Made by a program: the position numbers and the translations under genes
Shown: piece after piece, positions 1-64,000 of the stretch
Numbering within the stretch: the stretch's first letter is position 1
Layout of the letters: the number at the start of each line of letters is the position of its first letter
From: Oscillospiraceae bacterium
GTDB taxonomy: Bacteria; Bacillota; Clostridia; Oscillospirales; Acutalibacteraceae
Reading direction: 5' to 3'
Assembly (NCBI GenBank): GCA_902788995.1
Contig: CADAMO010000001.1
Coordinates: 8,746 to 72,745 of the forward strand
DNA: 64,000 nt
Notes under the pieces: generated by a model
What the model was told of the DNA's origin: nothing
Databases searched by the model: none
The model's input: only the letters and a program-made list of their open reading frames with translations

Positions 1-1
1 A

Positions 2-718
2 TTTGCCGAGATTTATGATAAAAAAGAGGGGCGGGGAAAACTGGGCTACGCCGTCTTTGACGGAAAACGGTTTTCTTCGTGGAAAATCATTATCAGCGAG
101 CCGTATCATCTTTCCTATCCGAATATCTTTCGCTGGCGGGATCAGATTTATCTTGTCCCGGAATCCAATGAGAGCCATACGCTCTATGCGTACAAAGCGG
201 TTTCTTTCCCTGATAACTGGGTCAAGTGCGATCCGATCCTGACTGAACGTCGGCTGGTCGATACCACTTTTTTGGATTATGACGGCCGGCATCTGATGTT
301 TACCTATGATATCGGTGAGGCGGACCGCAAAAAGCTGTTTCTCTATTCCGTCAATGAACAGGGGAAAGCGGAGCCCTTTGTTGCAGATTATCTCTCAGAT
401 GATGACGCCATAGCCAGACCCGGAGGCAATCTCTTTTTTTATCAGGGCGACGTGATCCGGGTTTCTCAGGATTGTACGGGCGACTATGGCGTGGCGGTGG
501 TCTTCAGTAAGATAATTGATTGTACAACGGAGCATTACGCGGAAGAGAAGGTGTTACGCCTTTCTCCTGCGGATATCTCCGTCAATAAACGTTTTATTAC
601 AGGCCTTCATACCTATAACGCCAACGAGACGATGGAAGTGATCGATCTGCACGTGGCGGACTTTGATCCGATGACGCAGGTCAGACGGATTTTGGAAAAG
701 ACAGGATTTCGGAAATGA
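2..718 (+). CDS. Polysaccharide-locus protein, glucosamine inositolphosphorylceramide transferase-like / beta-propeller family; 5' end cut by window edge
   Basis: Frame 2 is open from nt 2 (FAEIYDKKEGRGKLGYAVFDG..HLSYPNIFRWRDQIYLVPES..) and runs without a stop into listed ORF 272..718. Its stop overlaps the next start (ATGA at 715-718). The family call rests on motif memory only. Confidence 0.55.
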   Translation, partial: FAEIYDKKEGRGKLGYAVFDGKRFSSWKIIISEPYHLSYPNIFRWRDQIYLVPESNESHTLYAYKAVSFPDNWVKCDPILTERRLVDTTFLDYDGRHLMFTYDIGEADRKKLFLYSVNEQGKAEPFVADYLSDDDAIARPGGNLFFYQGDVIRVSQDCTGDYGVAVVFSKIIDCTTEHYAEEKVLRLSPADISVNKRFITGLHTYNANETMEVIDLHVADFDPMTQVRRILEKTGFRK

Positions 719-1704
719 GTGAACCGCTGATCAGCATTGTGATTCCCTGCTATAATATCGAATCATATATTGCCAGAACGCTTGACAGCGTTTTTGGGCA
801 AACCTATCCGAATCTCGAAGTGATTGCGGTTGACGATGGCTCAAAGGATGGTACCGGTGCCGTATTGGACCGATATTCCGAAAGGGAACCTCGTCTTCAC
901 GTGCTTCATCAGAATAACCAAGGCGTTTCTTATGCTCGGCTGAACGGTGTTTCTGCGTCATCTGGCGACTATATCGGGTTCGTAGACGGGGATGATCTGA
1001 TTGATCCGGATATGTATGAACGGTTATATCAAAATGCCGTCCACTATAAGGCCGATATTTCCCACTGCGGTTATCGGATGGTGTTCCCGGACAGAACGGA
1101 TTACTATTACAACACCGGGGAGACCGTTCTTCAGAACAGAAAGCGGGGCATTTCGGATTTGCTGGAAGGGACCAACGTCGAGCCAGGTCTGTGGAATAAA
1201 CTGTTTCGCCGCGAGTTGTTTGTGAAACTCCTGCAAGGGGAAACCGTCATGGACATGACGATGCGGGAAAATGAAGACCTGTTGATGAATTATTGCCTGT
1301 TTTCCGAGTCCGCGCAGTCTGTGTATGAGGATTTTTGCCCGTATCAATATCTGATCCGGAACAGTTCCAGTTCTCAGGGCGGCTTGAAACCGCATATTCT
1401 GACAGACCCTGTTCATATCGGGGAACTGTTGCTTGAAGAAACGAAACAGGATCCCGATTGGTATCGGCTTGCCGCACGTTACTATGTGACAAAACTGATC
1501 AAAGCAGCCACTGTCCGTCAAGGATTTTCTTCCGATAAAATGTCGGAGATCCGCGAAGCGGCTCATAAAAAACTGACCGCCTTTTTACCGGAATATCTTT
1601 CTCTTCCCGGGGAAAACGCCAAAAGAAAACTGATGGCAGCTTGGGCTGCGTATGCGCCTCGCCTGTATGGTCTGGTTCATCAAATATATTCTCACAGGAA
1701 CTGA
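715..1704 (+). CDS. Family 2 glycosyltransferase
   Basis: N-terminal ISIVIPCYN..AVDDGSKDGT..GFVDGDD motifs typical of GT2 (GT-A fold). Translationally coupled to its neighbours. Confidence 0.9.
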   Translation: MSEPLISIVIPCYNIESYIARTLDSVFGQTYPNLEVIAVDDGSKDGTGAVLDRYSEREPRLHVLHQNNQGVSYARLNGVSASSGDYIGFVDGDDLIDPDMYERLYQNAVHYKADISHCGYRMVFPDRTDYYYNTGETVLQNRKRGISDLLEGTNVEPGLWNKLFRRELFVKLLQGETVMDMTMRENEDLLMNYCLFSESAQSVYEDFCPYQYLIRNSSSSQGGLKPHILTDPVHIGELLLEETKQDPDWYRLAARYYVTKLIKAATVRQGFSSDKMSEIREAAHKKLTAFLPEYLSLPGENAKRKLMAAWAAYAPRLYGLVHQIYSHRN

Positions 1705-1706
1705 AA

Positions 1707-3167
1707 ATGCTGTTTAATTCATTAAGCTTTCTGATCTTCTTCCCGGTGGTGACAATTGTATATTTTCTGTTGCCGCAGAAGGTCAGATGGGCGTTCCTGC
1801 TGGCAGCCAGCTATTTCTTTTACATGTGCTGGAACGCCTCGTATGCGTTATTGCTGCTGGCTTCTACAGTTATCACCTACGCGGCCGCGCTGCTGATCGA
1901 CCGCAGCGAAAAGCCCTCTGCCAAAAAAGCGTTTCTGGCAGTCAGCCTGATTGTCAACCTCGGGATCCTCTTTACTTTCAAATATTTTGAGTTCTTCACC
2001 TCCGGTCTTTACGCCGCGCTGGATTGGCTGAAAATCGCCTACACGCCGGTCAATTATTCGTTGCTGCTGCCGGTGGGCATTTCTTTCTACACGTTCCAGG
2101 CGCTGGGGTACGCGGTGGACGTCTATCGCGGCGACGTGGCTGTGCAGAAGCACTTCGGGAAATACGCCCTGTTTGTCGCATTCTTTCCGCAGCTGGTGGC
2201 CGGCCCCATCGAGCGCAGCCGGAATCTGCTGTCCCAATTTGATGAAGAGCACCGGTTTGATTATGAAAACGCTGTCACCGGTCTTCGTCTGATGTTGTGG
2301 GGATTTTACAAGAAGATCGTGGTGGCCGATACCGTCTGCGTGGCGGTCAATACGGTCTACAACAACCTTCACGCCTTTGACGGCTTTGCGATCTGCATCG
2401 CCACGTTCTTATTCTCCATCCAGATCTTCTGTGATTTCTCCGGTTACAGCGATATTGCCCGGGGCTGCGCGAGGATCATGGGCTTCCGGCTGATGCGCAA
2501 TTTCGATCACCCCTATTTCTCCCACTCCATTCAGGAGTTTTGGCGCAAGTGGCATATCTCCCTGTCCACCTGGTTCCGGGATTATATCTACATCCCGCTG
2601 GGCGGTAATCGCAAAGGAAAGGCGCGTCAGTTGCTCAATCTGATGATCACCTTTCTTGTCTCCGGATTATGGCACGGGGCGGATATCACCTTCGTCATCT
2701 GGGGCGGTCTGCACGGATTGTATCAGATCGTCGGCAAGCTGACCAAGCCCGTCCGGGACCGTTTGCTGCCAAAGCGGGAAGGAAGCCTGTTCCATCGTCT
2801 GCACGGCTTGTGGCAAATGCTCTTTACCTTTGCGCTTGTCTGGTTTGCGTGGATCTTCTTCCGCGCCAACAGTGTGCAGGACGCCCTCTATGCGGTGACG
2901 CATCTGTTTGACTGGCAGCAGATCACCGCCTCCTATCTGTTTACCGACCTGAAAATGGTGTTCGGCACCCGGGCGGAGTTTTACCGCCTGCTGGCGACAT
3001 TGCCGCTGTTTCTGCTCGTCTCTTTGGTTGACAGATACCGCTCTCTCAGCCGGATCGTCTCGAAGCAGAAGCCCGTTCTGCGTCTGGTGTTTTATGTCGT
3101 TGTCGTTGTCTATATTCTTTTGTTTGCCCGCGCGGAGCTGCAGGATTTTATCTATTTTCAGTTCTGA
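1707..3167 (+). CDS. MBOAT family O-acyltransferase (AlgI/DltB-like)
   Basis: ATG at 1707 lies 2 nt after the upstream stop. Polytopic protein with the MBOAT signature FWRKWHISLSTWFRDYIYIPLGGN. The listed ORF start at 1641 overlaps the upstream gene and is unlikely. Confidence 0.9.
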   Translation: MLFNSLSFLIFFPVVTIVYFLLPQKVRWAFLLAASYFFYMCWNASYALLLLASTVITYAAALLIDRSEKPSAKKAFLAVSLIVNLGILFTFKYFEFFTSGLYAALDWLKIAYTPVNYSLLLPVGISFYTFQALGYAVDVYRGDVAVQKHFGKYALFVAFFPQLVAGPIERSRNLLSQFDEEHRFDYENAVTGLRLMLWGFYKKIVVADTVCVAVNTVYNNLHAFDGFAICIATFLFSIQIFCDFSGYSDIARGCARIMGFRLMRNFDHPYFSHSIQEFWRKWHISLSTWFRDYIYIPLGGNRKGKARQLLNLMITFLVSGLWHGADITFVIWGGLHGLYQIVGKLTKPVRDRLLPKREGSLFHRLHGLWQMLFTFALVWFAWIFFRANSVQDALYAVTHLFDWQQITASYLFTDLKMVFGTRAEFYRLLATLPLFLLVSLVDRYRSLSRIVSKQKPVLRLVFYVVVVVYILLFARAELQDFIYFQF

Positions 3168-3218
3168 TCCGCGGGTGAAAGTCCGAGCGTTATGTTCATG
3201 AAAGGAGGTCTGCCGTTC

Positions 3219-4301
3219 ATGGCGAAAAATAAGTTGCTGACGTTTATCGGAAAGCTGTCTGCCGTTGTTCTTTCGGCGGGCCTGCTGATCGGTGTGCTCA
3301 ACCGGTTTTACGTCAACGGATATTATTACAGGGACGTATACAGTGAGATCGATAAGATGTACGATGTCCCCTATGGCATTCAGATGGTCAACCTCGGCAC
3401 CAGCCACGGCCTTGCCTCATTTCAATATCCGGAGGACGGCGTGACGCGGTATAATCTGGCGCTGTCCGGTGAGGATATCTACCACGATTTTGCAACGCTC
3501 AAACAGTTTGCCGATCATCTGGCGCCGGGATGCATCGTCGCGCTTCCCACGTCTTACTTTTCATTCTGTATGTCCACGGAGGAACCGTCGCAAAAGCGTT
3601 ACTACGCCTATCTGGACCGGGAGTACCTCAGAGGTTTCAGCTATGAGACGCTGATCAACGCGAAATATCTGCCGGTCCTGCGCAGCGGGGAATTCATCAT
3701 CAAGGACCTGATCAAGGATCAGGAGCTGGACGTCGGCGCAGCCATGATGGACGAGGACATGGAAGCGCCGGAATCGGACGTTGAGGCGCTGTCTTCTGAT
3801 GCTTTCGCTGAGTCGGCGGTCCCTGTCGATTCGTCCGATACTGCGGCGCTGAACGATCTTGCGCAGGATTATGCGCTGACGGATCAGGAAAAGCTGGAGA
3901 AAAACGCAGAACTGGTCTCCCACGCCGCCGGACGGGTGGAAAGCTGGCGCTCCGGCTATATGACGGCGGGACGGCGGTATATTGCGGAAAACACACGGAT
4001 CCTGACCGAAATGGTTCAATTCTGTTATGAGAACGGTTTCCGGCCGCTGCTGGTCACTACGCCGATTTACAAGGCGCTGAATGACAATTTCAGTGAGGAA
4101 GAGCTGCGCGTCTGTTATTTCGACCCGATGCGTGAAGTGGCGCAGAAAACCGGCGTCCCTTATCTGGATCTTTCCCATGACGCGGTTTTGTCCGCCACGC
4201 CGGATTACTACGGTAACAGCGACCACATGAACCGCTACGGCGCGGCGGCGTTCTATGAAGTATATACTGCCTATCTGAAAACGATCGGTTATCTGAATTG
4301 A
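3219..4301 (+). CDS. Membrane-anchored DltD/AlgJ-like (SGNH-like) acyltransferase partner of the MBOAT
   Basis: GGAGG at 3204-3208 lies 10 nt before ATG 3219. N-terminal TM anchor, NLGTSHG and C-terminal NSDHMN motifs, and position directly after an MBOAT gene. Family assignment is inferred, not searched. Confidence 0.55.
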   Translation: MAKNKLLTFIGKLSAVVLSAGLLIGVLNRFYVNGYYYRDVYSEIDKMYDVPYGIQMVNLGTSHGLASFQYPEDGVTRYNLALSGEDIYHDFATLKQFADHLAPGCIVALPTSYFSFCMSTEEPSQKRYYAYLDREYLRGFSYETLINAKYLPVLRSGEFIIKDLIKDQELDVGAAMMDEDMEAPESDVEALSSDAFAESAVPVDSSDTAALNDLAQDYALTDQEKLEKNAELVSHAAGRVESWRSGYMTAGRRYIAENTRILTEMVQFCYENGFRPLLVTTPIYKALNDNFSEEELRVCYFDPMREVAQKTGVPYLDLSHDAVLSATPDYYGNSDHMNRYGAAAFYEVYTAYLKTIGYLN

Positions 4302-4310
4302 GGTGACGAT

Positions 4311-5285
4311 ATGGCGTTGATTTCCGTCATCATTCCCGTTTATAATACGAAGCCCTACCTGAACGCCTGTCTGGAATCCGTCGTCGGGCAGACTTACCGC
4401 GATCTGGAAATCATTCTGGTGGACGACGGCTCCACCGACGGCAGCGGGGAACTCTGCGACGAATGGGGACAAAAAGATTCAATAATCAAAGTGGTCCACA
4501 AAAAAAACGGTGGCCTTTCTTCCGCGCGTAACGCTGGAATGGCAATTGCGAAAGGGGATTACTTTGGTTTCGTTGACAGCGACGACGTCATCAGCCCCAA
4601 AATGTTTGAGGTCCTTTTACATATGGCGGTTGAGACCGGTGCCGATATTGCTCAATGTGGCTACGTCTGTTTTTCTTCTTATTCAGCACATATTTTTAAC
4701 TGCAATAACACCGATCCCGCCATCCGCTATTATGATGCACATGACGCAGTCCGATCACTTTTTATTGACGAAGACGTCAACGTCATCTGCTGCAATAAGC
4801 TTGTGAAGCGTTCTGTCGCAAAAAAGATCCCGTTTGAGGAAGGACGTATCAATGAGGACGTGCTTTGGACCTTCCGCGCTGTTTCAAAATCCGCAAAAAC
4901 AGTGGTCACGCAGGAGCCTCTTTACGGCTATTTTCAGCGGGAAGGCAGCATCATGAACAGCCGCTATACCGCCAAGCGGTTTGACGGCATTTATGCGCTG
5001 GAACAGCGTGCAAAAGAAGTGAAAGCGGTTTTTCCCGATCTGTTCCCGATGGCGGAAAGACAGTATGTCGGTGGCTGCATGTATCATTATCAGTGGCTGT
5101 GTCGCCTGCCCGCCTGTGATGAGTACAAGATCTACCGAAAACAACTCCATCAAAAGTTTTTGGGGGCCGATCTGAAGGCTGTCTACTCGGTCTCCGGACC
5201 GAAATATAAGATCTGGTATACGATGTTTCGGAAACTGCCGGCTTTGACCTGTTGGGTCCGGAATCAATTGAAGATAGGATTATGA
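4311..5285 (+). CDS. Family 2 glycosyltransferase
   Basis: ISVIIPVYN..LVDDGSTDGS..GFVDSDD motifs. Confidence 0.9.
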   Translation: MALISVIIPVYNTKPYLNACLESVVGQTYRDLEIILVDDGSTDGSGELCDEWGQKDSIIKVVHKKNGGLSSARNAGMAIAKGDYFGFVDSDDVISPKMFEVLLHMAVETGADIAQCGYVCFSSYSAHIFNCNNTDPAIRYYDAHDAVRSLFIDEDVNVICCNKLVKRSVAKKIPFEEGRINEDVLWTFRAVSKSAKTVVTQEPLYGYFQREGSIMNSRYTAKRFDGIYALEQRAKEVKAVFPDLFPMAERQYVGGCMYHYQWLCRLPACDEYKIYRKQLHQKFLGADLKAVYSVSGPKYKIWYTMFRKLPALTCWVRNQLKIGL

Positions 5286-6253
5286 ATGATATACCGCTGA
5301 TCAGTGTGATCGTTCCCGTATATAAAGTGGAAGAATACCTTCCGCGCTGCGTCGACAGTATTCTCTGTCAGACGCTGGCGGATTTTGAGCTGTGGCTGGT
5401 GGACGACGGTTCTCCTGACAACTGTCCCGCCATGTGCGACAGCTATGCGGAAAAGGACGCCCGCGTGCGGGTGATCCACCAGAAAAACGGCGGGCTGTCC
5501 GCTGCCCGCAACGCCGCGCTGGAACAGTTTGAAGGGGTGTACGTCTGTTTTGTTGACAGCGACGACTATATCGCTCCGGACGCGCTGGAAACCCTTTATA
5601 ACGCGCTGTCGGAAACAGACGCCGATGTGGCGGTGGGCAATATGCAGTCCTTTGATGAAAGCGGTAAACTGAAAGACTTTTATGCTCCCGTAAGGGAACG
5701 CACGGTTCTGGAGGGGGAGGATATTCTTTCTACGCTGAACCAACCCTGTGCCCCGAACCGTCTGTATCGGGCCGGCATCTATCGAAATCTGCGTTTTCCC
5801 GTCGGGCGGCTGTATGAAGACGTCTTTATTTACCATAAGGTGCTGGAACAGTGTCGCCGGATGGTGCTGACGGGTAAAACAGCCTATTATTATTTTCTCC
5901 GCTCCGGCAGTATCATGCGGTCTGCCTATGATATCCGGTTTGCGGATATTGTGTTTGCGATCAAAGAGCGTTACGAATGGTTGGAAACCATAGGGCAGCA
6001 TCGGCTTGCCAATGAAGCGCGGCTTTTCATCTACTCCCGGGTGGCGGTTGCATACGCTCACCTTGACAGAAACGATTCCGCCCATCGCGCAAAGCTTCAG
6101 GAAATTACCGATATCTACCGGGATTGTTATCATGTCCTGATGAAAGACGGCTCGATTTCTGTCAAGCAAAAAATGAGGTTATGGCTGCTGTATCGGCTGC
6201 CCGCTGTGCATACACAGTTGTTCGGCAAAAAAATGCCGCTGGCCCTCGGCTGA
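5282..6253 (+). CDS. Family 2 glycosyltransferase
   Basis: ATG 5282 overlaps the upstream stop (ATGA). ISVIVPVYK..LVDDGSPD..FVDSDD motifs. Confidence 0.9.
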   Translation: MNDIPLISVIVPVYKVEEYLPRCVDSILCQTLADFELWLVDDGSPDNCPAMCDSYAEKDARVRVIHQKNGGLSAARNAALEQFEGVYVCFVDSDDYIAPDALETLYNALSETDADVAVGNMQSFDESGKLKDFYAPVRERTVLEGEDILSTLNQPCAPNRLYRAGIYRNLRFPVGRLYEDVFIYHKVLEQCRRMVLTGKTAYYYFLRSGSIMRSAYDIRFADIVFAIKERYEWLETIGQHRLANEARLFIYSRVAVAYAHLDRNDSAHRAKLQEITDIYRDCYHVLMKDGSISVKQKMRLWLLYRLPAVHTQLFGKKMPLALG

Positions 6254-6264
6254 AAGGTGTAACT

Positions 6265-7266
6265 ATGTCAATCAAAATCAGTGTGATCGTTCCCGTCTAT
6301 AACATGGAGCCATATCTCCGGGAGTGCCTTGACAGTATTCTCCGCCAATCATTAACCGAGATTGAAATTATCGCCATCAACGACGGATCTTCCGACGGAT
6401 CCTTGGCAATCCTGCGGGAGTATGAGCAAAGAGACGACCGTGTCAGGATTATCAATAAGCCTAACGAAGGCGTCGGAAAAGCCCGCAATGATGGGATCAT
6501 GGCGGCAACGGGGGAATTCGTCGCATTTATGGACAGCGACGACTATTATCCGAACGAAAACGTCTTGAATACCCTATATATGGCAGCCAAGGGAACCGAT
6601 GTGCAGATTGCCGGCGGGAGAAGAAACCGATTGGCGTGGAACGGTGAATTGGTACATGATCCGTTTGCGGCAGACGAATTCGATCTTCGGTTTGACGCGG
6701 CCGGACTTGTCGATTATACTGATTATCAGTATGATTACGGGTATACGCAGTTTATCTTCAGCAGAACGCTTTTGACGGATCATCAGATTTTTTTTCCGGC
6801 TTACAAACGCTTTCAGGATCCGCCCTTTTTTGTGCGGGCTATGATCGCCGCAGGCCGGTTCTATGTTGCCGACTGTGAAAGCTACTGCTATCGGATGGTG
6901 CCGAATGAGGGGAAGTATTCCGTCAAAAGCACGGTGGATTTCCTCTGTGGGTTGATTGACAACCTGACAATCTCCCGGCAGAACGGGCTTGCAAAGCTCC
7001 ATTACCTATCCGCCATGCGGCTGGACCGGGAGGGGTCGTTTATGGCCATACGGAACCTGTATGATCCGGAACACAAACAGATTTTTGCGCAATTGATTCA
7101 CGCGACTGCGCTGGTGGATGCCGACTGGCTGAAGGAGGAAGGCTATCCGCTGCCGGAGCCCTTTGTGCCGGAGGTGTTTGAATACACCGTCAATACGGCG
7201 GAAAAATATGAAAAAATCAGACAGAACAAGGCGGTCAGAGCCGCGAAAAAAATCCTGGGAAAATAA
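6265..7266 (+). CDS. Family 2 glycosyltransferase
   Basis: ATG 6265 (MSIKISVIVPVYN..INDGSSDGS..FMDSDD). The listed longer ORF start at 6124 overlaps the previous gene. Confidence 0.88.
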   Translation: MSIKISVIVPVYNMEPYLRECLDSILRQSLTEIEIIAINDGSSDGSLAILREYEQRDDRVRIINKPNEGVGKARNDGIMAATGEFVAFMDSDDYYPNENVLNTLYMAAKGTDVQIAGGRRNRLAWNGELVHDPFAADEFDLRFDAAGLVDYTDYQYDYGYTQFIFSRTLLTDHQIFFPAYKRFQDPPFFVRAMIAAGRFYVADCESYCYRMVPNEGKYSVKSTVDFLCGLIDNLTISRQNGLAKLHYLSAMRLDREGSFMAIRNLYDPEHKQIFAQLIHATALVDADWLKEEGYPLPEPFVPEVFEYTVNTAEKYEKIRQNKAVRAAKKILGK

Positions 7267-7281
7267 ATCCGGAGGTTTATC

Positions 7282-7911
7282 ATGGGAAACAGCATTCTCG
7301 CCCGTGCGGAGCACAAATGGTATTTGCTCCGTAAGCGGAAAAAGCTGAAAAACAAGCAGCCGACGGTACTGTCGTCCAATTGTAACGGGGCGTTTATTCT
7401 CCATGATCTGGATTGCCGTTTCAATTCTCCCACCGTTAATCTGTATATTCAGACTGCTGATTTTCTGAAATTTCTGGCAGCGCCGGCGCAGTATCTTGGC
7501 AAAGCGCCGGAAGAAGTTGTCTCCAATGCGCCGTTTCCTGTCGGAAGGATCGACGATATTACCATCTATTTTATGCATTATAAAAGCTTTTCAGAGGCGA
7601 GGGAAAAATGGGTGGAACGTTCTGCCCGTGTGGATTACGATAATCTGTTCATTATTATGTCGGACCGGAACGGCTGTACGCGGGAGCACATTGCCGCGTT
7701 TGACGCTCTTCCGTATCCGCACCGGGTGATTTTTACCCATCAGCCCTATCCCGAATTCAAAAGCGCCTTTTATATCAAAGGGTTTGAGGATCAAGAGGAA
7801 GTCGGCGTCCTGTCCGACTGGAAACCGGGCTTCTGGAAACGTCGTTGGTTGGATGCGTTTGACTCCGTTGCGTTTCTGAACGGAGATATCTATCATTTTT
7901 CAGGGGAGTGA
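7282..7911 (+). CDS. DUF1919-like exopolysaccharide biosynthesis protein
   Basis: About 209 aa with the N-terminal KNKQPTVLSSNCNGAFILHDL segment characteristic of DUF1919 proteins of capsule loci (recalled, not searched). Confidence 0.6.
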   Translation: MGNSILARAEHKWYLLRKRKKLKNKQPTVLSSNCNGAFILHDLDCRFNSPTVNLYIQTADFLKFLAAPAQYLGKAPEEVVSNAPFPVGRIDDITIYFMHYKSFSEAREKWVERSARVDYDNLFIIMSDRNGCTREHIAAFDALPYPHRVIFTHQPYPEFKSAFYIKGFEDQEEVGVLSDWKPGFWKRRWLDAFDSVAFLNGDIYHFSGE

Positions 7912-7917
7912 GAAAAA

Positions 7918-9495
7918 ATGAGGCAGCTTTGCGGCCGCTATCAAATCGACAAGAAGGAATACCGGGATGATTCGTCAGGCGTTTACTGCTTTTCCGACGA
8001 CGCCTGCGAGCTGTGGGTGTTCGGCCGCTGTTTTACCGGTGAGGACGCCAACGACGGAGCGGCGCTTGCCGCGTTGTTCGCCCAGTACGGCGACCGGATG
8101 ACGGAGCATCTGAACGGCGCCTATCTGACCGTCTTTTTCCGTAAAGAAGACAAGTCTTTGCACGTGTTTCATGACCGGGCCACTTCGCCCGTGGCGCTGT
8201 ATTATACGGAAACCGACGGCTGTCTGTATCTCAGTACGTCGCTGAAAACGCTGTTGGCGGAATCAAAAATCGAGCGGAAACTGAACGAAGGCGTGATCGA
8301 GGAATTCCTCGTCAACGGATATCTTTACGGCGGCGATACGCTGGTAGATGGCGTTCATAAAATAAAAGCGTACCATTGCCTTGTTGCTGACGGAGACGGC
8401 GTGCGGCAGCTGCCTGTTTCGTACCCCTTTACGGAAATCGGAAAAGGCGAAGCCCTGGAACAGTTCAAGCCCGTTCTTGACCGTTCCATTGAAAGGAATC
8501 TGGAAGGTCTGGAGGACGTGAGCTTCCCGCTGTCCAGCGGCTACGATTCCAACTATATCGCCTACGTGACGACAGCGCTGGCGAAAAAGCCCGCCACAGC
8601 CTTTTCCATCGGCGGGCGGCACGGCAAAAACGAACTTCCCATTGTGGAAAAGAACGTGCCCTATTACAACAACCTGACGCTTCGTTCCGCCCTGACGGAC
8701 GACGATTCTCTCCGTCATTTTCCGGATATCGTCTGGCGTCTGGAGGGCAACGTCTATGAAAGCGGCCTGTTTTTGCAGTATGAGCTGATGAAGCTGGTGA
8801 CGGAAACCGGAAAAAAGAGCCTGATCTGCGGCGAAGTGGCGGATCAGGTGATGAACCTCAACTACCTCCGGGAGGACCGGATTCATCCGGCGCCCGGGAA
8901 AAACGGTCCGCGATACTATGAGTTCAGCGAATATCCCTACATTTTCAGCAGCTATCTGATCCTGAAAAAGAGCGGCATCCTTGCCAATTCCTTTGGGATC
9001 GAAGCGCGTTACCCCTATCTGGACGAGCCCCTGATCTCCGTCTGCGCGGCGCTGAAGGAGATCAGCCGCAAGGACAAGCGGGTCCACGTGGCCAACTGCC
9101 ATGAATGCCTGCCGCCGGAGGTGACCGCCAACATGAGTAAGGTGGGCGGTTCCACGGAGTTCCATTCTTTGTTCAACTCCGAGCAGGAGATCAAGGCGTT
9201 TTTCGCCGCTGTCGAACGGACCGATTTCTTCCAAAAGCATCTGCCTTTGATCAAAAAATATTCTTATGAGGAATCCCAGAAGCAAACGGGCATTACACTG
9301 CTGAAAACGAAGGTGCGCAACGCGGCGTTCACGTTGCTTCACATAAAGCGCGATACTTATTTTAACGAGGAAATGAAGCTGAGGGAGTACCTGTCCGTCG
9401 CCTATCTGATCCTGTTTGAAAAGCTGTTTATCAAAGGGCAGCCGGATTTCTCGGCGCTCTCCTGCGACCTGTCGTTTGCGGACCTGCTCCGCTGA
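7918..9495 (+). CDS. Asparagine synthase-like amidotransferase/ATP pyrophosphatase
   Basis: AsnB-like length and layout, with a PP-loop-like FPLSSGYDSNY motif. The N-terminus is MRQLCGRY, so the Cys is not at position 2. Confidence 0.7.
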   Translation: MRQLCGRYQIDKKEYRDDSSGVYCFSDDACELWVFGRCFTGEDANDGAALAALFAQYGDRMTEHLNGAYLTVFFRKEDKSLHVFHDRATSPVALYYTETDGCLYLSTSLKTLLAESKIERKLNEGVIEEFLVNGYLYGGDTLVDGVHKIKAYHCLVADGDGVRQLPVSYPFTEIGKGEALEQFKPVLDRSIERNLEGLEDVSFPLSSGYDSNYIAYVTTALAKKPATAFSIGGRHGKNELPIVEKNVPYYNNLTLRSALTDDDSLRHFPDIVWRLEGNVYESGLFLQYELMKLVTETGKKSLICGEVADQVMNLNYLREDRIHPAPGKNGPRYYEFSEYPYIFSSYLILKKSGILANSFGIEARYPYLDEPLISVCAALKEISRKDKRVHVANCHECLPPEVTANMSKVGGSTEFHSLFNSEQEIKAFFAAVERTDFFQKHLPLIKKYSYEESQKQTGITLLKTKVRNAAFTLLHIKRDTYFNEEMKLREYLSVAYLILFEKLFIKGQPDFSALSCDLSFADLLR

Positions 9496-9522
9496 GTAAC
9501 ATCACCGATAAAAGAGGAAACT

Positions 9523-10380
9523 ATGGACAATCAGGCATTTGAAACGATCGTCGAGCCAAAAAACAAGGTGTTCGACCTGAATCTGAAGGAACTGTGGAAA
9601 TACAAGGACCTGACGCTGCTGTTTGTAAAGCGGAATTTTATCTCTCAATACAAACAGACGGTACTGGGGCCGGCGTGGGCGGTGATCCAGCCGCTGCTGA
9701 CCACCGTGGTCTTTACGCTGGTATTCGGCAATATCGCCGGGCTGGCGCCGGGCGGCGTCAACAGCTTCGTCTATTATCTGTGCGGCACCATCTTCTGGCA
9801 GTATTTCGCCTCGTGCCTCACCATGGTCAGCCATACCTTCACGGGCAACGCAGGCATCTTCGGCAAGGTCTACTTCCCCCGCATGGTGCTGCCGGTCTCC
9901 ACCGTTATCACCAATCTGATCTCTCTGGTCATACAGTTTTCCTTTTTCCTTGTGGCGTGGGTGATTTTCCTGTTTATCCCCGGTTACGAGATGCAGCCCG
10001 GTTGGGAGATCGTCCTGCTGCCGCTGCTGCTGGCGGAAATGGCGCTGCTGGCGCTGGGCTGCGGGATCATCATTTCCGCTCTGACGACGAAATACCGGGA
10101 TCTTGCCATGCTGGTCTCCTTCGGCGTTCAGCTGTGGATGTACGCCACCCCGGTCGCCTATTCCGCCGCCATGTTCAAGGACGGCCCATGGGATTTCCTC
10201 TACTGGTGCAATCCCATGTGTCCGGTGATCGAAACGATCCGCTATGCGTTCCTCGGCCCCGCCGCCGCCCAGTTCCGCCCCGGCATGTGGGGGATCAGCT
10301 GGATCACCACCTTCGTGATCCTGTTCATCGGCGTCCTGCTGTTCAGCCGGGTGGAAAAGACGTTTATGGATACGGTGTGA
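9523..10380 (+). CDS. ABC-2 type polysaccharide/teichoic acid export permease (Wzm/TagG-like)
   Basis: Six-TM ABC-2 layout. N-terminal LKELWKYKDLTLLFVKRNFISQYKQTVLGPAWAVIQP is typical of TagG/Wzm/KpsM. Confidence 0.88.
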   Translation: MDNQAFETIVEPKNKVFDLNLKELWKYKDLTLLFVKRNFISQYKQTVLGPAWAVIQPLLTTVVFTLVFGNIAGLAPGGVNSFVYYLCGTIFWQYFASCLTMVSHTFTGNAGIFGKVYFPRMVLPVSTVITNLISLVIQFSFFLVAWVIFLFIPGYEMQPGWEIVLLPLLLAEMALLALGCGIIISALTTKYRDLAMLVSFGVQLWMYATPVAYSAAMFKDGPWDFLYWCNPMCPVIETIRYAFLGPAAAQFRPGMWGISWITTFVILFIGVLLFSRVEKTFMDTV

Positions 10381-10392
10381 GGAGAATGTGAA

Positions 10393-10869
10393 ATGATTGA
10401 ATTTGCAAAAAAGTGGATCGCAGTTCACAAAGGGTTTGTCAACTATTTCCTCATCAGCTGTTTTGTGACCGTGCTGGATATTGCCCTGTCCTTTGGCGTG
10501 GAAAAAGGCTTATCGGCGGCTTCTGTCGCTGCCGACAAAGCGGCCTTGATCGGCAACGCGGTGGGCGTGATCACGGGCTTCATCGTGCAGTATTTTCTCT
10601 GCATCAAAAAGGTGTATGCGGGCAGCAGTCTGCGCACCATGGTGATCTTCTTCCTTACGTGGCTGTTGGGGCTTGCTTTGGCGGAGGGGATCATCTACGT
10701 TATTCGCACGCTGGTATTCCACGATGCGGAGGGAATGCTTTATTTCCTGATCGGAAAAGGCTTTTCCATCGTGATCCCGTTCTTCATCACCTATTTCATC
10801 CGTAAAATGTTGATCCCCGCCCGTGAGACGGAAACAAACAAAGCTGAGGAGGCAGAAAGTCATGAATAA
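10393..10869 (+). CDS. GtrA family membrane protein
   Basis: 158 aa, four hydrophobic segments, GtrA-like size and position immediately before a GtrB-like GT2 (8-nt overlap). Confidence 0.75.
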   Translation: MIEFAKKWIAVHKGFVNYFLISCFVTVLDIALSFGVEKGLSAASVAADKAALIGNAVGVITGFIVQYFLCIKKVYAGSSLRTMVIFFLTWLLGLALAEGIIYVIRTLVFHDAEGMLYFLIGKGFSIVIPFFITYFIRKMLIPARETETNKAEEAESHE

Positions 10870-11620
10870 GCTGTATTCTTTTTTACCCTGCTACAATGAG
10901 GAACTGAATATCGGTACGCTGATCGACGAATGGATGGCGCAGAAGGAAGCGCTGGCGGCGGCCGGTTACGACCTGCAGGTGCGCGCCATCGACGATTGCA
11001 GTAAAGACAACACCAGAAAGATCATTGAGGAAAAGGCGGCGCAATATCCCGATAACGTGCAGCTGATCGCCCATGATGTCAACAAGAACCTCTGCGGCGG
11101 CCTCAACACAAGTATTGCATATTTTATGGCGAACGGAACGCCGACGGACCTGATGTCTCTCATGGACGGCGACGACACCCATAACCCGAAATATATCCTT
11201 CCGATGATCGAAAAACTGAAAAACAACGGAAAGGACTGTGTGATTGCGTCGCGGTATTGCAGCGATTCCGGCGTTGTAGGCGTTGCTGCCCACCGGGAAT
11301 TCATGAGCGATATGGCGAAGGTCTATTATTCCATGATGCTCCGTGTTCCGGGGGTCAAGGATTACACCTGCGGCTATCGCGTCTACACGTTCGATTCCGT
11401 TAAACGCCTCGTGGACCGGTTCGGAGCGGATCCCATCAAAGAAAAGAGTTTTGCCTGCATGATGGAATTCCTCTATAAGCTGTACCTGGCCGGCGCCACG
11501 TTTGACGAAGTTGGTTTTGAACTGCGGTATGACAACAAGCAGGGCGAAAGCAAAATGAAGGTGTTCACGACGATGCGCAAGAGCCTGACGACGGCGCTGA
11601 AGCTTCGCCGGATGAAATAA
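10862..11620 (+). CDS. Polyprenyl-phosphate glycosyltransferase (GtrB/CsbB/DPM1-like GT2)
   Basis: ATG 10862. YSFLPCYNEELNI..IDDCSKDNT..MDGDDTH motifs and no TM C-terminus. The listed start at 10823 lies inside the GtrA gene. Confidence 0.85.
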   Translation: MNKLYSFLPCYNEELNIGTLIDEWMAQKEALAAAGYDLQVRAIDDCSKDNTRKIIEEKAAQYPDNVQLIAHDVNKNLCGGLNTSIAYFMANGTPTDLMSLMDGDDTHNPKYILPMIEKLKNNGKDCVIASRYCSDSGVVGVAAHREFMSDMAKVYYSMMLRVPGVKDYTCGYRVYTFDSVKRLVDRFGADPIKEKSFACMMEFLYKLYLAGATFDEVGFELRYDNKQGESKMKVFTTMRKSLTTALKLRRMK

Positions 11621-11694
11621 AAAACGAGTTAGGAGTTCAGGAAGATGACGGTGTAACCGGCTATCTGAAACGGAACAAGGGCAAGACAATCTTT

Positions 11695-13350
11695 GTGGTG
11701 CTGGCGATGGTGCTGGCCTACGGGTTTTACGTGACGTCTTACACGCTGAACGTGGACGACGTATTTACATCTTTCTGGAACGGCGGGCGGCTGATCGCGG
11801 CCGGACGGTTTACCGGTTATCTCATGCAATTGGTGACGGGCTTTATGACTTACAGCCCGTTTTTCACCATGTTCCTTGCGCTATGCGTCTATTTCTTCGC
11901 GGGTCTCGTGACGGCGGTTGTCCTGAATCTGTACGCCGGCAATCAGCTGTCGGATCGGGTGGTATTCGTCTTCTGGATCGTATTCGTCACCTATCCTCTG
12001 ATCAGCGAGCAGATGGTGTATCCCATTATTTTGCTGCTGGCGCTGGGGTACCTGATGACGGCGCTTTCCGTGTGGCTTGTCGACCGCTTTTTTGAAACCA
12101 AGTCGGTTTCGTCCATAATCATTGCGTTGGTTCTCATGGTGCTGTACATTGATTTCTATGAGGCGTTTGCGACGGTTTATCTGACGCTGATGATGGCGAC
12201 GGTTCTGATCCGTTTCTTCTATTCTGCCGATGAAAACGACAGGAAGATCGTAAAGATTTTCTTCCGGATGATCAAGTTGACCGCAGTTCTTGCCGCAGCG
12301 GTTGTGATCCGGTTTGTAATTGCCAAAGCGGTGCTCTATGTTTACTATGGAACGACGCATGCCGGATATGGCGGCAACAGTTCGATCTACTGGGGCGAGA
12401 TCGGCGTCTTTGACTGCGCGATCTGGTTGATCCGTACCGTCTTCCTCCGCTACTGTTGGGCGGCGGTTGATTATCTGCCGATTTTTATCTTCATCGTCTG
12501 TGTTATTGCGGGCGGCATCCTGTCTTTGATACTCACCGTCAGGAAAAAATCCGCGGTTCCCGTGTTGGCGTTTCTCTTCATGCTGGCCGGCGCGCTTTCC
12601 CTGAACGTACTGCTGGGACTTGCGACGAATTATACGATGGCGCAGGCGCTGACCGTGTTTGTTTCGTTTGTTACCATGGCGCTGTACCTTGCCGTGGAAA
12701 AGAAAAAGATCCCGCGGGTCATTCTCAGCATTTGTCTTGTGCTGCTGGTGTTGAATCAGGCAAAGAGCCTCAACGTCTGGTCTGTGACGAATTACGAGCG
12801 GCATGAATATGAGATGTCGGTTGTGGATCAGATCGGGCAGGACCTGACGGCGAACTATGACGTTGAGAATAAGCCTGTGGTCTTTATCGGCTCGGACGAC
12901 GCCCCGCATCTTCCTGCGTCGCTGATTGAGTGTCATGAATCCGGACAGCCGGTGGTGAAGGCGTTGCAGCGGATGTGGATCCGCCTGTCGGACATCCTTT
13001 TGCCTGACCGGTATTTCAGAAGTATCGGCAATTTTTATGGGGAGGATATTCAGAATGCGGAAGGGCTGTTTGAATATGTGAAAACGATCCGCAATCGTAC
13101 GTCAAGCTGCTCCTCCTATCTGTCCTGGGCCGGCGGCGGTGATGAAGACTCCTGGTTTTCTGCTTATGAAGAGGTCGGAATCGCTGAGCAATTGTATGAC
13201 CTTTTTGACGCGAAAGGGTATACGCTTCAGCGGTGTACAGTGGATGAATACCGTTCCGTGAAAGAGAAAGCGGCGGAAATGCCCGTTTATCCGAAAAATG
13301 GCTGTATCGCGGAAATGAACGGCGTGATTGTCGTCAATTTCGGAGACTGA
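11695..13350 (+). CDS. Polytopic membrane protein, probable GT-C type glycosyltransferase (third component of the Gtr-like module)
   Basis: At least 10 hydrophobic segments, an NVDD motif in the first predicted external loop, and a soluble C-terminal domain. It follows the GtrA/GtrB-like genes. The start is uncertain (GTG 11695, GTG 11698 or ATG 11707). Confidence 0.55.
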   Translation: MVLAMVLAYGFYVTSYTLNVDDVFTSFWNGGRLIAAGRFTGYLMQLVTGFMTYSPFFTMFLALCVYFFAGLVTAVVLNLYAGNQLSDRVVFVFWIVFVTYPLISEQMVYPIILLLALGYLMTALSVWLVDRFFETKSVSSIIIALVLMVLYIDFYEAFATVYLTLMMATVLIRFFYSADENDRKIVKIFFRMIKLTAVLAAAVVIRFVIAKAVLYVYYGTTHAGYGGNSSIYWGEIGVFDCAIWLIRTVFLRYCWAAVDYLPIFIFIVCVIAGGILSLILTVRKKSAVPVLAFLFMLAGALSLNVLLGLATNYTMAQALTVFVSFVTMALYLAVEKKKIPRVILSICLVLLVLNQAKSLNVWSVTNYERHEYEMSVVDQIGQDLTANYDVENKPVVFIGSDDAPHLPASLIECHESGQPVVKALQRMWIRLSDILLPDRYFRSIGNFYGEDIQNAEGLFEYVKTIRNRTSSCSSYLSWAGGGDEDSWFSAYEEVGIAEQLYDLFDAKGYTLQRCTVDEYRSVKEKAAEMPVYPKNGCIAEMNGVIVVNFGD

Positions 13351-13363
13351 AAAGGATATTGAG

Positions 13364-14470
13364 ATGAAAAAAGTAATGCTGGTTTTTGGCACCCGGCCGG
13401 AAGCAATCAAAATGTGTCCCTTGGTAAAGGAGCTGCAATCCAGAAAGGCGCTGCAGACGGTGGTCTGCGTGACAGGACAGCACCGTCAGATGCTGGATCA
13501 GGTACTGGAAATATTTGACGTCCATCCGGATTACGATCTCTCTGTGATGCAGGACAAGCAGACTCTGTTTGACATCACGGCGAACATTCTTCTGCGGATC
13601 CGGGAGGTGCTGGAGCAGGAGCGCCCCGACGTCTGTCTGGTACATGGCGATACCAGTACGACCTTTGTGACCGCGCTGGCCTGTTTTTACCTGCAGATCC
13701 CTGTCGGCCATGTGGAAGCGGGCCTTCGCACGTATGATATTTACAGTCCCTATCCGGAGGAATTCAACCGGCAGGCGGTTTCCATTCTGTCCGCCTACAA
13801 TTTTGCTCCGACGGAGCGGTCAAAACAGAACCTTCTCCGGGAGGGTAAAAAACCGGAGACGATCTGGGTGACCGGTAACACCGCCATCGACGCGCTGAAA
13901 ACGACGGTCCGGGAGGATTACACCCATCCGGAGCTGGATTGGGCGAAAGGCAGCCGATTGATCTTTATCACGGCGCACCGGAGGGAAAACCTTGGCGAGC
14001 CGATGCACCAGATGTTCCGCGCGATCCGGCGGGTGATGGACGACCATCCCGACGTCAAAGCGCTCTATCCGATCCACATGAATCCGGTGGTCCGGAAAGC
14101 GGCGGAAGAAGAGCTTTCCGGCTGCGACAGGATCCGGATTATTGAACCCGTCAATGTGTTTGACTGTCACAATATGATGGCGCGCAGCTTCCTGATCCTG
14201 ACGGATTCCGGCGGTATCCAGGAGGAGGCCCCGTCCCTTGGTAAGCCTGTGCTGGTCATGCGCGATACAACAGAACGTCCGGAAGGCATCGCTGCCGGTA
14301 CGCTGAAGCTGGTGGGGACGGAAGAAGAGACCATTTATCGGGAATTTACGGCGTTGCTGGACGATCCTCAGCAGTACCGTGCCATGGCGCACGCAGCCAA
14401 TCCCTACGGCGACGGCCATACCTGCGAGCGGATCGCGGATATTCTCGAAAAGGGAAGTACGGAGATCTGA
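13364..14470 (+). CDS. wecB: UDP-N-acetylglucosamine 2-epimerase (non-hydrolysing)
   Basis: MKKVMLVFGTRPEAIKMCPL..VTGQHRQMLDQVL..HVEAGLRT..TDSGGIQEEAPSLGKPVLVMRDTTERPE, full-length WecB/MnaA signature. Confidence 0.93.
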   Translation: MKKVMLVFGTRPEAIKMCPLVKELQSRKALQTVVCVTGQHRQMLDQVLEIFDVHPDYDLSVMQDKQTLFDITANILLRIREVLEQERPDVCLVHGDTSTTFVTALACFYLQIPVGHVEAGLRTYDIYSPYPEEFNRQAVSILSAYNFAPTERSKQNLLREGKKPETIWVTGNTAIDALKTTVREDYTHPELDWAKGSRLIFITAHRRENLGEPMHQMFRAIRRVMDDHPDVKALYPIHMNPVVRKAAEEELSGCDRIRIIEPVNVFDCHNMMARSFLILTDSGGIQEEAPSLGKPVLVMRDTTERPEGIAAGTLKLVGTEEETIYREFTALLDDPQQYRAMAHAANPYGDGHTCERIADILEKGSTEI

Positions 14471-14474
14471 ACGT

Positions 14475-15686
14475 ATGAAACACATTATCATGGTCCTGCA
14501 TACCCTTGCCATCGGCGGGGCGGAACGGCGGTTGTCTGCCGTTGCGAACTATATCGCAGAACAAGGGTATGAAGTCACCGTTCTTTTAATAGATAATCCC
14601 GTTGTCAAATTTCCGGTCGATCCTCGCGTCAAGGTCGTCTGCGTTAACCAATCGCCGGACCTGACGGAATATGATCCGGCAAAATGTGAATTGTTCAAAA
14701 TGGCGAAACAGCCGGCCCCCTCTTTCTTTGAGAACAATCTGCTCCGCATGGAGCGTGCGTTTCATCGTAACAAAGCGAGGGAGACGGAGGCAGAGCTTTA
14801 TCTGAAGACGCATTATGTAGCCCCATTACATGACTATATCCGGCAATATCCCGACGCAATCGTCATCTCTTTTATGACGATTCCGAATATTTCTACGATG
14901 ATGGCGGTGAAGCATTTGCCTAACCGCGCGTTGTTCGGGGATTGCACGGATGCTGCCACTGAGTTTGCCGAAACATCGCCGTATCACGTATTGCGCAGAC
15001 GGTATTACCAAAGAGCCGATGGCGCGATATTGCAGACTGACGGTCAGCTTGGTTATTATTCTTTTTTACCTCACACAAAAAAGCACGTTGTGCCGAATTT
15101 TATCCGCGGCGATGCGCTTCCGGAGCCTTTCATCGGTGTGCGCCGAAAAGAAATTGTCACCTATTGCCGCCTTTCCCCTGTCAAAAATATTCCCTTGCTA
15201 CTGGATGCCTTCGCTCTGCTGCATCAGGATCATCCGGATTACTCACTGTCGATCTACGGTGAAGGAAGCATCCGCGGCAAACTGCTTGAAAAGATCACCA
15301 CGTTGTCCTTGGGCGAGGCTGTCCACTTGCACGACTTTGATCTGAATCTCCATGCAAAAATCCGTGACGCCGCCATGTTTGTCTCTTCCTCCGACCGCGA
15401 GGGCATCTCCAACTCCATGCTGGAGGCCATGGCCATCGGTTTGCCCTGCGTCTGTACCGACTGCGCAGGGGGCGGGGCCCGGATGATGATCGAGGATCAC
15501 GTCAATGGGCTGTTGGTCCCGATGAAGGATGTGAACGCCCTGTATCTGGCCATGAAAGAAGTTATTGAAAATCCGGAACTGGCGGAGACCATGTCCCGGA
15601 ACGCTATCAAAATAAAAGATCGGCTTCGCCCGGAGGTGATCTGTCAGCAGATGCTGGACGCGATCCTCGGCGAAGCGGAAGAATAA
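14475..15686 (+). CDS. GT4 (GT-B fold) glycosyltransferase
   Basis: ATG 14475, 4 nt after the epimerase stop. C-terminal SSSDREGISNSMLEAMAIGLPCVCTD..VNGLLV (EX7E region). Confidence 0.88.
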   Translation: MKHIIMVLHTLAIGGAERRLSAVANYIAEQGYEVTVLLIDNPVVKFPVDPRVKVVCVNQSPDLTEYDPAKCELFKMAKQPAPSFFENNLLRMERAFHRNKARETEAELYLKTHYVAPLHDYIRQYPDAIVISFMTIPNISTMMAVKHLPNRALFGDCTDAATEFAETSPYHVLRRRYYQRADGAILQTDGQLGYYSFLPHTKKHVVPNFIRGDALPEPFIGVRRKEIVTYCRLSPVKNIPLLLDAFALLHQDHPDYSLSIYGEGSIRGKLLEKITTLSLGEAVHLHDFDLNLHAKIRDAAMFVSSSDREGISNSMLEAMAIGLPCVCTDCAGGGARMMIEDHVNGLLVPMKDVNALYLAMKEVIENPELAETMSRNAIKIKDRLRPEVICQQMLDAILGEAEE

Positions 15687-15698
15687 GGAAACAACAAC

Positions 15699-16970
15699 AT
15701 GAACGATTTAGCCATTCGCATTGAACACGTCTCCAAAGAGTACCGTCTGGGCGCCATCGGCGGCGGCACGCTGAAGGGGGATATTCAGTCCTTTATCGCC
15801 CGGAGGAAAGGGAAGGAGGATCCGAACAGTAAAATCGGGTCTGACGCTGCTTATCACAAAAACGAGCGGTTTCTGGCGCTGAACGACGTGACCTTCGACG
15901 TCAAAAAAGGGGAGATCGTCGGCATCATCGGGCACAACGGGGCGGGAAAATCCACGCTCCTGAAATTGCTGTCCCGGGTGACCGCGCCGACGGAAGGAAA
16001 AATCGGCATCAACGGCCGCATCGCCTCCATGCTGGAGGTGGGAACCGGCTTCCACCCGGAGCTGACCGGGCGGGAAAACGTCTATATGAACGGCGCGATC
16101 CTCGGCATGACAAAGGCGGAGATCGACCGCAAGTTTGACGATATCGTGCAGTTTGCCGAGATGGAAAAGTTTATTGATACGCCGGTGAAGCGCTATTCCA
16201 GCGGCATGTATGTGAAGCTTGCCTTTGCGGTGGCCGCGCATCTGGACAGTGAGATCATGGTGATGGACGAAGTGCTGGCGGTAGGCGATATGAAATTCCA
16301 GGATAAGTGCCTCGGCAAGATGAGCGACGTTTCCCATCAGGAAGGCCGCACCGTCTTCTACGTCAGCCACAACATGAGCACTATCAAGCGTCTGTGTCAA
16401 AGGTGCATCGTGCTGGATCATGGGAAGGTGATCTTTGATGGGGATGTGAATGACGCAGTTAATCTCTATTTACAGAATGGAATCATAGAAAAGACTGTTT
16501 TTAAGTCATTTGAGAATGTGAAACATGAGGATTATTACCTTCGACAGGTGAAAATGCTCTCCAATATAATTCTGAATACGGAAAACTGTGTTTTCAGAAT
16601 CGGCGATAAGATCCGATGCAGACTGAAATGTCATGCTGATTATGATATGGAAGACATACGGTTACGGGTGGAAATTGAAAACAAAAGTGAAGCTATCAAT
16701 GGAATTGCTTTTTCTCGGGCATTGCCTGCATTTCAAAAGGATCAGGATGTCAGTTTCGATTTTGAAATTGACACGTCGCAATTGATGAACGGAAACTATC
16801 ATGCGAGGTATGTGTTATACAGAAGCAATGCGCTGGGGATTACGGAGACGATTGATATGATTCATAATGCAATGGCGTTTGATATTCATTCGCCAACAAA
16901 TATTGATAATATCGATTGGTTCCCTTCCTATGGTGGTGTAACGCGTTTTAACGATATTTCTTTGGTTTAA
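15699..16970 (+). CDS. Polysaccharide/teichoic acid export ABC ATPase (Wzt/TagH-like) with extra C-terminal domain
   Basis: Walker A GHNGAGKST, signature YSSGMYVKL, Walker B IMVMDE. About 175 extra C-terminal residues are encoded by AT-rich DNA starting near nt 16440. Confidence 0.9.
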   Translation: MNDLAIRIEHVSKEYRLGAIGGGTLKGDIQSFIARRKGKEDPNSKIGSDAAYHKNERFLALNDVTFDVKKGEIVGIIGHNGAGKSTLLKLLSRVTAPTEGKIGINGRIASMLEVGTGFHPELTGRENVYMNGAILGMTKAEIDRKFDDIVQFAEMEKFIDTPVKRYSSGMYVKLAFAVAAHLDSEIMVMDEVLAVGDMKFQDKCLGKMSDVSHQEGRTVFYVSHNMSTIKRLCQRCIVLDHGKVIFDGDVNDAVNLYLQNGIIEKTVFKSFENVKHEDYYLRQVKMLSNIILNTENCVFRIGDKIRCRLKCHADYDMEDIRLRVEIENKSEAINGIAFSRALPAFQKDQDVSFDFEIDTSQLMNGNYHARYVLYRSNALGITETIDMIHNAMAFDIHSPTNIDNIDWFPSYGGVTRFNDISLV

Positions 16971-17080
16971 GAAGCGGACGAATAAACGCAGGAAATTATA
17001 TAAATGTTTTTTTTGAAGATTAGTTTGAGTTATTATATCATTGATTTAGTGGATAAGAGAAACAATAATTGGTGGTTATT

Positions 17081-18205
17081 ATGTTGAACAGATACATTAA
17101 CAAAATTGCAGATCTAAACAATATTCTTGATTATCACAAGGAATATTTGCATCAGAAGCAAATTATCCGGGATAAGGCAGATGTAATTAAAAATGTGCAA
17201 TGGAGTGATTCACAGCTTAAAGAGTATAATGAGTACTGGTCAAGAAATTATGGATATATTCCTGCTGTGGAACACTGCAAATACTACGAAAGTATAAACG
17301 GCATTTACAACTACAAGTATATCTCACGGGCACTTTATGCCAGAGTTATTGAACCGGAACTGAATCCGGTTTGGTTGTGCAATACTTATTCTGAAAAGTG
17401 TTTACAGGAGCTATTACTTCACGGAATACAAGACGTTCATGTCCCTAAGAGTTATGTTTCTTGTGCTTATCGTTGTTATCGGGTTGATGATAATTATGTT
17501 TCAAGGGAGCAAGCCGGAAAAACAATTGCCAATATAGGTGTTTGTTTAATCAAACCGTCATGGTACACATCAAGCGGAAGAAATGTACGTGTGTTGGATT
17601 TGGTAAACGGAATTGATCAAAAAACCGGTGATTCAGTTGATGAAATTTTATCCTCATACGGTGCGCATTTTATCGTACAAGAGTTGATTACGCCAAGTAA
17701 AGAACTGAAACAGCTTTCTCCTAATTCTGTTAATACTTTTCGTGTTGTAACTTATATGCTTGACGGAACTGTTTATTGTGGTCCTGTCGGTTTTCGGATC
17801 GGCGTGGGGGATAGTATTACGGATAATGAGAGTGCCGGAGGATATGCGGCAGGGGTACGTAATGACGGAACTCTGTACTCAAAAGCCTATAATTATGAGA
17901 GATATGATAATTACAGACAATTTGAAAAGCACCCGGACAGTGGGGTTCTTTTGAACGGTTACTACGTTGGAGACGTAGAAAGGATAAAAGCGATAGCCAA
18001 AAAGGCTCATTCACATTTTCCGGGAATGGGTATTTTGGCATGGGATTTTACAATTGATAATAACGACCAGGTTACGTTTATTGAAGTAAATGAAAGATAT
18101 TGCGGAATTGATTTGAATCAAATAGGAACTGGAGAGTGTTTGTTTGGTGAGCAGACCGAAAAAATATTGAAAAGGTTTTATAAGGTCAAACAAATAAGAT
18201 TGTAA
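17081..18205 (+). CDS. ATP-grasp enzyme (sugar-transfer-associated ATP-grasp type)
   Basis: CLIKPSWYTSSGRNVRVL, FIVQELI, NESAGGYAAGV and WDFTIDNNDQVTFIEVNERY resemble ATP-grasp lid and Mg-site segments. Low-GC gene. ATG 17081 preferred over TTG 17069. Confidence 0.65.
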   Translation: MLNRYINKIADLNNILDYHKEYLHQKQIIRDKADVIKNVQWSDSQLKEYNEYWSRNYGYIPAVEHCKYYESINGIYNYKYISRALYARVIEPELNPVWLCNTYSEKCLQELLLHGIQDVHVPKSYVSCAYRCYRVDDNYVSREQAGKTIANIGVCLIKPSWYTSSGRNVRVLDLVNGIDQKTGDSVDEILSSYGAHFIVQELITPSKELKQLSPNSVNTFRVVTYMLDGTVYCGPVGFRIGVGDSITDNESAGGYAAGVRNDGTLYSKAYNYERYDNYRQFEKHPDSGVLLNGYYVGDVERIKAIAKKAHSHFPGMGILAWDFTIDNNDQVTFIEVNERYCGIDLNQIGTGECLFGEQTEKILKRFYKVKQIRL

Positions 18206-18221
18206 AAAATAGGAGTTGCCG

Positions 18222-19172
18222 ATGAAAATTGGAAAAATTCTTCCTAGACCTGTGAAAAACGTAATTTTGAATGTTGCCCGTTTCCCTGAAAGGACAAAGT
18301 GGCAAATATATCGCGCTGCATCATTGGGAAAAATCCCATTCCCCGATAAAGCGTTTCAGAAATGGGATTATCATGTTCACAGTGGCAGAAAACTGTCATT
18401 TCGCAATCCGCAGACATTTTGTGAAAAGCTCCAATGGTTGAAGTATTATTACCGCAATCAGGAATATACCAGATTGGTTGATAAATATGCTGTTCGCGAA
18501 TATGTGAAAGAAAAAATCGGCGAAGAATATCTGGTTCCGCTCTACGGCGTATATGAAAAGTGGGAAGATATTGATTTTGATCAGCTTCCCGATCGGTTTG
18601 TTTTGAAGTGTACCCACGATTCCGGCAGCGTTGTGATCTGTAAAGATAAAACGACATTTGATTATAAGGCGGCAAAAGAAAAAATTCAGTTCTGTATGTC
18701 TCGGAATCAGTTTTATCTCAGCCGTGAATGGCCTTATAAAAATGTGAAGCCGAGAATTATCTGTGAAAAGTATTTGGATGGAGATCCGGAATTAGGACTT
18801 ATAGATTACAAATGCTATCTTTTTGATGGCAACTTTAAGTTCTTGGCGACTTGCTCAAATCGTTTTAGTGGAACCGGGTTGCATGTTACTTACTTTGATT
18901 ATAACTGGAACCGGGTCGCTGTGCATATGATCGGAGAGATAGAAGAACCTGCTGATTTAAGTAAACCGATACAATTGGAACAAATGATTGTTTTAGCTGA
19001 AAAGCTATCTTTTTCAATTCCCTTTGTTCGAGTGGATTTTGTGATCAGTAATAACGACCTGTTTTTTTCTGAATTAACCTTTTTTGATTCCGGAGGTAGA
19101 AAGCCTTTTATTCCAGATAGTTTTGAAAGAAAAATCGGCGAATGGATCAAACTTCCTCCCAAAATGAGATAA
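18222..19172 (+). CDS. ATP-grasp fold amidoligase (TupA-like)
   Basis: AGGAG at 18211-18215 lies 6 nt before ATG 18222. FVLKCTHDSGSVVICKDK, KPRIICEKYL, DYKCYLFDGNFKFL and VRVDFVISNNDLFFSELTF match my recollection of TupA-like ATP-grasp proteins. Confidence 0.7.
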   Translation: MKIGKILPRPVKNVILNVARFPERTKWQIYRAASLGKIPFPDKAFQKWDYHVHSGRKLSFRNPQTFCEKLQWLKYYYRNQEYTRLVDKYAVREYVKEKIGEEYLVPLYGVYEKWEDIDFDQLPDRFVLKCTHDSGSVVICKDKTTFDYKAAKEKIQFCMSRNQFYLSREWPYKNVKPRIICEKYLDGDPELGLIDYKCYLFDGNFKFLATCSNRFSGTGLHVTYFDYNWNRVAVHMIGEIEEPADLSKPIQLEQMIVLAEKLSFSIPFVRVDFVISNNDLFFSELTFFDSGGRKPFIPDSFERKIGEWIKLPPKMR

Positions 19173-19173
19173 T

Positions 19174-19722
19174 ATGCTCAACACGTTTTTCTGGTACGTC
19201 TACCGGCTGCCATTGTCTGTCGTATGGTGTCTGATCGCCTTTGCCGTCATTGTCTGGGCGCTGTTGATGCGGTGGCTTTCGGGGCGGCATCCCCGCGTGG
19301 CAAAATACGGCAACCTGGCGTTGGTTGTCGTGGCGCTGGGGGGAATCCTGTATATCACCGTCCTGCGAAACAACCCCGGCAAACAGGGGTTGATCCTGCA
19401 GCCGTTTCAATCGTTCATTGAGGCAAAACAGCAGAAGGAAATGTACCGTGAGATGCTGATGAACGTGCTGCTGTTCGTCCCCTTCGGGCTCACGGTCCCC
19501 TTTGCGCTGACGCCGGTGAAGGATGCCGTTTTTCAACGGAACACTCGCTATGCCGTGATCGTTCTGCTGATCACCATTGCGCTTTCCGTCAGTATCGAAG
19601 CGGTTCAGTACCATTATGCCCTCGGCCGATGCGAGACGGACGACGTGCTGTGTAATACGCTGGGCGCGCTGTTCGGCGTGTGCGCCTATCTGTTGCAATT
19701 CCCGAAAAGACAAAAACCATAA
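19174..19722 (+). CDS. VanZ family membrane protein
   Basis: LLFVPFGL..SIEAVQYHYALGRCETDDVLCNTLGALFG, VanZ-like motif and size. Confidence 0.8.
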   Translation: MLNTFFWYVYRLPLSVVWCLIAFAVIVWALLMRWLSGRHPRVAKYGNLALVVVALGGILYITVLRNNPGKQGLILQPFQSFIEAKQQKEMYREMLMNVLLFVPFGLTVPFALTPVKDAVFQRNTRYAVIVLLITIALSVSIEAVQYHYALGRCETDDVLCNTLGALFGVCAYLLQFPKRQKP

Positions 19723-19763
19723 CGCAGAAACCGGATACTCTCCGGTTTCGTTTGATCTGACCG

Positions 19764-21434
19764 ATGAACAACGACGCTTCCAAAAAGAGAATTCTCCGGA
19801 TCGTTTCGGGTTGTGCCGCCCTTCTTTTGATGGGCGTCATCTTCTTTTTCTCTGCCCAGCCCGGCGAGGACTCGGATGAAGTGAGCACCGGCCTGCTGTC
19901 GCTCCTCTTCGGGCAGGGGCTGGATTTCGCGTTGCTGTGGAACGCCCTGGCCCGCAAGGTGGCGCACGTGCTGGAGTTCGGCGCGCTGGCGGCGCCCGTC
20001 GCGATCTTTTTCGGCACGTTCCGGCTGCGTCGCGTGGAGGCGTTTTGTTGGCCGGTTGCGTTCTGTGTGCTGTATGCGATCAGCGACGAGCTGCACCAGC
20101 TCTTCGTGGAGGGCCGCTCCTGCGAGGCGGCGGACGTGCTGGTGGACTCCTTCGGCGTGCTGCTGTCTGTCGCTGTGGTGCGGTTATTGGCGCGTCTTTA
20201 TGAACGCAGAAAAAAAACGAAACCGATAGAGCGAACCGACTTTGCGCTGGATGATGCTTCAGAGCTGGTACTGGACGCCTTTTCGGCGTTCGTCTGCGGG
20301 AAACCGGCTGCCCATGCGCCGACGGAGGCTCAGGCGGAGGCGTTTGTGGCGGTCTCCTTTGCTCAAAAAATCCTGCCGATGACGGCAGAGGCGGTGCTTT
20401 CCTCCGGAGAGACGATGGCCCCGGCCTTGCGATCTCGGCTGAAGCTGGAGGCGGCCGCTCAGGCGGCGGGGCAGATCCGCCGGACGGAGCCGTTCCTTCG
20501 TGCCTATCGCGCCATGACGCAGGCGGGGGCGCAGCCGCTCTGCGTGAAGGGGGCTGCGTGCCGCGCCCTCTATCCGAAGCCGGAGCTGCGGATCTCGGCC
20601 GATGAGGACCTGCTGGTCCGGGAGGAAGACTTTGACTGCTGCGCCGGTGCGCTGCGTGATCTGGGGTTCGTCTCCATGGGGGCAGGGGAGGACTATGAGG
20701 TGACCTTCCGCCACCGGGAAAGCGGCGCCGTGATTGAATTGCACCGTTCACTGTTCCCGGAGGACGGCGGCGTTTACAGCCGCTTCAATACGCTGCTGGG
20801 CGATCTGTTCGACGGAACGGAAACCGTAGCGGTGGAGGGTGTTCCGGTGTTGTGCCCCGCAGCGGAAAAACACGTGCTCTATCTGATCCTTCACACCTTC
20901 AAGCACTTTCTGGTGGCAGGCGTGGGCGTGCGGCAGCTGGCGGATATCGCCCTGTTCGCACAGGCCCATCCGGTCGACTGGCAGACGGTCTTTGATAAAT
21001 GCGCGTCGGTGCGGCTGGAGGGCTTCCTCAGCGCCGTGCTCTGCGTCGGAATCGAGCGGTTCGGTCTTGACGCTGCGCGGATTAACGCCCCGCGGTTTGA
21101 TGCGCATGCGGATACGGAACCCCTGCTGCGGGATGTGATGAGCGGCGGCATTTACGGCGAACGGAACGAGGATCACCGCCGGGCTGGCCATCTGACCTTC
21201 CGCCGGTACAGCGACGCGCTTTCCGGGAAACGAACCGGGTTCCGAAGGGCGCTGTTCCCTCCCAAAGAGTCGATCCGGCGGAAATATCCTTTCGCCGCCA
21301 AACACGGGTTCCTTCTGCCCGCCGCCTATCTGGCGCGGTTGTGCCGGTATATCTTCACCCGCCATGACGCGGATAAAACCTTGTCAGATGCCCGTCAGCG
21401 CAGCGACCTCATGCGCCGGTACGGGATTTTTTGA
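19764..21434 (+). CDS. VanZ-like domain fused to an uncharacterised nucleotidyltransferase (NTP_transf_5-like) domain
   Basis: N-terminus has KVAHVLEFGAL..ISDELHQLFVEGRSCEAADVLVDSFG (VanZ). C-terminus has CVKGAACRALYPKPELRISADEDLLV..IELHRSLFP, typical of the uncharacterised nucleotidyltransferase family. Confidence 0.7.
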   Translation: MNNDASKKRILRIVSGCAALLLMGVIFFFSAQPGEDSDEVSTGLLSLLFGQGLDFALLWNALARKVAHVLEFGALAAPVAIFFGTFRLRRVEAFCWPVAFCVLYAISDELHQLFVEGRSCEAADVLVDSFGVLLSVAVVRLLARLYERRKKTKPIERTDFALDDASELVLDAFSAFVCGKPAAHAPTEAQAEAFVAVSFAQKILPMTAEAVLSSGETMAPALRSRLKLEAAAQAAGQIRRTEPFLRAYRAMTQAGAQPLCVKGAACRALYPKPELRISADEDLLVREEDFDCCAGALRDLGFVSMGAGEDYEVTFRHRESGAVIELHRSLFPEDGGVYSRFNTLLGDLFDGTETVAVEGVPVLCPAAEKHVLYLILHTFKHFLVAGVGVRQLADIALFAQAHPVDWQTVFDKCASVRLEGFLSAVLCVGIERFGLDAARINAPRFDAHADTEPLLRDVMSGGIYGERNEDHRRAGHLTFRRYSDALSGKRTGFRRALFPPKESIRRKYPFAAKHGFLLPAAYLARLCRYIFTRHDADKTLSDARQRSDLMRRYGIF

Positions 21435-21457
21435 AACGAATCCAATTTGTTGTTCAA

Positions 21458-21492
21458 CGCCGGGGACGGCCTCCGTCCGCCGGTGTTTTTGT
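21458..21492 (+). terminator. Intrinsic terminator ending the glycopolymer locus
   Basis: CGCCGGGGACGG/CCGTCC(G)CCGGTG stem (about 12 bp with one bulge) followed by TTTTTGTT, 24 nt after the stop at 21434. Confidence 0.7.
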
Positions 21493-21573
21493 TGATAGAG
21501 GAGAATGAAAATCTATTTTCATGAAAAATATCCGCCGCATGAATTGTGTTATGGGTGAAGGGAGGTCGAAGAG

Positions 21574-22044
21574 ATGTACGATTCCGGTACCGATGAATAT
21601 ATCAGCAACCTCGTGCGAAAATACTCTCCCGCGCTGCTGCGGGCGGCGTTCTCCGTCCTGCGGAACACCGCCGACGCGCAGGATGCGGCGCAGGAAGCCT
21701 TTTTGCGGCTGTTGCAGAAGCGGCCTGCCTTCAACGACGCGGAGCACGAAAAGGCGTGGCTGATCCGGGTGACGGTGAACGTGGCGAAAAACATGCTGAA
21801 AGCCGCCTCCCATACGGAGCCCCTCGAGGAAAACACGGCTTTCGTGTATGAGGAATACTCCGAGACCCTCAACGCCGTTCTGTCGCTTCCGCTGAAATAC
21901 CGTACGGTTCTTCATCTGTATTATTACGAGGGATACTCCATCAAAGAGATCGCCGCGATTCTGGAGATCCCAAGCGCCACGGTGGGCACGATTCTGGCCC
22001 GCGGGCGCGAAAAGCTCAGAGCGACGCTGCAAGACCAATTCTGA
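21574..22044 (+). CDS. ECF-type RNA polymerase sigma-70 family factor
   Basis: Region 2 (DAQDAAQEAFLRL..EKAWLIRVTVNVAKN) and region 4 (YYEGYSIKEIAAILEIPSATVGTILARGREKL). GGGAGG lies 8 nt upstream of the ATG. Confidence 0.88.
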   Translation: MYDSGTDEYISNLVRKYSPALLRAAFSVLRNTADAQDAAQEAFLRLLQKRPAFNDAEHEKAWLIRVTVNVAKNMLKAASHTEPLEENTAFVYEEYSETLNAVLSLPLKYRTVLHLYYYEGYSIKEIAAILEIPSATVGTILARGREKLRATLQDQF

Positions 22045-22099
22045 AAGGCGGCCCTTCCTTCGATTTCAGGGCGGGCCGCGTGAAAGGAGAGAATGAAAG

Positions 22100-23050
22100 T
22101 TGAGTTTACAGAGACAGTACAAGATCGAAATGGATCACGTTTCATTCGACGCAGATTTTGACAGAAAGACGATCGGGCTTTTACAAGAGGCGGCGAAGAA
22201 AAAGGAGCGTGTCAACATGAAACAACACAGACTGATCAAAATACTCGCTGCGGCCGCGGCGCTGGTCGTCTTTGCCGCGTCGGCCTTTGCGCTGGCAAAA
22301 CTTGTGATCCCGCAGGAGCTGTTCCGCGGGATGGAAGTGGAGCTGGAATCGCTGCAGGCGGTGGTGGACGTGGAAAACGCCGACGCGGATTCCGTCAGGA
22401 CCATGCACAAGACCTTTTCCAACGACGATTTCAGCATGACCTTTGAGGCCATCGCCAAGGGCAAAGCGCTGCGTTCCGTGTGGCATTTTGAACGCGGCAA
22501 TTCAGAGCAGACGGCGCATTCCGTCGACGACATCCTGAACAGCGCTCTCAATCAAGAGCCGGAGCAAAAGGCGGTTGATTCTCTCTACGCTATTTTCACC
22601 GTTCGCCGCAACGACGGGGGCGTGGTGCTGTACGCTGAGGACGGCAAGGGCCTGACCGGGGCCGACCTGGGCTACTGCCTGCTGATCAAGGGCTACTATC
22701 CCAACCCCAACATGCTGTTCGACGAGACCCATCGGGATATCGGCACCTATGAGGAGGGCGACGTGCTGTACGTGGCCTGCGACATCACCAACGCCGCCGC
22801 CTTTGCGGATCAGGAGCTGTCCATCGCGTTTACCAACACCATGGTTCCCAGCATCGACATTCTGGCCATGACGCCGGACGGCGAATTCTATTACAAGGAC
22901 GGCTACGATGGCGTGCCCGGCCTCTATGACTTCGATCTGGACGATTCGCTGGCCGACCCGGTCAGGGCGGCGGAGCTGAAATCCCACGGCACCTTCCACA
23001 CCTATGAGGAATTCCAGTCGCTGATGGCGGAGGAAGACGCCGCGCCGTAA
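22100..23050 (+). CDS. Putative anti-sigma factor / single-pass membrane protein
   Basis: Follows the ECF sigma gene. Short cytoplasmic N-terminus, one TM (LIKILAAAAALVVFAASAFALAKLV), and an extracytoplasmic domain. TTG start is uncertain (ATG at 22130 also possible). Confidence 0.5.
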   Translation: MSLQRQYKIEMDHVSFDADFDRKTIGLLQEAAKKKERVNMKQHRLIKILAAAAALVVFAASAFALAKLVIPQELFRGMEVELESLQAVVDVENADADSVRTMHKTFSNDDFSMTFEAIAKGKALRSVWHFERGNSEQTAHSVDDILNSALNQEPEQKAVDSLYAIFTVRRNDGGVVLYAEDGKGLTGADLGYCLLIKGYYPNPNMLFDETHRDIGTYEEGDVLYVACDITNAAAFADQELSIAFTNTMVPSIDILAMTPDGEFYYKDGYDGVPGLYDFDLDDSLADPVRAAELKSHGTFHTYEEFQSLMAEEDAAP

Positions 23051-23316
23051 GCGTTGGTTTTTCTGAAAAAACGTTCCCCGGGGCGGATCGAACGATCCGT
23101 TCCGGGGAAATCCGTCCCGACAGGTCCTGTCAGCGGCGTTTGTGTTATTTGCTGAAAGGGGAGTCGTGTGAAAACCGCTCCCTCTGTCATGATCTGTTCG
23201 TTGGTTCCGTACAATCGGCGTTCGGTGTTGTCTTTTGCGATGAGCACGCCGCAGACGGCCGCCGCCGCGCAGATGATCGCCGCCGCCACGATGATAAACC
23301 GTTTGTATAGCTCCAT
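23002..23316 (-). CDS. Hypothetical small membrane-anchored protein (doubtful 3' extent)
   Basis: Good SD (AAGGAGG 7 nt before the ATG) and an N-terminal TM (FIIVAAAIICAAAAVCGVLIA). The reading frame runs through the terminator hairpin at 23074-23109 and overlaps the convergent gene by 49 nt. Confidence 0.35.
   Translation of the reverse strand: MELYKRFIIVAAAIICAAAAVCGVLIAKDNTERRLYGTNEQIMTEGAVFTRLPFQQITQTPLTGPVGTDFPGTDRSIRPGERFFRKTNAYGAASSSAISDWNSS
23066..23109 (-). terminator. Minus-strand intrinsic terminator
   Basis: 17-bp stem TTCCCCGGGGCGGATCG/CGATCCGTTCCGGGGAA (two G-U pairs). On the minus strand it is followed by CGUUUUUU (plus-strand A-run 23066-23071). Confidence 0.6.
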
Positions 23317-23501
23317 TGCCGGTCCTCCTTTCGGATCTCCATGAAAAATGGCGGGCTGCCGCTATTTGGATTTGCCGGGGGCGTTTGGCAGCACGGCGCA
23401 TTGCGCCGTCTGGTGTGTGCCTTTCGATCTTGCGCCAATTATTTGTCGAAAACCGGGTTGTTCTCATTACCGGAATGTTGCATTATTGCCTGGCCGCCTG
23501 A

Positions 23502-23568
23502 CGGTGCGGGTCTCCAGTGGAGACCTCTGCCGAAGGCAGAAGCACCGACCGAGCCGGCAGGCGAGACC
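23502..23568 (+). repeat. Conserved structured element R1, copy A
   Basis: 63-nt core (23506-23568) is 59/63 identical to 28138-28200. It contains hairpins GGTCTC-CAGTG-GAGACC, TCTGCC-GAA-GGCAGA and GCC-GGCA-GGC, plus an enclosing helix CGGTGC (23502-07) / GCACCG (23542-47). Confidence 0.7.
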
Positions 23569-23690
23569 GTAATGCGCCGTTCTATGAAAAGCAACATTTG
23601 CGCCATAAACGCAGCAGAGGCTGCGTGCTACGGCATCTCACCCCAATTTGCCCATTTGATCCCCTCATCCTCCGTCATCAACCGCCATTG

Positions 23691-24767
23691 TTATTGTTTC
23701 TCCGCTGCCTTCACGCAGTCCGCCAGCACGTCGCCCATCAGGCGGGCGGAATAGATCGCCTCTTCCAGCGTGTTCACCTCGGTGCCGATCTCCAGCAGAA
23801 CCGAATTTTCCGTCAGGTCCATGTTGTACCGTCGGGGACAGAAGAAGACCGGCTTCATCAGTCCCGTGTATTTCTCCTGCGCCGTCTGCTGCAAATGCAG
23901 CGCAAAGCGCAGGTTTTCTTCCCAATGGGGAAATTCGATCCCGTCTTCCTCCGCTCCGGTGATGATCATGATCTGCGCGGCCTTTTTGCCGCCGATCAGG
24001 GCGGTGGGCTTCACGTGACGCCCCTTTTCCTTGAAGGCGTCCCGGTGCACGTCGACGGTGATCTGCAGGGTGGGGTTTTCCTTCAGGTACCGCTGCGCCG
24101 CCGCGCGGGAGCGGGCGTAGGCCCCCTCGTATTCGTCGTCGTAGACGGTACGGTCGTGGATCACCCCCACGCCCCGCTGTTCCAGCACCGCGCAGAGCTC
24201 GTCGCCGATCCGCAGCACGTTCCGGTCCTCTTCCCCCGTATGGGTCGGCTGCTCCGGGTAATAGCGTCCGTCGCCGTTGAGGGCGTAGCTTTCGGAGGTG
24301 TGGGTATGATAGATCAGCACCGTCGGGGCGGCGGCGTTCTCCACCGTCAGCGTCGGGCCCGCCTTCAGCAGTGCGTCAAAGTCCGGCGACAGGCTCTCCG
24401 TCGCGTTGCGGATCGCCACGTTTCCGGTCACGTCGGTGGCGTCGTCGGTGACGAAAAACGTCTCCAGAAGGGCGTCCTCTCCCTGCTCCGGCGAAAAGCG
24501 CTCCGCAAATTGCGCCCGCAGGGCCGCCACGTCCGCCGGCGTGCGGGCCAGCTGAGCCAATTCAACAGAGTCGCCGCTCTTTTCCTGAGCAGCATCCTCC
24601 GGCGTGGCTTCCGGTCCCTGTCCGTCCTGCTCCGCCTGCCGCGCCGCGTCGGCCGCCCCCCGCGTTTTCGCGCTGCCGCCGGCGCGGATCATGATCGTCA
24701 GCGTCAGCAGCAGGCACAAAGCCGCCGCCAGCAGCCGCCGCAGGTCCCCCGCATCGTGATATCGCAT
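23691..24767 (-). CDS. spoIIP: Stage II sporulation protein P
   Basis: N-terminal anchor, VLIYHTHTSESY motif, and the conserved position downstream of gpr. Confidence 0.85.
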   Translation of the reverse strand: MRYHDAGDLRRLLAAALCLLLTLTIMIRAGGSAKTRGAADAARQAEQDGQGPEATPEDAAQEKSGDSVELAQLARTPADVAALRAQFAERFSPEQGEDALLETFFVTDDATDVTGNVAIRNATESLSPDFDALLKAGPTLTVENAAAPTVLIYHTHTSESYALNGDGRYYPEQPTHTGEEDRNVLRIGDELCAVLEQRGVGVIHDRTVYDDEYEGAYARSRAAAQRYLKENPTLQITVDVHRDAFKEKGRHVKPTALIGGKKAAQIMIITGAEEDGIEFPHWEENLRFALHLQQTAQEKYTGLMKPVFFCPRRYNMDLTENSVLLEIGTEVNTLEEAIYSARLMGDVLADCVKAAEKQ

Positions 24768-24820
24768 TCTGCCGCCACCTCCGGAACAGTATATGCCCGT
24801 CCGGCGGGATTCATGCGCCG

Positions 24821-25696
24821 CTACATCAGCGAGACGATCTCTTCCCGCGTCAGCGCCTTTTGCAGCACGCAGTTGAGGGAGAGGGCGATGAATCTGGCGG
24901 CGGAATCGGTGATCATGTCCGTGTCCCGGGGCGTCACCATCATCCCGGCGTATTCCGCCGGCGGGTCGGCGCAGTCCTCATAGGCCCCCAGCACGTCGTG
25001 GGCAAGGCTCACCGCGTCCACCACCGTCGGCACCCCCACGGCGATCACCGGCACCCCCAGCGTCTCCTTCGTCAGCGCTCTGCGGCTGTTGCCCACGCCG
25101 GAACCGGGCTGTATGCCCGTGTCGCAGAGCTGCACGGTTTTCGCCAGCCGCGTCACGCTGCCGGCGGCCAGCGCGTCCACGGCGATCACCGCCGCGGGAC
25201 GGACCTGCCGGACGATCCCGGCGATCATCTCCGAGGTCTCGATCCCCGTTCGGCCCGCCACCCCCGGCGTCAGCACGCTGACGGACCGCAGCTTCTGCAG
25301 GCCCAGCTCCGCCTTCGTCTCCTCCGGCAGGTGGCGCGTTGCGATCACCATCCCCGCGCAGGCGGGGCCGAGGGCGTCTGGGGTGATGGCGGTGTTGCCC
25401 AGACCCGCCACCAGAATGTCTCCCTCCGGCGGCACCAGTTGTTCCAGCGCGCCGCACAGGGCCTCTATCCGGCCGTCCGACAGGGCTGCGGCGTCGGGGA
25501 ATCCCTTCGTCTCCAGCGTGATATACCGCCCCACCGGCTTGCCGATGGTCTCGGCCCCCTCCTGATCGAGCACGTCGATCACCGTTGTCACGCAGCCGTC
25601 GGTCTCGCTGCGGTTCATGGCAACGCCGGGGATCTCGCCCTCCCGGCACATCTCTCGCCGTTCCAGCGCCAGATCGGTTCGTATCATCATTTTCAC
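24821..25696 (-). CDS. gpr: Germination protease (GPR endopeptidase)
   Basis: IRTDLALERREM N-terminus, GLGN..TPDALGP motif, and the rpsT-divergent gpr-spoIIP synteny known from Bacillus and Clostridium. Confidence 0.9.
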   Translation of the reverse strand: MKMMIRTDLALERREMCREGEIPGVAMNRSETDGCVTTVIDVLDQEGAETIGKPVGRYITLETKGFPDAAALSDGRIEALCGALEQLVPPEGDILVAGLGNTAITPDALGPACAGMVIATRHLPEETKAELGLQKLRSVSVLTPGVAGRTGIETSEMIAGIVRQVRPAAVIAVDALAAGSVTRLAKTVQLCDTGIQPGSGVGNSRRALTKETLGVPVIAVGVPTVVDAVSLAHDVLGAYEDCADPPAEYAGMMVTPRDTDMITDSAARFIALSLNCVLQKALTREEIVSLM

Positions 25697-25837
25697 CCGC
25701 TTTGCTTTGTTTCGGCACTCCGCGCGCCCCTATCGGCGCGGTCATGCTTTAACGGCAGTATTGACGCTTTTGCGGCGGGCAAAACAGAAAAACGGCGCGG
25801 CGGGACGGAAAAACAAATCAATTTTTCAAAAAAAGTG

Positions 25838-25866
25838 TTGCAATTGCGCGGGCTTTATGCTATGAT
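25838..25866 (+). promoter_or_regulatory. Sigma-A type promoter of rpsT
   Basis: TTGCAA (25838-43), 17-nt spacer, TATGAT (25861-66). Confidence 0.6.
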
Positions 25867-25896
25867 TGATTCCTAAAGAAGGAGGTGTCAGGAACT

Positions 25897-26160
25897 ATGC
25901 CCAATATTAAGTCCGCAAAAAAACGCGTACTTGTCAACAAGACGAAGGCCGCCCGCAATAAGTCGGCGAACTCCGCTCTGAAGACCGCGATCAAGAAGGC
26001 CAACGTCGCCATCGAGACCAACGCCGCCGATAAAGAGGCTGTTGTGAAGGCTGCTTGCAAAAAGATCGACCAGGCTGCCGCCAAGGGTCTGATCCACAAG
26101 AACAACGCGGCCCGCAAAAAGTCTGCCCTTGCCGTCAGACTTAACAAGACCAACGCATAA
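25897..26160 (+). CDS. rpsT: 30S ribosomal protein S20
   Basis: MPNIKSAKKRVLVNKTKAARNKS.. GGAGG at 25881-85. The listed GTG start at 25885 is less likely. Confidence 0.93.
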   Translation: MPNIKSAKKRVLVNKTKAARNKSANSALKTAIKKANVAIETNAADKEAVVKAACKKIDQAAAKGLIHKNNAARKKSALAVRLNKTNA

Positions 26161-26215
26161 TCAACCGGCGCAAACGCAGACGTGCCCCTGACCCCGGCAT
26201 CGTTCCGCAGCCATT

Positions 26216-26254
26216 CGGTAAACGGACCGTGTTCAACCGTTTACCGGTACTTTT
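26216..26254 (+). terminator. rpsT intrinsic terminator
   Basis: 10-bp stem CGGTAAACGG/CCGTTTACCG with an 11-nt loop, followed by GTACTTTT. Confidence 0.6.
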
Positions 26255-26274
26255 GAAAGGACGGTATATTATCA

Positions 26275-26445
26275 ATGAAAAAGATCTGTAAAATAGTTGC
26301 TATCATTATTGCGATTGCCGCTGCGATCGCCGGTATTTATGTGGTTGTGACGAAGTTCATCAACAAGAAGCAGAGCGCTTCCGATGAGGAGAATTACGTT
26401 TCCTGCTCCTGTGAGGAGGACTTTACTTCCGAAAAAATAGGCTGA
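26275..26445 (+). CDS. Small membrane protein (56 aa), absent from the ORF track
   Basis: My translation: MKKICKIVAIIIAIAAAIAGIYVVVTKFINKKQSASDEENYVSCSCEEDFTSEKIG. One TM plus an acidic Cys-containing tail. Followed by a strong terminator. Confidence 0.5.
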   Translation: MKKICKIVAIIIAIAAAIAGIYVVVTKFINKKQSASDEENYVSCSCEEDFTSEKIG

Positions 26446-26519
26446 GCGGCGGTGTTTCCGCGCAAAGCCCTATATGCCTGTGAACGGCTCGCCGAGGCGG
26501 GCTTGGTCGAGGCATAAAG

Positions 26520-26550
26520 AAAAGACGGGTCCGCCGTCTTTTTTTGTTTT
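26520..26550 (+). terminator. Intrinsic terminator
   Basis: AAGACGG/CCGTCTT stem followed by TTTTTGTTTT. Confidence 0.75.
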
Positions 26551-26568
26551 CTGAATAGGAACAGAGGA

Positions 26569-28089
26569 ATGATGATAATGCGATATATGAAAAAACTGAC
26601 GGCGCTGCTGCTGTGCGCCGCGCTGCTGTTTGCCTGCTGTGTGCCGGCCTTCGCAGCGGATGCGCTGCCCGAGAGCGAGCACGACTATGCGAACAATCTG
26701 GAACAGCGTTGGGAGTACACCTATCCCGGCGAAGTCAAGGGCCTGTTCGTCACCTTTTCAGCGGATACGTGGGTGGAGGAGTACAGCGGATGGATCCGGA
26801 TCGACGACATCGTGGAGAACGGTGCGGTCACCGTCGGCGGCATGGAAAAGAACATCATTTTCCCCACGCTGAAAACCGGCGACGTGATCGTGATCTACGG
26901 TGAGAACGAACAGTACGTGGGCAGCTACCGGGGCGGCTCGCTGGCCGGCAAGACGGTTTTTGTGCCCGGCAGGTCTTTCTCCGTGGTGCTGATCACCGAC
27001 GGCTCGGTCACCGGCTACGGCTTCCGGGTGACGGCGGTGGAGCCCTGTCCGGACGACTACGTCCGGGAGATCACCTTCTGCCCCGGCGAAGGGCTCGAGC
27101 CGGTCACCGAAATCTTCACGGCGGATCAGACCGTGTATTTTGACGACCGGTATTATCAGCGCGACGGCCTTGCCTTCGTCGGCTGGTCCGCTGCTGAAAA
27201 CGGTCCTGTCGCCTTTGACGCCGACGGGGAAACCGTCGCCGCCGAGGTGCCCGCCACGCTTTACGGCGTGTGGGTCCCGCTGGCGCTGGGACGGGAGGAG
27301 GTCTTCTCCTTCTATAATTCAAGCTGGTATTTTGACGTGGACGATCAGGACCACTACTATATGACCGCGGAGGATTACCGCGCCATGCAGGAAAACCTGT
27401 TCAAAAACTTCGGCGTCGGACCCTATCCCACCCCCGTGGTCTCCATCGTGCTGGCAACCTACCGGGACTGGGATTTCGCCGGGTCCTGCTACGGCATGTC
27501 GGTGGTGACGGCGCTGCAGCACTACGGGCTGATCGATATCCTGCCCATGCAGAACGCCGCCTGCATGAACGACATGCAGCCGGACGAGGCGCTGATCAGC
27601 CTCATCAACTATTACCAGACCCAGACGGCCACCAGCTTTCCGGCGGAAAACAAGGCGCTGGTCAAGGGTTCGCCCAACATGCGCCAGCAGTTCCGCGACC
27701 TGTACCGCACCGTATCCGGGGGAAACATCGTGATCCTGACCTACTTCCGCGAGGGCATGAAGGAGATCACCGAGGCGCACGTGATCCTGCTGACGGGCTG
27801 CTACACCACGGCGGAGGGCGATCTGGCGTTTATCGTTTACGACTGCAACTCCGGCGACTATGAATCCGGCTGGTATGACGAGGTGTTCCGCGTGCCGGCG
27901 GGCGGCGACGCGGCGGTCTACGACGGCGACGTCATTGACGCGTTTTTCTGGACCGACGATTTCAGCCGCTTCCAATCCTTTGATATCAATAAAAAAGGCA
28001 CCCCGCTGGCGTGGTACCTTTCCTACTTCCGGCACGTGATCGAGGTGCTGGTCTCGTTTTTCCGGATGCTGAGCAATATCGGGAAATGA
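26569..28089 (+). CDS. Secreted protein with Listeria-Bacteroides-type repeat and a papain-like Cys/His motif
   Basis: Signal peptide ..CCVPAFA/ADA. FVGWSAAENGPVAFDADGETV repeat. FAGSCYGMSVV .. EAHVILLTGCY .. YDCNSGD resembles a Cys-His-Asp/Asn peptidase core. Start could be 26572 or 26578. Confidence 0.6.
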   Translation: MMIMRYMKKLTALLLCAALLFACCVPAFAADALPESEHDYANNLEQRWEYTYPGEVKGLFVTFSADTWVEEYSGWIRIDDIVENGAVTVGGMEKNIIFPTLKTGDVIVIYGENEQYVGSYRGGSLAGKTVFVPGRSFSVVLITDGSVTGYGFRVTAVEPCPDDYVREITFCPGEGLEPVTEIFTADQTVYFDDRYYQRDGLAFVGWSAAENGPVAFDADGETVAAEVPATLYGVWVPLALGREEVFSFYNSSWYFDVDDQDHYYMTAEDYRAMQENLFKNFGVGPYPTPVVSIVLATYRDWDFAGSCYGMSVVTALQHYGLIDILPMQNAACMNDMQPDEALISLINYYQTQTATSFPAENKALVKGSPNMRQQFRDLYRTVSGGNIVILTYFREGMKEITEAHVILLTGCYTTAEGDLAFIVYDCNSGDYESGWYDEVFRVPAGGDAAVYDGDVIDAFFWTDDFSRFQSFDINKKGTPLAWYLSYFRHVIEVLVSFFRMLSNIGK

Positions 28090-28094
28090 GAAAA

Positions 28095-28129
28095 GATGAA
28101 AGATGAAAGATGAGAGATGAGAGATGAGA
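28095..28129. repeat. Heptad array, left arm of cassette I1
   Basis: GATGAAA GATGAAA GATGAGA GATGAGA GATGAGA, five tandem 7-mers starting 6 nt after the stop at 28087-89. Confidence 0.9.
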
Positions 28130-28131
28130 GC

Positions 28132-28217
28132 CGGAGCGCGGGTCTCCAGTGGAGACCTCTGCCGAAGGCAGAAGCGTCGACCGAGGCGGCAGCCGAGACC
28201 CTGCGGCCGGCGTTTTA
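28132..28217 (+). repeat. Conserved structured element R1, copy B (with closing stem)
   Basis: Core 28138-28200 is 59/63 identical to copy A. GCCGG..GCG..GGGTCTC at the 5' end can pair with GAGACCC..GCG..CCGGC at the 3' end. A GNRA hairpin ATGGGC-GAAA-GCCCAT follows at 28226-28241. Confidence 0.7.
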
Positions 28218-28246
28218 TAATGGGTATGGGCGAAAGCCCATCCGTT

Positions 28247-28279
28247 TTTCATCATTCCGCTTTCATCTTTCCTCTTTCG
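28247..28279. repeat. Heptad array, right arm of cassette I1
   Basis: TTTCATC ATTCCGC TTTCATC TTTCCTC TTTCG.., complementary in register to the left arm (12-nt perfect GAAAGATGAAAG match). It ends at the tcdA stop codon. Confidence 0.85.
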
Positions 28280-28987
28280 TTAACGTCCGATCAGGGCGTT
28301 GACCACATACTCCGCGATGCGCAGGCCTGCGGCGGAGGGAATAAAACTGATGCTGGACGGGGGCGTTTTGCCTCCGTCTTCTTTGATATCGTACTGCGGC
28401 GGCGCCGGGGGATCGGGGGAGTAGAGCACCGTGACCTTTTTCAGCCCCGCCTCTTTATATTTCCGGCGCATCACCCGGCACAGGGGGCAGTATTCCGTCT
28501 GGTTGATGTCGGCGATGCGGAAGCCGTCGGACCGCAGCTTCCGGCCCGTGCCCATGGCGGCGATCAGCGGAACGTTCTCCGCCGCGCATTTCACCGCGAT
28601 GGCGGTCTTGGCCCTCGTGTCGTCGATGGCGTCCACACAGAAGTCGTAGGACCCTTCAAAAAAGCCGTCAACGTTTTCCGGCGTCACAAAGGCGGCCGCC
28701 GTGCGCACGGCGCAGTCCGGGGCGATGTCCAGCACCCTGGCGGCGGCCACGTCGGTTTTGTGCTGCCCTACGGTGGAATGCAGCGCGTAGAGCTGCCGGT
28801 TGATGTTGGAGAGGGCCACCGTGTCGCCGTCCACCAGCGTCAGCGCGCCCACGCCCGCCCGGGCCAGCGCCTCCACCACGTAGGAGCCTACGCCCCCCAG
28901 ACCGAAGACGATCACGCGGGCGCGCAGCAGCTTGTTCAGATTGTCCTCGCCCAGCAGGGCGGCGGTGCGGCGGTGTTCCTCTTTCAT
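28280..28987 (-). CDS. tcdA: tRNA threonylcarbamoyladenosine dehydratase (ThiF/E1-like)
   Basis: RVIVFGLGGVGSYVVEALARAGVGALTLVDGDTVALSNINRQ and the TcdA/CsdL-like length. Confidence 0.85.
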   Translation of the reverse strand: MKEEHRRTAALLGEDNLNKLLRARVIVFGLGGVGSYVVEALARAGVGALTLVDGDTVALSNINRQLYALHSTVGQHKTDVAAARVLDIAPDCAVRTAAAFVTPENVDGFFEGSYDFCVDAIDDTRAKTAIAVKCAAENVPLIAAMGTGRKLRSDGFRIADINQTEYCPLCRVMRRKYKEAGLKKVTVLYSPDPPAPPQYDIKEDGGKTPPSSISFIPSAAGLRIAEYVVNALIGR

Positions 28988-30591
28988 TGCGCGGCCTCCT
29001 CCGTCACCCGTTCCCGGAAGGCCAGGAACCGTTCGTTGTCCATGGGGTAACAGGTGAAGCTGATCTCGCCCAGCTCTTCTTCAATGACCTTGAGAACGTG
29101 TTCCCGGGAGGTCTTCGCCTCCAGCGCCTTCAACGCGGCCACGTCCTGAAGGGCGTCGAAGAACACCTTCTGCCGCAGGGAGGGCAGCGGCTCGCCGTCT
29201 TTGCCGGGGTAGACCACGAAGGCGTCCCCCGCCGGGAAGGCCCCTCCCGCGTCCGTCTCTTTGAAGGGATCCACGGGGCGGCGGGAGAGCTGCGTATAAT
29301 AGAAGTTATACCCCCACTGCAAAAAGCCGTCGCAGTCATACCGGTACAGCAGCGTGCCGAGAATGCGGTTGCGGATGGAGGGGAAGGCGATGAAGCGGTT
29401 GGGCAGCTCGTCGTTGTACTGCCCGCAGCAGTAATAGGTCCAGAGCTTGGGCACGTTGCCCGCAAAGGTTGGCGCCGCCTGAAGGCTGGGCACCGGCGTG
29501 CCGATCAGCCCCTCTTTGTAGAAATCATAGTCGGAGATGGCGTCGATGTGCTCGTAGGCGCGAAAGTATTCGTGCAGCGTGGCCGCGGTGCGGCGGTAGC
29601 GGGGCAGGTCCTTCAGCCCCGGCTCATCCGAGCAGTGGACGAGGCAGCGGTCCGTGATCCCTTTTTGGTCGGTATAGTCTTTGAACGCTGCGCCGAACTG
29701 CCGCAGAAAGCTGGTGTACCCCTGTGAAACGGAGTCGTTCTCCCAGCCGAAAATACGGCGGTAGCCTGCGGAGGTCTGCGCCATGATCTTCGGCGCGTGG
29801 CGCGCCCCCCACTGGGTGAAGAAATGGGAGATCTCGAAATACGATATCCCGCAGCGGCGCGCCGTGTCGATCCAGCGGTCCAGCTTGTCAAAGCCGAAGG
29901 TGTAGGTATAGCCCTTTTTGGTTACGTCCACCAGCTGTACGGTGGGGCGCTCGCCCCCTTCCTCCGTATCCAGCGGCGGCGTGAATACGGGCGTCAGCAG
30001 CACGTTGACCCCGTGGGCGGCGGCGTTGCGCATGAAGCTCTCCACGATCCGCCAGTAGTCCTCGCTGAAAACCTCCACGCCGTAATAGGTCGCAAGACAA
30101 TCGGAATGGAACCAGTTGACGTGGCGCAGCGTCTGGGGCGGCAGCGCCGTCGGCGAGACCTTGACGGCCGCCTTTGCGCAGACGGTCTCTGTCCCCTCCG
30201 CCGCCGTCAGCGTCACGGCGTGGTCGCCCGCCTTTTCGCCGGTGAATTCCGCCCACAGCACGGCGGGCACCCCGGCTTTGACCGTCAGCTCCCCCTCAAA
30301 GGGCGTCAGCAGGTCGGGATAGTCGCCGCTTTTTCCTTCGTTCAACAGGGTGCAGTTGCGGGCGTTTTCATAGATCGCCAGCCCCACGGGCACCTCCTGC
30401 ACCGCAAAAAGGCGGCAGGGGAGCGGGCTGTCGGCATTGACCGTCAGACGGACGTCTTCCTCCGAAACGAAGACGAACTGCAGGCTGCCGCGTTCCCCCC
30501 GCAGCAGCGCAAGACGCCCATGGGGAGCCGGCAGCGGCGCGCCGGGAAAAATTTTTTCAAGTGAAGACAGAATTGTTACCCGAACGGACAT
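28984..30591 (-). CDS. DUF4091 domain protein (putative glycoside hydrolase-like)
   Basis: ATG at 30591 preceded by GGGAGGGG. Overlaps tcdA by 4 nt. The family call is from overall sequence recollection. The listed start at 30672 lacks an SD. Confidence 0.6.
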   Translation of the reverse strand: MSVRVTILSSLEKIFPGAPLPAPHGRLALLRGERGSLQFVFVSEEDVRLTVNADSPLPCRLFAVQEVPVGLAIYENARNCTLLNEGKSGDYPDLLTPFEGELTVKAGVPAVLWAEFTGEKAGDHAVTLTAAEGTETVCAKAAVKVSPTALPPQTLRHVNWFHSDCLATYYGVEVFSEDYWRIVESFMRNAAAHGVNVLLTPVFTPPLDTEEGGERPTVQLVDVTKKGYTYTFGFDKLDRWIDTARRCGISYFEISHFFTQWGARHAPKIMAQTSAGYRRIFGWENDSVSQGYTSFLRQFGAAFKDYTDQKGITDRCLVHCSDEPGLKDLPRYRRTAATLHEYFRAYEHIDAISDYDFYKEGLIGTPVPSLQAAPTFAGNVPKLWTYYCCGQYNDELPNRFIAFPSIRNRILGTLLYRYDCDGFLQWGYNFYYTQLSRRPVDPFKETDAGGAFPAGDAFVVYPGKDGEPLPSLRQKVFFDALQDVAALKALEAKTSREHVLKVIEEELGEISFTCYPMDNERFLAFRERVTEEAAQ

Positions 30592-30776
30592 AAAATCCCC
30601 TCCCGTGTCTGATTTTGTCGGAAATATCTCAATTGAAAAGGGTTGTTCATCAATAAAATACAACAAATTCACAGATTATGCAAATAGTTTTTAACTCTTT
30701 TTCAAAAACGGAAAAGTGCACAAAAAAAGCGAAAAAAAATCTATGTTCCGCCCGCTTTGCCACGGGGGCAAAGCTG

Positions 30777-30805
30777 TTGACATTGCGCCGGAAATCATTT
30801 ATAAT
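30777..30805 (+). promoter_or_regulatory. Consensus sigma-A promoter
   Basis: TTGACA (30777-82), 17-nt spacer, TATAAT (30800-05), 47 nt upstream of ATG 30853. Confidence 0.75.
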
Positions 30806-30852
30806 AACCATGAATAAGAATACTGTTTTTTATAAAACAGGAGGTGCATGGA

Positions 30853-32232
30853 ATGAAAAAAATCCTATCCCTGCTGCTGGCTGCCGTCATGATGTTCGGC
30901 GTTCTGCCGGTGGCAGTGCTGGCGGCGGACGCCGCGCCGGTGGAAATCAACGCCGAAACGTATGCGGACAGCGCTTCCGTTACGCTGGGCGGCGGTAAAA
31001 ACTATAAGCTGCTCGCGGGCGAGCGGGCCGTGATCGAGGCCGGCCAGACCTGGACGGTCAGCGCCGGTTCCACGCTTTACGTGTACGGTTATCTCGACGT
31101 CAAGGGCACGCTGACCGTCAACGGTTACGTGACCGCCATCGACAGCGGCGAGGTGACCGCGAAATGCTGGTCCGACGACAACGGCGTCACCTATCAGTAC
31201 GGCAAGATCGTCAATTCCGCCAACGTCTGCGGCAACGAGACGGAGACGGCCAAGCGTTATTTTGCGGAGGTCTATATCCCCGCCGTAACGAAATATGCGG
31301 GCTTCAGCGACGCGTCCCATAAGCTGCGGGTCAGATACCTCACGTCCAGAACGGGCAGCGAGTTCGACTACCTCCTTTCCGATCTGTATTATGAGCGCCT
31401 GCAGAGCATGCCCGGCGACAACGATCCCCGTGAGCCCAAGTGGTATTTCGCCGACGTCTATTCCTCGGGAGATTACAATGCGTCGACCGGTATGCTGCGG
31501 GTCCCGCTGAACCAGTATCTGTATCTGACGTTTGATTTCCTGGCGGGCGGCGTCCCCACGAAAAAATACGACGGCGACAGAATGGCGATCCTCTTCAACC
31601 GCGCCGCCATCACGTCTGAACAGGGCGTCTGCACCCGTCTGATCGATTCTGCCGGCGCAGTCGATTTTCTGCCCAAGGCGCTTCTCGGGGTCTCAGGCGC
31701 TTCTTATGAAACGTGGAAGGATAGTTATTTTCTGCGTCAGGAGCGGATCTATATCCCCACCGGCGAGGGTTATTCCGCTTTCGGCGTCAACGGCGAGATC
31801 AGCGCGGACGATCAGACGGTGCGTCTCAACTACGGCGACGAGTTCCTGTTCCGGGTGACGATCGACGACAAGTATTCCGATTCGGCCTATTCCGTCTATC
31901 TGGTGCAGAGCTACCGCTGGAATGAGCGCAACCATGAGGATACGCTGGAAGCGCTGGCGGATGAGATCTATATTGACGACGCCGGCAATCCCCAGCATTT
32001 CGTCTGGAAGTTTGAGGAATATAAGGACGGCGCGCAGCAGAAGGCATATGTTGATCCCTACGGCGTTTACCACATTGCCGAGGTGGACGACGAATACACC
32101 ATCGTGGTGACGGGCGTGGCCAGCAACGACGCCATTTCCCTTTCCGCCAATATCATGGATACTATCCGCAACATTCTCAACGCCATCAAACAGTTCTTTG
32201 AGCGCGTCCGTCAGATGCTCGGCCTTGCCTGA
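30853..32232 (+). CDS. Secreted protein of unknown function (paralog 1) with C-terminal amphipathic helix
   Basis: AGGAGG lies 8 nt before ATG 30853. Signal peptide ..LPVAVLA/ADA. Shares IYIPTGEGY.., ..YGDEFLFRVTIDD.. and the C-terminal IMDTIRNILNAIKQFFERVRQML segment with the next gene. Confidence 0.85.
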   Translation: MKKILSLLLAAVMMFGVLPVAVLAADAAPVEINAETYADSASVTLGGGKNYKLLAGERAVIEAGQTWTVSAGSTLYVYGYLDVKGTLTVNGYVTAIDSGEVTAKCWSDDNGVTYQYGKIVNSANVCGNETETAKRYFAEVYIPAVTKYAGFSDASHKLRVRYLTSRTGSEFDYLLSDLYYERLQSMPGDNDPREPKWYFADVYSSGDYNASTGMLRVPLNQYLYLTFDFLAGGVPTKKYDGDRMAILFNRAAITSEQGVCTRLIDSAGAVDFLPKALLGVSGASYETWKDSYFLRQERIYIPTGEGYSAFGVNGEISADDQTVRLNYGDEFLFRVTIDDKYSDSAYSVYLVQSYRWNERNHEDTLEALADEIYIDDAGNPQHFVWKFEEYKDGAQQKAYVDPYGVYHIAEVDDEYTIVVTGVASNDAISLSANIMDTIRNILNAIKQFFERVRQMLGLA

Positions 32233-32279
32233 TCGGGCAGACGGATCATACAATTGATTATATTATGGAGGCTAATAAA

Positions 32280-33443
32280 ATGAAAAAAGTTATATCTGTA
32301 TTTCTGGCGGTTCTGATGATCGCCTGCTGCGTGCCGGTTTCGGTCTTTGCGGCTTCCTCTTCGGAGACCTTTAACGCCAGCGCGAACTTTACCTCTTCCA
32401 ATCAGCTTTTGTCTGACGTGGAATATATTATTCCCAATGGCGTCACCATGACCGTCCCGTCCAATCTGACCCTGTATATCCCTGCGCATGCCCGTCTGAC
32501 GGTCAGCGAGGGCGGCAAACTGAACGTGCTGGGCTCCATCGTGATCATGGATTTCGGCGAGCTGTATGCCGCCGGTATTATTGACCACGGCAGCAATATC
32601 GAGGTGGCCAAAAATGCGGATAACGCGGCGGCGATGGTGCAGATGCGCTATCCCGATCTGAACGACGACGCTGTAAAGCTGGCCGACAAAATCACCGTCA
32701 AGTTCAGCTATGACGGTGCGGAGGAACAGACGGTTCCGGTGGGCGGCGGCTCCTATTATGTCCCGCTGAACAAGGAGATCAAGATCGACGCGCACATTAT
32801 CGAGCCGACGGCGAATCTTCCTGCCAGCCAGCAGCGCGACAAGTTTGACGATTCTCTGCTGAAGATCAAGTTCAATAACGTGGGCCTTTCCTATGTGGCC
32901 GGTGCCAAGGCGGATACCGGCTATTTCACCACGACGGCCACCACCGGCGGCGATATCACCTTTGCCAAGTGGACCAACGATAACGACTTCCTGACCACCA
33001 AGCGCATCGTTCTTCCCTCCGGCGAGGGCTACGAAGTGCTGCCCCGCTTCCCCGATAAGGTGCAGAGAACGGAAGACGGCACCATCGTCGTCAAATACGG
33101 CGAGCCCTTCTCCTTCTACGTGGATCTGGATGAAGCCTATGATATGTCCAACTATGAGGTCTATATCTACAACGGCTACGGCTGGCTGAATCTCGGCGAA
33201 GAGAATCAGGAGACCGGCGATCTCGAAATCGGCAAGCTCCGCGCGGAGCCGGACGCCAACGGCTACTTCAACGTCTCCCAGGTGACGGGCGACCTCACCA
33301 TCTCCGTGCAGGGCGTCATGAAGAACGCCACCATCAACCTGATCGGTAACCTGCTGGAGACCTTCAGAAACATCTTCAATATGCTCAAGGAATTCATCGA
33401 GAGCCTGAAGGATCTGTTCAGCGGTTTTTCCAACAACGGTTAA
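32280..33443 (+). CDS. Secreted protein of unknown function (paralog 2) with C-terminal amphipathic helix
   Basis: GGAGG lies 9 nt before ATG 32280. Signal peptide ..VPVSVFA/ASS. IVLPSGEGY.., ..YGEPFSFYVDLDE.., C-terminal LIGNLLETFRNIFNMLKEFIESLKDLF. Confidence 0.85.
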   Translation: MKKVISVFLAVLMIACCVPVSVFAASSSETFNASANFTSSNQLLSDVEYIIPNGVTMTVPSNLTLYIPAHARLTVSEGGKLNVLGSIVIMDFGELYAAGIIDHGSNIEVAKNADNAAAMVQMRYPDLNDDAVKLADKITVKFSYDGAEEQTVPVGGGSYYVPLNKEIKIDAHIIEPTANLPASQQRDKFDDSLLKIKFNNVGLSYVAGAKADTGYFTTTATTGGDITFAKWTNDNDFLTTKRIVLPSGEGYEVLPRFPDKVQRTEDGTIVVKYGEPFSFYVDLDEAYDMSNYEVYIYNGYGWLNLGEENQETGDLEIGKLRAEPDANGYFNVSQVTGDLTISVQGVMKNATINLIGNLLETFRNIFNMLKEFIESLKDLFSGFSNNG

Positions 33444-33741
33444 GTGAAGAAACAGCTGTGCAATAGGACAGGATGAAGCGCAAGCAAGGCGCGCGGCTGC
33501 ATTCGTGCGGCGATGCCTTCCATCTCATGTCCGTCAGCGCAAGCTGCAATACGCCCTGCCGCCACCCGGCGGCGGGGCGATTTCCGTTTTCAGTCCTCTT
33601 TAAGGTGCTTTTAAGCGCCCTGTGCCATGATGAAACCGCAGCGGACCGGCGACGGTCAGAAAGCCGGTCGGCGAAATCGTTTCGCGCTGCGCGGCGCGCA
33701 TCCGGCTGATCCGGCGCCGCCAATAAAATAGAAAAAACAGC

Positions 33742-33770
33742 TTGATTTTACAGTAATAATAATATATAAT
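33742..33770 (+). promoter_or_regulatory. Sigma-A promoter
   Basis: TTGATT (33742-47), 17-nt spacer, TATAAT (33765-70) in an AT-rich island, 96 nt upstream of ATG 33867. Confidence 0.7.
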
Positions 33771-33866
33771 AATTATTACGCTGTAACGATCTATTTCACA
33801 GAAAGGATTGCGGGGCGCAGCCCGACATTTCAACGAGGGTGGGCGGAGCGCCGCAAGGCAAGAGTA

Positions 33867-34955
33867 ATGAGAAAAATGGTTTTTGCAATCGTTGCAATCG
33901 TGGTGATCGGGCTGCTGGTGTTTGCCGGCTGCGTGAACTTCACCAAGGAGATCGACGTGCCCGGCTCCTCCGACGAGCTGGCGCTGGATGAATATGAAAC
34001 GCTGATTGCATCCGCCATGGACGTTCCCGTGACCAACGCGGCGGGCGAACAGGTGACGAACGAGGCCGGTGAGGTGCTCACCACCAGCGTGCTGGTGGAA
34101 GAGATGAACGTCCCTGTGACCAACGCGGCGGGCGAGGCCGTGACCGACGCCTCCGGCGAGCAGCAGACCACCAAGGTTTACGTGGATAAGGAATCCGGCA
34201 GGGTCGTCACCGGCGAGGTGAAGACCACGCAGGTTTACCGCGACAAGAACACCGGCGAGATCGTTGCCACCACAAAAGCGGCGAATCAGCAAACCCCCGG
34301 CGGTGCGACCACGCCCACGCTGGCGCCCAACGAGCTGAGCACGACGCAGCCCGCGCAGCCCGCCAATACCGACGCCAATGAGTTTGACTTCCTCAGAAGC
34401 GGTAACTTCTATATTCAGGGCACCATGACCGATTCCTCCGGTCAGAGCCTGCCGCTGGAAATGGCCGTGACCGCCAACAGCGTGTATATGCTTTCCAACT
34501 TTGAAGGCGCCGCCATGGGCATGCTGATCAACAACGGCACCACCTATATGATCTATCCGGCCCAGAAGGCCTATCTGGAGCTCAACGCCACCGTGCTGAA
34601 GGCCATGGGCATGAACACCACCGACCTCATCAGCTCCGCGGATCTGGACTATTCCCAGTATGAGCTGGCCAATGCGGATTCCACCACGAAGGAAACCGTC
34701 AACGGCGCCGAGTGCACGGTGTACGTTTACAACAATTCCTCCGGCTCCACCCGGTTCTTCATGAACGGCAACAAGCTGGTTCGCTTTGCCACCTATGACG
34801 CCAACGGCAATCCGGATACGGTCAACGATATCGGCTATATCACCAACCAGGTGCCTGCCGACAAGATCAATCCTCCCGCCGATTATAAGGAGTACAAGGG
34901 CATCACCGGCATGTTCAGCTTCATCAGCCTGTTGGGCGACGTGATCGGCGAATAA
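33867..34955 (+). CDS. Lipoprotein with tandem VPVTNAAGE-type repeats
   Basis: Lipobox LLVFAGC. Repeated DVPVTNAAGEQVTNEAGEVLTT / NVPVTNAAGEAVTDASGEQQTT. C-terminal globular domain. Confidence 0.8.
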   Translation: MRKMVFAIVAIVVIGLLVFAGCVNFTKEIDVPGSSDELALDEYETLIASAMDVPVTNAAGEQVTNEAGEVLTTSVLVEEMNVPVTNAAGEAVTDASGEQQTTKVYVDKESGRVVTGEVKTTQVYRDKNTGEIVATTKAANQQTPGGATTPTLAPNELSTTQPAQPANTDANEFDFLRSGNFYIQGTMTDSSGQSLPLEMAVTANSVYMLSNFEGAAMGMLINNGTTYMIYPAQKAYLELNATVLKAMGMNTTDLISSADLDYSQYELANADSTTKETVNGAECTVYVYNNSSGSTRFFMNGNKLVRFATYDANGNPDTVNDIGYITNQVPADKINPPADYKEYKGITGMFSFISLLGDVIGE

Positions 34956-35683
34956 TGCGGACCGCGATCGTGACGGGCGGCGCAAAAGGCATTGGCGCCG
35001 CCGCCGTCAGACTCCTGTGCGAACAGGGTTTTTGCACAGCGATCAACTATCATACGTCAGAGGAAAAGGCGCTTGCCCTTTCCTCTTTCCTTGTTTCAAA
35101 GGGGTACGACGCCTTCCCCGTCAAGGCGGACGTGACCGATCCCGCGCAGGTGCGGGAAATGGTAGAAACGGTATTATCCCGCAGCAATTCCATCGACGTG
35201 CTCGTCAACAACGCCGGAATTGACCATTGGCAGCTGTTCGATACCGTCACCGACGAACAATGGCGGCGCGTGATCGACGCGGACCTGACCGGCGCGTTCA
35301 ACTGCTGCCGGGAGGTCCTTCCCGTCATGGTGAGGCAAAAATACGGCCGCATCGTCAACGTGGCCTCCGTCTGGGGGCAGGTGGGCGCTTCCTGCGAGGC
35401 GGTCTATTCCGCCGCCAAGGCAGGCGTCATCGGGCTGACCAAGGCGCTGGCCAAAGAGGCGGCCCTCAGCGGCGTCACCGTCAACTGCGTCTCTCCGGGG
35501 GCCATCGCCACGGATATGATGCGCCGGTTCAGCGAAGCGGAGATTTCCGCCTTCTGTGAAGAGGTGCCCATGGGGCGGCTCGGCACGCCGGAGGAAGCGG
35601 CAAGTGCCATCGCGTTTTTTGCCTCCGAAGAGGCGTCCTATATCACCGGTCAGGTGCTGGGCGTCAACGGGGGCATGGTGTAG
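34955..35683 (+). CDS. SDR family oxidoreductase (FabG-like 3-oxoacyl-ACP reductase)
   Basis: TGGAKGIG, NNAG and YSAAK motifs. Its TAG stop (35681-83) lies inside a REP-like unit. Confidence 0.88.
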   Translation: MRTAIVTGGAKGIGAAAVRLLCEQGFCTAINYHTSEEKALALSSFLVSKGYDAFPVKADVTDPAQVREMVETVLSRSNSIDVLVNNAGIDHWQLFDTVTDEQWRRVIDADLTGAFNCCREVLPVMVRQKYGRIVNVASVWGQVGASCEAVYSAAKAGVIGLTKALAKEAALSGVTVNCVSPGAIATDMMRRFSEAEISAFCEEVPMGRLGTPEEAASAIAFFASEEASYITGQVLGVNGGMV

Positions 35684-35702
35684 CGCGGCACTTCAGTGCC
35701 GC
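35680..35702 (+). repeat. Solo REP-like unit
   Basis: GTAGCGCGGCACTTCAGTGCCGC, one mismatch to the left unit of the five doublets. Overlaps the SDR stop codon. Confidence 0.85.
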
Positions 35703-35737
35703 TTCAGTGGGAAGTCGTCAGTCGGAAGTCGGTAGTC
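35703..35737. repeat. Heptad array, left arm of cassette I2
   Basis: TTCAGTG GGAAGTC GTCAGTC GGAAGTC GGTAGTC. Confidence 0.85.
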
Positions 35738-35863
35738 TGCAAACCGATTCCCCGTTCTGATGAATAAGTCCGCTGAACGAAAGAAGTTGAGCATGAGCCA
35801 TTGAAAATCACAGTCGGAAAGATACTATTCCGTTACGGATGAGATACGGAGTTTGCCCATAGG

Positions 35864-35891
35864 GACTTCCGACTTCCGACTGATGACTGAC
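35864..35891. repeat. Heptad array, right arm of cassette I2
   Basis: GACTTCC GACTTCC GACTGAT GACTGAC. Its reverse complement matches the left arm in register (about 23/28). Confidence 0.85.
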
Positions 35892-35914
35892 AACTATACA
35901 AGAGGGGGAGACAA

Positions 35915-36718
35915 ATGACAGAAAACGGCGATTTCAAAACCGGCGGGTTTATGTACGCCGTCGCCATCGGGATCATTCTGGTCGTGGTGGCGGAATCCGT
36001 GTTCTTCATGGTCAAATCGTGGAGGCACGGCAAAAAGCTGGGGATTTCCAAGGAGACGATGAAAAATACCATCTTCTCCAGCGCCCTGTTCAGCGTGGCG
36101 CCGGCCATCTCCATTCTCACGACAGTGATCGTGCTGGCGGGGGCGCTGGGCATCGTGTTGCCGTGGATCCGCCTCAGCGTCATCGGCAATCTTGCTTATG
36201 AGACCACCGCCACGAAGCTGACGCTGGAATCGCTGGATTCCCGCCTGTCGCTTTCCACGGATATCACCGACCCGAAAACCTTCGGCGCGGTGGCGTGGGT
36301 CATGACCATCGGCACCAGCTTCGCGCTGGTCCTGTTGCCGCTGGTGTGCAAGACCATTCAGAAAAAAGTGGGCGGCGCGCTGCAGAAAAACGAAAAGACC
36401 TCCCGGCTGGGGGATATCATTTCCGCCGCCGCGTTTATCGGCATTATCGCGGCCTTCGTGGCCAACGCCATCAACGGCCGTCAGACGAAAGAGGCGCTCA
36501 CCATCGGCGACGCGGGCTTTATGTCCATCTGCACGCTGGTGACGGCCATCGTGCTGAGCACGGTGCTGGAAACGCTCTGTGAAAAGAAAAATCTCAAAAA
36601 GCTGGAGCCCTTCGCCATGCCCATCAGCATGTTCGGCGCCATGGGCGTGGCCGTCGTGCTGAATCTGGTGCTGCCGGAGGCGGTCTCCACGCTGACCTGG
36701 TGGGGGAACGTGGCATGA
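35915..36718 (+). CDS. Polytopic membrane protein (possibly DUF5058 family)
   Basis: Multiple TM segments. The family name is recalled from N-terminal similarity only. Confidence 0.7.
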   Translation: MTENGDFKTGGFMYAVAIGIILVVVAESVFFMVKSWRHGKKLGISKETMKNTIFSSALFSVAPAISILTTVIVLAGALGIVLPWIRLSVIGNLAYETTATKLTLESLDSRLSLSTDITDPKTFGAVAWVMTIGTSFALVLLPLVCKTIQKKVGGALQKNEKTSRLGDIISAAAFIGIIAAFVANAINGRQTKEALTIGDAGFMSICTLVTAIVLSTVLETLCEKKNLKKLEPFAMPISMFGAMGVAVVLNLVLPEAVSTLTWWGNVA

Positions 36719-37386
36719 AAAAGACAAAACGGGAAAAAACCTATTTTGACAGCGTCCATCTCTGGGGCAGGCTTTGGAGCATCGGCGCGCTGATCGCGCT
36801 GCTGATGGTGCCTACCGCCATCTGCGCCCACTTCAACGCCTGGCCGAAGCTAACGGAGATCATGGTTCCCATCGGCAAGGTGATGCTGCTGAACTGGACC
36901 GTCGCCGTGGTGGAGGTTATCGCCTATACGCCCATGCTGGGCGCGGGCGGCACCTACCTGAGCTTTGTGACGGGCAACATCGTCAACCTGAAGCTTCCCT
37001 GCGGCCTCAACGCCATGGCCAAGGCCAACGTGAAGGCCAATACGGAGGAGGGCGAGGTTATTTCCACCCTTGCCATCGGCGCTTCCGCCATCACCACCAC
37101 GCTGGTCATCGCCGCGGGCGTCCTCCTGCTGGGCCCTGCCGTCAGCGTTCTGAAAAACAACCCGGTGGCGGCCCCCGCCTTCGGCTACGTGCTGCCGGCG
37201 CTGTTCGGCGCGCTGGGCGCGGGCTATTTCCGCAAGAATATCGCGGTCTCCCTTGTGACCATCGCGGCGGGCGTCATCACCCTGCTGTTCTCCCCCTCGC
37301 TTGGCGTGGGCACGCTGATTTTCGTCACCATTGTGGTGTCCATCGGCAGCGCGCTGGGCATGTTCAAGCTGGGCTGGATCAAATGA
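36715..37386 (+). CDS. Polytopic membrane protein, coupled to the preceding gene
   Basis: ATG 36715 overlaps the upstream stop (ATGA). Hydrophobic, Gly/Ala-rich helices. Confidence 0.7.
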   Translation: MKKTKREKTYFDSVHLWGRLWSIGALIALLMVPTAICAHFNAWPKLTEIMVPIGKVMLLNWTVAVVEVIAYTPMLGAGGTYLSFVTGNIVNLKLPCGLNAMAKANVKANTEEGEVISTLAIGASAITTTLVIAAGVLLLGPAVSVLKNNPVAAPAFGYVLPALFGALGAGYFRKNIAVSLVTIAAGVITLLFSPSLGVGTLIFVTIVVSIGSALGMFKLGWIK

Positions 37387-37389
37387 CAG

Positions 37390-37424
37390 GCAATAGGCAG
37401 TAGGCAATAGGCAATAGGCAATAG
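37390..37424. repeat. Solo heptad array I3
   Basis: GCAATAG GCAGTAG GCAATAG GCAATAG GCAATAG, starting 4 nt after the stop at 37384-86. No complementary arm seen nearby. Confidence 0.9.
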
Positions 37425-37472
37425 GGATGTGCCGTCTTGCTGTTGCCGGCGTTTCAATAGCTACGCGTTGCG

Positions 37473-37530
37473 GTCGGGGAGAATCCGGAAGCGCCGCCCG
37501 TTTTCGAGTGAGCAAACAACGAGCGTTGCG
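37473..37530. repeat. Repeat R2, copy 1
   Basis: GTCGGGGAGAATCCGGAAGCGCCGCC..GTTTTCGAGTGAGCAAACAACGAGCGTTGCG resembles 57011-57088. Confidence 0.5.
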
Positions 37531-37577
37531 CCATTTACCTGCGGCGCGTGACAGATAATCATTGAGGTGATTCGCAA

Positions 37578-39008
37578 ATGAAAAAAAGAATGACCGTCCG
37601 GCTGTTATGCATGGCGCTTTGCGCCGCGCTGCTGCTGCCCTGCGCCGTGCTCGTTGCCTCCGCGGAGGCGGTCACGGTGGTGGATGCCGATCAGCGGGCG
37701 GAGCTGCTTGACAAATTCAACGCCGCTGCCAACGGTATCAAGACCCAGCGGCCCCGCATGAAAATGGAAAGCCACGTGGCCATGAAGGAGGCCACCAGCG
37801 GCGCCAAGGGCGACGGTGAAAACCTCGACGCCAACGGAAAAAAATATCTGGCCTGGCTGCTGGACGCCTGTTTTGCCTCCGATGCCGGCATTGCGCAGAC
37901 CCTGTTCAACACCATTCAGGACGTGCCGCGTATGCCGAAGAATATCACCTTCGTCTACGGCGAAAAGCGCGACAACCGCGTGCCGAAACTGGGAGAGCGG
38001 TACGTCTCCGCCCTGACCGCGAAGGACGATTTCCTGCTGCGGACGGAAAGCTACGGCGGCACGCTGCTGAATCCGGAAGCGGAAAACACGGTGCTGCAGT
38101 TGGATTTCCCTGCGGTATCGCTGGAAGACGGCCCCGACAGCTCGCTGGCAAAGCTTTTTGACCTGCCTTCCCCGGCCATGAACCCGGTGGTGGTCAGCGG
38201 CGACCCCAACGCGTCGGACGCGGACGGCAAGCTGTCCGAGATCTCGTTTCAGGATTTCACCTATGAAAACGCCTACGCCCAGGCGGTGTTCGACAGCGCC
38301 GGAAATCTGATTTCGCTGACGGAAAGCATTGACTATACGTTTTCGCTCTCGTTTTATGATCTGATCCGCATCGTTTCCGCCTATACGGGCGTCAACTGGA
38401 TGAAGCTTGCCATCACCGGTATTGCCAACCCCATTCTCGGCGGCATGGGCAAGGACCCCATCGCGCAGAAAGAAGCGCTCAACCTGTATACCATCTACGT
38501 GACCTACAACTCCTACGTGACCATGACGGAGCTGAACTGGAACAAACGCTATTTCGGCGACGTCAACAGCGATCAGCAGGTGGATCCCTACGACGCAAGA
38601 GCGATCCTGCGGCACGCGGTGGAGCTGGAGCTGATCACCAATCAGCTGTCGCTGGTGTACGCGGATATGGATTTCGACGGCAGCATCACCCCGGCGGACG
38701 CGCGTCTGGCGCTGCGGACGGCGGTAGGGCTGGAGCCGCTGATGCAGGCCCCGCCGGACGGAAAGCCCATCGGGTATATCATCCCCGATGCCGTCGATGA
38801 GCCGGTGGCCCCCGACGACCCGCTGGAGCCCGTTCAGATCGACGTGCCGGATCCCTCGGAGGAGGAGCAGAAGACGGACGTGGTGTCCGGGCTGGCCGAT
38901 TTCACCAACGGCATCATGGACGTTATCAACGCGCTGAAGGGCAATGAGGAGCTCGATATTGAAGGCCTCCGGGGCCTGATCGACGAGCTGCGCAAGCCCC
39001 GCGGTTAA
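37578..39008 (+). CDS. Secreted dockerin-domain protein of unknown function
   Basis: Signal peptide ..VLVASAEA. Two EF-hand-like dockerin segments, GDVNSDQQVDPYDARAILRHAV and ADMDFDGSITPADARLALRTAV. Pro/Asp-rich linker and a C-terminal helix. Confidence 0.8.
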   Translation: MKKRMTVRLLCMALCAALLLPCAVLVASAEAVTVVDADQRAELLDKFNAAANGIKTQRPRMKMESHVAMKEATSGAKGDGENLDANGKKYLAWLLDACFASDAGIAQTLFNTIQDVPRMPKNITFVYGEKRDNRVPKLGERYVSALTAKDDFLLRTESYGGTLLNPEAENTVLQLDFPAVSLEDGPDSSLAKLFDLPSPAMNPVVVSGDPNASDADGKLSEISFQDFTYENAYAQAVFDSAGNLISLTESIDYTFSLSFYDLIRIVSAYTGVNWMKLAITGIANPILGGMGKDPIAQKEALNLYTIYVTYNSYVTMTELNWNKRYFGDVNSDQQVDPYDARAILRHAVELELITNQLSLVYADMDFDGSITPADARLALRTAVGLEPLMQAPPDGKPIGYIIPDAVDEPVAPDDPLEPVQIDVPDPSEEEQKTDVVSGLADFTNGIMDVINALKGNEELDIEGLRGLIDELRKPRG

Positions 39009-39061
39009 TCAGTCAATTATTTTTTGAAATTATAAATCTATTCAAGAAGGGAAATGTAACC

Positions 39062-39538
39062 ATGGCAGACGAATATGTATTACCTTTAAATGTCATCGAG
39101 CAGCTGAAGGAGGAGCTCCACGAGCTGCGCACCACCGGCAGAAACGATATTGCCGAAAAAATCAAGGAAGCCAAGTCCTTCGGCGACCTGTCCGAGAACA
39201 GCGAATACGACGAGGCGAAGTCCGACCAGGCCAAGCTGGAAGCGCGTATCCTTGAGATTGAATATACGCTGAACCACGCCACCGTGCTGGATGAAAGCGC
39301 CCTTTCCACCGAAAAGGTCTACACCGGCCTTTCCGTGCGCATCTATGACAAGACCTATGATGAAGAGGTTGTCTATCAGCTGGTGGGCGCGCCCCAGGCG
39401 GATCCCATGAACAACAAGGTCTCTGACGAATCCCCCGTGGGCAAAGAGCTGCTGGGCCACAAGGTGGGCGACGTGATCACGGTGGAAACCCCCATGGGCA
39501 ACGACGTGATTGAAATTCTGGAAATTTTCAAGGCGTAA
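39062..39538 (+). CDS. greA: Transcription elongation factor GreA
   Basis: LKEELHELRTTGRNDIAEKIKEAKSFGDLSENSEYDEAKSDQAKLEARI, full-length GreA. Confidence 0.93.
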   Translation: MADEYVLPLNVIEQLKEELHELRTTGRNDIAEKIKEAKSFGDLSENSEYDEAKSDQAKLEARILEIEYTLNHATVLDESALSTEKVYTGLSVRIYDKTYDEEVVYQLVGAPQADPMNNKVSDESPVGKELLGHKVGDVITVETPMGNDVIEILEIFKA

Positions 39539-39555
39539 CTTGCGGGAGGTCGTCT

Positions 39556-41571
39556 ATGCATTGGTCTGAAGAAATCGCTGAGCGGATCATCAAACGGAAT
39601 CCGGATAAGCCGGAATACGTCTGCGCCGCCGGCATCAGCCCCTCCGGCTCCATCCACATCGGCAACTTCCGCGATATCGCCACCAGCTATTTCGTGGTGA
39701 AGGCCCTCCGCAAAAAGGGCAAAAAGGCGCGGCTGCTGTTCAGCTGGGATGAGTTCGACCGGGTGAGAAAGATCCCCGTCAACGTGGCCAAGGCGGACGG
39801 GGACATGGAGCAGTTCATCGGCTATCCTTACGTTGACGTGAAGAATCCCTTCGGCACGGAGGAAGCCACCTACGCCGCCTATTTTGAGAACGAGTTTATG
39901 CGCTCCATCAAAAAGTTCGGCATCGACATGGATTACCGCTATCAGGCGCAGATGTACCGCAGCGGCAAATATACCGACTATATTCTGGAGGCCCTGCAAA
40001 AGCGCGGCGAGATCTTCGATATCCTCGATTCACACCGCACGCAGGACGCCAAGGAGGGCGAGCGGGAGGCCTATTATCCCGTTTCCATCTATTGCCCCGA
40101 ATGCCACAAGGATACCACGAAGATCCTGTCCCTGTCGGACGATTGCCACGTGGCGGAATATGAGTGCGCCTGCGGCCATCACGGGACGTTTGATTTTACG
40201 AAGGACTTCAACTGCAAGCTGGCCTGGAAGATCGACTGGCCCATGCGCTGGAAGTTCGAAGGCGTGGATTTTGAGCCCGGCGGCAAGGATCACGCCAGCC
40301 CCCACGGCAGCTATGATACCAGTAAAGATATCTCCCGCAGGATCTTCGGGTTTGAGCCGCCCATCTTCCAGGGCTATGAATTCATCGGCATCAAGGGCAC
40401 CACGGGCAAAATGTCCGGCTCCTCCGGATTGAACCTGACCCCCGAAACGCTGCTGAAGATCTACGAGCCGGAGGTCATCCTGTGGCTCTATTCCAAGACG
40501 GAGCCCCTGAAGGCCTTTGATTTCTGCTTTGATGACGGCATCCTGCGCCAGTATTTCGAGTTCGACAAGATGTACGACGCGGTGAAGTCCGGCACGGCCA
40601 GCGAGGCCCATCAGGCCATCATGTATAACACCACGGTGGAGGGCCACGAGGTCTGCACCGTGCCCATGAGCCTGATCGTGCAGCTGGGCTCCATCGTCAA
40701 CTTCAACGTGCCCATGCTGGAGACCGTCTTCTCCAAGATCGGCACGCCCTATACCTACGACCAGTTCGCCGGTCGTCTGGAACGCGCCAAGTTCTGGCTG
40801 GAGACCTGCTCTCCCGAGAGCGTCAACAAGCTGCGTCCCTTCCGTAACTGGGACGTTTATGAGGCGCTGGACGAGGAGACGAAAAAGGAAGTGGCCCTGC
40901 TGCACGCCTATATCGTCAAAGGCGGCTACACGCTGGATGAGCTGAACACCCAGCTCTACGATATCCCCAAGCAGGTGTTCGGGTACGATCTGGAAGAAAA
41001 GGCGCTGAAGGCCCGTCAGAGCGCGTTCTTCAAGGCGGTCTATCAGCTGCTGATCGACCGGGAGAAGGGCCCCCGCCTCTACCTGTTCCTCTACGCCATC
41101 GAGCCGGAGAAGTACGCCTTCCTGCTGGATTTCTCCACCCCGAAGACGGAAGCAGAGGCCTTCGTGCCGGAAGAGACCCCGGCGGAGCCGGAGAAGCCGC
41201 AGAAGGTCTACGGCGATCCCGATCCGGTGCAGCCCGTGCTGGAACAGCGCATTTCCATCGACGACTTCAAGAAGACCGACCTGCGCGTTTGCAAGATCGT
41301 CAAGGCCCAGGAGATCCGCAAGTCCGCCAACTGCCTGAAGCTGACCCTCAGCGACGGTATCGGCGAGCGCGTCATCGTCTCCAGCATCAAGCACGACTAT
41401 GAGTGCGAAGAGTTGGTGGGCAAAAAGATCATCGTGGTCGCCAATCTGGAGCCCGCCCGCATCACCGGCGTGGAGAGCAACGGCATGCTGCTGGCCGCTA
41501 CCAACAACGCCTGCGGCTGTCAGGTGATCTTCGTGGACGATATCGTGCCCGAGGGTACCAGAATCATGTAA
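39556..41571 (+). CDS. lysS: Class I lysine--tRNA ligase with C-terminal tRNA-binding (EMAP/Trbp111-like) domain
   Basis: Class I HIGN motif (SPSGSIHIGNFRD), KMSGS motif (GKMSGSSG), zinc-type CPECH..CACGHH insertion. C-terminal ..VCKIVKAQEIRKSANCLKLTLSDG..IVVANLEPARITGVESNGMLLAA OB-fold. Confidence 0.85.
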   Translation: MHWSEEIAERIIKRNPDKPEYVCAAGISPSGSIHIGNFRDIATSYFVVKALRKKGKKARLLFSWDEFDRVRKIPVNVAKADGDMEQFIGYPYVDVKNPFGTEEATYAAYFENEFMRSIKKFGIDMDYRYQAQMYRSGKYTDYILEALQKRGEIFDILDSHRTQDAKEGEREAYYPVSIYCPECHKDTTKILSLSDDCHVAEYECACGHHGTFDFTKDFNCKLAWKIDWPMRWKFEGVDFEPGGKDHASPHGSYDTSKDISRRIFGFEPPIFQGYEFIGIKGTTGKMSGSSGLNLTPETLLKIYEPEVILWLYSKTEPLKAFDFCFDDGILRQYFEFDKMYDAVKSGTASEAHQAIMYNTTVEGHEVCTVPMSLIVQLGSIVNFNVPMLETVFSKIGTPYTYDQFAGRLERAKFWLETCSPESVNKLRPFRNWDVYEALDEETKKEVALLHAYIVKGGYTLDELNTQLYDIPKQVFGYDLEEKALKARQSAFFKAVYQLLIDREKGPRLYLFLYAIEPEKYAFLLDFSTPKTEAEAFVPEETPAEPEKPQKVYGDPDPVQPVLEQRISIDDFKKTDLRVCKIVKAQEIRKSANCLKLTLSDGIGERVIVSSIKHDYECEELVGKKIIVVANLEPARITGVESNGMLLAATNNACGCQVIFVDDIVPEGTRIM

Positions 41572-41579
41572 TAAAAAAC

Positions 41580-41615
41580 GCGGTTCGTCTGTGGGCGGAC
41601 CGCATTTTACTTTAT
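41580..41615 (+). terminator. Intrinsic terminator after the LysRS gene
   Basis: GCGGTTCG/CGGACCGC stem (one G-U pair) then ATTTTACTTTATT. Confidence 0.55.
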
Positions 41616-41628
41616 TATTCAGAAAGGA

Positions 41629-42054
41629 ATGAATGTTATGCAGGCAATCTGGGCAAAAATCATGTCGATCATTATGGCGATCCTGGCGTTTTTCGGGCTG
41701 GTGAAGCCCGCGCCGGAGGCGACGCCCGGCAACGGCTGCAAGGCGGAGGGGAGCGTCGTTTCCGTCTGGCTGGACGCCAACCCCACCACCGGTTACGGCT
41801 GGACCGCATCGGTCGCGGGCGACTGCGTCACCCTGACCCGGGACGAATACGTGGCCATGCAGACGGAACCGAACGTGGCCGGCGCAGGCGGCACGCAATA
41901 TTATGATTTTACCGCCGTCAAGCCCGGTACGGCGACCGTCACCTTCACCTACGCCCGTCCGTGGGAAGCCACCGACGCGGACCGAGTGTTTGTGGCGGAG
42001 ATCACCGTGGCGGAGGACCTGACCGTCATTGTGACGTCCTTCGGGGAGCGGTAA
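41629..42054 (+). CDS. Chagasin-family (I42) cysteine peptidase inhibitor, membrane-anchored
   Basis: N-terminal TM/signal anchor and the NPTTGYGW motif typical of chagasin/ICP. Start may be ATG 41638. Confidence 0.75.
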   Translation: MNVMQAIWAKIMSIIMAILAFFGLVKPAPEATPGNGCKAEGSVVSVWLDANPTTGYGWTASVAGDCVTLTRDEYVAMQTEPNVAGAGGTQYYDFTAVKPGTATVTFTYARPWEATDADRVFVAEITVAEDLTVIVTSFGER

Positions 42055-42106
42055 GCTACCGGTTTTATTGCACAAACCAGACGGCTGAATTGATAGAAAA
42101 GAACAA

Positions 42107-42148
42107 GGATCCCTGAACCGTTTCGTTCAGGGATCCCGTTTCGTTTTT
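42107..42148 (+). terminator. Intrinsic terminator
   Basis: 12-bp stem GGATCCCTGAAC/GTTCAGGGATCC with a 6-nt loop, followed by CGTTTCGTTTTT. Confidence 0.75.
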
Positions 42149-42172
42149 AGCGGAACCTGTTTGGTATTGGCC

Positions 42173-42323
42173 GGTAGCGCGGCACCTCAGTGCCGCTGTT
42201 TACTGAAGTATCATTCAGGAAACCGGAAGAATGAGGAAAAAACCGTATTTTCCGGGAGGCGTATATTGTTCAGGAGATAAAACAGTTGTTGACGTCAAGC
42301 GCGGCACTGAGGCGCCGCGATAC
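42173..42323 (+). repeat. REPIN-like doublet M1
   Basis: Left unit GGTAGCGCGGCACCTCAGTGCCGC. Right unit GCGGCACTGAGGCGCCGCGATAC (2 mismatches). AAACAGTTGTT lies 10 nt before the right unit. Confidence 0.85.
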
Positions 42324-42357
42324 GGAAAATCAACCGAAAAATCCTTCTGCCCCGCTG

Positions 42358-44142
42358 TCAACCGTTCCCGCCGTAGACCCAGTTGAGCCTTCCGTAGGGG
42401 GCGCTGTCGCCGCGGGTGTAGAAGGACAGAAGATTGCCGTCCTCATAGTTGTCCGCCCACTTGAAGGTGAAGGCGGCTTTTTTGTTGCCCGCCAAGCCCA
42501 GCGTGGCTTTCGGCACCCGCAGCATCAGCTTGTTGTCTTCAAATCGGATCTCCGCGCTGCCGACGGTTTCATAACCCGCGTCCGTGACGGCCTCCACGGC
42601 GGTTTTGCCGCCCATGGGGGCGGTGCGGTTGACGCAGAAGTCGTAGCCCGCCTTTTCGCCCTTCACGTTGAGAAACAGCGTCATCCACGCCTCGTCCGTG
42701 GCCGGTGAAAGGGGAGAAGCGGTCTCCACGTAGTAATACAGATACCGGCTGTCCTCCGCCACCTTGGCCCTGACGATGTCGTTCCGGCCGGTGTCGTCGG
42801 CGTAGTACAGGTCGCCGTAGCCGCGGCTGGCCCGGTCAAAGGTGTCGTTCCGGTAATCCCGGTAAACGGCCCTGACGGAGGGGTTCTCCCACTGGGCAAA
42901 GCTGCCGTTGACGTCGATGCTGACAAGGGGGCTCTCGGGCAGCACGGCGGCGCTGCGCTTAAATTTGGCGATGTACTGCACCATCTGCATATAGTAGTTG
43001 TCGCCGAGGACCCCGGCGGCGGGTTCCACGTCGCGGGAGTATTCGTCGGTGCAGTTGTCGCAGAAGCCCACCGGCTCGCTGTCCACGAACTGATAACGCT
43101 GGGCGATCCACTCGTTGAAGCCGGTGACGAAGATGATATCCGGGGCCAGCTTCAGGGCGTATTCCCATTGCTCCGCGAAGTTATAGCCGTACTTCAGTGC
43201 GTCGGGGGCGGTATCCTTGGCCCCGTTGTGCCAGCTTCTGCCGTGGTCTTCGCCGCCGTACCAGGCGGAGGAGCTGAACCGGATGGTCGCGCAGTGCTGG
43301 GCCACGGAGACGTTCATGATGCTCTTGTCCGCGGGGGAGTTCTTGTAATAGGCGTCGAAAGTGCCCAGCCGGCCGAACTCCATCCAGGGGAAGCCGTCGG
43401 TTTCCTTGTCGCTGTTGGGCCATTGGGTGGTCTTGATGCGGAAAAAGCGGCGCGCGTCTTCCCGCAGCTCCGGGTCGTCCTGCCAGCCGATGATCATGGG
43501 CTTGCCGTTCATCCGGTACCACAGCTCGTCCAGCCGGGGATATGTCGCCTTCAGCTCCGCGTTGTTGTACAGCCCGTCGTAGATGGCGTTGATCGTTTTC
43601 CCGGAGGCGGAGTTGGTGTAAAAGGCCAGCTGCGGCACCTTCCAGCCGTCCTCCAGATAGCCGTACCACACGTCGATCAGGTCTTTTGCCCGGTCGAGAT
43701 AGGAAAAACCGTTGGTGGCGTCGAAGACGATGAAATCCACACCGGCGTCCGTCAGCATCTGACAGTGACGAGAAATGACCCATCTGTCGCTCTGCAGATA
43801 ATACCCGAACAGCGGCTCGCCCCAGTGGTGGAACGCGCCGTATCCGCCGCCTCCGGCCGCCTCCCAGCGCTCGGCGGAGAGGTAGGCCTGCGGGTCCTTT
43901 TTCGTGATCTCCGTGATATCATAAGGGCCGTCGGTTCCGTGCTCGCCCGCCCAAAGGAAATAAAAGACGCCCACCTGTTTTTCGCTTTTTCCGGCGGTGA
44001 TCACCTTTCTTCCCAGTTCATCCACGGCGGCCAGCGAGCCGTTTTCTTTGACTTCCTGTTGACGGATGGGGGCGTTGGCCCCGAAGCAGATGTTCCAGAT
44101 CATAGTGAGAATCAGTCCTATCTTGACAATCAGTTGATACAT
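42358..44142 (-). CDS. Secreted protein, putative glycoside hydrolase-like (family not assigned)
   Basis: N-terminal signal/anchor, FYFLWAGEHG..HHWGEPLFGYY..DFIVFDATNG TIM-barrel-like motifs, and a C-terminal beta-sandwich-like region. The call is tentative. Confidence 0.6.
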   Translation of the reverse strand: MYQLIVKIGLILTMIWNICFGANAPIRQQEVKENGSLAAVDELGRKVITAGKSEKQVGVFYFLWAGEHGTDGPYDITEITKKDPQAYLSAERWEAAGGGGYGAFHHWGEPLFGYYLQSDRWVISRHCQMLTDAGVDFIVFDATNGFSYLDRAKDLIDVWYGYLEDGWKVPQLAFYTNSASGKTINAIYDGLYNNAELKATYPRLDELWYRMNGKPMIIGWQDDPELREDARRFFRIKTTQWPNSDKETDGFPWMEFGRLGTFDAYYKNSPADKSIMNVSVAQHCATIRFSSSAWYGGEDHGRSWHNGAKDTAPDALKYGYNFAEQWEYALKLAPDIIFVTGFNEWIAQRYQFVDSEPVGFCDNCTDEYSRDVEPAAGVLGDNYYMQMVQYIAKFKRSAAVLPESPLVSIDVNGSFAQWENPSVRAVYRDYRNDTFDRASRGYGDLYYADDTGRNDIVRAKVAEDSRYLYYYVETASPLSPATDEAWMTLFLNVKGEKAGYDFCVNRTAPMGGKTAVEAVTDAGYETVGSAEIRFEDNKLMLRVPKATLGLAGNKKAAFTFKWADNYEDGNLLSFYTRGDSAPYGRLNWVYGGNG

Positions 44143-44270
44143 AACGTCGCCTCCGTTATTTTGATAAAAAAACAGGCGCGAGGCCGGAGATGTGGCGTGC
44201 GAGAACCGATCCGTAAAAACACGGGATATCGTTTCTCACCCCTCAGCTCTCAAACCTCACGCCTGGCGCG

Positions 44271-45173
44271 TTACTGCTGAATGCCGCCGCCGGGCTGTCC
44301 ACCGCCCATGAGCGTCTGCAGCAGACCGGGGCGCTTCTGCTTTTTCGGCTTGTACTTCGGCGGATGCTCCAGACGGAGCTGGCTGGATTTGCTCTTGGCC
44401 AGCCGCTCGTTGGCCGCCAGCACCGGCTCCAGCATGGTATCCGTCAGATAGGGCATGATCTGCTGAATGATGTGGGGATCGTTTTTGATCTCGCCGAGAA
44501 TCGTCACGGCGATCAGGCTCTGCACCTCGTTGGTGCCGTCTTCATAGACCTCGCCCAGAATGTTGAAGACCTTCTTCATCTGCTGGGGATTGTTGCTGCG
44601 GATCACGTCCATGATATACCGGTTGGCGTGGTTCACGAAGAAATCCTCGCACAGAAACTCGCCGTAGGTGTTGATGTTTTCCTTGATATCGTCTTTCAGC
44701 GCGGGGAACATGCCGGCGAATTTGGTGGCCAGCGTAATGGGGTCATAGGCCATCGCGCCGCTTCTCGCCGCCGCCTTTGAGACGGTGGAGGGGGCCTTCA
44801 TCTTCGTGTTTACCTTTTTCTTGACGAGGTAGGTATCCGTCATGTATTCGGAGATCTCATTGACAAGGCTCTTCAGATCCTTCTCGCCGTATTCCTCCAG
44901 CACGAAGAGGTAGGTGGAATCAAGATTGAAGGCGGAATCGTCCGTCAGGTCAATGTCGTTGGCGCCGAAAAGCAGGTGGATCCTGTCCTTGTTGAACACG
45001 AAACGGGCTCTGCCCTTGTCGCTTTTGAAGTCGATCACGGACTGGCTTTCCCGCTCGTATACCGGGCTGCTTCCCTTGGGGGCGTCCGCTTTGCGTTCGG
45101 CGATAAAGCCGCAGCTCGTCATGGCGGGCTCGATCCCCGCGTAGAGCATCTCCATCATCTGTTGCTGTGTCAT
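44271..45173 (-). CDS. Hypothetical cytoplasmic protein
   Basis: 300-aa ORF with coherent composition and a basic Gly/Pro-rich tail. No family recognised. Confidence 0.65.
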   Translation of the reverse strand: MTQQQMMEMLYAGIEPAMTSCGFIAERKADAPKGSSPVYERESQSVIDFKSDKGRARFVFNKDRIHLLFGANDIDLTDDSAFNLDSTYLFVLEEYGEKDLKSLVNEISEYMTDTYLVKKKVNTKMKAPSTVSKAAARSGAMAYDPITLATKFAGMFPALKDDIKENINTYGEFLCEDFFVNHANRYIMDVIRSNNPQQMKKVFNILGEVYEDGTNEVQSLIAVTILGEIKNDPHIIQQIMPYLTDTMLEPVLAANERLAKSKSSQLRLEHPPKYKPKKQKRPGLLQTLMGGGQPGGGIQQ

Positions 45174-45219
45174 TTTTTGTCTCCTTTTTTTGAAGGGCGC
45201 GATCGGATTTCGCTGACCC

Positions 45220-45364
45220 GGTAGCGCGGCACCTCAGTGCCGCTATTTGCCAATGAAATATTGTTGAATTAGAAAATCAGAGGAAGCATCGTTTTACAGG
45301 ATGCTGTTTTTTTTGATCTGAAACAGTTGTTGTTGCATGAGCGGCACTGAGGTGCCGCGCTACC
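45220..45364 (+). repeat. REPIN-like doublet M2
   Basis: Perfect 24-nt inverted units at both ends. Interior holds a plus-strand terminator-like hairpin AGCATC/GATGCT plus T8 (45285-45314). AAACAGTTGTT lies 9 nt before the right unit. Ends 4 nt from the kinase stop. Confidence 0.9.
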
Positions 45365-45368
45365 GGAA

Positions 45369-46955
45369 TCAACCGTTCAGCGCCGCGAAGTTCTTTTTAT
45401 TGACCTTATACAGCTCCTTGAACACGGCGTACTGCCTGTCATAGACGGCCTTGTTGGCGGCGTTGGGGGTGTAGGTCTTCACCACGGGGATCAGCTTCTT
45501 GGCGTCCTTGAAGCCGTCGATCAGGCCCAGGCCTACTGCGATGGTGACGGCCGCGCCCACCGCGCCCACGTTCTGGGGTTTGTCAACGGTCTCCACCTTC
45601 TTGCCCAGCACGTCGCTGAGGATCTGGCAGGTGGCGTAAGAGAGCGCGCCGCCGCCCACAAAGCGGATCGTCTCGGAGGACTTGACCTTCTTGTCCTCCG
45701 CCTCCATGAACCAGCGCAGGTGATAGCACACGCCCTCGATGACGGCGCGGATCATGTCGCTCTTGCCCGTCTCCAGCGACAGGTTGAAGAAAATGCCTCT
45801 GGCGTTGGGGTCCTCAAAGGGACAGCGGTTGCCGTGGAGCCACGGGGTGAAGATCACGCCGTTGGAACCGGCGGGCACCTTGTCGATGATCTCCGTCATA
45901 TAGTCGTAAAGGCTGGTGTATTCGGTCTCAAAGCTGGCGGCCACGTCCTCTTTCTTGAGGTAGATGTTGATTTCGTCCAGCGCCAGGTGGTCCTTGACCC
46001 ACTCCAGGCACTTGCCGGCGGTTTCCAGCTCGCCGAAGTAGTTGAATTTGCCCTGATCCGCGCCGACTACCGCGGCGATCATGGCGGAAGCGTCCACGAT
46101 GCTCTTTTCCACCACCGTGGAGACCCAGCCGGAGGTGCCGCAGTAGATGTGGGTGTCGCCGGGCGCTACCGCGCCGGCGCCCACGCCGATCAGCGAAGCG
46201 TCGCCGCCGCCGCCGAATACGGCGGTGCCGACCTTCAGGCCCAACTCCTTTGCCTGGGCTTCCCGCAGGCCGCCCACCACGTCGGTGGATCTCACCAGCT
46301 CCGGCATGTGGGCCGGGTTCACGCCCAGCGTTTTGCACAGGCTTTCGGACCAGCAGTCGTGCTTCAGGTCGTACAGCAGCGCGCCGAAGGCGGAATCCCG
46401 CGTCATCACGCAGCGGCCGGTCATGCGGGCGATCAGGTATTCCTTCACGTCCAGCCATTTATAGATCTTTTTGTAGTTTTCGGGTTCGTGGTTTTTGACC
46501 CAGTTGTATTTCCAGACCGGGTCCTTGACGGAGGCCGCCACCGCGCCGGTGATGGCCAGTGATTTCAGCAGGATCGGAACGCTGGCGCCCGCCACCTGAA
46601 TGCCGTGGGCGATGCCCTTTTTCAGCTCCTCCCGGGCCCGCTGATCCATATAGCTGAAGGCGCGGCGGATGGCGTTGCCCTCCTTGTCCACCAGCACAAG
46701 GCCCTGCATCTGCGAGCAGAAGGAGATGCCCTCGATCCGGTCGGGGGAGACGCCCGCGTCGGCGACGGCCTTCTTTGACGTGTCGCAGACGGCTTCCCAC
46801 CATTCGTCGGGGTCCTGCTCCGCGCCGCCGTCCGGGAAGACGTAGAGCGGATAGCCCTCGGAGGCGCTGCCCAGCAGCTTGATGGTATCCGAAATCTCAA
46901 ACACACAGGTCTTGACGCCCGTGGTGCCGATATCAAATGTGATGGCGTACTTCAT
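45369..46955 (-). CDS. FGGY family carbohydrate kinase (xylulokinase-like)
   Basis: YAITFDIGTTGVKT N-terminus and C-terminal FVGGGA.. motif. FGGY length. Confidence 0.88.
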   Translation of the reverse strand: MKYAITFDIGTTGVKTCVFEISDTIKLLGSASEGYPLYVFPDGGAEQDPDEWWEAVCDTSKKAVADAGVSPDRIEGISFCSQMQGLVLVDKEGNAIRRAFSYMDQRAREELKKGIAHGIQVAGASVPILLKSLAITGAVAASVKDPVWKYNWVKNHEPENYKKIYKWLDVKEYLIARMTGRCVMTRDSAFGALLYDLKHDCWSESLCKTLGVNPAHMPELVRSTDVVGGLREAQAKELGLKVGTAVFGGGGDASLIGVGAGAVAPGDTHIYCGTSGWVSTVVEKSIVDASAMIAAVVGADQGKFNYFGELETAGKCLEWVKDHLALDEINIYLKKEDVAASFETEYTSLYDYMTEIIDKVPAGSNGVIFTPWLHGNRCPFEDPNARGIFFNLSLETGKSDMIRAVIEGVCYHLRWFMEAEDKKVKSSETIRFVGGGALSYATCQILSDVLGKKVETVDKPQNVGAVGAAVTIAVGLGLIDGFKDAKKLIPVVKTYTPNAANKAVYDRQYAVFKELYKVNKKNFAALNG

Positions 46956-46976
46956 TTTCTTCTCCTTTTTTATGAT

Positions 46977-47131
46977 GGTAGCGCGGCACCTCAGTGCCGC
47001 TGACGATAGATGTAACTGCTATACAGGTTATCGTTTGGAACCGGCAGCTTTAAACTCACGGTCTGCCAGAGGGGGACAATGCGTAAAACAGATTGTTATT
47101 GCCAGAAGCGGCACTGAGGTGCCCCGCTACC
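46977..47131 (+). repeat. REPIN-like doublet M3
   Basis: Left unit perfect. Right unit GCGGCACTGAGGTGCCCCGCTACC (1 mismatch). AAACAGATTGTT lies 10 nt before the right unit. Ends 5 nt from the recR stop. Confidence 0.9.
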
Positions 47132-47136
47132 GGGGA

Positions 47137-47733
47137 TCAAAGCGCTTGCCGTCCCTGAATCGCCCGTGACAGCGTGACGGAATCCGCATATTGCAGATCG
47201 CTGCCCACCGGCAGCCCGTAGGCCAGCCTTGTCACCTTCACACCCAGGGGCTTTAACATCTTGGAGATATACATGGCGGTCAGTTCGCCCTCAACGTTGC
47301 TGCCCGTGGCCATGATGACCTCTTCCACGCCCCCTTCGTTGACGCGGGCCAGCAGCTCTTTCAGGGTGATATCCTCGGGGCCTACCTCGTCCAAGGGCGA
47401 AATCACCCCGTGCAGCACGTGGTAGACGCCGCCGTACTCCTTGGTGTTCTCAATGGCCATCAGGGATTCCACGTTTTCCACCACGCAGATCAGGCCGTGC
47501 TTGCGATTGACGTTTTTGCAGACGGGGCACAGCTCTTCGTCTGTCAGGTTGCAGCAGACGGGGCAGCGGTGGATCTTTTCCCCCGCCTCGCGGATGGTCT
47601 CCGCCAGCTCCTCCACCTCGTTCTTGGGCAGTTCCAGCACGTAGAAGGCGAGCCGCATGGCGGTCTTCGCCCCGATGCCGGGCATGCGGCGGAACTGCTC
47701 CGTCAGCTTTTCAAATGAAACGGCGCTGTCCAT
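47137..47733 (-). CDS. recR: Recombination protein RecR
   Basis: LPGIGxKTA-type helix-hairpin-helix (MPGIGAKTAMRLAF), C4 zinc finger CPVCCNLTDEELCPVCKN, Toprim region. Confidence 0.93.
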   Translation of the reverse strand: MDSAVSFEKLTEQFRRMPGIGAKTAMRLAFYVLELPKNEVEELAETIREAGEKIHRCPVCCNLTDEELCPVCKNVNRKHGLICVVENVESLMAIENTKEYGGVYHVLHGVISPLDEVGPEDITLKELLARVNEGGVEEVIMATGSNVEGELTAMYISKMLKPLGVKVTRLAYGLPVGSDLQYADSVTLSRAIQGRQAL

Positions 47734-47736
47734 AAA

Positions 47737-48081
47737 TCAAAGGCCCAGCCCGCCGAGCCCGGGGATATTGAGACCGCCCGTCAGGCCGTTCATTCTGGTC
47801 TCCATGGTGTCGTTGGCCTTGCGGATGGCTTCGTTGAGGGAGGCGATCAGCAGGTCTTCCAGCATCTCCACGTCCTCGGGGTCCACCACTTCGGGCTGGA
47901 TTTTGATCGCTTTCACCTCGTGCTTGCCGGTGACGGTCACTTCCACCGCGCCGCCGCCGGAGCTGGCGGAAAACTCGGTGTTTTCCACTTCCTCCTGCAC
48001 GTTGCTCATCTCTTCCTGCATCTTCTGGATCTTCTGCATCATGTCGTTGCGGGAGGGCTGGTTGGGGATTCTTGCTTTCAT
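47737..48081 (-). CDS. ybaB: Nucleoid-associated protein YbaB/EbfC
   Basis: MQKIQKMQEEM..GGGAVEVTVTGKHEV..I.PEVVDPEDVEMLEDL, in dnaX-ybaB-recR synteny. Confidence 0.92.
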   Translation of the reverse strand: MKARIPNQPSRNDMMQKIQKMQEEMSNVQEEVENTEFSASSGGGAVEVTVTGKHEVKAIKIQPEVVDPEDVEMLEDLLIASLNEAIRKANDTMETRMNGLTGGLNIPGLGGLGL

Positions 48082-48096
48082 ATCGGTTACTTCCTT

Positions 48097-50109
48097 TTAC
48101 TCTACTTTGATATTGTATTTCCTGCCGAGCGTTTCCAGCGCGGCTTCACTGACGTATTTGGAGAGATAGGCGGGGTTGATAAAGGTCTTGATCTTGTTTT
48201 CCCCCAGCCGGATGAGGATGGTGTTGCCCGCGATGGAGGCGGTGGAATCCGTCAGCTGGCCGATCAGCGGGGCGAACCGCTTTTCCGTGCCGAGGATGAT
48301 CTGCATCCACGTGCGGCCGTCGATGGGCGTCGCCGTGGGCTCATCCGTCAGCACCTGCGTCTGCGGGGCGGCGGAGGGTCCGCCTGCCGCATCGAAGGGG
48401 AGCGGTACCGTGGCGTCCCCGGCCTGCGGGCTTCCGGCGTGTTCCTGCATAAAGGCGTCAAAGTCAAATCCGTCGTCCGGGGGGGGCGGCGGGTTGCTGC
48501 CGGCGGAGGACCCGCTTCCGGCGTGTTCGCTCATGAACGCGTCAAAATCAAAGGGCTCGTCGTCCGTCTCTTCCGTTCCGGCGGCGGCGAATCTGTCCGC
48601 AAAGCTGCCGGAGGAGGGGCGGTCAGCGGCGAAACCGGAGAAGGAGGGTCGCTGTTCACGGCTGTCGCGTTTTGGCGTCGGAACGGTCGCTTCCCCGAAA
48701 GGCTCGTCCGGCGGCGGCGCGTCGTCAAAGGGCGGTGCGTCGTCAAAGGGGGGCGCCTCGTCGAAGGGCGGTATATCGTCAAAGGGGGGCGCGTCGTCGG
48801 AAAAAAGCGGAATCGTCGCGTCGTTTTCGGAGAGTTCCGCCGGTGCGGCGACGGGGGCGGGGGCCGGCTTTGGCGGGGCGGCCTGCTGCCGCGGCGAGGG
48901 CGTTTCAACGGGCGTTTGAGCAACGGGCGTTTCGGCGGGGGAGAAGGCGACCGCGCCGCTTTTCAGCCGGGCGATCTCTTTTTCCAGCGCGGCCACCCTT
49001 GCGGTCAGCGCGGTGACGGAAACGTCGGTCTCCGGGCGGCACAGGCGGATCAGCGCCATTTCCGCCTCAATGCGGCGGTTCTGGGTGCGGCGGATGGCCT
49101 CCGACGCGGCGGCCAGCACGCCCAGCGCGTACAGCACGTATTCCTGGGTAAACGCTGCGGCGGAGGTTTTGATCCGCTCCAGCTCTTCGGCGGTGCAGAC
49201 GATCAGGTTCTCCGGGTGGGCCACCGTCTTCACGATCAGAAAACTGCGGAACCGGTCGATCAGCTCCACGCAGAGGCGCTCCGTATCGCAGGAGGCCTTG
49301 TGCAGCTCGTCTAAAATGGAAAGGCACCGGGCCGTGTCCTTGGCGGCGACGGCGTCCATCAGGTCGTAAATATATTCGCGGTTCATCAGACCCGCGGAGG
49401 AGGAGACCACGTCCACGGTCACGTCGTTTGCCACGGAAAGGCAGCGGTCCAGCAGCGAGAGCGCGTCCCGCATACCGCCGTCCGCAATGCGGGCGATCAG
49501 CACCGCCGCGTCGTAATCCAGCGACGCGTTTTCCGCCTTGGCGATCTCCACCAGCCGGTCCGCGATGCAGGCGGGCTCGATCCGGCGGAAGTCAAACCGC
49601 TGGCAGCGGGAGAGGATCGTGGAGGGGAGCTTGTGCACCTCGGTGGTGGCCAGAATGAACTTCACGTGCTCCGGCGGCTCTTCCAGCGTTTTCAGCAGCG
49701 CGTTGAAGGCCGCAATGGAGAGCATGTGGACTTCGTCGATGATATAGACCCGGTAGGTGGCCTGGGAGGGGGTGAAGTTGACCTCGTCCCGCAGCAGGCG
49801 GATATCGTCCACACCGTTGTTGCTGGCGGCGTCGATCTCCACGATATCCAGCACGGAGCCGTTGTCGATGCCGCGGCAGATCTCGCACTCGTTGCAGGGG
49901 TCGCCGTTCACCGGGTGCAGGCAGTTGACCGCCTTGGCGAATATTTTCGCGCAGGTGGTTTTGCCCGTCCCCCGCGAACCCGTGAACAGGTAGGCGTGGG
50001 CCAGGCGGTTTTCCCGGATCTGATAGGAGAGTGTCTTGGTGACCTGGGGCTGGCCGATCACGTCGGCAAACACCTGCGGCCGCCATTTACGGTAGAGGAC
50101 GCGGTACAA
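48097..50109 (-). CDS. dnaX: DNA polymerase III subunit gamma/tau
   Basis: TTG start. LYRKWRPQVF, GSRGTGKTT (Walker A), zinc module CLHPVNGDPCNECEICRGI. Long low-complexity linker with internal repeats. Confidence 0.93.
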   Translation of the reverse strand: MYRVLYRKWRPQVFADVIGQPQVTKTLSYQIRENRLAHAYLFTGSRGTGKTTCAKIFAKAVNCLHPVNGDPCNECEICRGIDNGSVLDIVEIDAASNNGVDDIRLLRDEVNFTPSQATYRVYIIDEVHMLSIAAFNALLKTLEEPPEHVKFILATTEVHKLPSTILSRCQRFDFRRIEPACIADRLVEIAKAENASLDYDAAVLIARIADGGMRDALSLLDRCLSVANDVTVDVVSSSAGLMNREYIYDLMDAVAAKDTARCLSILDELHKASCDTERLCVELIDRFRSFLIVKTVAHPENLIVCTAEELERIKTSAAAFTQEYVLYALGVLAAASEAIRRTQNRRIEAEMALIRLCRPETDVSVTALTARVAALEKEIARLKSGAVAFSPAETPVAQTPVETPSPRQQAAPPKPAPAPVAAPAELSENDATIPLFSDDAPPFDDIPPFDEAPPFDDAPPFDDAPPPDEPFGEATVPTPKRDSREQRPSFSGFAADRPSSGSFADRFAAAGTEETDDEPFDFDAFMSEHAGSGSSAGSNPPPPPDDGFDFDAFMQEHAGSPQAGDATVPLPFDAAGGPSAAPQTQVLTDEPTATPIDGRTWMQIILGTEKRFAPLIGQLTDSTASIAGNTILIRLGENKIKTFINPAYLSKYVSEAALETLGRKYNIKVE

Positions 50110-50148
50110 GGCGGGACAGTCCTTTCTGTGGGGAGGAAGTTTTTTCCT

Positions 50149-50183
50149 GAAAGTTGAAAGTTGAAAGATAAAAGTTGAAAGTC
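50149..50183. repeat. Solo heptad array I4
   Basis: GAAAGTT GAAAGTT GAAAGAT AAAAGTT GAAAGTC, 40 nt upstream of the dnaX start. No convincing complementary arm. Confidence 0.9.
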
Positions 50184-50247
50184 GGAAAAACGCTGCGCGT
50201 TTTTGATTTTATAAAGTGATGTGTTTCACTTTTATAAATAAAATTTT

Positions 50248-50374
50248 GCCTCTGTCACACGGCGTGCAGGCGGACTGTGTCGCACGGGCTGACCGCTTAA
50301 TGCTGCTCGGTTCCCCGCCTGACATGGTTCGCGGCGCTCCGTCGCACAGGACCAACACGCCGCATGACAGAAGC
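50248..50374 (-). ncRNA. ffs: Signal recognition particle RNA (core helix 5/8)
   Basis: The minus strand reads ..GUCAGGCGGGGAACCGAGCAGC.., matching the conserved domain IV GUCAGG..GGAA..AGCAGC. It is closed by a 19-bp helix GCUUCUGUCAUGCGGCGUG / CACGCCGUGUGACAGAGGC (with G-U pairs). It sits in the canonical position upstream of dnaX. Confidence 0.8.
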
Positions 50375-50403
50375 AAAATTCAAGTCTTTTTCACTTGGTA
50401 ATC

Positions 50404-50432
50404 ATTATACTACTTTTCCTGTGGTTTGGCAA
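50404..50432 (-). promoter_or_regulatory. Sigma-A promoter of the SRP RNA gene
   Basis: Minus strand TTGCCA (50432-27), 17-nt spacer, TATAAT (50409-04). Confidence 0.65.
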
Positions 50433-50592
50433 GTATTTTTTTAACCTTTATTTTATTTATTTTATTTTATTTTATCCCGGAGGATTGCGCGATTTGAATC
50501 AATACGTTGAAAAATGTCGAGACCCCGCAGCACGCAGCCTCAGCTGCGTTTTCAACGCAAGTGTTTCTTCGCGTATCACGCGCCTTGCGTCG

Positions 50593-50756
50593 TTACTGCT
50601 CCACCAATTAATACTTGAAGATTTCTGCTTGTCTAAACGCCGCAATACGGCGTCAGAAATCCTCGACAGGGGACAGCCTGTCTTGCGGTTTCTTCCTTGT
50701 CTTGCGACGTTTATCCGGCGCATAAATGATTCACGATTAAATTGGTGGAGCAGTAA
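50593..50756. repeat. 17-bp perfect inverted repeat enclosing about 130 nt of hairpin-rich sequence
   Basis: TTACTGCTCCACCAATT (50593-50609) / AATTGGTGGAGCAGTAA (50740-50756), extendable to 20 bp with one bulge. Confidence 0.8.
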
Positions 50757-50780
50757 ATCGGAACTGCGCTGTAACACTAT

Positions 50781-50817
50781 GAAAAAAGAAAAAAGCCGAA
50801 AGGCGAACCCTCGGCTT
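50781..50817 (-). terminator. rpmB intrinsic terminator
   Basis: Minus strand AAGCCGA-GGGUUCGCCUU-UCGGCUU followed by UUUUCUUUUUUC. Confidence 0.8.
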
Positions 50818-50841
50818 ATATTCTTCGTTCTGTTGATCGGA

Positions 50842-51030
50842 TCAGACCGCTCTGGTGACCTTACCGGAACGCAGGCAGCGTGTGCAGGCATAAACTCTGC
50901 AGGGGGAGCCGTTGACGATCGCCTTGACTCTCTTCACGTTGGGCTTCCAGGTTCTGTTGGATCTTCTGTGGGAATGGGAAACCTTGATACCGAACTTCAC
51001 GTCTTTTCCGCAAAAATCGCATTTTGCCAT
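50842..51030 (-). CDS. rpmB: 50S ribosomal protein L28
   Basis: MAKCDFCGKDVKFGIKVSHSHRRSNRTWKPNVKRV.. Confidence 0.93.
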   Translation of the reverse strand: MAKCDFCGKDVKFGIKVSHSHRRSNRTWKPNVKRVKAIVNGSPCRVYACTRCLRSGKVTRAV

Positions 51031-51078
51031 TTGGAGCGCACCTCCTTTGATTACTGGACTAATAAATCAGCAGAAAAC

Positions 51079-51107
51079 ATAATAACAGATTCCCGCCGTA
51101 ATTGCAA
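51079..51107 (-). promoter_or_regulatory. Sigma-A promoter of rpmB with A-rich UP-like tract
   Basis: Minus strand TTGCAA (51107-02), 17-nt spacer, TATTAT (51084-79). Preceded by an A-rich run (plus-strand T-runs 51111-51146). Confidence 0.65.
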
Positions 51108-51157
51108 GCTTTTTTTTGATTTTTTTGGTTTTTTTTCGTTTTTTCTGCGTTGCGCCC

Positions 51158-52396
51158 TCATGAAAGCCGGTGGATGAACAATCCGCTGAGCAGCTTCGGC
51201 TCAAACCACGTGGATTTCGGGGGCATGATCTCGCCCGCGTCCGCAATGGCCATCAGCTCGTCGAGGGAGGTGGGGTACATGGAAAAGGCGAGAACCATAT
51301 CCTCCCGGCAGCGCTTTTCCAGCTCTGAAAGGCCACGGATGCCGCCCACGAAGTCGATGCGCTTGTCCGTTCTCGGGTCACCGATGCCGAAGATCGGCTC
51401 GTTGACCAGCTTTTGCAGCAGGGAAACGTCAAGGCTGCCCACCGCGTCGGATTCGTCGGCAAGGCCCTCTTTGAGCGTCAGGGCGTACCACTGCTCTTTG
51501 TAGAACATACCGAAGGTGTGGCGGGCGGCGGGCTTCACCGGCTTATCGCTCTTTTCCATGGCGAACACTTCGCCCAGCCTGCCGAACAGCGCTTCGTCGG
51601 AAAGGCCGTTCGTGTCCTTCAGCAGGCGGTTGTAGTCGAGGATCTTCAGCTCGTCCGCGCGGAAGTACACCGCCAGAAAGAAGTTGAACTCCTCTTCCCC
51701 CGTATAGCCGGGGTTGGCCGCGCGGCGTTTCAGCGCCACCTTGACGGCGGAGGCCGCCCGGTGGTGGCCGTCGGCGATATAGAGGGATTCCACCGCCCGG
51801 AAACCGTCTGTCACGGCGGCGATGTCGGCCGCGTCGTCGATAACCCATACGGTGTTTTGCACGTTTCCTTCGCTGACGAAGTCGTACTCCGGCGCAAGGG
51901 CGGTCACTTTGTCGATCACCGCGTCAATGACGCCGCTGCGGCGATAGGCCAGAAAGATGGGGCCGGTGTTGGCGTCGCAGGTATCCACGTGGCGGATCCG
52001 GTCCTCCTCCTTGTCGGCACGGGTCAGCTCGTGGCGCTTGATAACGCCGTTCAGGTAGTCGTCCACGGAGGCGCAGCCCACGATGCCCGTCTGGCACACG
52101 CCGTTCCACTGCTGGCGGTAGATATACAGCTTCGGCACGTCCTCTGTTAAGCAGACGCCCTCGTCGGAGAGCTTTTGCAGGTTTTCCGCCGCCTTGGCGT
52201 AGACCGCGTCGGAGTAAAGATCGACGCCCTCCGGCAGATCGACCTCGGCCTTATCCACGTGGATGAAGGACAGGGGATTGCCTTGCACCTTGACCCGCGC
52301 CTCGGCGGAATTCATGACGTCGTAGGGCAGCGCCGCCACCTGCGCGGCGTATTCTTTTTTCGGGCGCACGGCCCGAAAAGCGCGAATGATAGACAT
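51158..52396 (-). CDS. DUF1015 domain protein
   Basis: MSIIRAFRAVRPKKEYAAQVAALPYDVM.. N-terminus and about 410 aa length typical of DUF1015. Confidence 0.8.
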   Translation of the reverse strand: MSIIRAFRAVRPKKEYAAQVAALPYDVMNSAEARVKVQGNPLSFIHVDKAEVDLPEGVDLYSDAVYAKAAENLQKLSDEGVCLTEDVPKLYIYRQQWNGVCQTGIVGCASVDDYLNGVIKRHELTRADKEEDRIRHVDTCDANTGPIFLAYRRSGVIDAVIDKVTALAPEYDFVSEGNVQNTVWVIDDAADIAAVTDGFRAVESLYIADGHHRAASAVKVALKRRAANPGYTGEEEFNFFLAVYFRADELKILDYNRLLKDTNGLSDEALFGRLGEVFAMEKSDKPVKPAARHTFGMFYKEQWYALTLKEGLADESDAVGSLDVSLLQKLVNEPIFGIGDPRTDKRIDFVGGIRGLSELEKRCREDMVLAFSMYPTSLDELMAIADAGEIMPPKSTWFEPKLLSGLFIHRLS

Positions 52397-52426
52397 GGGG
52401 TAAGTCTCCTTTTCGGTAAATGTTAA

Positions 52427-52460
52427 AATGCGGAATTCGGAATGAGGAATTCGGAATTAT
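52427..52460. repeat. Heptad array, left arm of cassette I5
   Basis: AATGCGG AATTCGG AATGAGG AATTCGG AATTAT. Contains the stop codon (52457-59) of the enclosed gene. Confidence 0.92.
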
Positions 52461-52804
52461 TTAGGTTGCGTTTTTGTGATAGAAGTCAATAATTTGATAA
52501 GCTCTTCGCAATTATAATACAGTGGTTCAAACGTTGATTTGTCAATGAAATCGCTTTCATACAGGAGTTCAAGCCAATAGGCAGTTTCATCTGCTTCTTT
52601 TAGTGCAATATTCATTTTTGAATAAAAGTCAGGTTTGCTTTGCCCTCTTTGCGCTTCACGGATATTTGCGCCGATGCTTGTGCCGCTTCGCAAAATCTGC
52701 TTTGATAATACGAATTCGTGTTCAACGCATAAATATCGGTATAAACGGATAATCTGAAGGGCAAACGCTTTGCTTTTATCTCTGACTGCATTATTGTAGA
52801 TCAT
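52457..52804 (-). CDS. Four-helix-bundle protein (23S rRNA intervening-sequence protein / Avd family)
   Basis: KSKAFALQIIRLYRYL..LSKQILRSGTSIGANIREAQRGQSKPDFYSKMNIALKEADETAYWLELL, the hallmark of this family. 21 G+C in the 60-nt line at 52501. Confidence 0.88.
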   Translation of the reverse strand: MIYNNAVRDKSKAFALQIIRLYRYLCVEHEFVLSKQILRSGTSIGANIREAQRGQSKPDFYSKMNIALKEADETAYWLELLYESDFIDKSTFEPLYYNCEELIKLLTSITKTQPK

Positions 52805-52823
52805 TTCAGACCCTTCCCTCTCA

Positions 52824-52857
52824 ATAATTCCGCATTCCGCATTCCGAATTCCGCATT
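52824..52857. repeat. Heptad array, right arm of cassette I5
   Basis: Reverse complement reads AATGCGG AATTCGG AATGCGG AATGCGG AATTAT, 32/34 identical to the left arm. Confidence 0.92.
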
Positions 52858-52865
52858 AAAAAGGC

Positions 52866-54464
52866 TTACGATTTTGTCGCTTCCCCGAAATACAGCTGAT
52901 CCCCTCCACGGTAATCGACGCCTGAAACGCCCTTGGTGCAGACGAAATAGGTGCTTTCATTCCACACCGGCAGCATGAACACGTCGGAGGCCAGCAGGTT
53001 TTCCAGCGAGCGGTAGCAGGCCGCGAATTTCACGTTGTCGCCGGAATACAGGGTGTTGACCAGCAGGTTGGCGGTGGCGGAGGCGTAATGGGCGAAGTTG
53101 TCGCCGGAATAGGAGGTGAACGCGCCGAAATAATCGTAGGTGCTGAAGGTTTCCGCCTTGACCGGGTAGAAGGCGATCTGATAGCTGCCGGAGGCGACGG
53201 CATCCCGCAGCTCCTGAGCGGTGACGGCGCTGATGTTGACCGAAACCGTCACGCCCAACAGCTTCTGCCACTCCTGCAGCAGCTTGCGCATCGCGTCCGC
53301 GTGCTGCTCCTCGCACAGCAGCGTCAGCTCCACGGAGGTTTTGTCCAGCGCTTCCAGCGCCTTTTGCAGGTAGTCGTAGACTTTTTCCTCATTGTAAAGA
53401 TTCGGATGGGACCCCACCAGCCCGCTGGCGGCGCTTTCCGGGGCGTAACCGGCGTTCAAGGTCTTTCCCGCGTTGGCGGCAATGGCGGCGGTATCCGTGG
53501 CGCTGGCCAGCGCCTTGCGCAGGTCCGCGTTGGAAAGGGCCGGGTCGTCAAGGTTGAACACCAGACTGCGCAGCAGGTTGCGGTTCTCTTTCACCGTAAA
53601 GCCCTTCCTGACGCGCAGCCTGCCGTATTCCTCCGCGGTCAGCGCCGCGCAGGAGTATTCGCTGTCCGCCAGATCCTTGAGCAGGTTGTTCCGGTCGGCC
53701 ACGTAATAATACCACAGATAGTCCGCGTTGCCCGGGTGTTCCCCGTGATAGTCGGGGTTCCGGTTCAACCGGTAGGAGTTCTCGTCGAAGCGGGAGAGAT
53801 AATAGGGCCCGTTGGACAGGATAAACTTGATATAGGTGCCGTACCGGCCGATGCAGGCGTTGAAGAAGACCTCGCTGCAGGGCATGGCGGCAGGTTCCGC
53901 CAGCACGGTCAGAAAGTTGCTCTGCCGCCGCGTCAGGTTGATCTGCAGGGTGTGGGCGTCAATGGCGTAAACGCCCAGGGTCTCCGGCGCGGCTTTGCTC
54001 TGGTGAATGGCTTCGGCGTTGACGACGTTCATGAACCGGAAGGCGTCGGGGGAGCCCATGGCGGGGTCCACCGCCCGGCGCAGGGCAAACTCAAAATCAT
54101 AGGCCGTGACGGTCAGCGGAAAATTGTCCGGCAGGCGGCTTTCCAACTGTTCCTGCGCGTTGCTGGTCAGGTGCCACGCCGCGTCGGGGCGCAGCGTGAA
54201 AAAGTAGGTGAGCCCGTCGGGGCTGACCGTCCAGGAGGAGGCCACGCCCGGGGCGACGCTGCCGTCGGCTGCCACGGTGACAAGGCCCTCATAGCAGCCG
54301 CGGACGATCATCCTTCCCGTCTCGTCTGAGACGATCTGGGGATCGAAGCCCTTGGCCGGGGCGTCCACCGCGGCGTAAAAGATCAGATCGCCCTTGCCGG
54401 AGCAGGCCGTCAGCCCCGTCAGCAGCAGGGCGGCGATCAGCAATATGGAAATGCGTTGTTTCAT
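52866..54464 (-). CDS. Family 5 solute-binding lipoprotein (peptide/oligosaccharide type)
   Basis: ATG 54464 (MKQRISILLIAALLLTGLTACSG lipobox). SBP_bac_5-like length. The listed start at 54566 overlaps the upstream gene. Confidence 0.8.
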   Translation of the reverse strand: MKQRISILLIAALLLTGLTACSGKGDLIFYAAVDAPAKGFDPQIVSDETGRMIVRGCYEGLVTVAADGSVAPGVASSWTVSPDGLTYFFTLRPDAAWHLTSNAQEQLESRLPDNFPLTVTAYDFEFALRRAVDPAMGSPDAFRFMNVVNAEAIHQSKAAPETLGVYAIDAHTLQINLTRRQSNFLTVLAEPAAMPCSEVFFNACIGRYGTYIKFILSNGPYYLSRFDENSYRLNRNPDYHGEHPGNADYLWYYYVADRNNLLKDLADSEYSCAALTAEEYGRLRVRKGFTVKENRNLLRSLVFNLDDPALSNADLRKALASATDTAAIAANAGKTLNAGYAPESAASGLVGSHPNLYNEEKVYDYLQKALEALDKTSVELTLLCEEQHADAMRKLLQEWQKLLGVTVSVNISAVTAQELRDAVASGSYQIAFYPVKAETFSTYDYFGAFTSYSGDNFAHYASATANLLVNTLYSGDNVKFAACYRSLENLLASDVFMLPVWNESTYFVCTKGVSGVDYRGGDQLYFGEATKS

Positions 54465-54471
54465 GATAGTG

Positions 54472-56001
54472 TTACGGTTCCTGCGCCTTGGCGCTTTCCT
54501 CGCCCCCGGTAGCCCTGGCCGCCTGCGCGGCGCGGGTGCGTTCCAGGTCGAGATACATTTTTTCACGCATGGGTTTGTCGATGTTGTAGAAGATCATGGG
54601 GATCAGCCCCAGCAGGTCGAAGATCAGGTGCGGGCCGTGGGCCAGCAGGAAGATGCGCCATTTGGTCTCCGTTGTCTGAATGGCGTCCTCGCCGATCTGA
54701 TACCCCGCCCAGGATTGCAGCAGGCGGGAGTTGATGAGCTGCAGCAGCATGTCCTTGATCTTGTTGAAATAGCCCTTCATCATGCCGATGGTGGCCTCCA
54801 CACGGAAGCCGTTCTTCCACTCGCAGTAGTCCAGCACCTCGTAGTTGATCTCATCCTTGATGATGCCCTTGGTGGCGTAGAAGACCATCTCCAGCATGTT
54901 GCCCGCGCCGAAGGCGATGGTCATGGGGAGCTTTTTCAGGTACCATCCGTTCTCCTTGCCGCCGATCATCCCCACGAAGAAGAACAGCGCTTCGGAAACG
55001 ACGATGGAGCCGCTCTGGAAGAACCAGAGGGTCTTGGTGGAGAACCGCGCCCGGAACTTCGGCACGAAAGCGTAGCTGGCGTAGGAGAGAGGCATGCCTG
55101 GGATGCCCGCCACCATGCCGATGGTGTTGAATTTCAGCACGTCGTTGCGGTACAGGGCCTCGTCCGCCCCCACGTCGATGCCGCCCACCAGGTCGCAGAG
55201 GGTGGAGACCAGCAGGGGCCGGTTGCGGAAGACGGAGAGCACGCCCTTCACCGGGTGGGGCGGCTTTTCCGACTGGGGCACCCGCTCGCGGCTGTTGATG
55301 TACCAGAAAATGGTGGGCACGATGGCGACCACCCATACGACGGTCTTGGTGGTGACGAACACGTTGGTCATGGAGCCCTTCATCACGCCGTTGTTGATAA
55401 GGTCGTAGAGGAAGGACAGGATCTGCCCCGGGAATTTGGCGATCAGGTCCCCCACGAACTTGGCGCTGACCAGCAGCGAGGTGCGCTCGTTGGGGTTGGG
55501 CGTGAAAACGTTGTCGATATAGCCGCCCCCGCCGAAAAACGCGCCGATGGTCTCGTTGGCGTAGTTGAAGATCATCAGCATCAGAAGCCTGCCCGCCGCG
55601 TCCAGCCCCCAGGCGTTGGCAAACAGGGGCATAAAGCAGCTGAACACGCCCATGATGACGCCGGGCAGCAAAGAGAGGTACTGGAAGGGCTTGAATTTGC
55701 CCCACCGGGTGCGCATGTTGTCGATGATGGCGGCGGAGAGCGGGTCGTTGATCATGTCGTAGATCCGCAGTCCCGCCATGGCGTTGGCGTAGCTTTCCGG
55801 CAGCACGCCGAAAATTTTATACAGCCACAGGCTGGAGCCCACGTCGTTGGAACCGAGGGTGATGCCCCCCAGCGCTTTATAGGTCACGTAGGAGATGCGC
55901 TCTTTGGTGGAACAGAACAGGCGGTCCATGTACGCCTGGTTCATCTCCTGCCCCTGTGCTTCGGGGGACTGCGCCGTCACGGCGTTGACGTTGTCATCCA
56001 T
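54472..56001 (-). CDS. Glycoside-pentoside-hexuronide (GPH):cation symporter family transporter
   Basis: MelB/GPH signature INDPLSAAIIDNMRTRWGKFKPF and about 12 TM segments. ATG 56001 overlaps the upstream gene end by 8 nt. Confidence 0.82.
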   Translation of the reverse strand: MDDNVNAVTAQSPEAQGQEMNQAYMDRLFCSTKERISYVTYKALGGITLGSNDVGSSLWLYKIFGVLPESYANAMAGLRIYDMINDPLSAAIIDNMRTRWGKFKPFQYLSLLPGVIMGVFSCFMPLFANAWGLDAAGRLLMLMIFNYANETIGAFFGGGGYIDNVFTPNPNERTSLLVSAKFVGDLIAKFPGQILSFLYDLINNGVMKGSMTNVFVTTKTVVWVVAIVPTIFWYINSRERVPQSEKPPHPVKGVLSVFRNRPLLVSTLCDLVGGIDVGADEALYRNDVLKFNTIGMVAGIPGMPLSYASYAFVPKFRARFSTKTLWFFQSGSIVVSEALFFFVGMIGGKENGWYLKKLPMTIAFGAGNMLEMVFYATKGIIKDEINYEVLDYCEWKNGFRVEATIGMMKGYFNKIKDMLLQLINSRLLQSWAGYQIGEDAIQTTETKWRIFLLAHGPHLIFDLLGLIPMIFYNIDKPMREKMYLDLERTRAAQAARATGGEESAKAQEP

Positions 56002-56824
56002 TCGCGTGCGCCTCCTTTTCCCGTTCGGCGGCCTCAAAGGCGGCCTGCTTTTCGTTGTACCGTTCCTGCAGGCGGCGGTACTGCTCGGCGCGGATGGCCT
56101 CCCGCGTCATGGTCTTTTCCATCTCAAAGTACTCTTCTATCGGTATGCCGCCCACGTAGCACTGCTTGTGGACGATCTCCACCGGGTGCCACAGCACCCA
56201 GAGGTCCACCGCCGCGTTGACGATCATCAGGCCGAGGTAGAGATACGCGCCGATCCCCGCTGTGCCGGTGAAGGCGCCGCCTTTAGGCAGCAAAAAGGGC
56301 GCGGCGGCGGGCAGAAGAGACGTCAGCAGCAACAGGACGTTCAGCGCCACCCCGCGGGGCTTCGCCTTGGGGGAGCAGGCCAGCGTCAGCAGAATGAAAT
56401 GCAGCAGCACCAGCACCACGGAAAGGGCCAGCGAGAAGACGCCCGCCGTGAGCTGTGGCGAGAGCTTCATCAGCGCCCCCAGGTCGCACTCCCGCAGGGC
56501 GTTATAGACGTTGATGACCGTCACGTTCCCGGATAACTGCGCAAAGCCCTCCGGCGCCGTCAGCTTCCAGACGGGCAGGAACAGGGCCCCGACGGGTAAA
56601 AGGGAGGTGAAGATCCGCGCAATGGCGGGTTTTGAACCGATAAAGGCGGTTTTCAGCCGGTCGATTTTTTTCTGAAAATGATAGTGCTGCACCTCCGCGA
56701 CGTCCGCTTCCTGCATCAGCCGTTCCTGCCGGTCGTAGAGGATCAGGTTGACGCCGCAGTGGGGGCATTTCTGCTTCCAGTCGATCAGCCGCAGATGCTC
56801 GCCGCATTTGGGACAGTTTGCCAT
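55994..56824 (-). CDS. Zinc-ribbon membrane protein
   Basis: ATG 56824. CPKCG..CPHCG ribbon, then 4-5 TM segments and a charged coiled C-terminus. Confidence 0.7.
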   Translation of the reverse strand: MANCPKCGEHLRLIDWKQKCPHCGVNLILYDRQERLMQEADVAEVQHYHFQKKIDRLKTAFIGSKPAIARIFTSLLPVGALFLPVWKLTAPEGFAQLSGNVTVINVYNALRECDLGALMKLSPQLTAGVFSLALSVVLVLLHFILLTLACSPKAKPRGVALNVLLLLTSLLPAAAPFLLPKGGAFTGTAGIGAYLYLGLMIVNAAVDLWVLWHPVEIVHKQCYVGGIPIEEYFEMEKTMTREAIRAEQYRRLQERYNEKQAAFEAAEREKEAHANG

Positions 56825-57010
56825 GGCCGCGCTCACTCCTTTTTTCGTTTTTGCCTCTTTTACTGTATAAAGGAAAAGTGAAAAACAGGTGACGTCCCGG
56901 CGCGGGCATGATCGCCGTCCGCCGCCGGGGGAAAACAAGAATATATCTGTTTTTATTTTCCCACATTCCCCCGGGCTTTGTCAATACCCTTTGCCGGGAA
57001 AATGGGATTT

Positions 57011-57122
57011 GTCGGGGCAAAACCGCCGAAGCGCCGCCAGTGGCGGATGAAGCGAGGCGGTTTTGGTGAGCAAACACAGAGCGATGCGAGTGCTCCAAGC
57101 GAAGCTGCGCGACAATGTTTGC
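57011..57122. repeat. Repeat R2, copy 2
   Basis: GTCGGGGCAAAACCGCCGAAGCGCCGCC..GGTTTTGGTGAGCAAACACAGAGCGATGCG. Contains the 9-bp stem AAAACCGCC/GGCGGTTTT and the 7-bp stem GCAAACA/TGTTTGC. Confidence 0.5.
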
Positions 57123-57138
57123 GAGGGGCAATATCATC

Positions 57139-57289
57139 GTAGCGCGGCACCTCAGTGCCGCTCTTGACAAATGTAGCTTTTGAAACGGATTTTGGAATTA
57201 TCTGCCGTTTTCTCTTACATAATGAGCGTTAAGGCAACTATTTATAATAGTTGTTTGTGCTTATAGCGGCACTGAGGTGCCGCGCTACC
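57139..57289 (+). repeat. REPIN-like doublet M4
   Basis: GTAGCGCGGCACCTCAGTGCCGC .. AATAGTTGTT-N10-GCGGCACTGAGGTGCCGCGCTACC. Confidence 0.9.
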
Positions 57290-57434
57290 GCATGGGGCAA
57301 CATCTCGACAACCCTCAATTTGCCTCCTTCTGTCGTTCAATCAACTTTCTTTAAATAATATTCATACTTCTTTCATAAACCGTTCGTTTTTTCGATGCAA
57401 AATAGAATCAATATTCAAAAAGGGGAAAGAAACA

Positions 57435-58031
57435 ATGGACGTATTACCGAGAGATGAGGCCGTCGCGCTTCTGAAAACCTATAACAAGGACCTGTTCCAT
57501 CTGCGCCACGCCTACACGGTGGAGGGCGTCATGCGCTGGTACGCCAATGAACTGGGCTACGGCGCTGACGCCGATTTCTGGGCGCAGGCGGGGCTGCTGC
57601 ACGATATCGACTTTGAATTATACCCGGAGCAGCACTGCATCAAAGCGCCGGAGCTGCTCAAAGAGGGCGGGGCTTCCGACGAGCTGATCCACGCGGTCTG
57701 CTCCCACGGTTACGGCATCACCGTGGACGTCGTGCCGGAGCACGAGATGGAAAAGGTGCTTTTCGCCGCGGATGAGCTCACCGGGCTGATCGGCGCGGCG
57801 GCGCTGATGCGGCCCTCCAAAAGCACCAAGGATATGGAGGTTTCCAGCCTGAAAAAGAAATTCAAGGATAAAAAGTTCGCGGCGGGCTGCTCCCGGGATG
57901 TCATCACCCGGGGCGCGGAGCTGCTGGGCTGGGAGCTGCCGGAGCTGATGGAAAAGACCATCCTCGCCATGCGCGATTGCGAGGACGCGGTGAACGAGGC
58001 CATGCAGCGGGAGGAAAAGGCCGATGTATGA
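57435..58031 (+). CDS. HD domain phosphohydrolase
   Basis: LRHAYTVEGV..GLLHDIDFE..AVCSHGYG motifs of small HD/HDIG proteins. Confidence 0.8.
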   Translation: MDVLPRDEAVALLKTYNKDLFHLRHAYTVEGVMRWYANELGYGADADFWAQAGLLHDIDFELYPEQHCIKAPELLKEGGASDELIHAVCSHGYGITVDVVPEHEMEKVLFAADELTGLIGAAALMRPSKSTKDMEVSSLKKKFKDKKFAAGCSRDVITRGAELLGWELPELMEKTILAMRDCEDAVNEAMQREEKADV

Positions 58032-59418
58032 GGGATATGAGCGCGACAAACGGCTGGTGGCCTGTGTGCCGTCGGAGCGCCAGCTGCGCCTGCAGCAGAT
58101 GGAGTTCTACGCTTTCGCCCACATCACGGTGAACACCTTTACCGATCAGGAATGGGGCGACGGCACAGAGGCGGAAGCCGTCTTCAACCCGAAAAAACTG
58201 GACGCGGATCAGTGGGTCGCGGCGATCAAATCCGCCGGCATGACCGGGCTGATCGTCACCGCCAAGCACCACGACGGCTTTTGCCTGTGGCCATCCGCCT
58301 ATACGGAGCACAGCGTCAAGAATTCCCCCTTCCGGGGCGGAAAAGGCGACGTGGTGAAGGAGGCGGCGGAGGCCTGCAGGCGGGGCGGTATCAGATTCGG
58401 CGTGTACCTCTCCCCCTGGGACCGCAACTGCCCCCTTTACGGGCAGGGCAAGCCCTATGACGATTATTTCTGCGCCCAGATGACGGAGCTGCTGACGAAC
58501 TACGGCGATCTGTTCTGCGTGTGGTTCGACGGTGCCTGCGGAGAGGGGCCCAACGGCAAAAAGCAGGTCTACGACTGGCAGCGTTATTACGCGGTTGTGC
58601 GGCAGTACCAGCCGGAGGCCTGCATCTCCATCTGCGGGCCGGACGTGCGCTGGTGCGGAAACGAGGCCGGCGTCACCCGCCAGAGCGAGTGGAGCGTGGT
58701 GCCGGAGGGGCTGCGGCTGGCGGCGGACGGAGACGATCCCGCAACGGTGCTGTCCGAGACGGACCCGGAGCTGGGCAGCCGCGAGCTGCTGGAACGGGCC
58801 CCCGCTTTGATGTGGAAACCGGCGGAGACCGACGTTTCCATCCGGCCCGGTTGGTTCTGGCACAAAAAGGAGAACCGGCAGGTGAAGACGGTGAAGGAGC
58901 TGACCGACCTGTACCTGCGGACCGTGGGCGGCAACAGCACGCTGCTGCTGAATATCCCGCCGGACGCGGACGGCCTGTTTTCGCCGACGGACGTGCAGCG
59001 GCTGGCGCTGCTGGGCGATACGATCCGCGCCGTCTTTGCCGAAAATCTGGCGAAGGACGCGGTCTTTACCGCCTCCGCCGACGACGGCGTCCACACGGCG
59101 GAAAACCTGCGGGAGGATTCCTGCGATTCGTACTTCAAAACGAATGACGGCGACAATACCGTCACCGTCAGCGTGAAAATGCCGGAGATGCGCAAGCTGC
59201 ACATCCTGACGCTGAAGGAGGACCTCCGTTTCAGCCAGCGCATCGAGCGCTTCGCGGTGGAATACCGCTGCGGCAAGGGCTGGAAACGCATCTATGAGGG
59301 CACCACGGTGGGCTACAAAAAATACTGCCGCTTCCGTCCCGTCACCACCGACGAGATCCGCATTCTCATCTTGGATTCCCGCGTCTGCCCCGTGCTCTCC
59401 CACGCGGCGGTGTATTGA
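58024..59418 (+). CDS. GH29 alpha-L-fucosidase with C-terminal F5/8 type C-like domain
   Basis: ..ITVNTFTDQEWGDG..AGMTGLIVTAKHHDGFCLWPS..GVYLSPWDRN..WFDGA.. 8-nt overlap with the HD gene. Confidence 0.85.
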   Translation: MYEGYERDKRLVACVPSERQLRLQQMEFYAFAHITVNTFTDQEWGDGTEAEAVFNPKKLDADQWVAAIKSAGMTGLIVTAKHHDGFCLWPSAYTEHSVKNSPFRGGKGDVVKEAAEACRRGGIRFGVYLSPWDRNCPLYGQGKPYDDYFCAQMTELLTNYGDLFCVWFDGACGEGPNGKKQVYDWQRYYAVVRQYQPEACISICGPDVRWCGNEAGVTRQSEWSVVPEGLRLAADGDDPATVLSETDPELGSRELLERAPALMWKPAETDVSIRPGWFWHKKENRQVKTVKELTDLYLRTVGGNSTLLLNIPPDADGLFSPTDVQRLALLGDTIRAVFAENLAKDAVFTASADDGVHTAENLREDSCDSYFKTNDGDNTVTVSVKMPEMRKLHILTLKEDLRFSQRIERFAVEYRCGKGWKRIYEGTTVGYKKYCRFRPVTTDEIRILILDSRVCPVLSHAAVY

Positions 59419-59439
59419 TAGATCAAATGACGGCAACGT

Positions 59440-59474
59440 AAAAAGATCCCGGATTCACCCTCCGGGATCTTTTT
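59440..59474. terminator. Bidirectional intrinsic terminator
   Basis: AAAAAGATCCCGGA-TTCACCC-TCCGGGATCTTTTT between convergent genes. Confidence 0.8.
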
Positions 59475-59509
59475 GGATAAACGGATAGATGCAGCGGCCG
59501 GCGACTTTC

Positions 59510-60652
59510 TCACAGCGCCGTCGCTTTGCTGATGAAATAGCCCGGCAGCGCCACAAAGGCGAAAAAGGCGAGGCTGACGAGGGTGAACACCTTGATGAAT
59601 TTCATCCCGTTTTTCGGGTACTCCCGCACGTAGATGCGGTAGTTGATGACCGAGGCCAGCGAGCCGATCAGCGTACACAGGCCCGCCGAATCCAGCCCGT
59701 AGAGCAGCGCGCCGGTGTTCTGCGAGAAGGGGTACAGCACGATGGCGGCCGGCACGTTGGAGATCACCTGGCTGATCAGGATGCTGACGAGGTATTCCCT
59801 GCCCGCCACCGCCTTCCGCAAAAAGGCGGCGGTGTGTTCGTTGGCCGCCACGGAGGAGGAGAACACGAAAAAGCACAAAAAGGTCAGCAGCAGCACGTAG
59901 TCCGTTTTCAGCAGCAGCCGTCTGTCGGCGATCAGCACCGCCAGCAGCACGATCCCCACCGCAACGTACCACCAGGGCGTGCGGCTGACGATGGTGGCGA
60001 TCACCAGCGCGAACAGGCACAGCAGCACGGCCTTTTTGCCTTTGCCGCCCTCGCTCCCCTCCGTGAAGGTCTTTGGCGCAAGGGCCGTTTTCTCCCGCAG
60101 GTTCCGGCGGAACAGGAACAGCACGAAGGCCGCCAGCAGCGCGCCGGATAGGATCCAGAGGGGGAACATATAGGCCATGAAGCGCCAGGGGGAAACCCCG
60201 CTGCGCCCGAAGATGAACAGGTTCTGCGGGCTGCCGAAGGGGGTGAGCAGGGAACCCCGCACCGCCGCGATGTTTTCCATGGCCAGCAGCGGCAGAATGA
60301 ACGATTCCCGCCCCGCCGCGCGGAACAGCAGGATCGTCAGCGGCACGAAGATGATGAGCGACACGTCGTTGGTGACGAACATGGAGCTGAAAAAGACGGC
60401 GAACACCAAAAACAGCCCCAGCCCCGTCAGCGTGCCGATCTTACCCGCCAGCCGCAGCACCGGCGCGAAGACGTTCTCCTGCTTGAAGCCCTCCAGCACC
60501 GTCAGCATCATGAACAGCGTGCCCAGCGTCCGCCAGTCGATCTCCCTGAGCAGCGCCGCCGAAGGGGGCGTGAGGAACAGCGACAGCAGCGCCGCCGCCA
60601 CGGAGACGGTGAGCATGGGTTCTTTTTTCAGCCATTGTCCGATTCGTTTCAT
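59510..60652 (-). CDS. ArsB/NhaD-superfamily anion permease (citrate transporter-like)
   Basis: ATG 60652 with GGAGAA upstream. About 10 TM segments. The family call is tentative. Confidence 0.7.
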   Translation of the reverse strand: MKRIGQWLKKEPMLTVSVAAALLSLFLTPPSAALLREIDWRTLGTLFMMLTVLEGFKQENVFAPVLRLAGKIGTLTGLGLFLVFAVFFSSMFVTNDVSLIIFVPLTILLFRAAGRESFILPLLAMENIAAVRGSLLTPFGSPQNLFIFGRSGVSPWRFMAYMFPLWILSGALLAAFVLFLFRRNLREKTALAPKTFTEGSEGGKGKKAVLLCLFALVIATIVSRTPWWYVAVGIVLLAVLIADRRLLLKTDYVLLLTFLCFFVFSSSVAANEHTAAFLRKAVAGREYLVSILISQVISNVPAAIVLYPFSQNTGALLYGLDSAGLCTLIGSLASVINYRIYVREYPKNGMKFIKVFTLVSLAFFAFVALPGYFISKATAL

Positions 60653-60742
60653 ATCGTTCTCCAAGTCATACGCCGCAAGGCGTCGGTCTGACACGATTCT
60701 ACCACACCCGCTCACAAAAATCCACAAAAAAATCGTCACGAC

Positions 60743-60772
60743 TGGACAAAAACCGCCCGCCCGTGATATAAT
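60743..60772 (+). promoter_or_regulatory. Extended -10 promoter of the two-component operon
   Basis: TGGACA (60743-48), 18-nt spacer ending in TGA, TATAAT (60767-72). Confidence 0.55.
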
Positions 60773-60867
60773 AGAAAGAAATCAACGGGCATCGTTGGGG
60801 GCTCCGCCCTCCGCCGCACGGCGGAAGCGGTTTTCCCGGCGGCAATTTCCCGCAACGGAGGCAAAGC

Positions 60868-61551
60868 ATGGCAGAGACCGTATTGATCGTGGACGACGAA
60901 AAAGAGATCGCGGAGCTGGTGGAGCTGTACCTGAAAAACGAGGGGTTCCGCGTGTGCAAGGCGTACAGCGCGGCGCAGGCGATGGAGATCGTCGCCGGAG
61001 AGGACGTGTCGCTGGCCCTGCTGGACGTGATGCTGCCCGATACGGACGGTTTTACTCTCTGCCGCAAGCTGCGGGAGACCCATCTGTTCCCCATCATCAT
61101 GCTGACCGCCCGCACTGCCGACCTGGACAAGATCAACGGGCTGGCGCTGGGGGCGGACGACTATATCACCAAGCCCTTCAATCCGTTGGAGGTGGTCGCC
61201 CGGGTCAAGACCCAGCTGCGGCGCTACACCCAGTACAACACGGCGGAACCGTCGGTCTACGACAAGGACGGGTTATATGTCTGCGGGCAGACCCACGTGT
61301 GCGAGCTGTACGGCCAAAGTGTGCCGCTGACGCCCATCGAGTTCGGCATCCTGTGGTATCTGTGTGAACGCCGTGGCCAGGTGGTGCCCTCGGAGGAACT
61401 GTTTGAGGCGGTGTGGGGCGAGAAATACCTGGATAACAACAACACGGTCATGGCGCACATCGCCCGTTTGCGGGAAAAGCTGAACGAGCCGCCCCGCAGG
61501 CCGAAATTCATCAAAACCGTGTGGGGAGTGGGGTACAAGATCGATGCGTAA
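60868..61551 (+). CDS. OmpR-family response regulator (VanR-like)
   Basis: Receiver domain (VLIVDDE..LLDVMLPDTDG..TA) and winged-helix C-terminus (..FIKTVWGVGYKI). Confidence 0.9.
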   Translation: MAETVLIVDDEKEIAELVELYLKNEGFRVCKAYSAAQAMEIVAGEDVSLALLDVMLPDTDGFTLCRKLRETHLFPIIMLTARTADLDKINGLALGADDYITKPFNPLEVVARVKTQLRRYTQYNTAEPSVYDKDGLYVCGQTHVCELYGQSVPLTPIEFGILWYLCERRGQVVPSEELFEAVWGEKYLDNNNTVMAHIARLREKLNEPPRRPKFIKTVWGVGYKIDA

Positions 61552-62680
61552 GCACTGGAAATATCTGCGGTTCCTCGTGATTCCCGCGGCGATCCTGCTG
61601 GCGGGCGGCGTCATTTATTTTATCACCGACACAGTTTCCGACGGAGTGTTGGCGGACTGGCTTTCCCGGCGGTTCGCCTATGAAACGACGGAGCAGGACG
61701 GCGACGTGGTGCGCATCGTCCAGTGGATCAGCTGGGACGCCGTGAAAGCCTATATCACCAACGCGCTTGTTGTGCTGGCGCTGCTCGGCTCGTGGATCGG
61801 CATCGTTGTGCACGACGTGGTCCGGCAGCGCACCCGCCGCAAACACGCCCGGGAGCTGGCGGCCCATTTGCAGCGCTATCTTTTAGAAGAAGATCCGCTG
61901 CCCGCGGAGCTGCCGCCGGACGACGCGGAGGTTTTCTCCAAAATTGCCGACGCACGGCTGAAAATGGACCGGGAAAAGGCGCTGCTGCGGGAGGAATCCC
62001 AGAAGAAAAACGATCTGGTCACCTACCTGGCCCACGACCTGAAAACGCCCCTTACCAGTGTGATCGGCTACCTGACCCTGCTGCGGGACGCGCCGGATAT
62101 GCCCGCCGCCCAGCGGGCGAAATACACCGGCGTGGCGCTGAAAAAAGCCCAGCGGCTGGAGGAGCTGGCGGCGGAGATGTTCGAGATCACCCGCTTCAAC
62201 CTCTCTTCCGTCGAGCTGTCGCCGGAGGACGTGAACCTCTCCCGGATGCTGGAACAGCTTGCCTCTGAATTCCTGCCGCTGCTGGCGGAAAAGAACCTGC
62301 GGATCGAGACGGACATCGCCCCGGAGGTCCGCTGCTTCTGCGACGTGGAAAAGACCGAGCGCATCATTGACAACCTGCTGCGCAACGCGGTCAATTACAG
62401 CTATCCGGATTCCGCCATCACCCTGACCCTGACGCGGGAAGGGGAAACCGTGAAGATCGTGACGGAAAACCGCTGCCGGACCATCCCGCCGGAAAAGCTG
62501 AAACGGATCTTCGAGCGGTTCTACCGGCTGGACGCAGCCCGGGGGAGCGAAACCGGCGGCAGCGGCCTTGGCCTTGCCATCGCCCGGCAGTTGACGGAAG
62601 CCCAGGGCGGCACGATCGCCGCCGAGAGCGAAAACGGGACCGTCCGCTTCACCGTCACCCTGCCCGTCAGAAAATCGTAA
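61544..62680 (+). CDS. Sensor histidine kinase (VanS-like)
   Basis: Two N-terminal TM segments, H-box LVTYLAHDLKTPLTS, N/G boxes (..NLLRNAVNYS.., GGSGLGLAIAR). 8-nt overlap with the regulator gene. Confidence 0.9.
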   Translation: MRKHWKYLRFLVIPAAILLAGGVIYFITDTVSDGVLADWLSRRFAYETTEQDGDVVRIVQWISWDAVKAYITNALVVLALLGSWIGIVVHDVVRQRTRRKHARELAAHLQRYLLEEDPLPAELPPDDAEVFSKIADARLKMDREKALLREESQKKNDLVTYLAHDLKTPLTSVIGYLTLLRDAPDMPAAQRAKYTGVALKKAQRLEELAAEMFEITRFNLSSVELSPEDVNLSRMLEQLASEFLPLLAEKNLRIETDIAPEVRCFCDVEKTERIIDNLLRNAVNYSYPDSAITLTLTREGETVKIVTENRCRTIPPEKLKRIFERFYRLDAARGSETGGSGLGLAIARQLTEAQGGTIAAESENGTVRFTVTLPVRKS

Positions 62681-62777
62681 GAATTTCGTCAGAAAAACGT
62701 CAGTTCCCCTTGATAAAAACCGAAAACAAACCTTCCCCCGTTGTGCTACCATATAGGCATAGCGGGGGACGCTTTTT

Positions 62778-62928
62778 GTAGCGCGGCACCTCAGTGCCGC
62801 TATTCGCCGGAGTTGCATTTCGGTAATCTGAAAGATAGGGATCATCGTTGTATTATCAGCGAAACCCTTGTTTTCAGTTCACAAAACAGTTGTTTGCGTT
62901 CCGAGCGGCACTGAGGTGCCGCGCTACC
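62778..62928 (+). repeat. REPIN-like doublet M5
   Basis: GTAGCGCGGCACCTCAGTGCCGC .. AAACAGTTGTT-N10-GCGGCACTGAGGTGCCGCGCTACC. Confidence 0.9.
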
Positions 62929-62940
62929 GCTTCCCGTACT

Positions 62941-63113
62941 TATTACTTCGGCAATTAAATAATTTGAAGAATGAACAACGGCTTTCTTATTGCCGAAGTA
63001 ATATTTCGCCATGTTTTTTGCCGTAAAACGGCAAAAAACGGCGTTATGATCGTATTATTAATGCGGCAAGACAACATCCTTTATTTCCAATTGTTTAATT
63101 GCCGCATTAATAA
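62941..63113 (+). promoter_or_regulatory. Three hairpins in the leader of the VanY-like gene
   Basis: TATTACTTCGGCAAT (62941-55) / ATTGCCGAAGTAATA (62989-63003). TTTTTTGCCG-TAAAA-CGGCAAAAAA (63014-38). TTATTAATGCGGCAA (63055-69) / TTGCCGCATTAATAA (63099-113). Confidence 0.6.
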
Positions 63114-63125
63114 GAAAGGTGTTTT

Positions 63126-63812
63126 ATGATGAACAAAAAACGCAATCTGACAAAGTATCTGCTGTGCGGCGCGGTGGTTCTGCTGATCCTCGCGTCCGCC
63201 GCCTTCTGCGGAATGGCGCGGGTCGGCGGCGGATCATCCGTGTTTTCTTTTCTCCGTTCGCCCCGGTATCAGGACGACTGGCGGCTGGTGCTGGTGAACG
63301 GGGACTGCGCCCTGCCAAAGGGCTTCGCGCCCCCACTGCTGACCCTTTCCAACGGGGAACGGGTGGACGAGCGTATCTATCCCGATCTGCAGCGGATGTT
63401 CGACGACGCCCGGGCGGCGGGCCTGTCGCCCTTCGTCCGGGCGGGGTACCGCACCGGGGCGGAACAGGAGCAGATCATGGAAAGCAAGGTGGACGAGCTG
63501 CTCCGGCAGGGCTGGCCGGAAAAGGCGGCGCGGAAGGAAGCCCGCCGCACGGTGGCACGGCCCGGTTACAGCGAGCATGAGCTGGGACTGGCGGTGGATA
63601 TCAACTCCCACACCTCGGACGAATGGCAATTGTACGAGTGGCTGGCGGAGAACGCCTGGCAATACGGCTTCATCCTGCGCTATCCGCAGGGGGCGGAGGA
63701 GATCACCGGCATCGATTATGAGCCGTGGCACTACCGTTACGTGGGCGCCGACGCCGCCCGGGCGATCCGGGAAACGGAATGCACGCTGGAAGAATACCTA
63801 GGCGCCGCCTGA
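63126..63812 (+). CDS. VanY-family D-alanyl-D-alanine carboxypeptidase (M15B)
   Basis: N-terminal anchor, SEHELGLAVDI and EPWHYRYVG motifs. Confidence 0.9.
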   Translation: MMNKKRNLTKYLLCGAVVLLILASAAFCGMARVGGGSSVFSFLRSPRYQDDWRLVLVNGDCALPKGFAPPLLTLSNGERVDERIYPDLQRMFDDARAAGLSPFVRAGYRTGAEQEQIMESKVDELLRQGWPEKAARKEARRTVARPGYSEHELGLAVDINSHTSDEWQLYEWLAENAWQYGFILRYPQGAEEITGIDYEPWHYRYVGADAARAIRETECTLEEYLGAA

Positions 63813-63869
63813 TTTAATTCTTTTTAAGGTTAAAACAACATAATAATCATATTATTCTTTGGAGGCCTT

Positions 63870-64000
63870 ATGATGAAAAGGATTACCGCGATATTGCTTA
63901 CGTTGTTTTGTGTGTATTGTCTGACCGGCTGCGGAAGCCGTTCCTTTTCCGAAGTGAAGATCGATTACGGCAAATCAGCGATTTATACCAAAGAGGAGAT
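63870..64000 (+). CDS. Lipoprotein, 3' end beyond window
   Basis: GGAGG at 63861-65. MMKRITAILLTLFCVYCLTGCGS lipobox. Open to the window end. Confidence 0.7.
   Translation, partial: MMKRITAILLTLFCVYCLTGCGSRSFSEVKIDYGKSAIYTKEE

Follow-up and report, generated by a model that had tools for sequence, protein, structure and literature searches.

REPIN-like doublets of GTAG-type REP units in a Clostridia genome, with a predicted RAYT-type transposase gene in related rumen bacteria

Background

Are the inverted pairs of GTAG hairpins on this Clostridia contig mobile elements, and which enzyme would move them? The window, i.e. the whole stretch of 64,000 nt that was analysed, carries five such pairs, which the initial annotation had read as REPIN-like and attributed to a RAYT transposase. 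Surveys of GTAG-REP families cover Proteobacteria, Cyanobacteria, Chloroflexi and the PVC group, and Firmicutes are unmentioned in them (Di Nocera et al. 2013, PMC3733652; Nunvar et al. 2010, PMC2817692). We put the probability that the elements and the enzyme described below form a GTAG-REP/REPIN and RAYT system at roughly 80%. The type of system is known, and this would be a new member of it from a phylum in which none had been documented.

Repeat units in the window

The window was searched with the pattern GTAGCGCGGCACYTCAGTGCCGC, allowing up to 3 mismatches. This gave 11 matches where 0.00 were expected by chance, and the five inverted pairs of 23-nt units proposed at the outset are thus real (Table 1). 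Each unit in the five doublets consists of GTAGC, a 7-bp GC stem and a CTCA loop, and the terminal repeat of the doublets is usually 26 nt, CGGTAGC...GCTACCG. The doublets are head-to-head GTAG-type REPs with the GTAG ends pointing outward, i.e. REPIN-like non-autonomous elements of 143-162 bp.

Table 1. Positions of the REP units and doublets in the window.
Feature	Span (strand)	Inverted pair	Units	Ends and setting
Doublet 1, REPIN-like	42172..42325 (+)	42174-42323	left 42174-42196; right, inverted, 42301-42323 (2 mismatches, one giving a G.T wobble)	B-end motif left, A-end motif right; between convergent genes, adjoining a terminator hairpin (42106-42137)
Doublet 2, REPIN-like	45219..45365 (+)	45221-45363		perfect 27-nt terminal inverted repeats; past FGGY kinase stop codon, 47 nt ahead of DUF7674 gene start, minus strand
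Doublet 3, REPIN-like	46976..47132 (+)	46978-47130	47108-47130 (1 mismatch)	past recR stop, 22 nt ahead of FGGY kinase start codon, minus strand
Doublet 4, REPIN-like	57137..57290 (+)	57139-57288		between divergent genes; enclosed, with further hairpins, by an outer palindrome (GGGATTTGTCGGGG ... CTCGACAACCCTC)
Doublet 5, REPIN-like	62776..62929 (+)	62778-62927		downstream of a histidine kinase gene
Sixth doublet, other stem classes	23388..23631 (+)		left GCAGCACGGCGCATTGCGCCGT, 23388-23409; right, inverted, GTAGCACGCAGCCTCTGCTGCGT, 23609-23631, minus strand	B-end motif adjoins the right unit
Solo REP unit	35680..35702 (+)		GTAGCGCGGCACTTCAGTGCCGC	TTCA loop variant

The closeness of three copies to minus-strand stop codons also held, their right ends lying 34, 5 and 6 nt from the stops of a 594-aa ORF, the FGGY kinase gene and recR, respectively. 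A common orientation had likewise been reported for all five doublets. This is correct within the window (chance approximately 1/16) but does not hold as a rule, since contigs L070, L085, JAFRRP010000009 and JAFRRP010000036 carry doublets in mixed orientations.

The initial annotation had listed neither the sixth doublet nor the solo unit. The interior of the sixth doublet contains the module GGGTCTCC..GGAGACC / TCTGCC..GGCAGA. In the solo unit, the TAG is the stop codon of a short-chain dehydrogenase gene (34955-35683), and an array of 7-nt repeats follows the unit.

Three elements stand directly past the stops of consecutive genes of the same orientation, which speaks for integron-like attC sites bounding cassettes such as the FGGY kinase and DUF7674 genes. 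The genes concerned are nevertheless housekeeping genes (dnaX-ybaB-recR) that are syntenic in relatives, and copies are found between convergent and divergent genes as well. As read directly from the sequence, the R'/R'' core sites (GTTRRRY) are absent, and no integrase was found among the families searched, so that we regard attC sites as extremely improbable.

The interiors had been described as mutually unrelated apart from an 11-mer shared in front of the right unit. An alignment of 51 copies shows instead that they are homologous and fall into two subfamilies, with two conserved subterminal motifs, T..TGACGAATGTTAC at the B-end and AAAAAGTTGTTTGTG.CA at the A-end. The 11-mer is part of the A-end motif and not the only likeness between interiors. 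Paralogous interiors inside one metagenome-assembled genome (MAG) are 88-95% identical.

Copies in related genomes

In 90 loci of six rumen Clostridia MAGs we counted 184 units (at least 160) and 65 doublets; the non-redundant total of units is 297 (243 exact). Of the GTAG occurrences, 10.6% preceded a perfect hairpin, whereas most control tetramers gave approximately 1.4%. Among the controls, TAGG reached 2.4% and GGTA 5.9%, the latter overlapping GTAG and therefore not being independent. The GTAGC head is common to at least six stem classes, with changes on both sides at 6 of the 7 stem pairs, where the 100% pairing arises partly by construction because the collecting search required a hairpin. 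Stem mismatches on the GTAG strand were G.T in 11 cases and C.A in only 3. The units occur solo, in tandem arrays, as inverted head-to-head doublets and as nested doublets. A hairpin identical to the present unit was also seen in Acidobacteriota MAGs.

Classical MITEs, derived by deletion from an insertion sequence of the DDE-transposase type whose terminal inverted repeats measure 26 bp (CGGTAGCGCGGCAC... ends), would agree with the perfect terminal inverted repeats of 24-27 bp, the length of about 150 bp, and a CG at both ends of approximately 75% of copies that might represent a target duplication of 2 bp. The flanking CG, however, equally extends the inverted repeat because CG is self-complementary, and longer direct repeats are lacking (target duplications of at least 3 nt in 0-1 of 59 copies). 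Furthermore, a GTAG-headed hairpin makes up each end, the units are also found solo and in tandem, no multicopy protein or insertion sequence with these ends was present in 617 kb, and the only gene bracketed by these ends is of the Y1/HUH type. A MITE origin is accordingly considered very improbable.

The candidate transposase

No Y1 gene was found in the window, as noted initially, nor in 617 kb of sequence from the surroundings of 90 REP sites in the six MAGs. A Y1/HUH gene flanked by exactly these units is, however, found in relatives, which supports the REPIN/RAYT reading of the doublets. Rumen metagenome contigs of related lineages encode a 158-aa HUH/Y1 protein, and the gene is present as a single copy at the recX-rimO locus. 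Three of these contigs (L097, L165 and L182), representing three lineages with 79-91% nucleotide identity, have the gene order recX-[doublet]-RAYT-[doublet]-rimO with exact units on both sides.

The best NCBIfam match of the protein is REP_Tyr_transpos (REP-associated tyrosine transposase, NF047646; E 3.3e-13) with a score of 49.8 bits, which is under the equivalog cutoff of 80, and the Pfam Y1_Tnp score of 22.5 bits is just under the cutoff of 23. The ORF at 270-746 of L097 matches a RAYT HMM with E 2.7e-6, and both the HUH motif and the catalytic Tyr are present in the protein. For an AlphaFold2 model with pLDDT 89, the top Foldseek match was E. coli TnpA-REP (4ER8, TM 0.62), which is also the best PDB match by sequence, and ranks 2-30 were all IS200/IS605 TnpA structures. 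P79, H81, W118, Q119, Y139 and P144 are invariant in 46 sequences including E. coli RayT, and H83 and N143 are nearly invariant. From sequence and model, the gene between the exact doublets is a predicted RAYT-type HUH/Y1 transposase gene.

The genes of RAYT paralogues with 50-67% identity lie between GTAGC hairpins whose stems differ: P0282 goes with the stem class ACGGCGC/CTT, P0275 with GCCGTGC, P0303 with ACGGCGG, and P0312 with ACGGCGC/ACCC; the insertion site of the P0312 element is the 3' end of tatD. A change of transposase lineage is thus accompanied by a change of REP class.

Comparison of sites between genomes

At orthologous sites the units are 100% identical while the interiors are only approximately 72% and 50% identical. 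The recR-FGGY region was covered by eight independent rumen assemblies, all of which carry doublet 3 in the same orientation; doublet 2 is present, always in one orientation, in the three that reach both its ends, and an orthologous copy is found in MAG RGIG2737. At the doublet 5 junction of MAG CAMVNL01 the doublet is oppositely oriented and holds a nested ACGGCGC-class doublet. Other sites have a doublet in one genome and lack it in another; a clean pair of filled and empty sites was not found among them, as wherever the doublet is absent, replacement or duplication has also affected the intergenic DNA next to it. The comparison of sites thus yields fixed copies next to copies that are present or absent, inverted or with nested insertions, and does not refute mobility.

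Conserved inverted repeats around variable interiors, copies 22-25 nt upstream of start codons and the oppositely oriented element at one orthologous junction would suit invertons, in which a recombinase flips a promoter-bearing interior. That element, however, is a different interior with a nested insertion and not the same sequence flipped, and doublets 2 and 3 show a single orientation in those assemblies of the recR-FGGY region that cover them (three and eight, respectively). No promoter-like site was found inside the three doublets scanned, the majority of copies lie downstream of genes, and no recombinase gene is adjacent. We hold inversion to be highly unlikely.

Copies fixed at one site across species and in eight assemblies fit selection as well as mobility. 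The doublets might be non-mobile structural elements of the host, kept in place by selection, e.g. bidirectional terminators, mRNA 3' stabilisers or RNase III sites, or protein-binding DNA palindromes, with the nearby RAYT gene being incidental. Invariant units around drifting interiors, positions 5-35 nt past stop codons and the very stable hairpins that are possible point in this direction. It is opposed by the RAYT gene lying between identical units in three lineages and by other RAYT lineages with other stem classes, by nested insertions and tandem arrays, by sites that differ in occupancy between genomes, and by paralogous interiors of one genome that are up to 95% identical. Additionally, orientation relative to neighbouring genes is unconstrained, the hairpins have no U-tract behind them, and among the 10 units of the five doublets a single one was flagged as terminator-like. 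Structural elements are therefore an unlikely explanation of the doublets; the observations are compatible with a secondary role in the host, not with such an origin of the elements.

Proposed mechanism

On the GTAG-REP/REPIN and RAYT reading, the doublets would be moved by a putative cognate enzyme of the RAYT type, a small HUH/Y1 tyrosine transposase of 158-176 aa with a single-copy gene. By analogy with the biochemistry of IS200/IS608 and E. coli TnpA-REP, this enzyme would bind the hairpin of the single-stranded GTAG strand, GTAGCGCGGCACCTCAGTGCCGC, probably at replication forks, cleave beside the hairpin and rejoin the strands without target duplication, which would spread doublets and units through intergenic DNA.

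Inserted copies would be transcribed with their neighbours: for three of the five a stop codon is no more than 35 nt away, and for one a start codon is 22 nt away; doublet 3, situated between the recR stop and the FGGY kinase start, must be co-transcribed. A transcribed copy could fold into one long hairpin with a perfect closing stem of 24-26 bp (predicted RNA minimum free energy -63 to -84 kcal/mol), which could serve as a 3'-end stabiliser, RNase III site or terminator. We propose that units stay invariant at orthologous sites while interiors drift because of such a host function or because of the need for recognition by RAYT.

Comparison with known systems

The present units resemble E. 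coli REP/BIME sequences in the GTAG head, the GC-rich palindrome (imperfect in E. coli), the high copy number and the intergenic location, and in both, solo units are found alongside inverted pairs and clusters that contain other motifs as well. With 23 nt, a perfect 7-bp stem and a tetraloop, the present REP is the shorter one, and in the doublets the two units are separated by a long spacer (97-110 nt) whose subterminal motifs are asymmetric. The gene of E. coli RayT (TnpA-REP, YafM; PDB 4ER8) is likewise single-copy and has REPs on both sides, and its HUH/Y1 product shares fold and catalytic residues with the present RAYT, but sequence identity is only approximately 18-22%, the present gene is at the recX-rimO locus and the host belongs to a Clostridia lineage. 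As related rumen bacteria have a RAYT-type gene flanked by the same hairpins, this mostly proteobacterial system would extend to Clostridia.

In Pseudomonas fluorescens, two inverted REPs likewise make up a hairpin-forming unit, the REPIN, which replicates as a whole (Bertels and Rainey 2011; PMC3116915), whereas in the present case the replicating unit may be the doublet or the single unit. Several RAYT paralogues each with their own REP class, single-copy and vertically inherited RAYT genes, and REPINs persisting at orthologous sites are shared features (PMC3116915), but the present doublets exceed those of P. fluorescens in length, and divergence is far greater in their interiors than at their ends.

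The GTAG-REP families (Di Nocera et al. 2013, PMC3733652; Nunvar et al. 2010, PMC2817692) share the GGTAGCGC head and the GC-rich stem, an example from S. maltophilia being GGTAGCGCCGGGCCATGCCCGGCG. They also form head-to-head dimers with spacers of 20-100 bp, which may differ in sequence while keeping their length, and these dimers can be nested in outer palindromes and located downstream of ORFs (PMC3733652, PMC2817692).

Similarity to the Correia/NEMIS elements of Neisseria and the enterobacterial ERIC MITEs is one of function only. These are also intergenic, of about 100-150 bp, with inverted ends, which fold into long RNA hairpins in co-transcribed mRNAs and act as RNase III targets or stabilisers, a role that we only infer for the present doublets. 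Target duplications and DDE-type origins set them apart.

IS200/IS605 elements (IS608, ISDra2) also use a Y1 HUH enzyme that recognises subterminal hairpins on one strand, have asymmetric left and right ends and insert without target duplication. Canonical IS200 is multicopy and autonomous, whereas the present RAYT gene is single-copy at a conserved locus. One canonical IS200 copy (contig L109, Pfam 138 bits) adjoins a doublet, and its AT-rich hairpins are unrelated to the REP units.

Repeat units and doublets in the window

The elements under study are GTAG-REP sequences paired head to head, as doublets of the REPIN kind (inverted pairs of REP), and are part of a REP-RAYT system in uncultured rumen Clostridia, where RAYT denotes the REP-associated tyrosine transposase. 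The pattern GTAGCGCGGCACYTCAGTGCCGC, allowing at most 3 mismatches, matched the window 11 times, where 0.00 matches are expected from shuffled sequences. The five inverted doublets of the initial annotation were recovered in full, as 10 of the 11 matches pair up in this way (Table). Each unit consists of GTAGC followed by GCGGCAC-CTCA-GTGCCGC, a 7-bp stem with a 4-nt loop, which is the REP layout of a palindrome of 20-40 nt with an unpaired GTAG head. The terminal inverted repeats of the doublets extend up to 26-27 nt (CGGTAGC...GCTACCG).

All copies in the window are intergenic. The proximity to the stop codons of minus-strand genes was likewise confirmed, the distance to the stop being 34 nt for a 594-aa ORF, 5 nt for the FGGY kinase gene and 6 nt for recR, each measured from the right end of a doublet; doublet 3 has the start codon of FGGY 22 nt from its left end. 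At the solo unit, the TAG of the GTAG head (35680-35683) is the stop codon of a short-chain dehydrogenase gene (34955-35683).

Coordinates of repeat elements and neighbouring features in the window and in related stretches (L-numbers)
Feature	Location	Remarks
Doublet 1	window 42174-42323	
Doublet 2	window 45221-45363	
Doublet 3	window 46978-47130	
Doublet 4	window 57139-57288	
Doublet 5	window 62778-62927	
Solo unit	window 35680-35702	TTCA loop
Sixth doublet, other stem classes	window 23388-23631	units GCAGCACGGCGCATTGCGCCGT and inverted GTAGCACGCAGCCTCTGCTGCGT
Units before RAYT gene	L097 119-141, 222-244	exact GCGGCAC units
RAYT gene	L097 270-746	158 aa
Doublet after RAYT gene	L097 759-908	
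Unit after RAYT gene	L097 994-1016	followed by rimO
RAYT element at tatD and duplicated flank	L180 2300-3420	
Heptamer arrays	window 28094-28130/28247-28278, 35706-35737/35864-35895, 37388-37425, 50148-50182, 52427-52458/52827-52857	
Conserved core and two-hairpin module, jointly	window 28131-28246; L069 5290-5450; window 23506-23568; L021 interior	
Outer palindromes	flanks in L076, L027, L065, L071; window 57004-57020, ~57300-57320	
PF05635 gene	window 52457-52804	minus strand
38-nt inverted repeat around PF05635 gene	window 52427-52857	

Copy number and hairpin classes in related genomes

A scan of genomes, one per species, with the unit pattern returned at least 90 stretches (617 kb), nearly all from six metagenome-assembled genomes (MAGs) of rumen Clostridia (RGIG2737, SRR8387714_bin.3, SRR12081292_bin.8, RUI026, RUG12588 and RUG14140). 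Metagenome contigs, scanned with the same DNA pattern, gave 74 more stretches, mostly from rumen assemblies. The units are extragenic and of high copy number, at least 54-67 being present in each of the two MAGs with the best coverage, in samples of just ~200 kb. In the non-redundant set 243 of 297 units are identical to the consensus, and among the matches listed 65 doublets take in 130 of the 184 units as inverted pairs. A perfect hairpin follows GTAG in 10.6% of its occurrences, compared to ~1.4% for most control tetramers.

Further stems headed by GTAGC occur in the same genomes, namely ACGGCGC, ACGGAGC, ACGCTGC, ACGCAGC and GCGGCTG. Among 14 class representatives both sides have changed at 6 of the 7 stem pairs, and the 100% pairing in this count is partly by construction, since the representatives were picked for the presence of a hairpin. 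Units are arranged in four ways: solo, in tandem arrays with a period of 41-44 nt, as head-to-head doublets, and nested. All four arrangements are described for GTAG-REPs and BIMEs from Proteobacteria and a few other phyla, in surveys that name no Firmicutes (PMC3733652; PMC2817692). MAG assemblies break at these repeats and many loci end at a unit; the repeats could act as lineage markers for rumen metagenomes.

The same 23-nt hairpin with a TTCA loop, GTAGCGCGGCACTTCAGTGCCGCG, is carried by four Acidobacteriota MAGs from soil (L015, L026, L042, L074), a group far from rumen Clostridia. Their stretches, each of at most 8 kb, also hold the compensated variant GCGGAGC, and no Y1 gene was found in them.

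Interiors, orientation and folding

Sixty doublets were gathered from related genomes and oriented by their two subterminal motifs, the A-end and the B-end. The interiors, which had been taken as unrelated, are homologous: 51 of the 60 doublets align across their whole length and form two subfamilies with two distinct conserved ends. The B-end motif is T..TGACGAATGTTAC and the A-end motif is AAAAAGTTGTTTGTG.CA, the latter including the 11-mer noticed in the initial annotation. Doublet length is kept tightly at 143-162 nt, and the same A and B motifs recur in an ACGCAGC-class doublet of 110 nt (L004). ACGGCGC doublets are nested within GCGGCAC doublets, immediately inside the A and B motifs. 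That the doublet rather than the single unit may be what replicates is suggested by the alignable interiors, by paralogues at different loci of one MAG having interiors 88-95% identical, and by the nesting of doublets; solo units and tandem arrays, also common, speak against it.

The five doublets of the window do share one orientation, but this is no rule, since contigs with several copies hold both orientations. Orientation relative to neighbouring genes is mixed as well, and GC skew over the window is flat and uninformative for orientation relative to replication, and a rule of either kind was rejected.

A single hairpin with a closing stem of 24-26 bp is predicted for the RNA of either strand of each doublet, at -63 to -84 kcal/mol, compared with a predicted -13.6 kcal/mol for a lone unit. 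RNAalifold on the 51 aligned copies gave no conserved structure for the interior, only the invariant terminal stem, with a covariation signal neither way. When doublets 1-3 were scanned, no promoter-like site was found inside. Just one unit has a T-rich tail. A search of Rfam matched neither the doublets nor the intergenic region at 56-57.4 kb.

Identification of a RAYT-like transposase

Y1 genes were sought among the ORFs of all six frames in the window and in 90 MAG loci (617 kb), with phmmer, using E. coli RayT (sequence checked to be identical to PDB 4ER8) and IS200 TnpA as queries, with two RAYT HMMs that detect IS200 TnpA as a control, with an HUH..YxxNP regular expression, and later with a family-specific HMM. 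No Y1 gene was found in this set, and the window in particular lacks a RAYT-like gene, as first noted. A protein homologue search with E. coli RayT returned close enterobacterial relatives only. The same 617 kb were without any multicopy protein, and IS elements were rejected as a source of the doublets on this ground. A marginal hit, the gene at 94-564 of L109 ~45 nt from a GCGGCAC doublet, was also rejected as the partner; it is an ordinary canonical IS200 (Pfam Y1_Tnp, 138.6 bits) with AT-rich hairpins, and probably an unrelated insertion.

The metagenome contig L097 contains an ORF of 158 aa (protein P0272) matching the RAYT HMM with an E-value of 2.7e-6. Its top NCBIfam model is NF047646, REP_Tyr_transpos (E 3.3e-13; 49.8 bits, under the cutoff of 80), whereas the IS200 model NF033573 gives just 17 bits and Pfam Y1_Tnp 22.5 bits (cutoff 23). 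The closest PDB sequence is 4ER8. An AlphaFold2 model built with 46 homologues (pLDDT 89) likewise ranks 4ER8 first in Foldseek (TM 0.62), ranks 2-30 all being IS200/IS605 TnpA, which places the protein on the Y1 fold. The H-V-H and RYIDENP motifs, with the HUH histidines and the catalytic tyrosine, are conserved in the 46 sequences; these histidines, the WQ motif (WQ..F) and the tyrosine of RYIDENP are kept in E. coli RayT too.

Linkage of RAYT-like genes to the repeats

In L097 the RAYT gene is flanked on both sides by exact GCGGCAC units. Two contigs, L165 (47.6 kb) and L182 (26.5 kb), have the order recA-recX-[doublet]-RAYT-[doublet]-rimO, with proteins 90% and at least 90% identical to that of L097; L165 has one more dispersed doublet 4 kb off. 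The three loci are 79-91% identical in DNA, and the arrangement of RAYT gene and doublets is therefore probably inherited. It is on these contigs from related rumen bacteria that a RAYT gene flanked by the same REPs was found; the window and the MAG portions that were sampled had none. The link was also attempted in RGIG2737 (L041), which is orthologous on the recA-recX side up to the upstream doublet, where the sequence ends. The synteny recX-RAYT-rimO is common to three lineages, and the clusters of RAYT proteins occur on 1-8 contigs each; like the lack of multicopy proteins, this would fit a gene kept in single copy and passed on vertically.

More distant RAYT proteins are accompanied by other hairpins. 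P0282 (62% identity) is encoded between aroA and tyrA, enclosed by two head-to-head copies of GTAGCACGGCGCcttGCGCCGT, of which the left one is followed by TAAACAAC. P0275 (67% identity) is accompanied by GCCGTGC hairpins and P0303 (53% identity) by ACGGCGG hairpins, and P0312 (50% identity) lies within an ACGGCGC/ACCC hairpin pair. Together they form an element of 848 bp where tatD ends (3'), with ~190 nt of tatD duplicated around it. That RAYT lineage matches stem class is predicted by a specific enzyme-substrate pair.

The candidate substrate of P0272 would be single-stranded GGTAGCGCGGCACCTCAGTGCCGCT. A Y1 enzyme working as known from IS608 and TnpA-REP would bind the single-stranded hairpin, cleave and join it, and leave no target duplication. 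Stem mismatches (G.T on the GTAG strand 11 times, C.A 3 times) faintly suggest that folding takes place on the GTAG strand.

Mobility and constraint at orthologous sites

Of 59 copies, 0-1 have direct repeats of 3-9 nt at the ends. Both ends are bordered by CG in ~75% of copies; this dinucleotide is self-complementary and may be counted as an extension of the inverted repeat. A MITE with the terminal inverted repeats of a DDE transposon was rejected, as this CG is all that stands at both ends and a target duplication of fixed length is missing. Integron attC sites (R''/R' cores RYYYAAC/GTTRRRY, together with intI) were rejected as well, the ends being GTAGC/GCTAC and the flanks syntenic housekeeping genes.

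Several copies are conserved at the same site. In eight independent assemblies with identical RecR, doublet 3 is present in 8/8 and doublet 2 in 3/3 of those reaching both ends, each in one orientation and with few SNPs. An inverton was rejected on account of this single orientation and of the scanned doublets having no promoter-like site. Doublet 2 is also found at the same site in RGIG2737 (L084), with flanking genes ~88%, interior ~72% and units 100% identical, and at a site shared by L022 and L067 the interiors are ~50% and the units 100% identical.

Other sites differ in presence or orientation. The doublets of L008 and L014 have no counterpart in L019 and L049, the adjoining DNA differing too. 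Where doublet 5 lies in the window, L021 carries the element in opposite orientation and with a nested doublet, next to a left flank 97% identical. L024 has a doublet where the window (~28980) lacks one, with a flank of ~45 nt duplicated. Clean empty sites, from which the limits of an insertion could be read, were sought, and at every doublet-less site the adjoining DNA had also been replaced or duplicated. Fixation at identical sites in relatives, which would have argued for structural repeats, thus holds for some copies, across species and the eight assemblies, and fails for others. These comparisons indicate that copies are gained, lost and rearranged, while the units retained are invariant. 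A purely structural host element would share this invariance, and is contradicted by the sites that differ.

In L024 (1969-2325, compared to window 28880-29100) the duplicated part is ~45-60 nt long and includes an 18-aa ORF (MDNERFL..). Such long flank duplications with insertions, in L024 and at tatD in L180, are unlike a short target duplication.

Interpretation and relation to earlier work

The doublets also have a putative secondary role at the RNA level. Beyond the assignment to a REP-RAYT system, we give a chance of roughly one in three (0.35) to a wider reading, by which uncultured rumen Clostridia hold a long-lived, vertically inherited REPIN-RAYT partnership, with several RAYT paralogues each having its own stem class, with doublets nesting in doublets, and with 23-nt hairpins taken over by the host. 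On this reading the hairpins, in which no change is seen at orthologous sites with interiors diverged by 28-50%, would likely act as mRNA-end or RNase III structures, and the hairpin in soil Acidobacteriota would suggest that the system was transferred between phyla.

To our knowledge, REP/REPIN-RAYT systems have been studied nearly exclusively in Proteobacteria. Our literature search on RAYT in rumen bacteria or Clostridia gave nothing relevant. In the surveys consulted, Clostridia are named solely for RAYT group 1, a group without clear REP association, which is reported there (PMC5581495). New here is a clear case in Clostridia with the transposase physically linked to the repeats. Several RAYT/REP specificity pairs in related genomes are useful for studying how Y1 enzymes read hairpins, and through the contrast of invariant ends with drifting interiors, selection for mobility may be told apart from that for a host function.

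Additional features of the intergenic regions

The related genomes have hypervariable mosaic intergenic regions amid well-conserved genes. Heptamers (AGATGAG, GGAAGTC, AGGCAAT, TGAAAGT, AATTCGG) form imperfect arrays of 3-5 copies each next to intergenic hairpins. The arrays are often paired in inverted orientation, with a core of 100-350 nt between them; the heptamer varies by locus and the 7-nt period is constant. They were also found in L014, L016, L031, L044 and L069, and in the Acidobacteriota stretch L015, which has the same REP hairpin surrounded in the same way.

One inverted repeat of heptamer units (92% complementary) encloses a low-GC gene (PF05635, E 3e-30) whose product is a 23S rRNA intervening-sequence protein, and the region looks like an inserted cassette. 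In two species heptamer arrays flank a conserved core, CCTGCGGCCGGCRTTTTATAATGGGTAWGGGCGAARGCCCWTCCG, which has a hairpin and a TATAAT box. A two-hairpin module, GGGTCTCC..GGAGACC TCTGCC..GGCAGA, recurs within doublets of the ACGGCGC class. Neither core nor module had a match in Rfam at gathering thresholds. Many doublets lie within outer palindromes, such as TTCATCACGGATAATTGTGGGATACAGCAAT...ATTGCTGTATCCCACAA..CGTGATGAA and GGGATTTGTCGGGG...CCTCGACAAACCCC.

Positions 1-24000 of the window have a GC content of 0.48-0.53, compared to ~0.59 elsewhere, with repeated glycosyltransferase-like segments and no REP unit before 23388, all of which fits an acquired polysaccharide locus.

Follow-up and report, generated by a model that had tools for sequence, protein, structure and literature searches.

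STRR sequences were first described in 1990. In cyanobacteria (STRR), Xanthomonas (GGGAATC) and Beggiatoaceae (TAACTGA), such repeats consist of tandem 7-nt units, typically in 2-6 copies, which are intergenic and located near where the preceding ORF ends or just before start codons, often between co-directional genes. In Xanthomonas, 70-75 pairs of heptamers are convergent (inverted). The published repeats have been read as G-quadruplex or regulatory sequences, with the partner left unidentified (PMC4692102, PMC4679880, bioRxiv 10.1101/2022.06.06.494920). The same papers draw no link to the PF05635 protein family or to the intervening sequences (IVSs) of rRNA.

Heptamers are also present in the 23S IVS of Coxiella. 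This IVS has a 28-bp terminal stem with tandem heptamers in its 5' arm; the number of heptamers varies between strains, and RNase III cuts at the first of them (PMC4990558). In the literature that we searched, heptamers were tied to the PF05635 family only for this Coxiella IVS, with subscription journals thinly covered and an earlier description possible.

Anatomy of the cassette and its protein

The cassette is located on the minus strand at positions 52427-52857 of the window (the whole stretch of DNA that was analysed, 64 kb). Its 431 bp comprise a 5' arm, a ribosome-binding site, the ORF for a four-helix-bundle (4HB) protein and a 3' arm. In gene sense, the 5' arm (52820-52857) reads AATGCGG AATTCGG AATGCGG AATGCGG AATT..., about 4.4 heptads, and the 3' arm (52427-52464) reads ...AATTCCG AATTCCT CATTCCG AATTCCG CATT, about 4.6 heptads. 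The arms, about 35-38 nt each, are 92% complementary over 38 nt and separated by 355 nt. An original prediction, made from the sequence, had described arms of 34 nt (52427-52460 and 52824-52857) that were complementary at 32 of 34 positions and built of tandem 7-mers. Both statements were confirmed, the second by TRF, which detected the heptads AATGCGG/AATTCGG in 4.6 and 4.4 copies at a period of 7, and by the pattern AATKCGGAATKCGG (at most one mismatch), for which all six matches fell within the cassette arms, compared to 0.21 expected.

The 4HB ORF (52457-52804, minus strand) encodes 115 aa and ends within the left arm, as had been noted, with its stop codon at 52457-52459. A purine-rich stretch, GAGAGGGAAGGG, at 52811-52822 (minus strand) lies 6 nt 5' of the 4HB ATG, just within the 5' arm, and can be read as a putative Shine-Dalgarno sequence. 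The upstream host gene (52866-54464, minus strand) encodes an SBP_bac_5 solute-binding protein of 532 aa, as called in near-identical contigs, and the downstream host gene (51158-52396, minus strand) a DUF1015 protein with the ribosome-binding site AAGGAG at 52406-52411. The SBP stop codon is followed after 8 nt by the 5' arm, and 15 nt lie between the 3' arm and the DUF1015 ribosome-binding site. The cassette thus occupies 431 of the 469 nt between the DUF1015 start (52396) and the SBP stop (52866), in agreement with the original description of a nearly filled spacer between neighbours co-directional with the ORF. The description of an AT-rich cargo was likewise correct: GC content was 0.39 in the cassette versus 0.60 in the flanks (ranges 0.36-0.40 and about 0.60-0.65), and GC3 was 0.36 in the 4HB ORF versus 0.83-0.84 in the flanking genes.

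When the sense RNA was folded, the arms formed the closing stem in both the MFE and the centroid structure (-141.7 kcal/mol, z = -7.6). A search for a promoter or terminator belonging to the cassette yielded nothing promoter-like on the coding strand, with counts no higher than in shuffled sequences. Rfam at the gathering threshold identified only SRP RNA in the whole window, and nothing at E <= 1 in 52300-52950. No rRNA gene was found in the 64-kb window, and both neighbours of the cassette encode proteins. Pfam searches with the 4HB ORF and 32 larger proteins from across the window, several of which had no Pfam match at all, did not detect a reverse transcriptase, transposase or integrase, so the reported absence of mobility enzymes is borne out for these proteins.

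The encoded protein matched PF05635 with 104.9 bits (cut-off 33.8, E 3e-30) and TIGR02436 with 115.6 bits (cut-off 24, E 1e-33), which confirms the single four-helix-bundle ORF of the original prediction. Its AF2 model (pLDDT 92.9) has four helices and superimposes on PDB 2RLD with a TM score of 0.89-0.95 (0.93) and on 2GSC with 0.80-0.84; both PDB entries contain five chains. PF05635 was the sole Pfam match, and no nuclease, transposase or HUH/Y1 domain was detected in the 115-aa bundle. Searches of PADLOC and PHROGs with the protein gave no match. Purifying selection on the ORF is strong, with a dN/dS of about 0.04 relative to the orthologue at locus L011 (overall range 0.04-0.13), below that of the flanking housekeeping genes.

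Homologous loci, sister species and free heptad arrays

The original prediction had treated the arrangement as a lone curiosity. This view is not borne out. Of about 100 homologous loci in many bacterial phyla, about 90% have inverted arms built of heptads, and the heptad-armed cassette is the general architecture of the PF05635 family outside rRNA. Armed loci were found in rumen Clostridia, Bacteroidales, Planctomycetota, Treponema, Fibrobacter, cyanobacterial plasmids, and the accB-accC operon of Xanthomonas and Dyella, where the arms are the published GGGAATC heptamers (PMC4692102). Distant homologues (27-52% identity) from cyanobacteria, Bernardetia and Chlorohelix share the armed design, as do 11 of 16 loci on viral contigs. 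No reverse transcriptase was found among the neighbours of L128, an armless homologue on a viral contig.

The heptad differs by lineage, yet the arms of each locus are complementary. An inverted repeat bracketing the 4HB gene with a score of at least 13 was present in 76 of 81 loci, and the median score was 22, compared to 7 for random positions within the same loci. Period-7 self-identity of the arms was 0.7-1.0, with 33 distinct consensus heptads, and 92% of 2288 arm positions formed Watson-Crick pairs. Complementarity was locus-specific (mean score 21.9 versus 9.9 for flanks paired between different loci). Arm length is constrained, clustering at 4-5 units (median 4.6 heptads, mode 5), with some variation between loci: the 5' arm has three heptads in L011 versus four in the window, and the arms are shorter in L005 and L007.

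Orientation and position were biased. At least 54 of the 63 loci with both neighbours callable were co-directional with both, and the median distance was 4 nt between the upstream stop and the 5' arm and 11 nt between the 3' arm and the following start. Three Acutalibacteraceae cassettes lie 10-15 nt upstream of tmRNA, and none of the 16 related loci tested had an rRNA context. The operon contexts are unrelated to each other (sugar transport, accBC, cmr, restriction-modification, smpB-tmRNA), which argues against a dedicated local regulator. Closely similar gene-plus-arm units were found in different phyla, and 4HB homologues at 55-73% identity are dispersed over unrelated phyla of one shared habitat. 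Gene and arms co-travel across phyla (Mantel r = -0.44, 0 of 500 permutations). The 4HB genes and heptad repeats are physically coupled across many phyla.

Empty sites, which the original prediction had suggested looking for, do exist. In the sisters L101, L102 and L104 the orthologous SBP-DUF1015 spacer measures 22-59 nt and contains no cassette, and in the sisters L099 and L100 it is occupied by another, ORF-less heptad hairpin. The cassette represents an insertion when compared to the sister species. It stayed at one locus after the window organism and L011 had separated as species, and the accB-accC cassette persists in Xanthomonas as well as in Dyella. About 60 cassette boundaries showed neither a target-site duplication nor a conserved insertion motif. 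The original reading of a selfish or mobile cassette is supported with respect to insertion, and neither a target-site duplication nor a transposase was found that would point to a route of mobility; the word selfish fits poorly with the retention and with a dN/dS of 0.04. Across the split from L011, cassette GC3 stays at 0.36-0.40 in a genome at 0.83.

On contig L006, the cassette adjoins a different left flank as well as an SBP end in inverted orientation, and the crossover falls within the arms. This contig may be chimeric, as breaks at the arms are frequent in assemblies. An invertible switch, considered on its account, was not adopted, given these breaks, the lack of a recombinase and the fact that the contig is a single case.

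Heptad arrays also occur apart from 4HB genes. In 388 kb of locus flanks, arrays of period 7 accounted for 103 rows, compared to 1-5 for periods 5, 6 and 8-11. Free arrays numbered 64 and occurred in 27 of 74 loci; in 19 of the 64 the heptad was identical to that of the local cassette, and about 10 formed inverted pairs. The mean distance between the heptads of free arrays and local cassettes was 1.52, compared to 2.50 after permutation (0 of 1000 as low). The other heptad arrays of the window have heptads unlike those of the cassette. They include an ORF-less hairpin at 35700-35893 (plus strand; AGTCGGA/AGTCGTC ... GACTTCC/GACTGAT) between co-directional genes, whose heptad type also flanks a Nostoc punctiforme 4HB gene and occupies the SBP-DUF1015 spacer of L099 and L100. 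An ORF-less, imperfectly complementary pair at 28085-28283 (plus strand; (AGATGAA/AGATGAG)x6 ... TTTCATC-type) begins at a stop codon. Solo arrays were found at 37386-37428 (plus strand; (AGGCAAT)x5.4), immediately 3' of a TGA stop, and at 50148-50182 (no strand assigned; (TGAAAGT)x5), in the interval from the SRP-RNA terminator to the start of dnaX. Hmmsearch of six-frame translations did not identify 4HB remnants inside the ORF-less hairpins (all E > 1), and their descent from cassettes is therefore raised as a possibility only.

Mechanism and alternative explanations

We favour, with moderate confidence, the interpretation that the feature is an IVS-type cassette in mRNA, in which the RNA stem of the arms insulates and probably processes the insert. 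A 4HB gene with two inverted arms of about five heptads, inserted co-oriented between a stop codon and the next ribosome-binding site, would be transcribed by read-through from the host operon. The arms would pair as a double-stranded RNA stem of about 35 bp and loop the insert out, so that the stop codon of the preceding gene stays next to the start of the following one. By analogy with the Coxiella rRNA IVS, the stem may be a substrate of RNase III, and cleavage would then free a 4HB mini-mRNA capped by the stem. The protein probably forms a pentamer, as suggested by the five chains in 2RLD and 2GSC and as in Avd, and we speculate that it probably binds the heptads of its own arms and of ORF-less hairpins. 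Gene and arms would move as one unit and afterwards persist vertically. Support for this model comes from the generality of the armed architecture, distant homologues included, from the locus-specific complementarity, the bias in position and orientation, the closing stem of the RNA fold, the lack of a promoter-like site and the Coxiella precedent, as well as from selection on the ORF, the insertion polymorphism, the heptad arrays and their resemblance to local cassettes, the constrained arm length and the five-chain crystals. The persistence of low GC3 across the species split speaks against this IVS-type model, which leaves it unexplained, as do the differing heptads of the other arrays in the window and the failure to find 4HB remnants in ORF-less hairpins.

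Mismatches within the arms were inspected for a signature of the RNA strand, and no signal was detected (25 sense G.U versus 19 A.C). The dominant mismatches were G.A (40) and U.C (48), which arise because heptad position 4 is polymorphic (G/T). The pairing data thus agree equally well with a role of the arms at the DNA level, which counts against the IVS-type model. The arms could then be terminal inverted repeats or hairpins of a REPIN-RAYT-like mobile element, with the 4HB protein or an unlinked enzyme recognizing heptad DNA and dispersing both the cassette and the ORF-less hairpins, and with the RNA stem being incidental. As in such an element, the gene is flanked by inverted copies of a repeat that also forms ORF-less pairs of the same heptad within one genome, and the lack of G.U excess, the presence or absence of the cassette between sisters, the different heptad hairpin in the very same spacer and the joint travel of gene and arms across phyla point in the same direction. 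The arm-internal crossover of L006, with its different left flank and inverted SBP end, would fit as well, with the reservation that this contig may be chimeric. However, the approximately 60 boundaries showed no target-site duplication or conserved target, no nuclease or transposase domain was found in the bundle or the 32 other window proteins scanned, and copies stay at one locus across species and genera. Moreover, co-orientation with host transcription and the abutting stop and ribosome-binding site would be unexpected for a purely DNA-level element. On balance, we regard this explanation as unlikely.

We consider it still less probable that the gene is a non-mobile resident regulator, i.e. 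that the 4HB protein is a host factor that binds RNA or DNA, with the heptads as its operators, arisen in situ by replication slippage, that serve autoregulation and control of neighbouring cistrons. Purifying selection on the 4HB gene that exceeds that on its neighbours, the fact that Xanthomonas and Dyella have both kept it in their essential accBC operon, and the clustering of arm length at 4-5 units agree with such a role, and the literature proposes a protein partner and regulatory roles for the heptamer repeats of Nostoc and Beggiatoa. The foreign composition (GC3 0.36 versus 0.84), the empty orthologous sites in sister species, and the dispersal of homologues at 55-73% identity over unrelated phyla of one habitat do not agree with it. 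That the gene is left over from a diversity-generating retroelement (DGR), or is the accessory gene (Avd) of one, is extremely improbable. The original assignment to the Avd family is correct at the level of the fold (TM 0.75-0.80 to 4DWL and to 8UB7/8UBE chains), but not of the sequence (BLASTP against bAvd, E = 1.1), and bAvd of phage BPP-1 has no heptad arms. As there was also no reverse transcriptase among the 32 other window proteins scanned and no TR/VR-like direct repeat within +/-8 kb (44-61 kb of the window), the DGR reading is effectively refuted at this locus.

Relation to heptamer repeats, rRNA IVSs and other known systems

Returning to the IVS-type cassette, we tentatively propose a wider reading, which is possible rather than probable: the PF05635 4HB protein may be the trans-acting partner of intergenic heptamer repeats in bacteria (cyanobacterial STRR, Xanthomonas GGGAATC and others), with genes plus arms and ORF-less hairpins forming one class of elements that includes the rRNA IVSs. 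A roughly pentameric bundle would then bind about five cognate heptads. The armed gene would be the "autonomous" and the ORF-less hairpins the "non-autonomous" form of a pan-bacterial, operon-resident element, and the classical ORF-bearing IVS would represent the particular case of an insertion into rRNA. If this is true, the puzzle of what the ORF-bearing rRNA IVSs and their S23/IVS proteins are for, which dates from the early 1990s, and the puzzle of what makes and uses the intergenic heptamer repeats of cyanobacteria, xanthomonads, Bacteroidota and other bacteria become one testable problem, with Xanthomonas, Bacteroides thetaiotaomicron and Nostoc as tractable hosts for direct tests. The coupled unit lives within operons, including essential accBC and smpB-tmRNA, at strict orientation and position, and this placement suggests a way to insert a gene into polycistronic RNA without breakage. 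The coupling also accounts for PF05635 genes that are found within CRISPR-Cas and restriction-modification operons and are not parts of those systems.

Among known systems, Avd (bAvd, PDB 4DWL; DGR RNP 8UB7) shares the four-helix-bundle fold and, as a pentamer, resembles the five chains per crystal of the 4HB homologues 2RLD and 2GSC; it is part of an RNA-protein complex. It differs in that bAvd has no sequence similarity to the 4HB protein and no heptad arms, and no RT, TR or VR was found near the cassette. In REPIN-RAYT systems, the gene of a REP-associated tyrosine transposase is flanked by inverted REP sequences. They are like the cassette in that a largely vertical gene is flanked by inverted short repeats, and like the heptads in that the repeat is dispersed intergenically as ORF-less inverted pairs in a genome-specific "dialect". 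In contrast, RAYT is an HUH/Y1 nuclease and no catalytic domain can be recognised in the 4HB protein, and REPINs use a fixed REP palindrome and the cassette uses tandem heptads with a strong bias for the orientation of transcription. Correia/nemis MITEs of Neisseria are inverted-repeat elements that are co-transcribed and form RNA hairpins which RNase III cleaves. As small inverted-repeat inserts in operon spacers they resemble the cassette, and they provide an RNase III stem substrate outside rRNA; they differ in having no ORF, terminal repeats of fixed sequence instead of heptad arrays, and TA target duplications. STRR-type repeats, like the cassette arms, are tandem 7-nt units in intergenic DNA beside ORF ends, and the Xanthomonas GGGAATC units are themselves the arms of the accB-accC 4HB cassette.

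The ORF-bearing 23S IVSs (Leptospira, Coxiella burnetii S23p) encode a PF05635 protein, as the cassette does, and enclose the ORF in an inverted-repeat stem of about 28-35 bp. The Coxiella IVS (428 nt) and the cassette (431 bp) are similar in size, and both have tandem heptamers of variable number in the 5' arm, between strains in Coxiella and between the window organism and L011 for the cassette, whose arms hold about 4.5 heptads. The host transcript differs, being the mRNA of an operon spacer, or elsewhere the smpB-tmRNA precursor, instead of helix 25 or 45 of rRNA. The Coxiella ORF is reported to be decaying and probably untranslated, unlike the window ORF with its strong purifying selection and ribosome-binding site. 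RNase III cleavage within the stem has been demonstrated for the Coxiella IVS (PMC4990558) and would apply to the cassette by analogy only. The close match to this IVS (PMC4990558) supports the idea, in the original prediction, of an IVS-like anatomy of stem plus ORF outside rRNA.

The cassette and its arms in the window

The cassette at window positions 52427-52857 (minus strand) is bounded by an inverted pair of 38-nt arms (52427-52464 and 52820-52857) that are 92% complementary and 355 nt apart; the 32 of 34 matching positions in the original prediction were recovered over the same span. TRF assigned the arms a period of 7 with 4.6 and 4.4 copies, and all six matches of AATKCGGAATKCGG in the 64 kb (at most one mismatch, 0.21 expected) fell within them, confirming the proposed tandem 7-mers. 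Between the arms lies the single predicted four-helix-bundle (4HB) ORF (52457-52804, minus strand, 115 aa), which matches PF05635 (E = 3e-30) and TIGR02436 (E = 1e-33) and has its stop codon, as had been claimed, within an arm, the 3' arm in the sense of the gene. A Shine-Dalgarno-like purine-rich stretch follows the 5' arm; neither a promoter-like site on the coding strand nor a terminator was found in the cassette.

The AT-rich character of the cargo was also borne out (GC 0.36-0.40 in the cassette, about 0.60-0.65 in the surrounding region). SBP_bac_5, the 4HB ORF and DUF1015 all point in the same direction, and the cassette takes up 431 of the 469 nt between the SBP_bac_5 stop and the DUF1015 start, so that it indeed fills almost the whole spacer. 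In the computed fold of the sense RNA (-141.7 kcal/mol, z = -7.6), the two arms pair to close the structure. In agreement with the original prediction, the 4HB ORF and the 32 other larger window proteins scanned yielded no reverse transcriptase, transposase or integrase.

A conserved unit of gene and arms

Twenty-two metagenome contigs encode a protein identical to the window 4HB, almost always in the SBP-4HB-DUF1015 context. In a related species (84% DNA identity), the orthologous site holds a 91%-identical protein, with three heptads in the 5' arm versus four in the window. Several short contigs with the 91% homologue (L015-L018) end within or just past the 3' arm, which suggests that metagenome assemblies tend to break at heptad arms. 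One contig (L006, ENA ERZ27280503 k141_966778) carries a 99.8%-identical cassette at 2943-3369 with another left flank (PASTA kinase and a 572-aa protein); on its right side the end of the SBP gene is inverted and joined via a shortened hybrid arm. Two readings fit this contig: a second copy that recombined through its arms, or a chimeric assembly.

A scan with one genome per species yielded 80 loci with proteins 53-73% identical to the window 4HB, the majority from rumen or gut MAGs. The hosts were Clostridia (Acutalibacteraceae, Oscillospiraceae), Bacteroidales, Thermoguttaceae (Planctomycetota), Treponema, Fibrobacter, Cloacimonadales and Syntrophomonas. At 76 of 81 loci the gene is enclosed by an inverted repeat (median score 22, compared with 7 at random positions of the same loci, 95th percentile 10), and the period-7 self-identity of the arms in this set is 0.7-1.0. 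The finding is real and wider than the original prediction, which treated the cassette as a single curiosity: the arrangement is general, and the further arm-flanked copies sought were obtained in number from several phyla. Consensus heptads vary by lineage, with 33 types (AATTCGG, AATGCGT, AATTCAT, AATGCAC, AATTGAC, CATTGAC, AGTTCAT, CACTATC, AGTTGAA and others). Despite these differences, Watson-Crick pairs occupy 92% of 2288 arm positions, and pairing is locus-specific (mean score 21.9 for own flanks versus 9.9 for a 5' flank with the 3' flank of another locus). Gene and arms form a conserved unit whose locus-specific pairing has been kept through heptad turnover. Arm length is also under constraint, with a median of 4.6 heptads and a mode of 5 on both sides.

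More distant homologues were found by tblastn in 42 plasmid records, 23 of them from Nostoc. Homologues at 27-52% identity are likewise flanked by heptad arrays in inverted orientation: AGTCGGA/GGTCGGA in Nostoc punctiforme, an STRR-like run of some 13 TGGTCAC units in Euhalothece, AGTGATT x11 in Bernardetia, GGAGATA in Picosynechococcus, and inverted arrays on both sides in Chlorohelix and Planktothrix. In one Nostoc 7120 copy the heptads of the two sides do not complement each other, and one 'Bacteriophage sp.' record has no heptads; among viral-contig loci, 11 of 16 have heptad arms. Xanthomonas XCC0516 (PDB 2GSC) and its Dyella orthologue lie between accB and accC, flanked by GGGAATC-type heptads and their complements. 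GGGAATC units were described earlier as quadruplex-forming, and each Xanthomonas genome has 70-75 convergent pairs of them (PMC4692102).

The cassettes are surrounded by a cloud of heptad hairpins that carry the local heptad. In 388 kb around 80 cassettes, with the cassettes themselves left out, 103 tandem-array rows had period 7, and periods 5, 6 and 8-11 had 1-5 each. The 64 distinct free arrays were closer to the heptad of the local cassette (mean distance 1.52) than after permutation (2.50; 0/1000 as low), and 19 were identical to it. About ten were ORF-less inverted pairs 16-150 nt apart; a search for 4HB remnants inside ORF-less hairpins found none. In the window, four further heptad features have heptads unlike the cassette's. 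All four lie at gene ends: 28085-28283 (an ORF-less pair), 35700-35893 (ORF-less, of the AGTCGGA type seen in the Nostoc punctiforme cassette and in the spacer of a sister species, L100), 37386-37428 and 50148-50182.

Other repeats occur in the window. In an unrelated REP/MITE-like family, the hairpin GTAGCGCGGCACCTCAGTGCCGC is paired with its reverse complement about 105 nt away at five intergenic sites (42179-42318, 45226-45358, 46983-47125, 57144-57283 and 62783-62922; 12 pattern matches versus 0.03 expected); a solo copy (35685-35702) directly adjoins the 5' arm of the ORF-less element at 35700. In dnaX (48430-48800, minus strand), the proline/aspartate-rich (APPFDD-like) linker of the 670-aa DnaX is encoded by tandem repeats of 18 and 36 nt together with an 84-nt duplication. 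An AT-rich stretch around L28 (rpmB; 50395-51160, GC 0.41-0.53), which follows DUF1015 and precedes the SRP RNA, contains T-rich 9-10-nt repeats (51110-51151) and a TTTAT run (50447-50475); its gene content differs in related strains, L007 and L011 having DUF2442 and LRR genes.

Placement, selection, and gain and loss

Cassettes are strictly co-oriented with the neighbouring cistrons and abut them. Of the 63 loci in which both neighbours could be called, at least 54 are co-directional with the two of them, and at least two of the exceptions (the window cassette and its orthologue in L011) are known mis-calls. In the co-directional 54, the outer end of the 5' arm follows the upstream stop codon by a median of 4 nt, a median of 11 nt separates the 3' arm from the following start, and 35 loci are tight at both ends. 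The host contexts are mutually unrelated: sugar uptake (window), accBC, cas10-cmr3, helicase-methylase, upstream of xisH and upstream of recF. In three Acutalibacteraceae (L026, L042, L054; about 3340-3760) the tmRNA gene follows the cassette after 10-15 nt in the same orientation, and the cassette is preceded by a 144-179-aa ORF, probably smpB. Heptad-armed 4HB genes also occur within cas10/cmr2-cmr3 and helicase-N6-methylase gaps (L111, a Picosynechococcus plasmid; L108, Chlorohelix; L109, Planktothrix). Such insertions may explain the presence of 23S_rRNA_IVP in catalogues of cas-associated genes.

The 4HB ORF is under strong purifying selection: its dN/dS is 0.042 in the comparison with L011, and other orthologous pairs give 0.05-0.13. 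Its dN (0.041) is below that of DUF1015 (0.073) and SBP (0.154), and its dS (window 52457-52804 versus L011 3001-3348) is 0.98, compared with 0.43-0.69 in flanking genes. The composition is foreign in both species, with no drift toward the host across the species split (GC3 0.36 and 0.40 versus 0.83-0.86 in the flanks), and cassette GC is below flank GC in nearly all loci (mean 0.35 versus 0.48).

The site is polymorphic among relatives, and cassettes have been gained or lost between species. The empty sites sought at the SBP-DUF1015 spacer were found in three related species (DUF1015 86%, 80% and 77% identical), whose spacers of 44, 22 and 59 nt lack the gene. In the 59-nt spacer (L104), two copies of TTTTGAG 14 nt apart may be a footprint. 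In this position a 90% relative (L099/L100, 2850-3000) has a 150-nt hairpin without an ORF, built of different heptads (AGTCGGA/AGTCATC ... CACGACT/TACGACT). An installed cassette persists: several Prevotellaceae and several Acutalibacteraceae retain the same context, as do Xanthomonas and Dyella. Protein identity correlates with heptad similarity (Spearman -0.44, Mantel 0/500), and AATTCGG/AATGCGG arms are common to Thermoguttaceae cassettes and the Clostridia window. Gene and arms therefore move together, between phyla too.

Possible mechanism and known systems

We lean towards an account in which host operon transcription would read through into the cassette, the arms would pair as a dsRNA stem of about 35 bp that loops the insert out, RNase III would cleave this stem, by analogy with Coxiella, and the 4HB protein probably binds the heptad repeats; taken jointly, these steps are moderately probable. 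Looping out would keep the upstream stop and the downstream start neighbours, and would explain why cassettes are tolerated in essential operons and stable-RNA precursors. Each arm has about five heptads and both crystal structures contain five chains, an agreement that is no more than suggestive.

The chief alternative is a REPIN-RAYT-like system acting at the DNA level. It would accommodate the dispersal data and arms without a G.U signature, yet it leaves the transcriptional orientation bias unaccounted for and comes without any nuclease, and we consider it unlikely. That the cassette is a non-mobile resident regulator appears more improbable still, since foreign composition, empty sites and the cross-phylum distribution are all at odds with residence, even though the selection data would fit.

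The 4HB protein model (pLDDT 92.9) resembles 2RLD (TM 0.93), 2GSC (0.81-0.84) and DGR Avd (0.75-0.80). The proposed link to the Avd family thus holds at the level of the fold; it does not extend to sequence similarity with bAvd, or to an RT or TR/VR at the window locus, none of which was found, and bAvd itself, unlike the window gene, lacks heptad arms. Papers on heptamer repeats (Xanthomonas/Nostoc, Beggiatoaceae, Nostoc recF/recO) place them near ORF ends with an 'unidentified interacting partner' and nowhere mention PF05635. Beyond the Coxiella rRNA case, we found no paper that describes PF05635 genes between heptad arms; as literature coverage was incomplete, this is absence of evidence only.

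One of the closest known systems is the Coxiella 23S IVS, which is 428 nt long, encodes the PF05635 protein S23p, is closed by terminal inverted repeats as a 28-bp stem, and has 2-3 tandem GACAGAT heptamers in its 5' arm, their number depending on the strain; it is cleaved by RNase III in vitro, with the mapped 5' end at the start of the first heptamer (PMC4990558). The window cassette shares this anatomy of PF05635 ORF, inverted-repeat stem and heptamers. The IVS-like reading in the original prediction therefore stands for the stem-plus-ORF architecture, but the cassette lacks the rRNA location that defines an rRNA IVS. We class the finding as a variant of the ORF-bearing IVS, located in an mRNA here and in a tmRNA precursor elsewhere; it also connects the PF05635 family with the heptamer repeats of bacteria.
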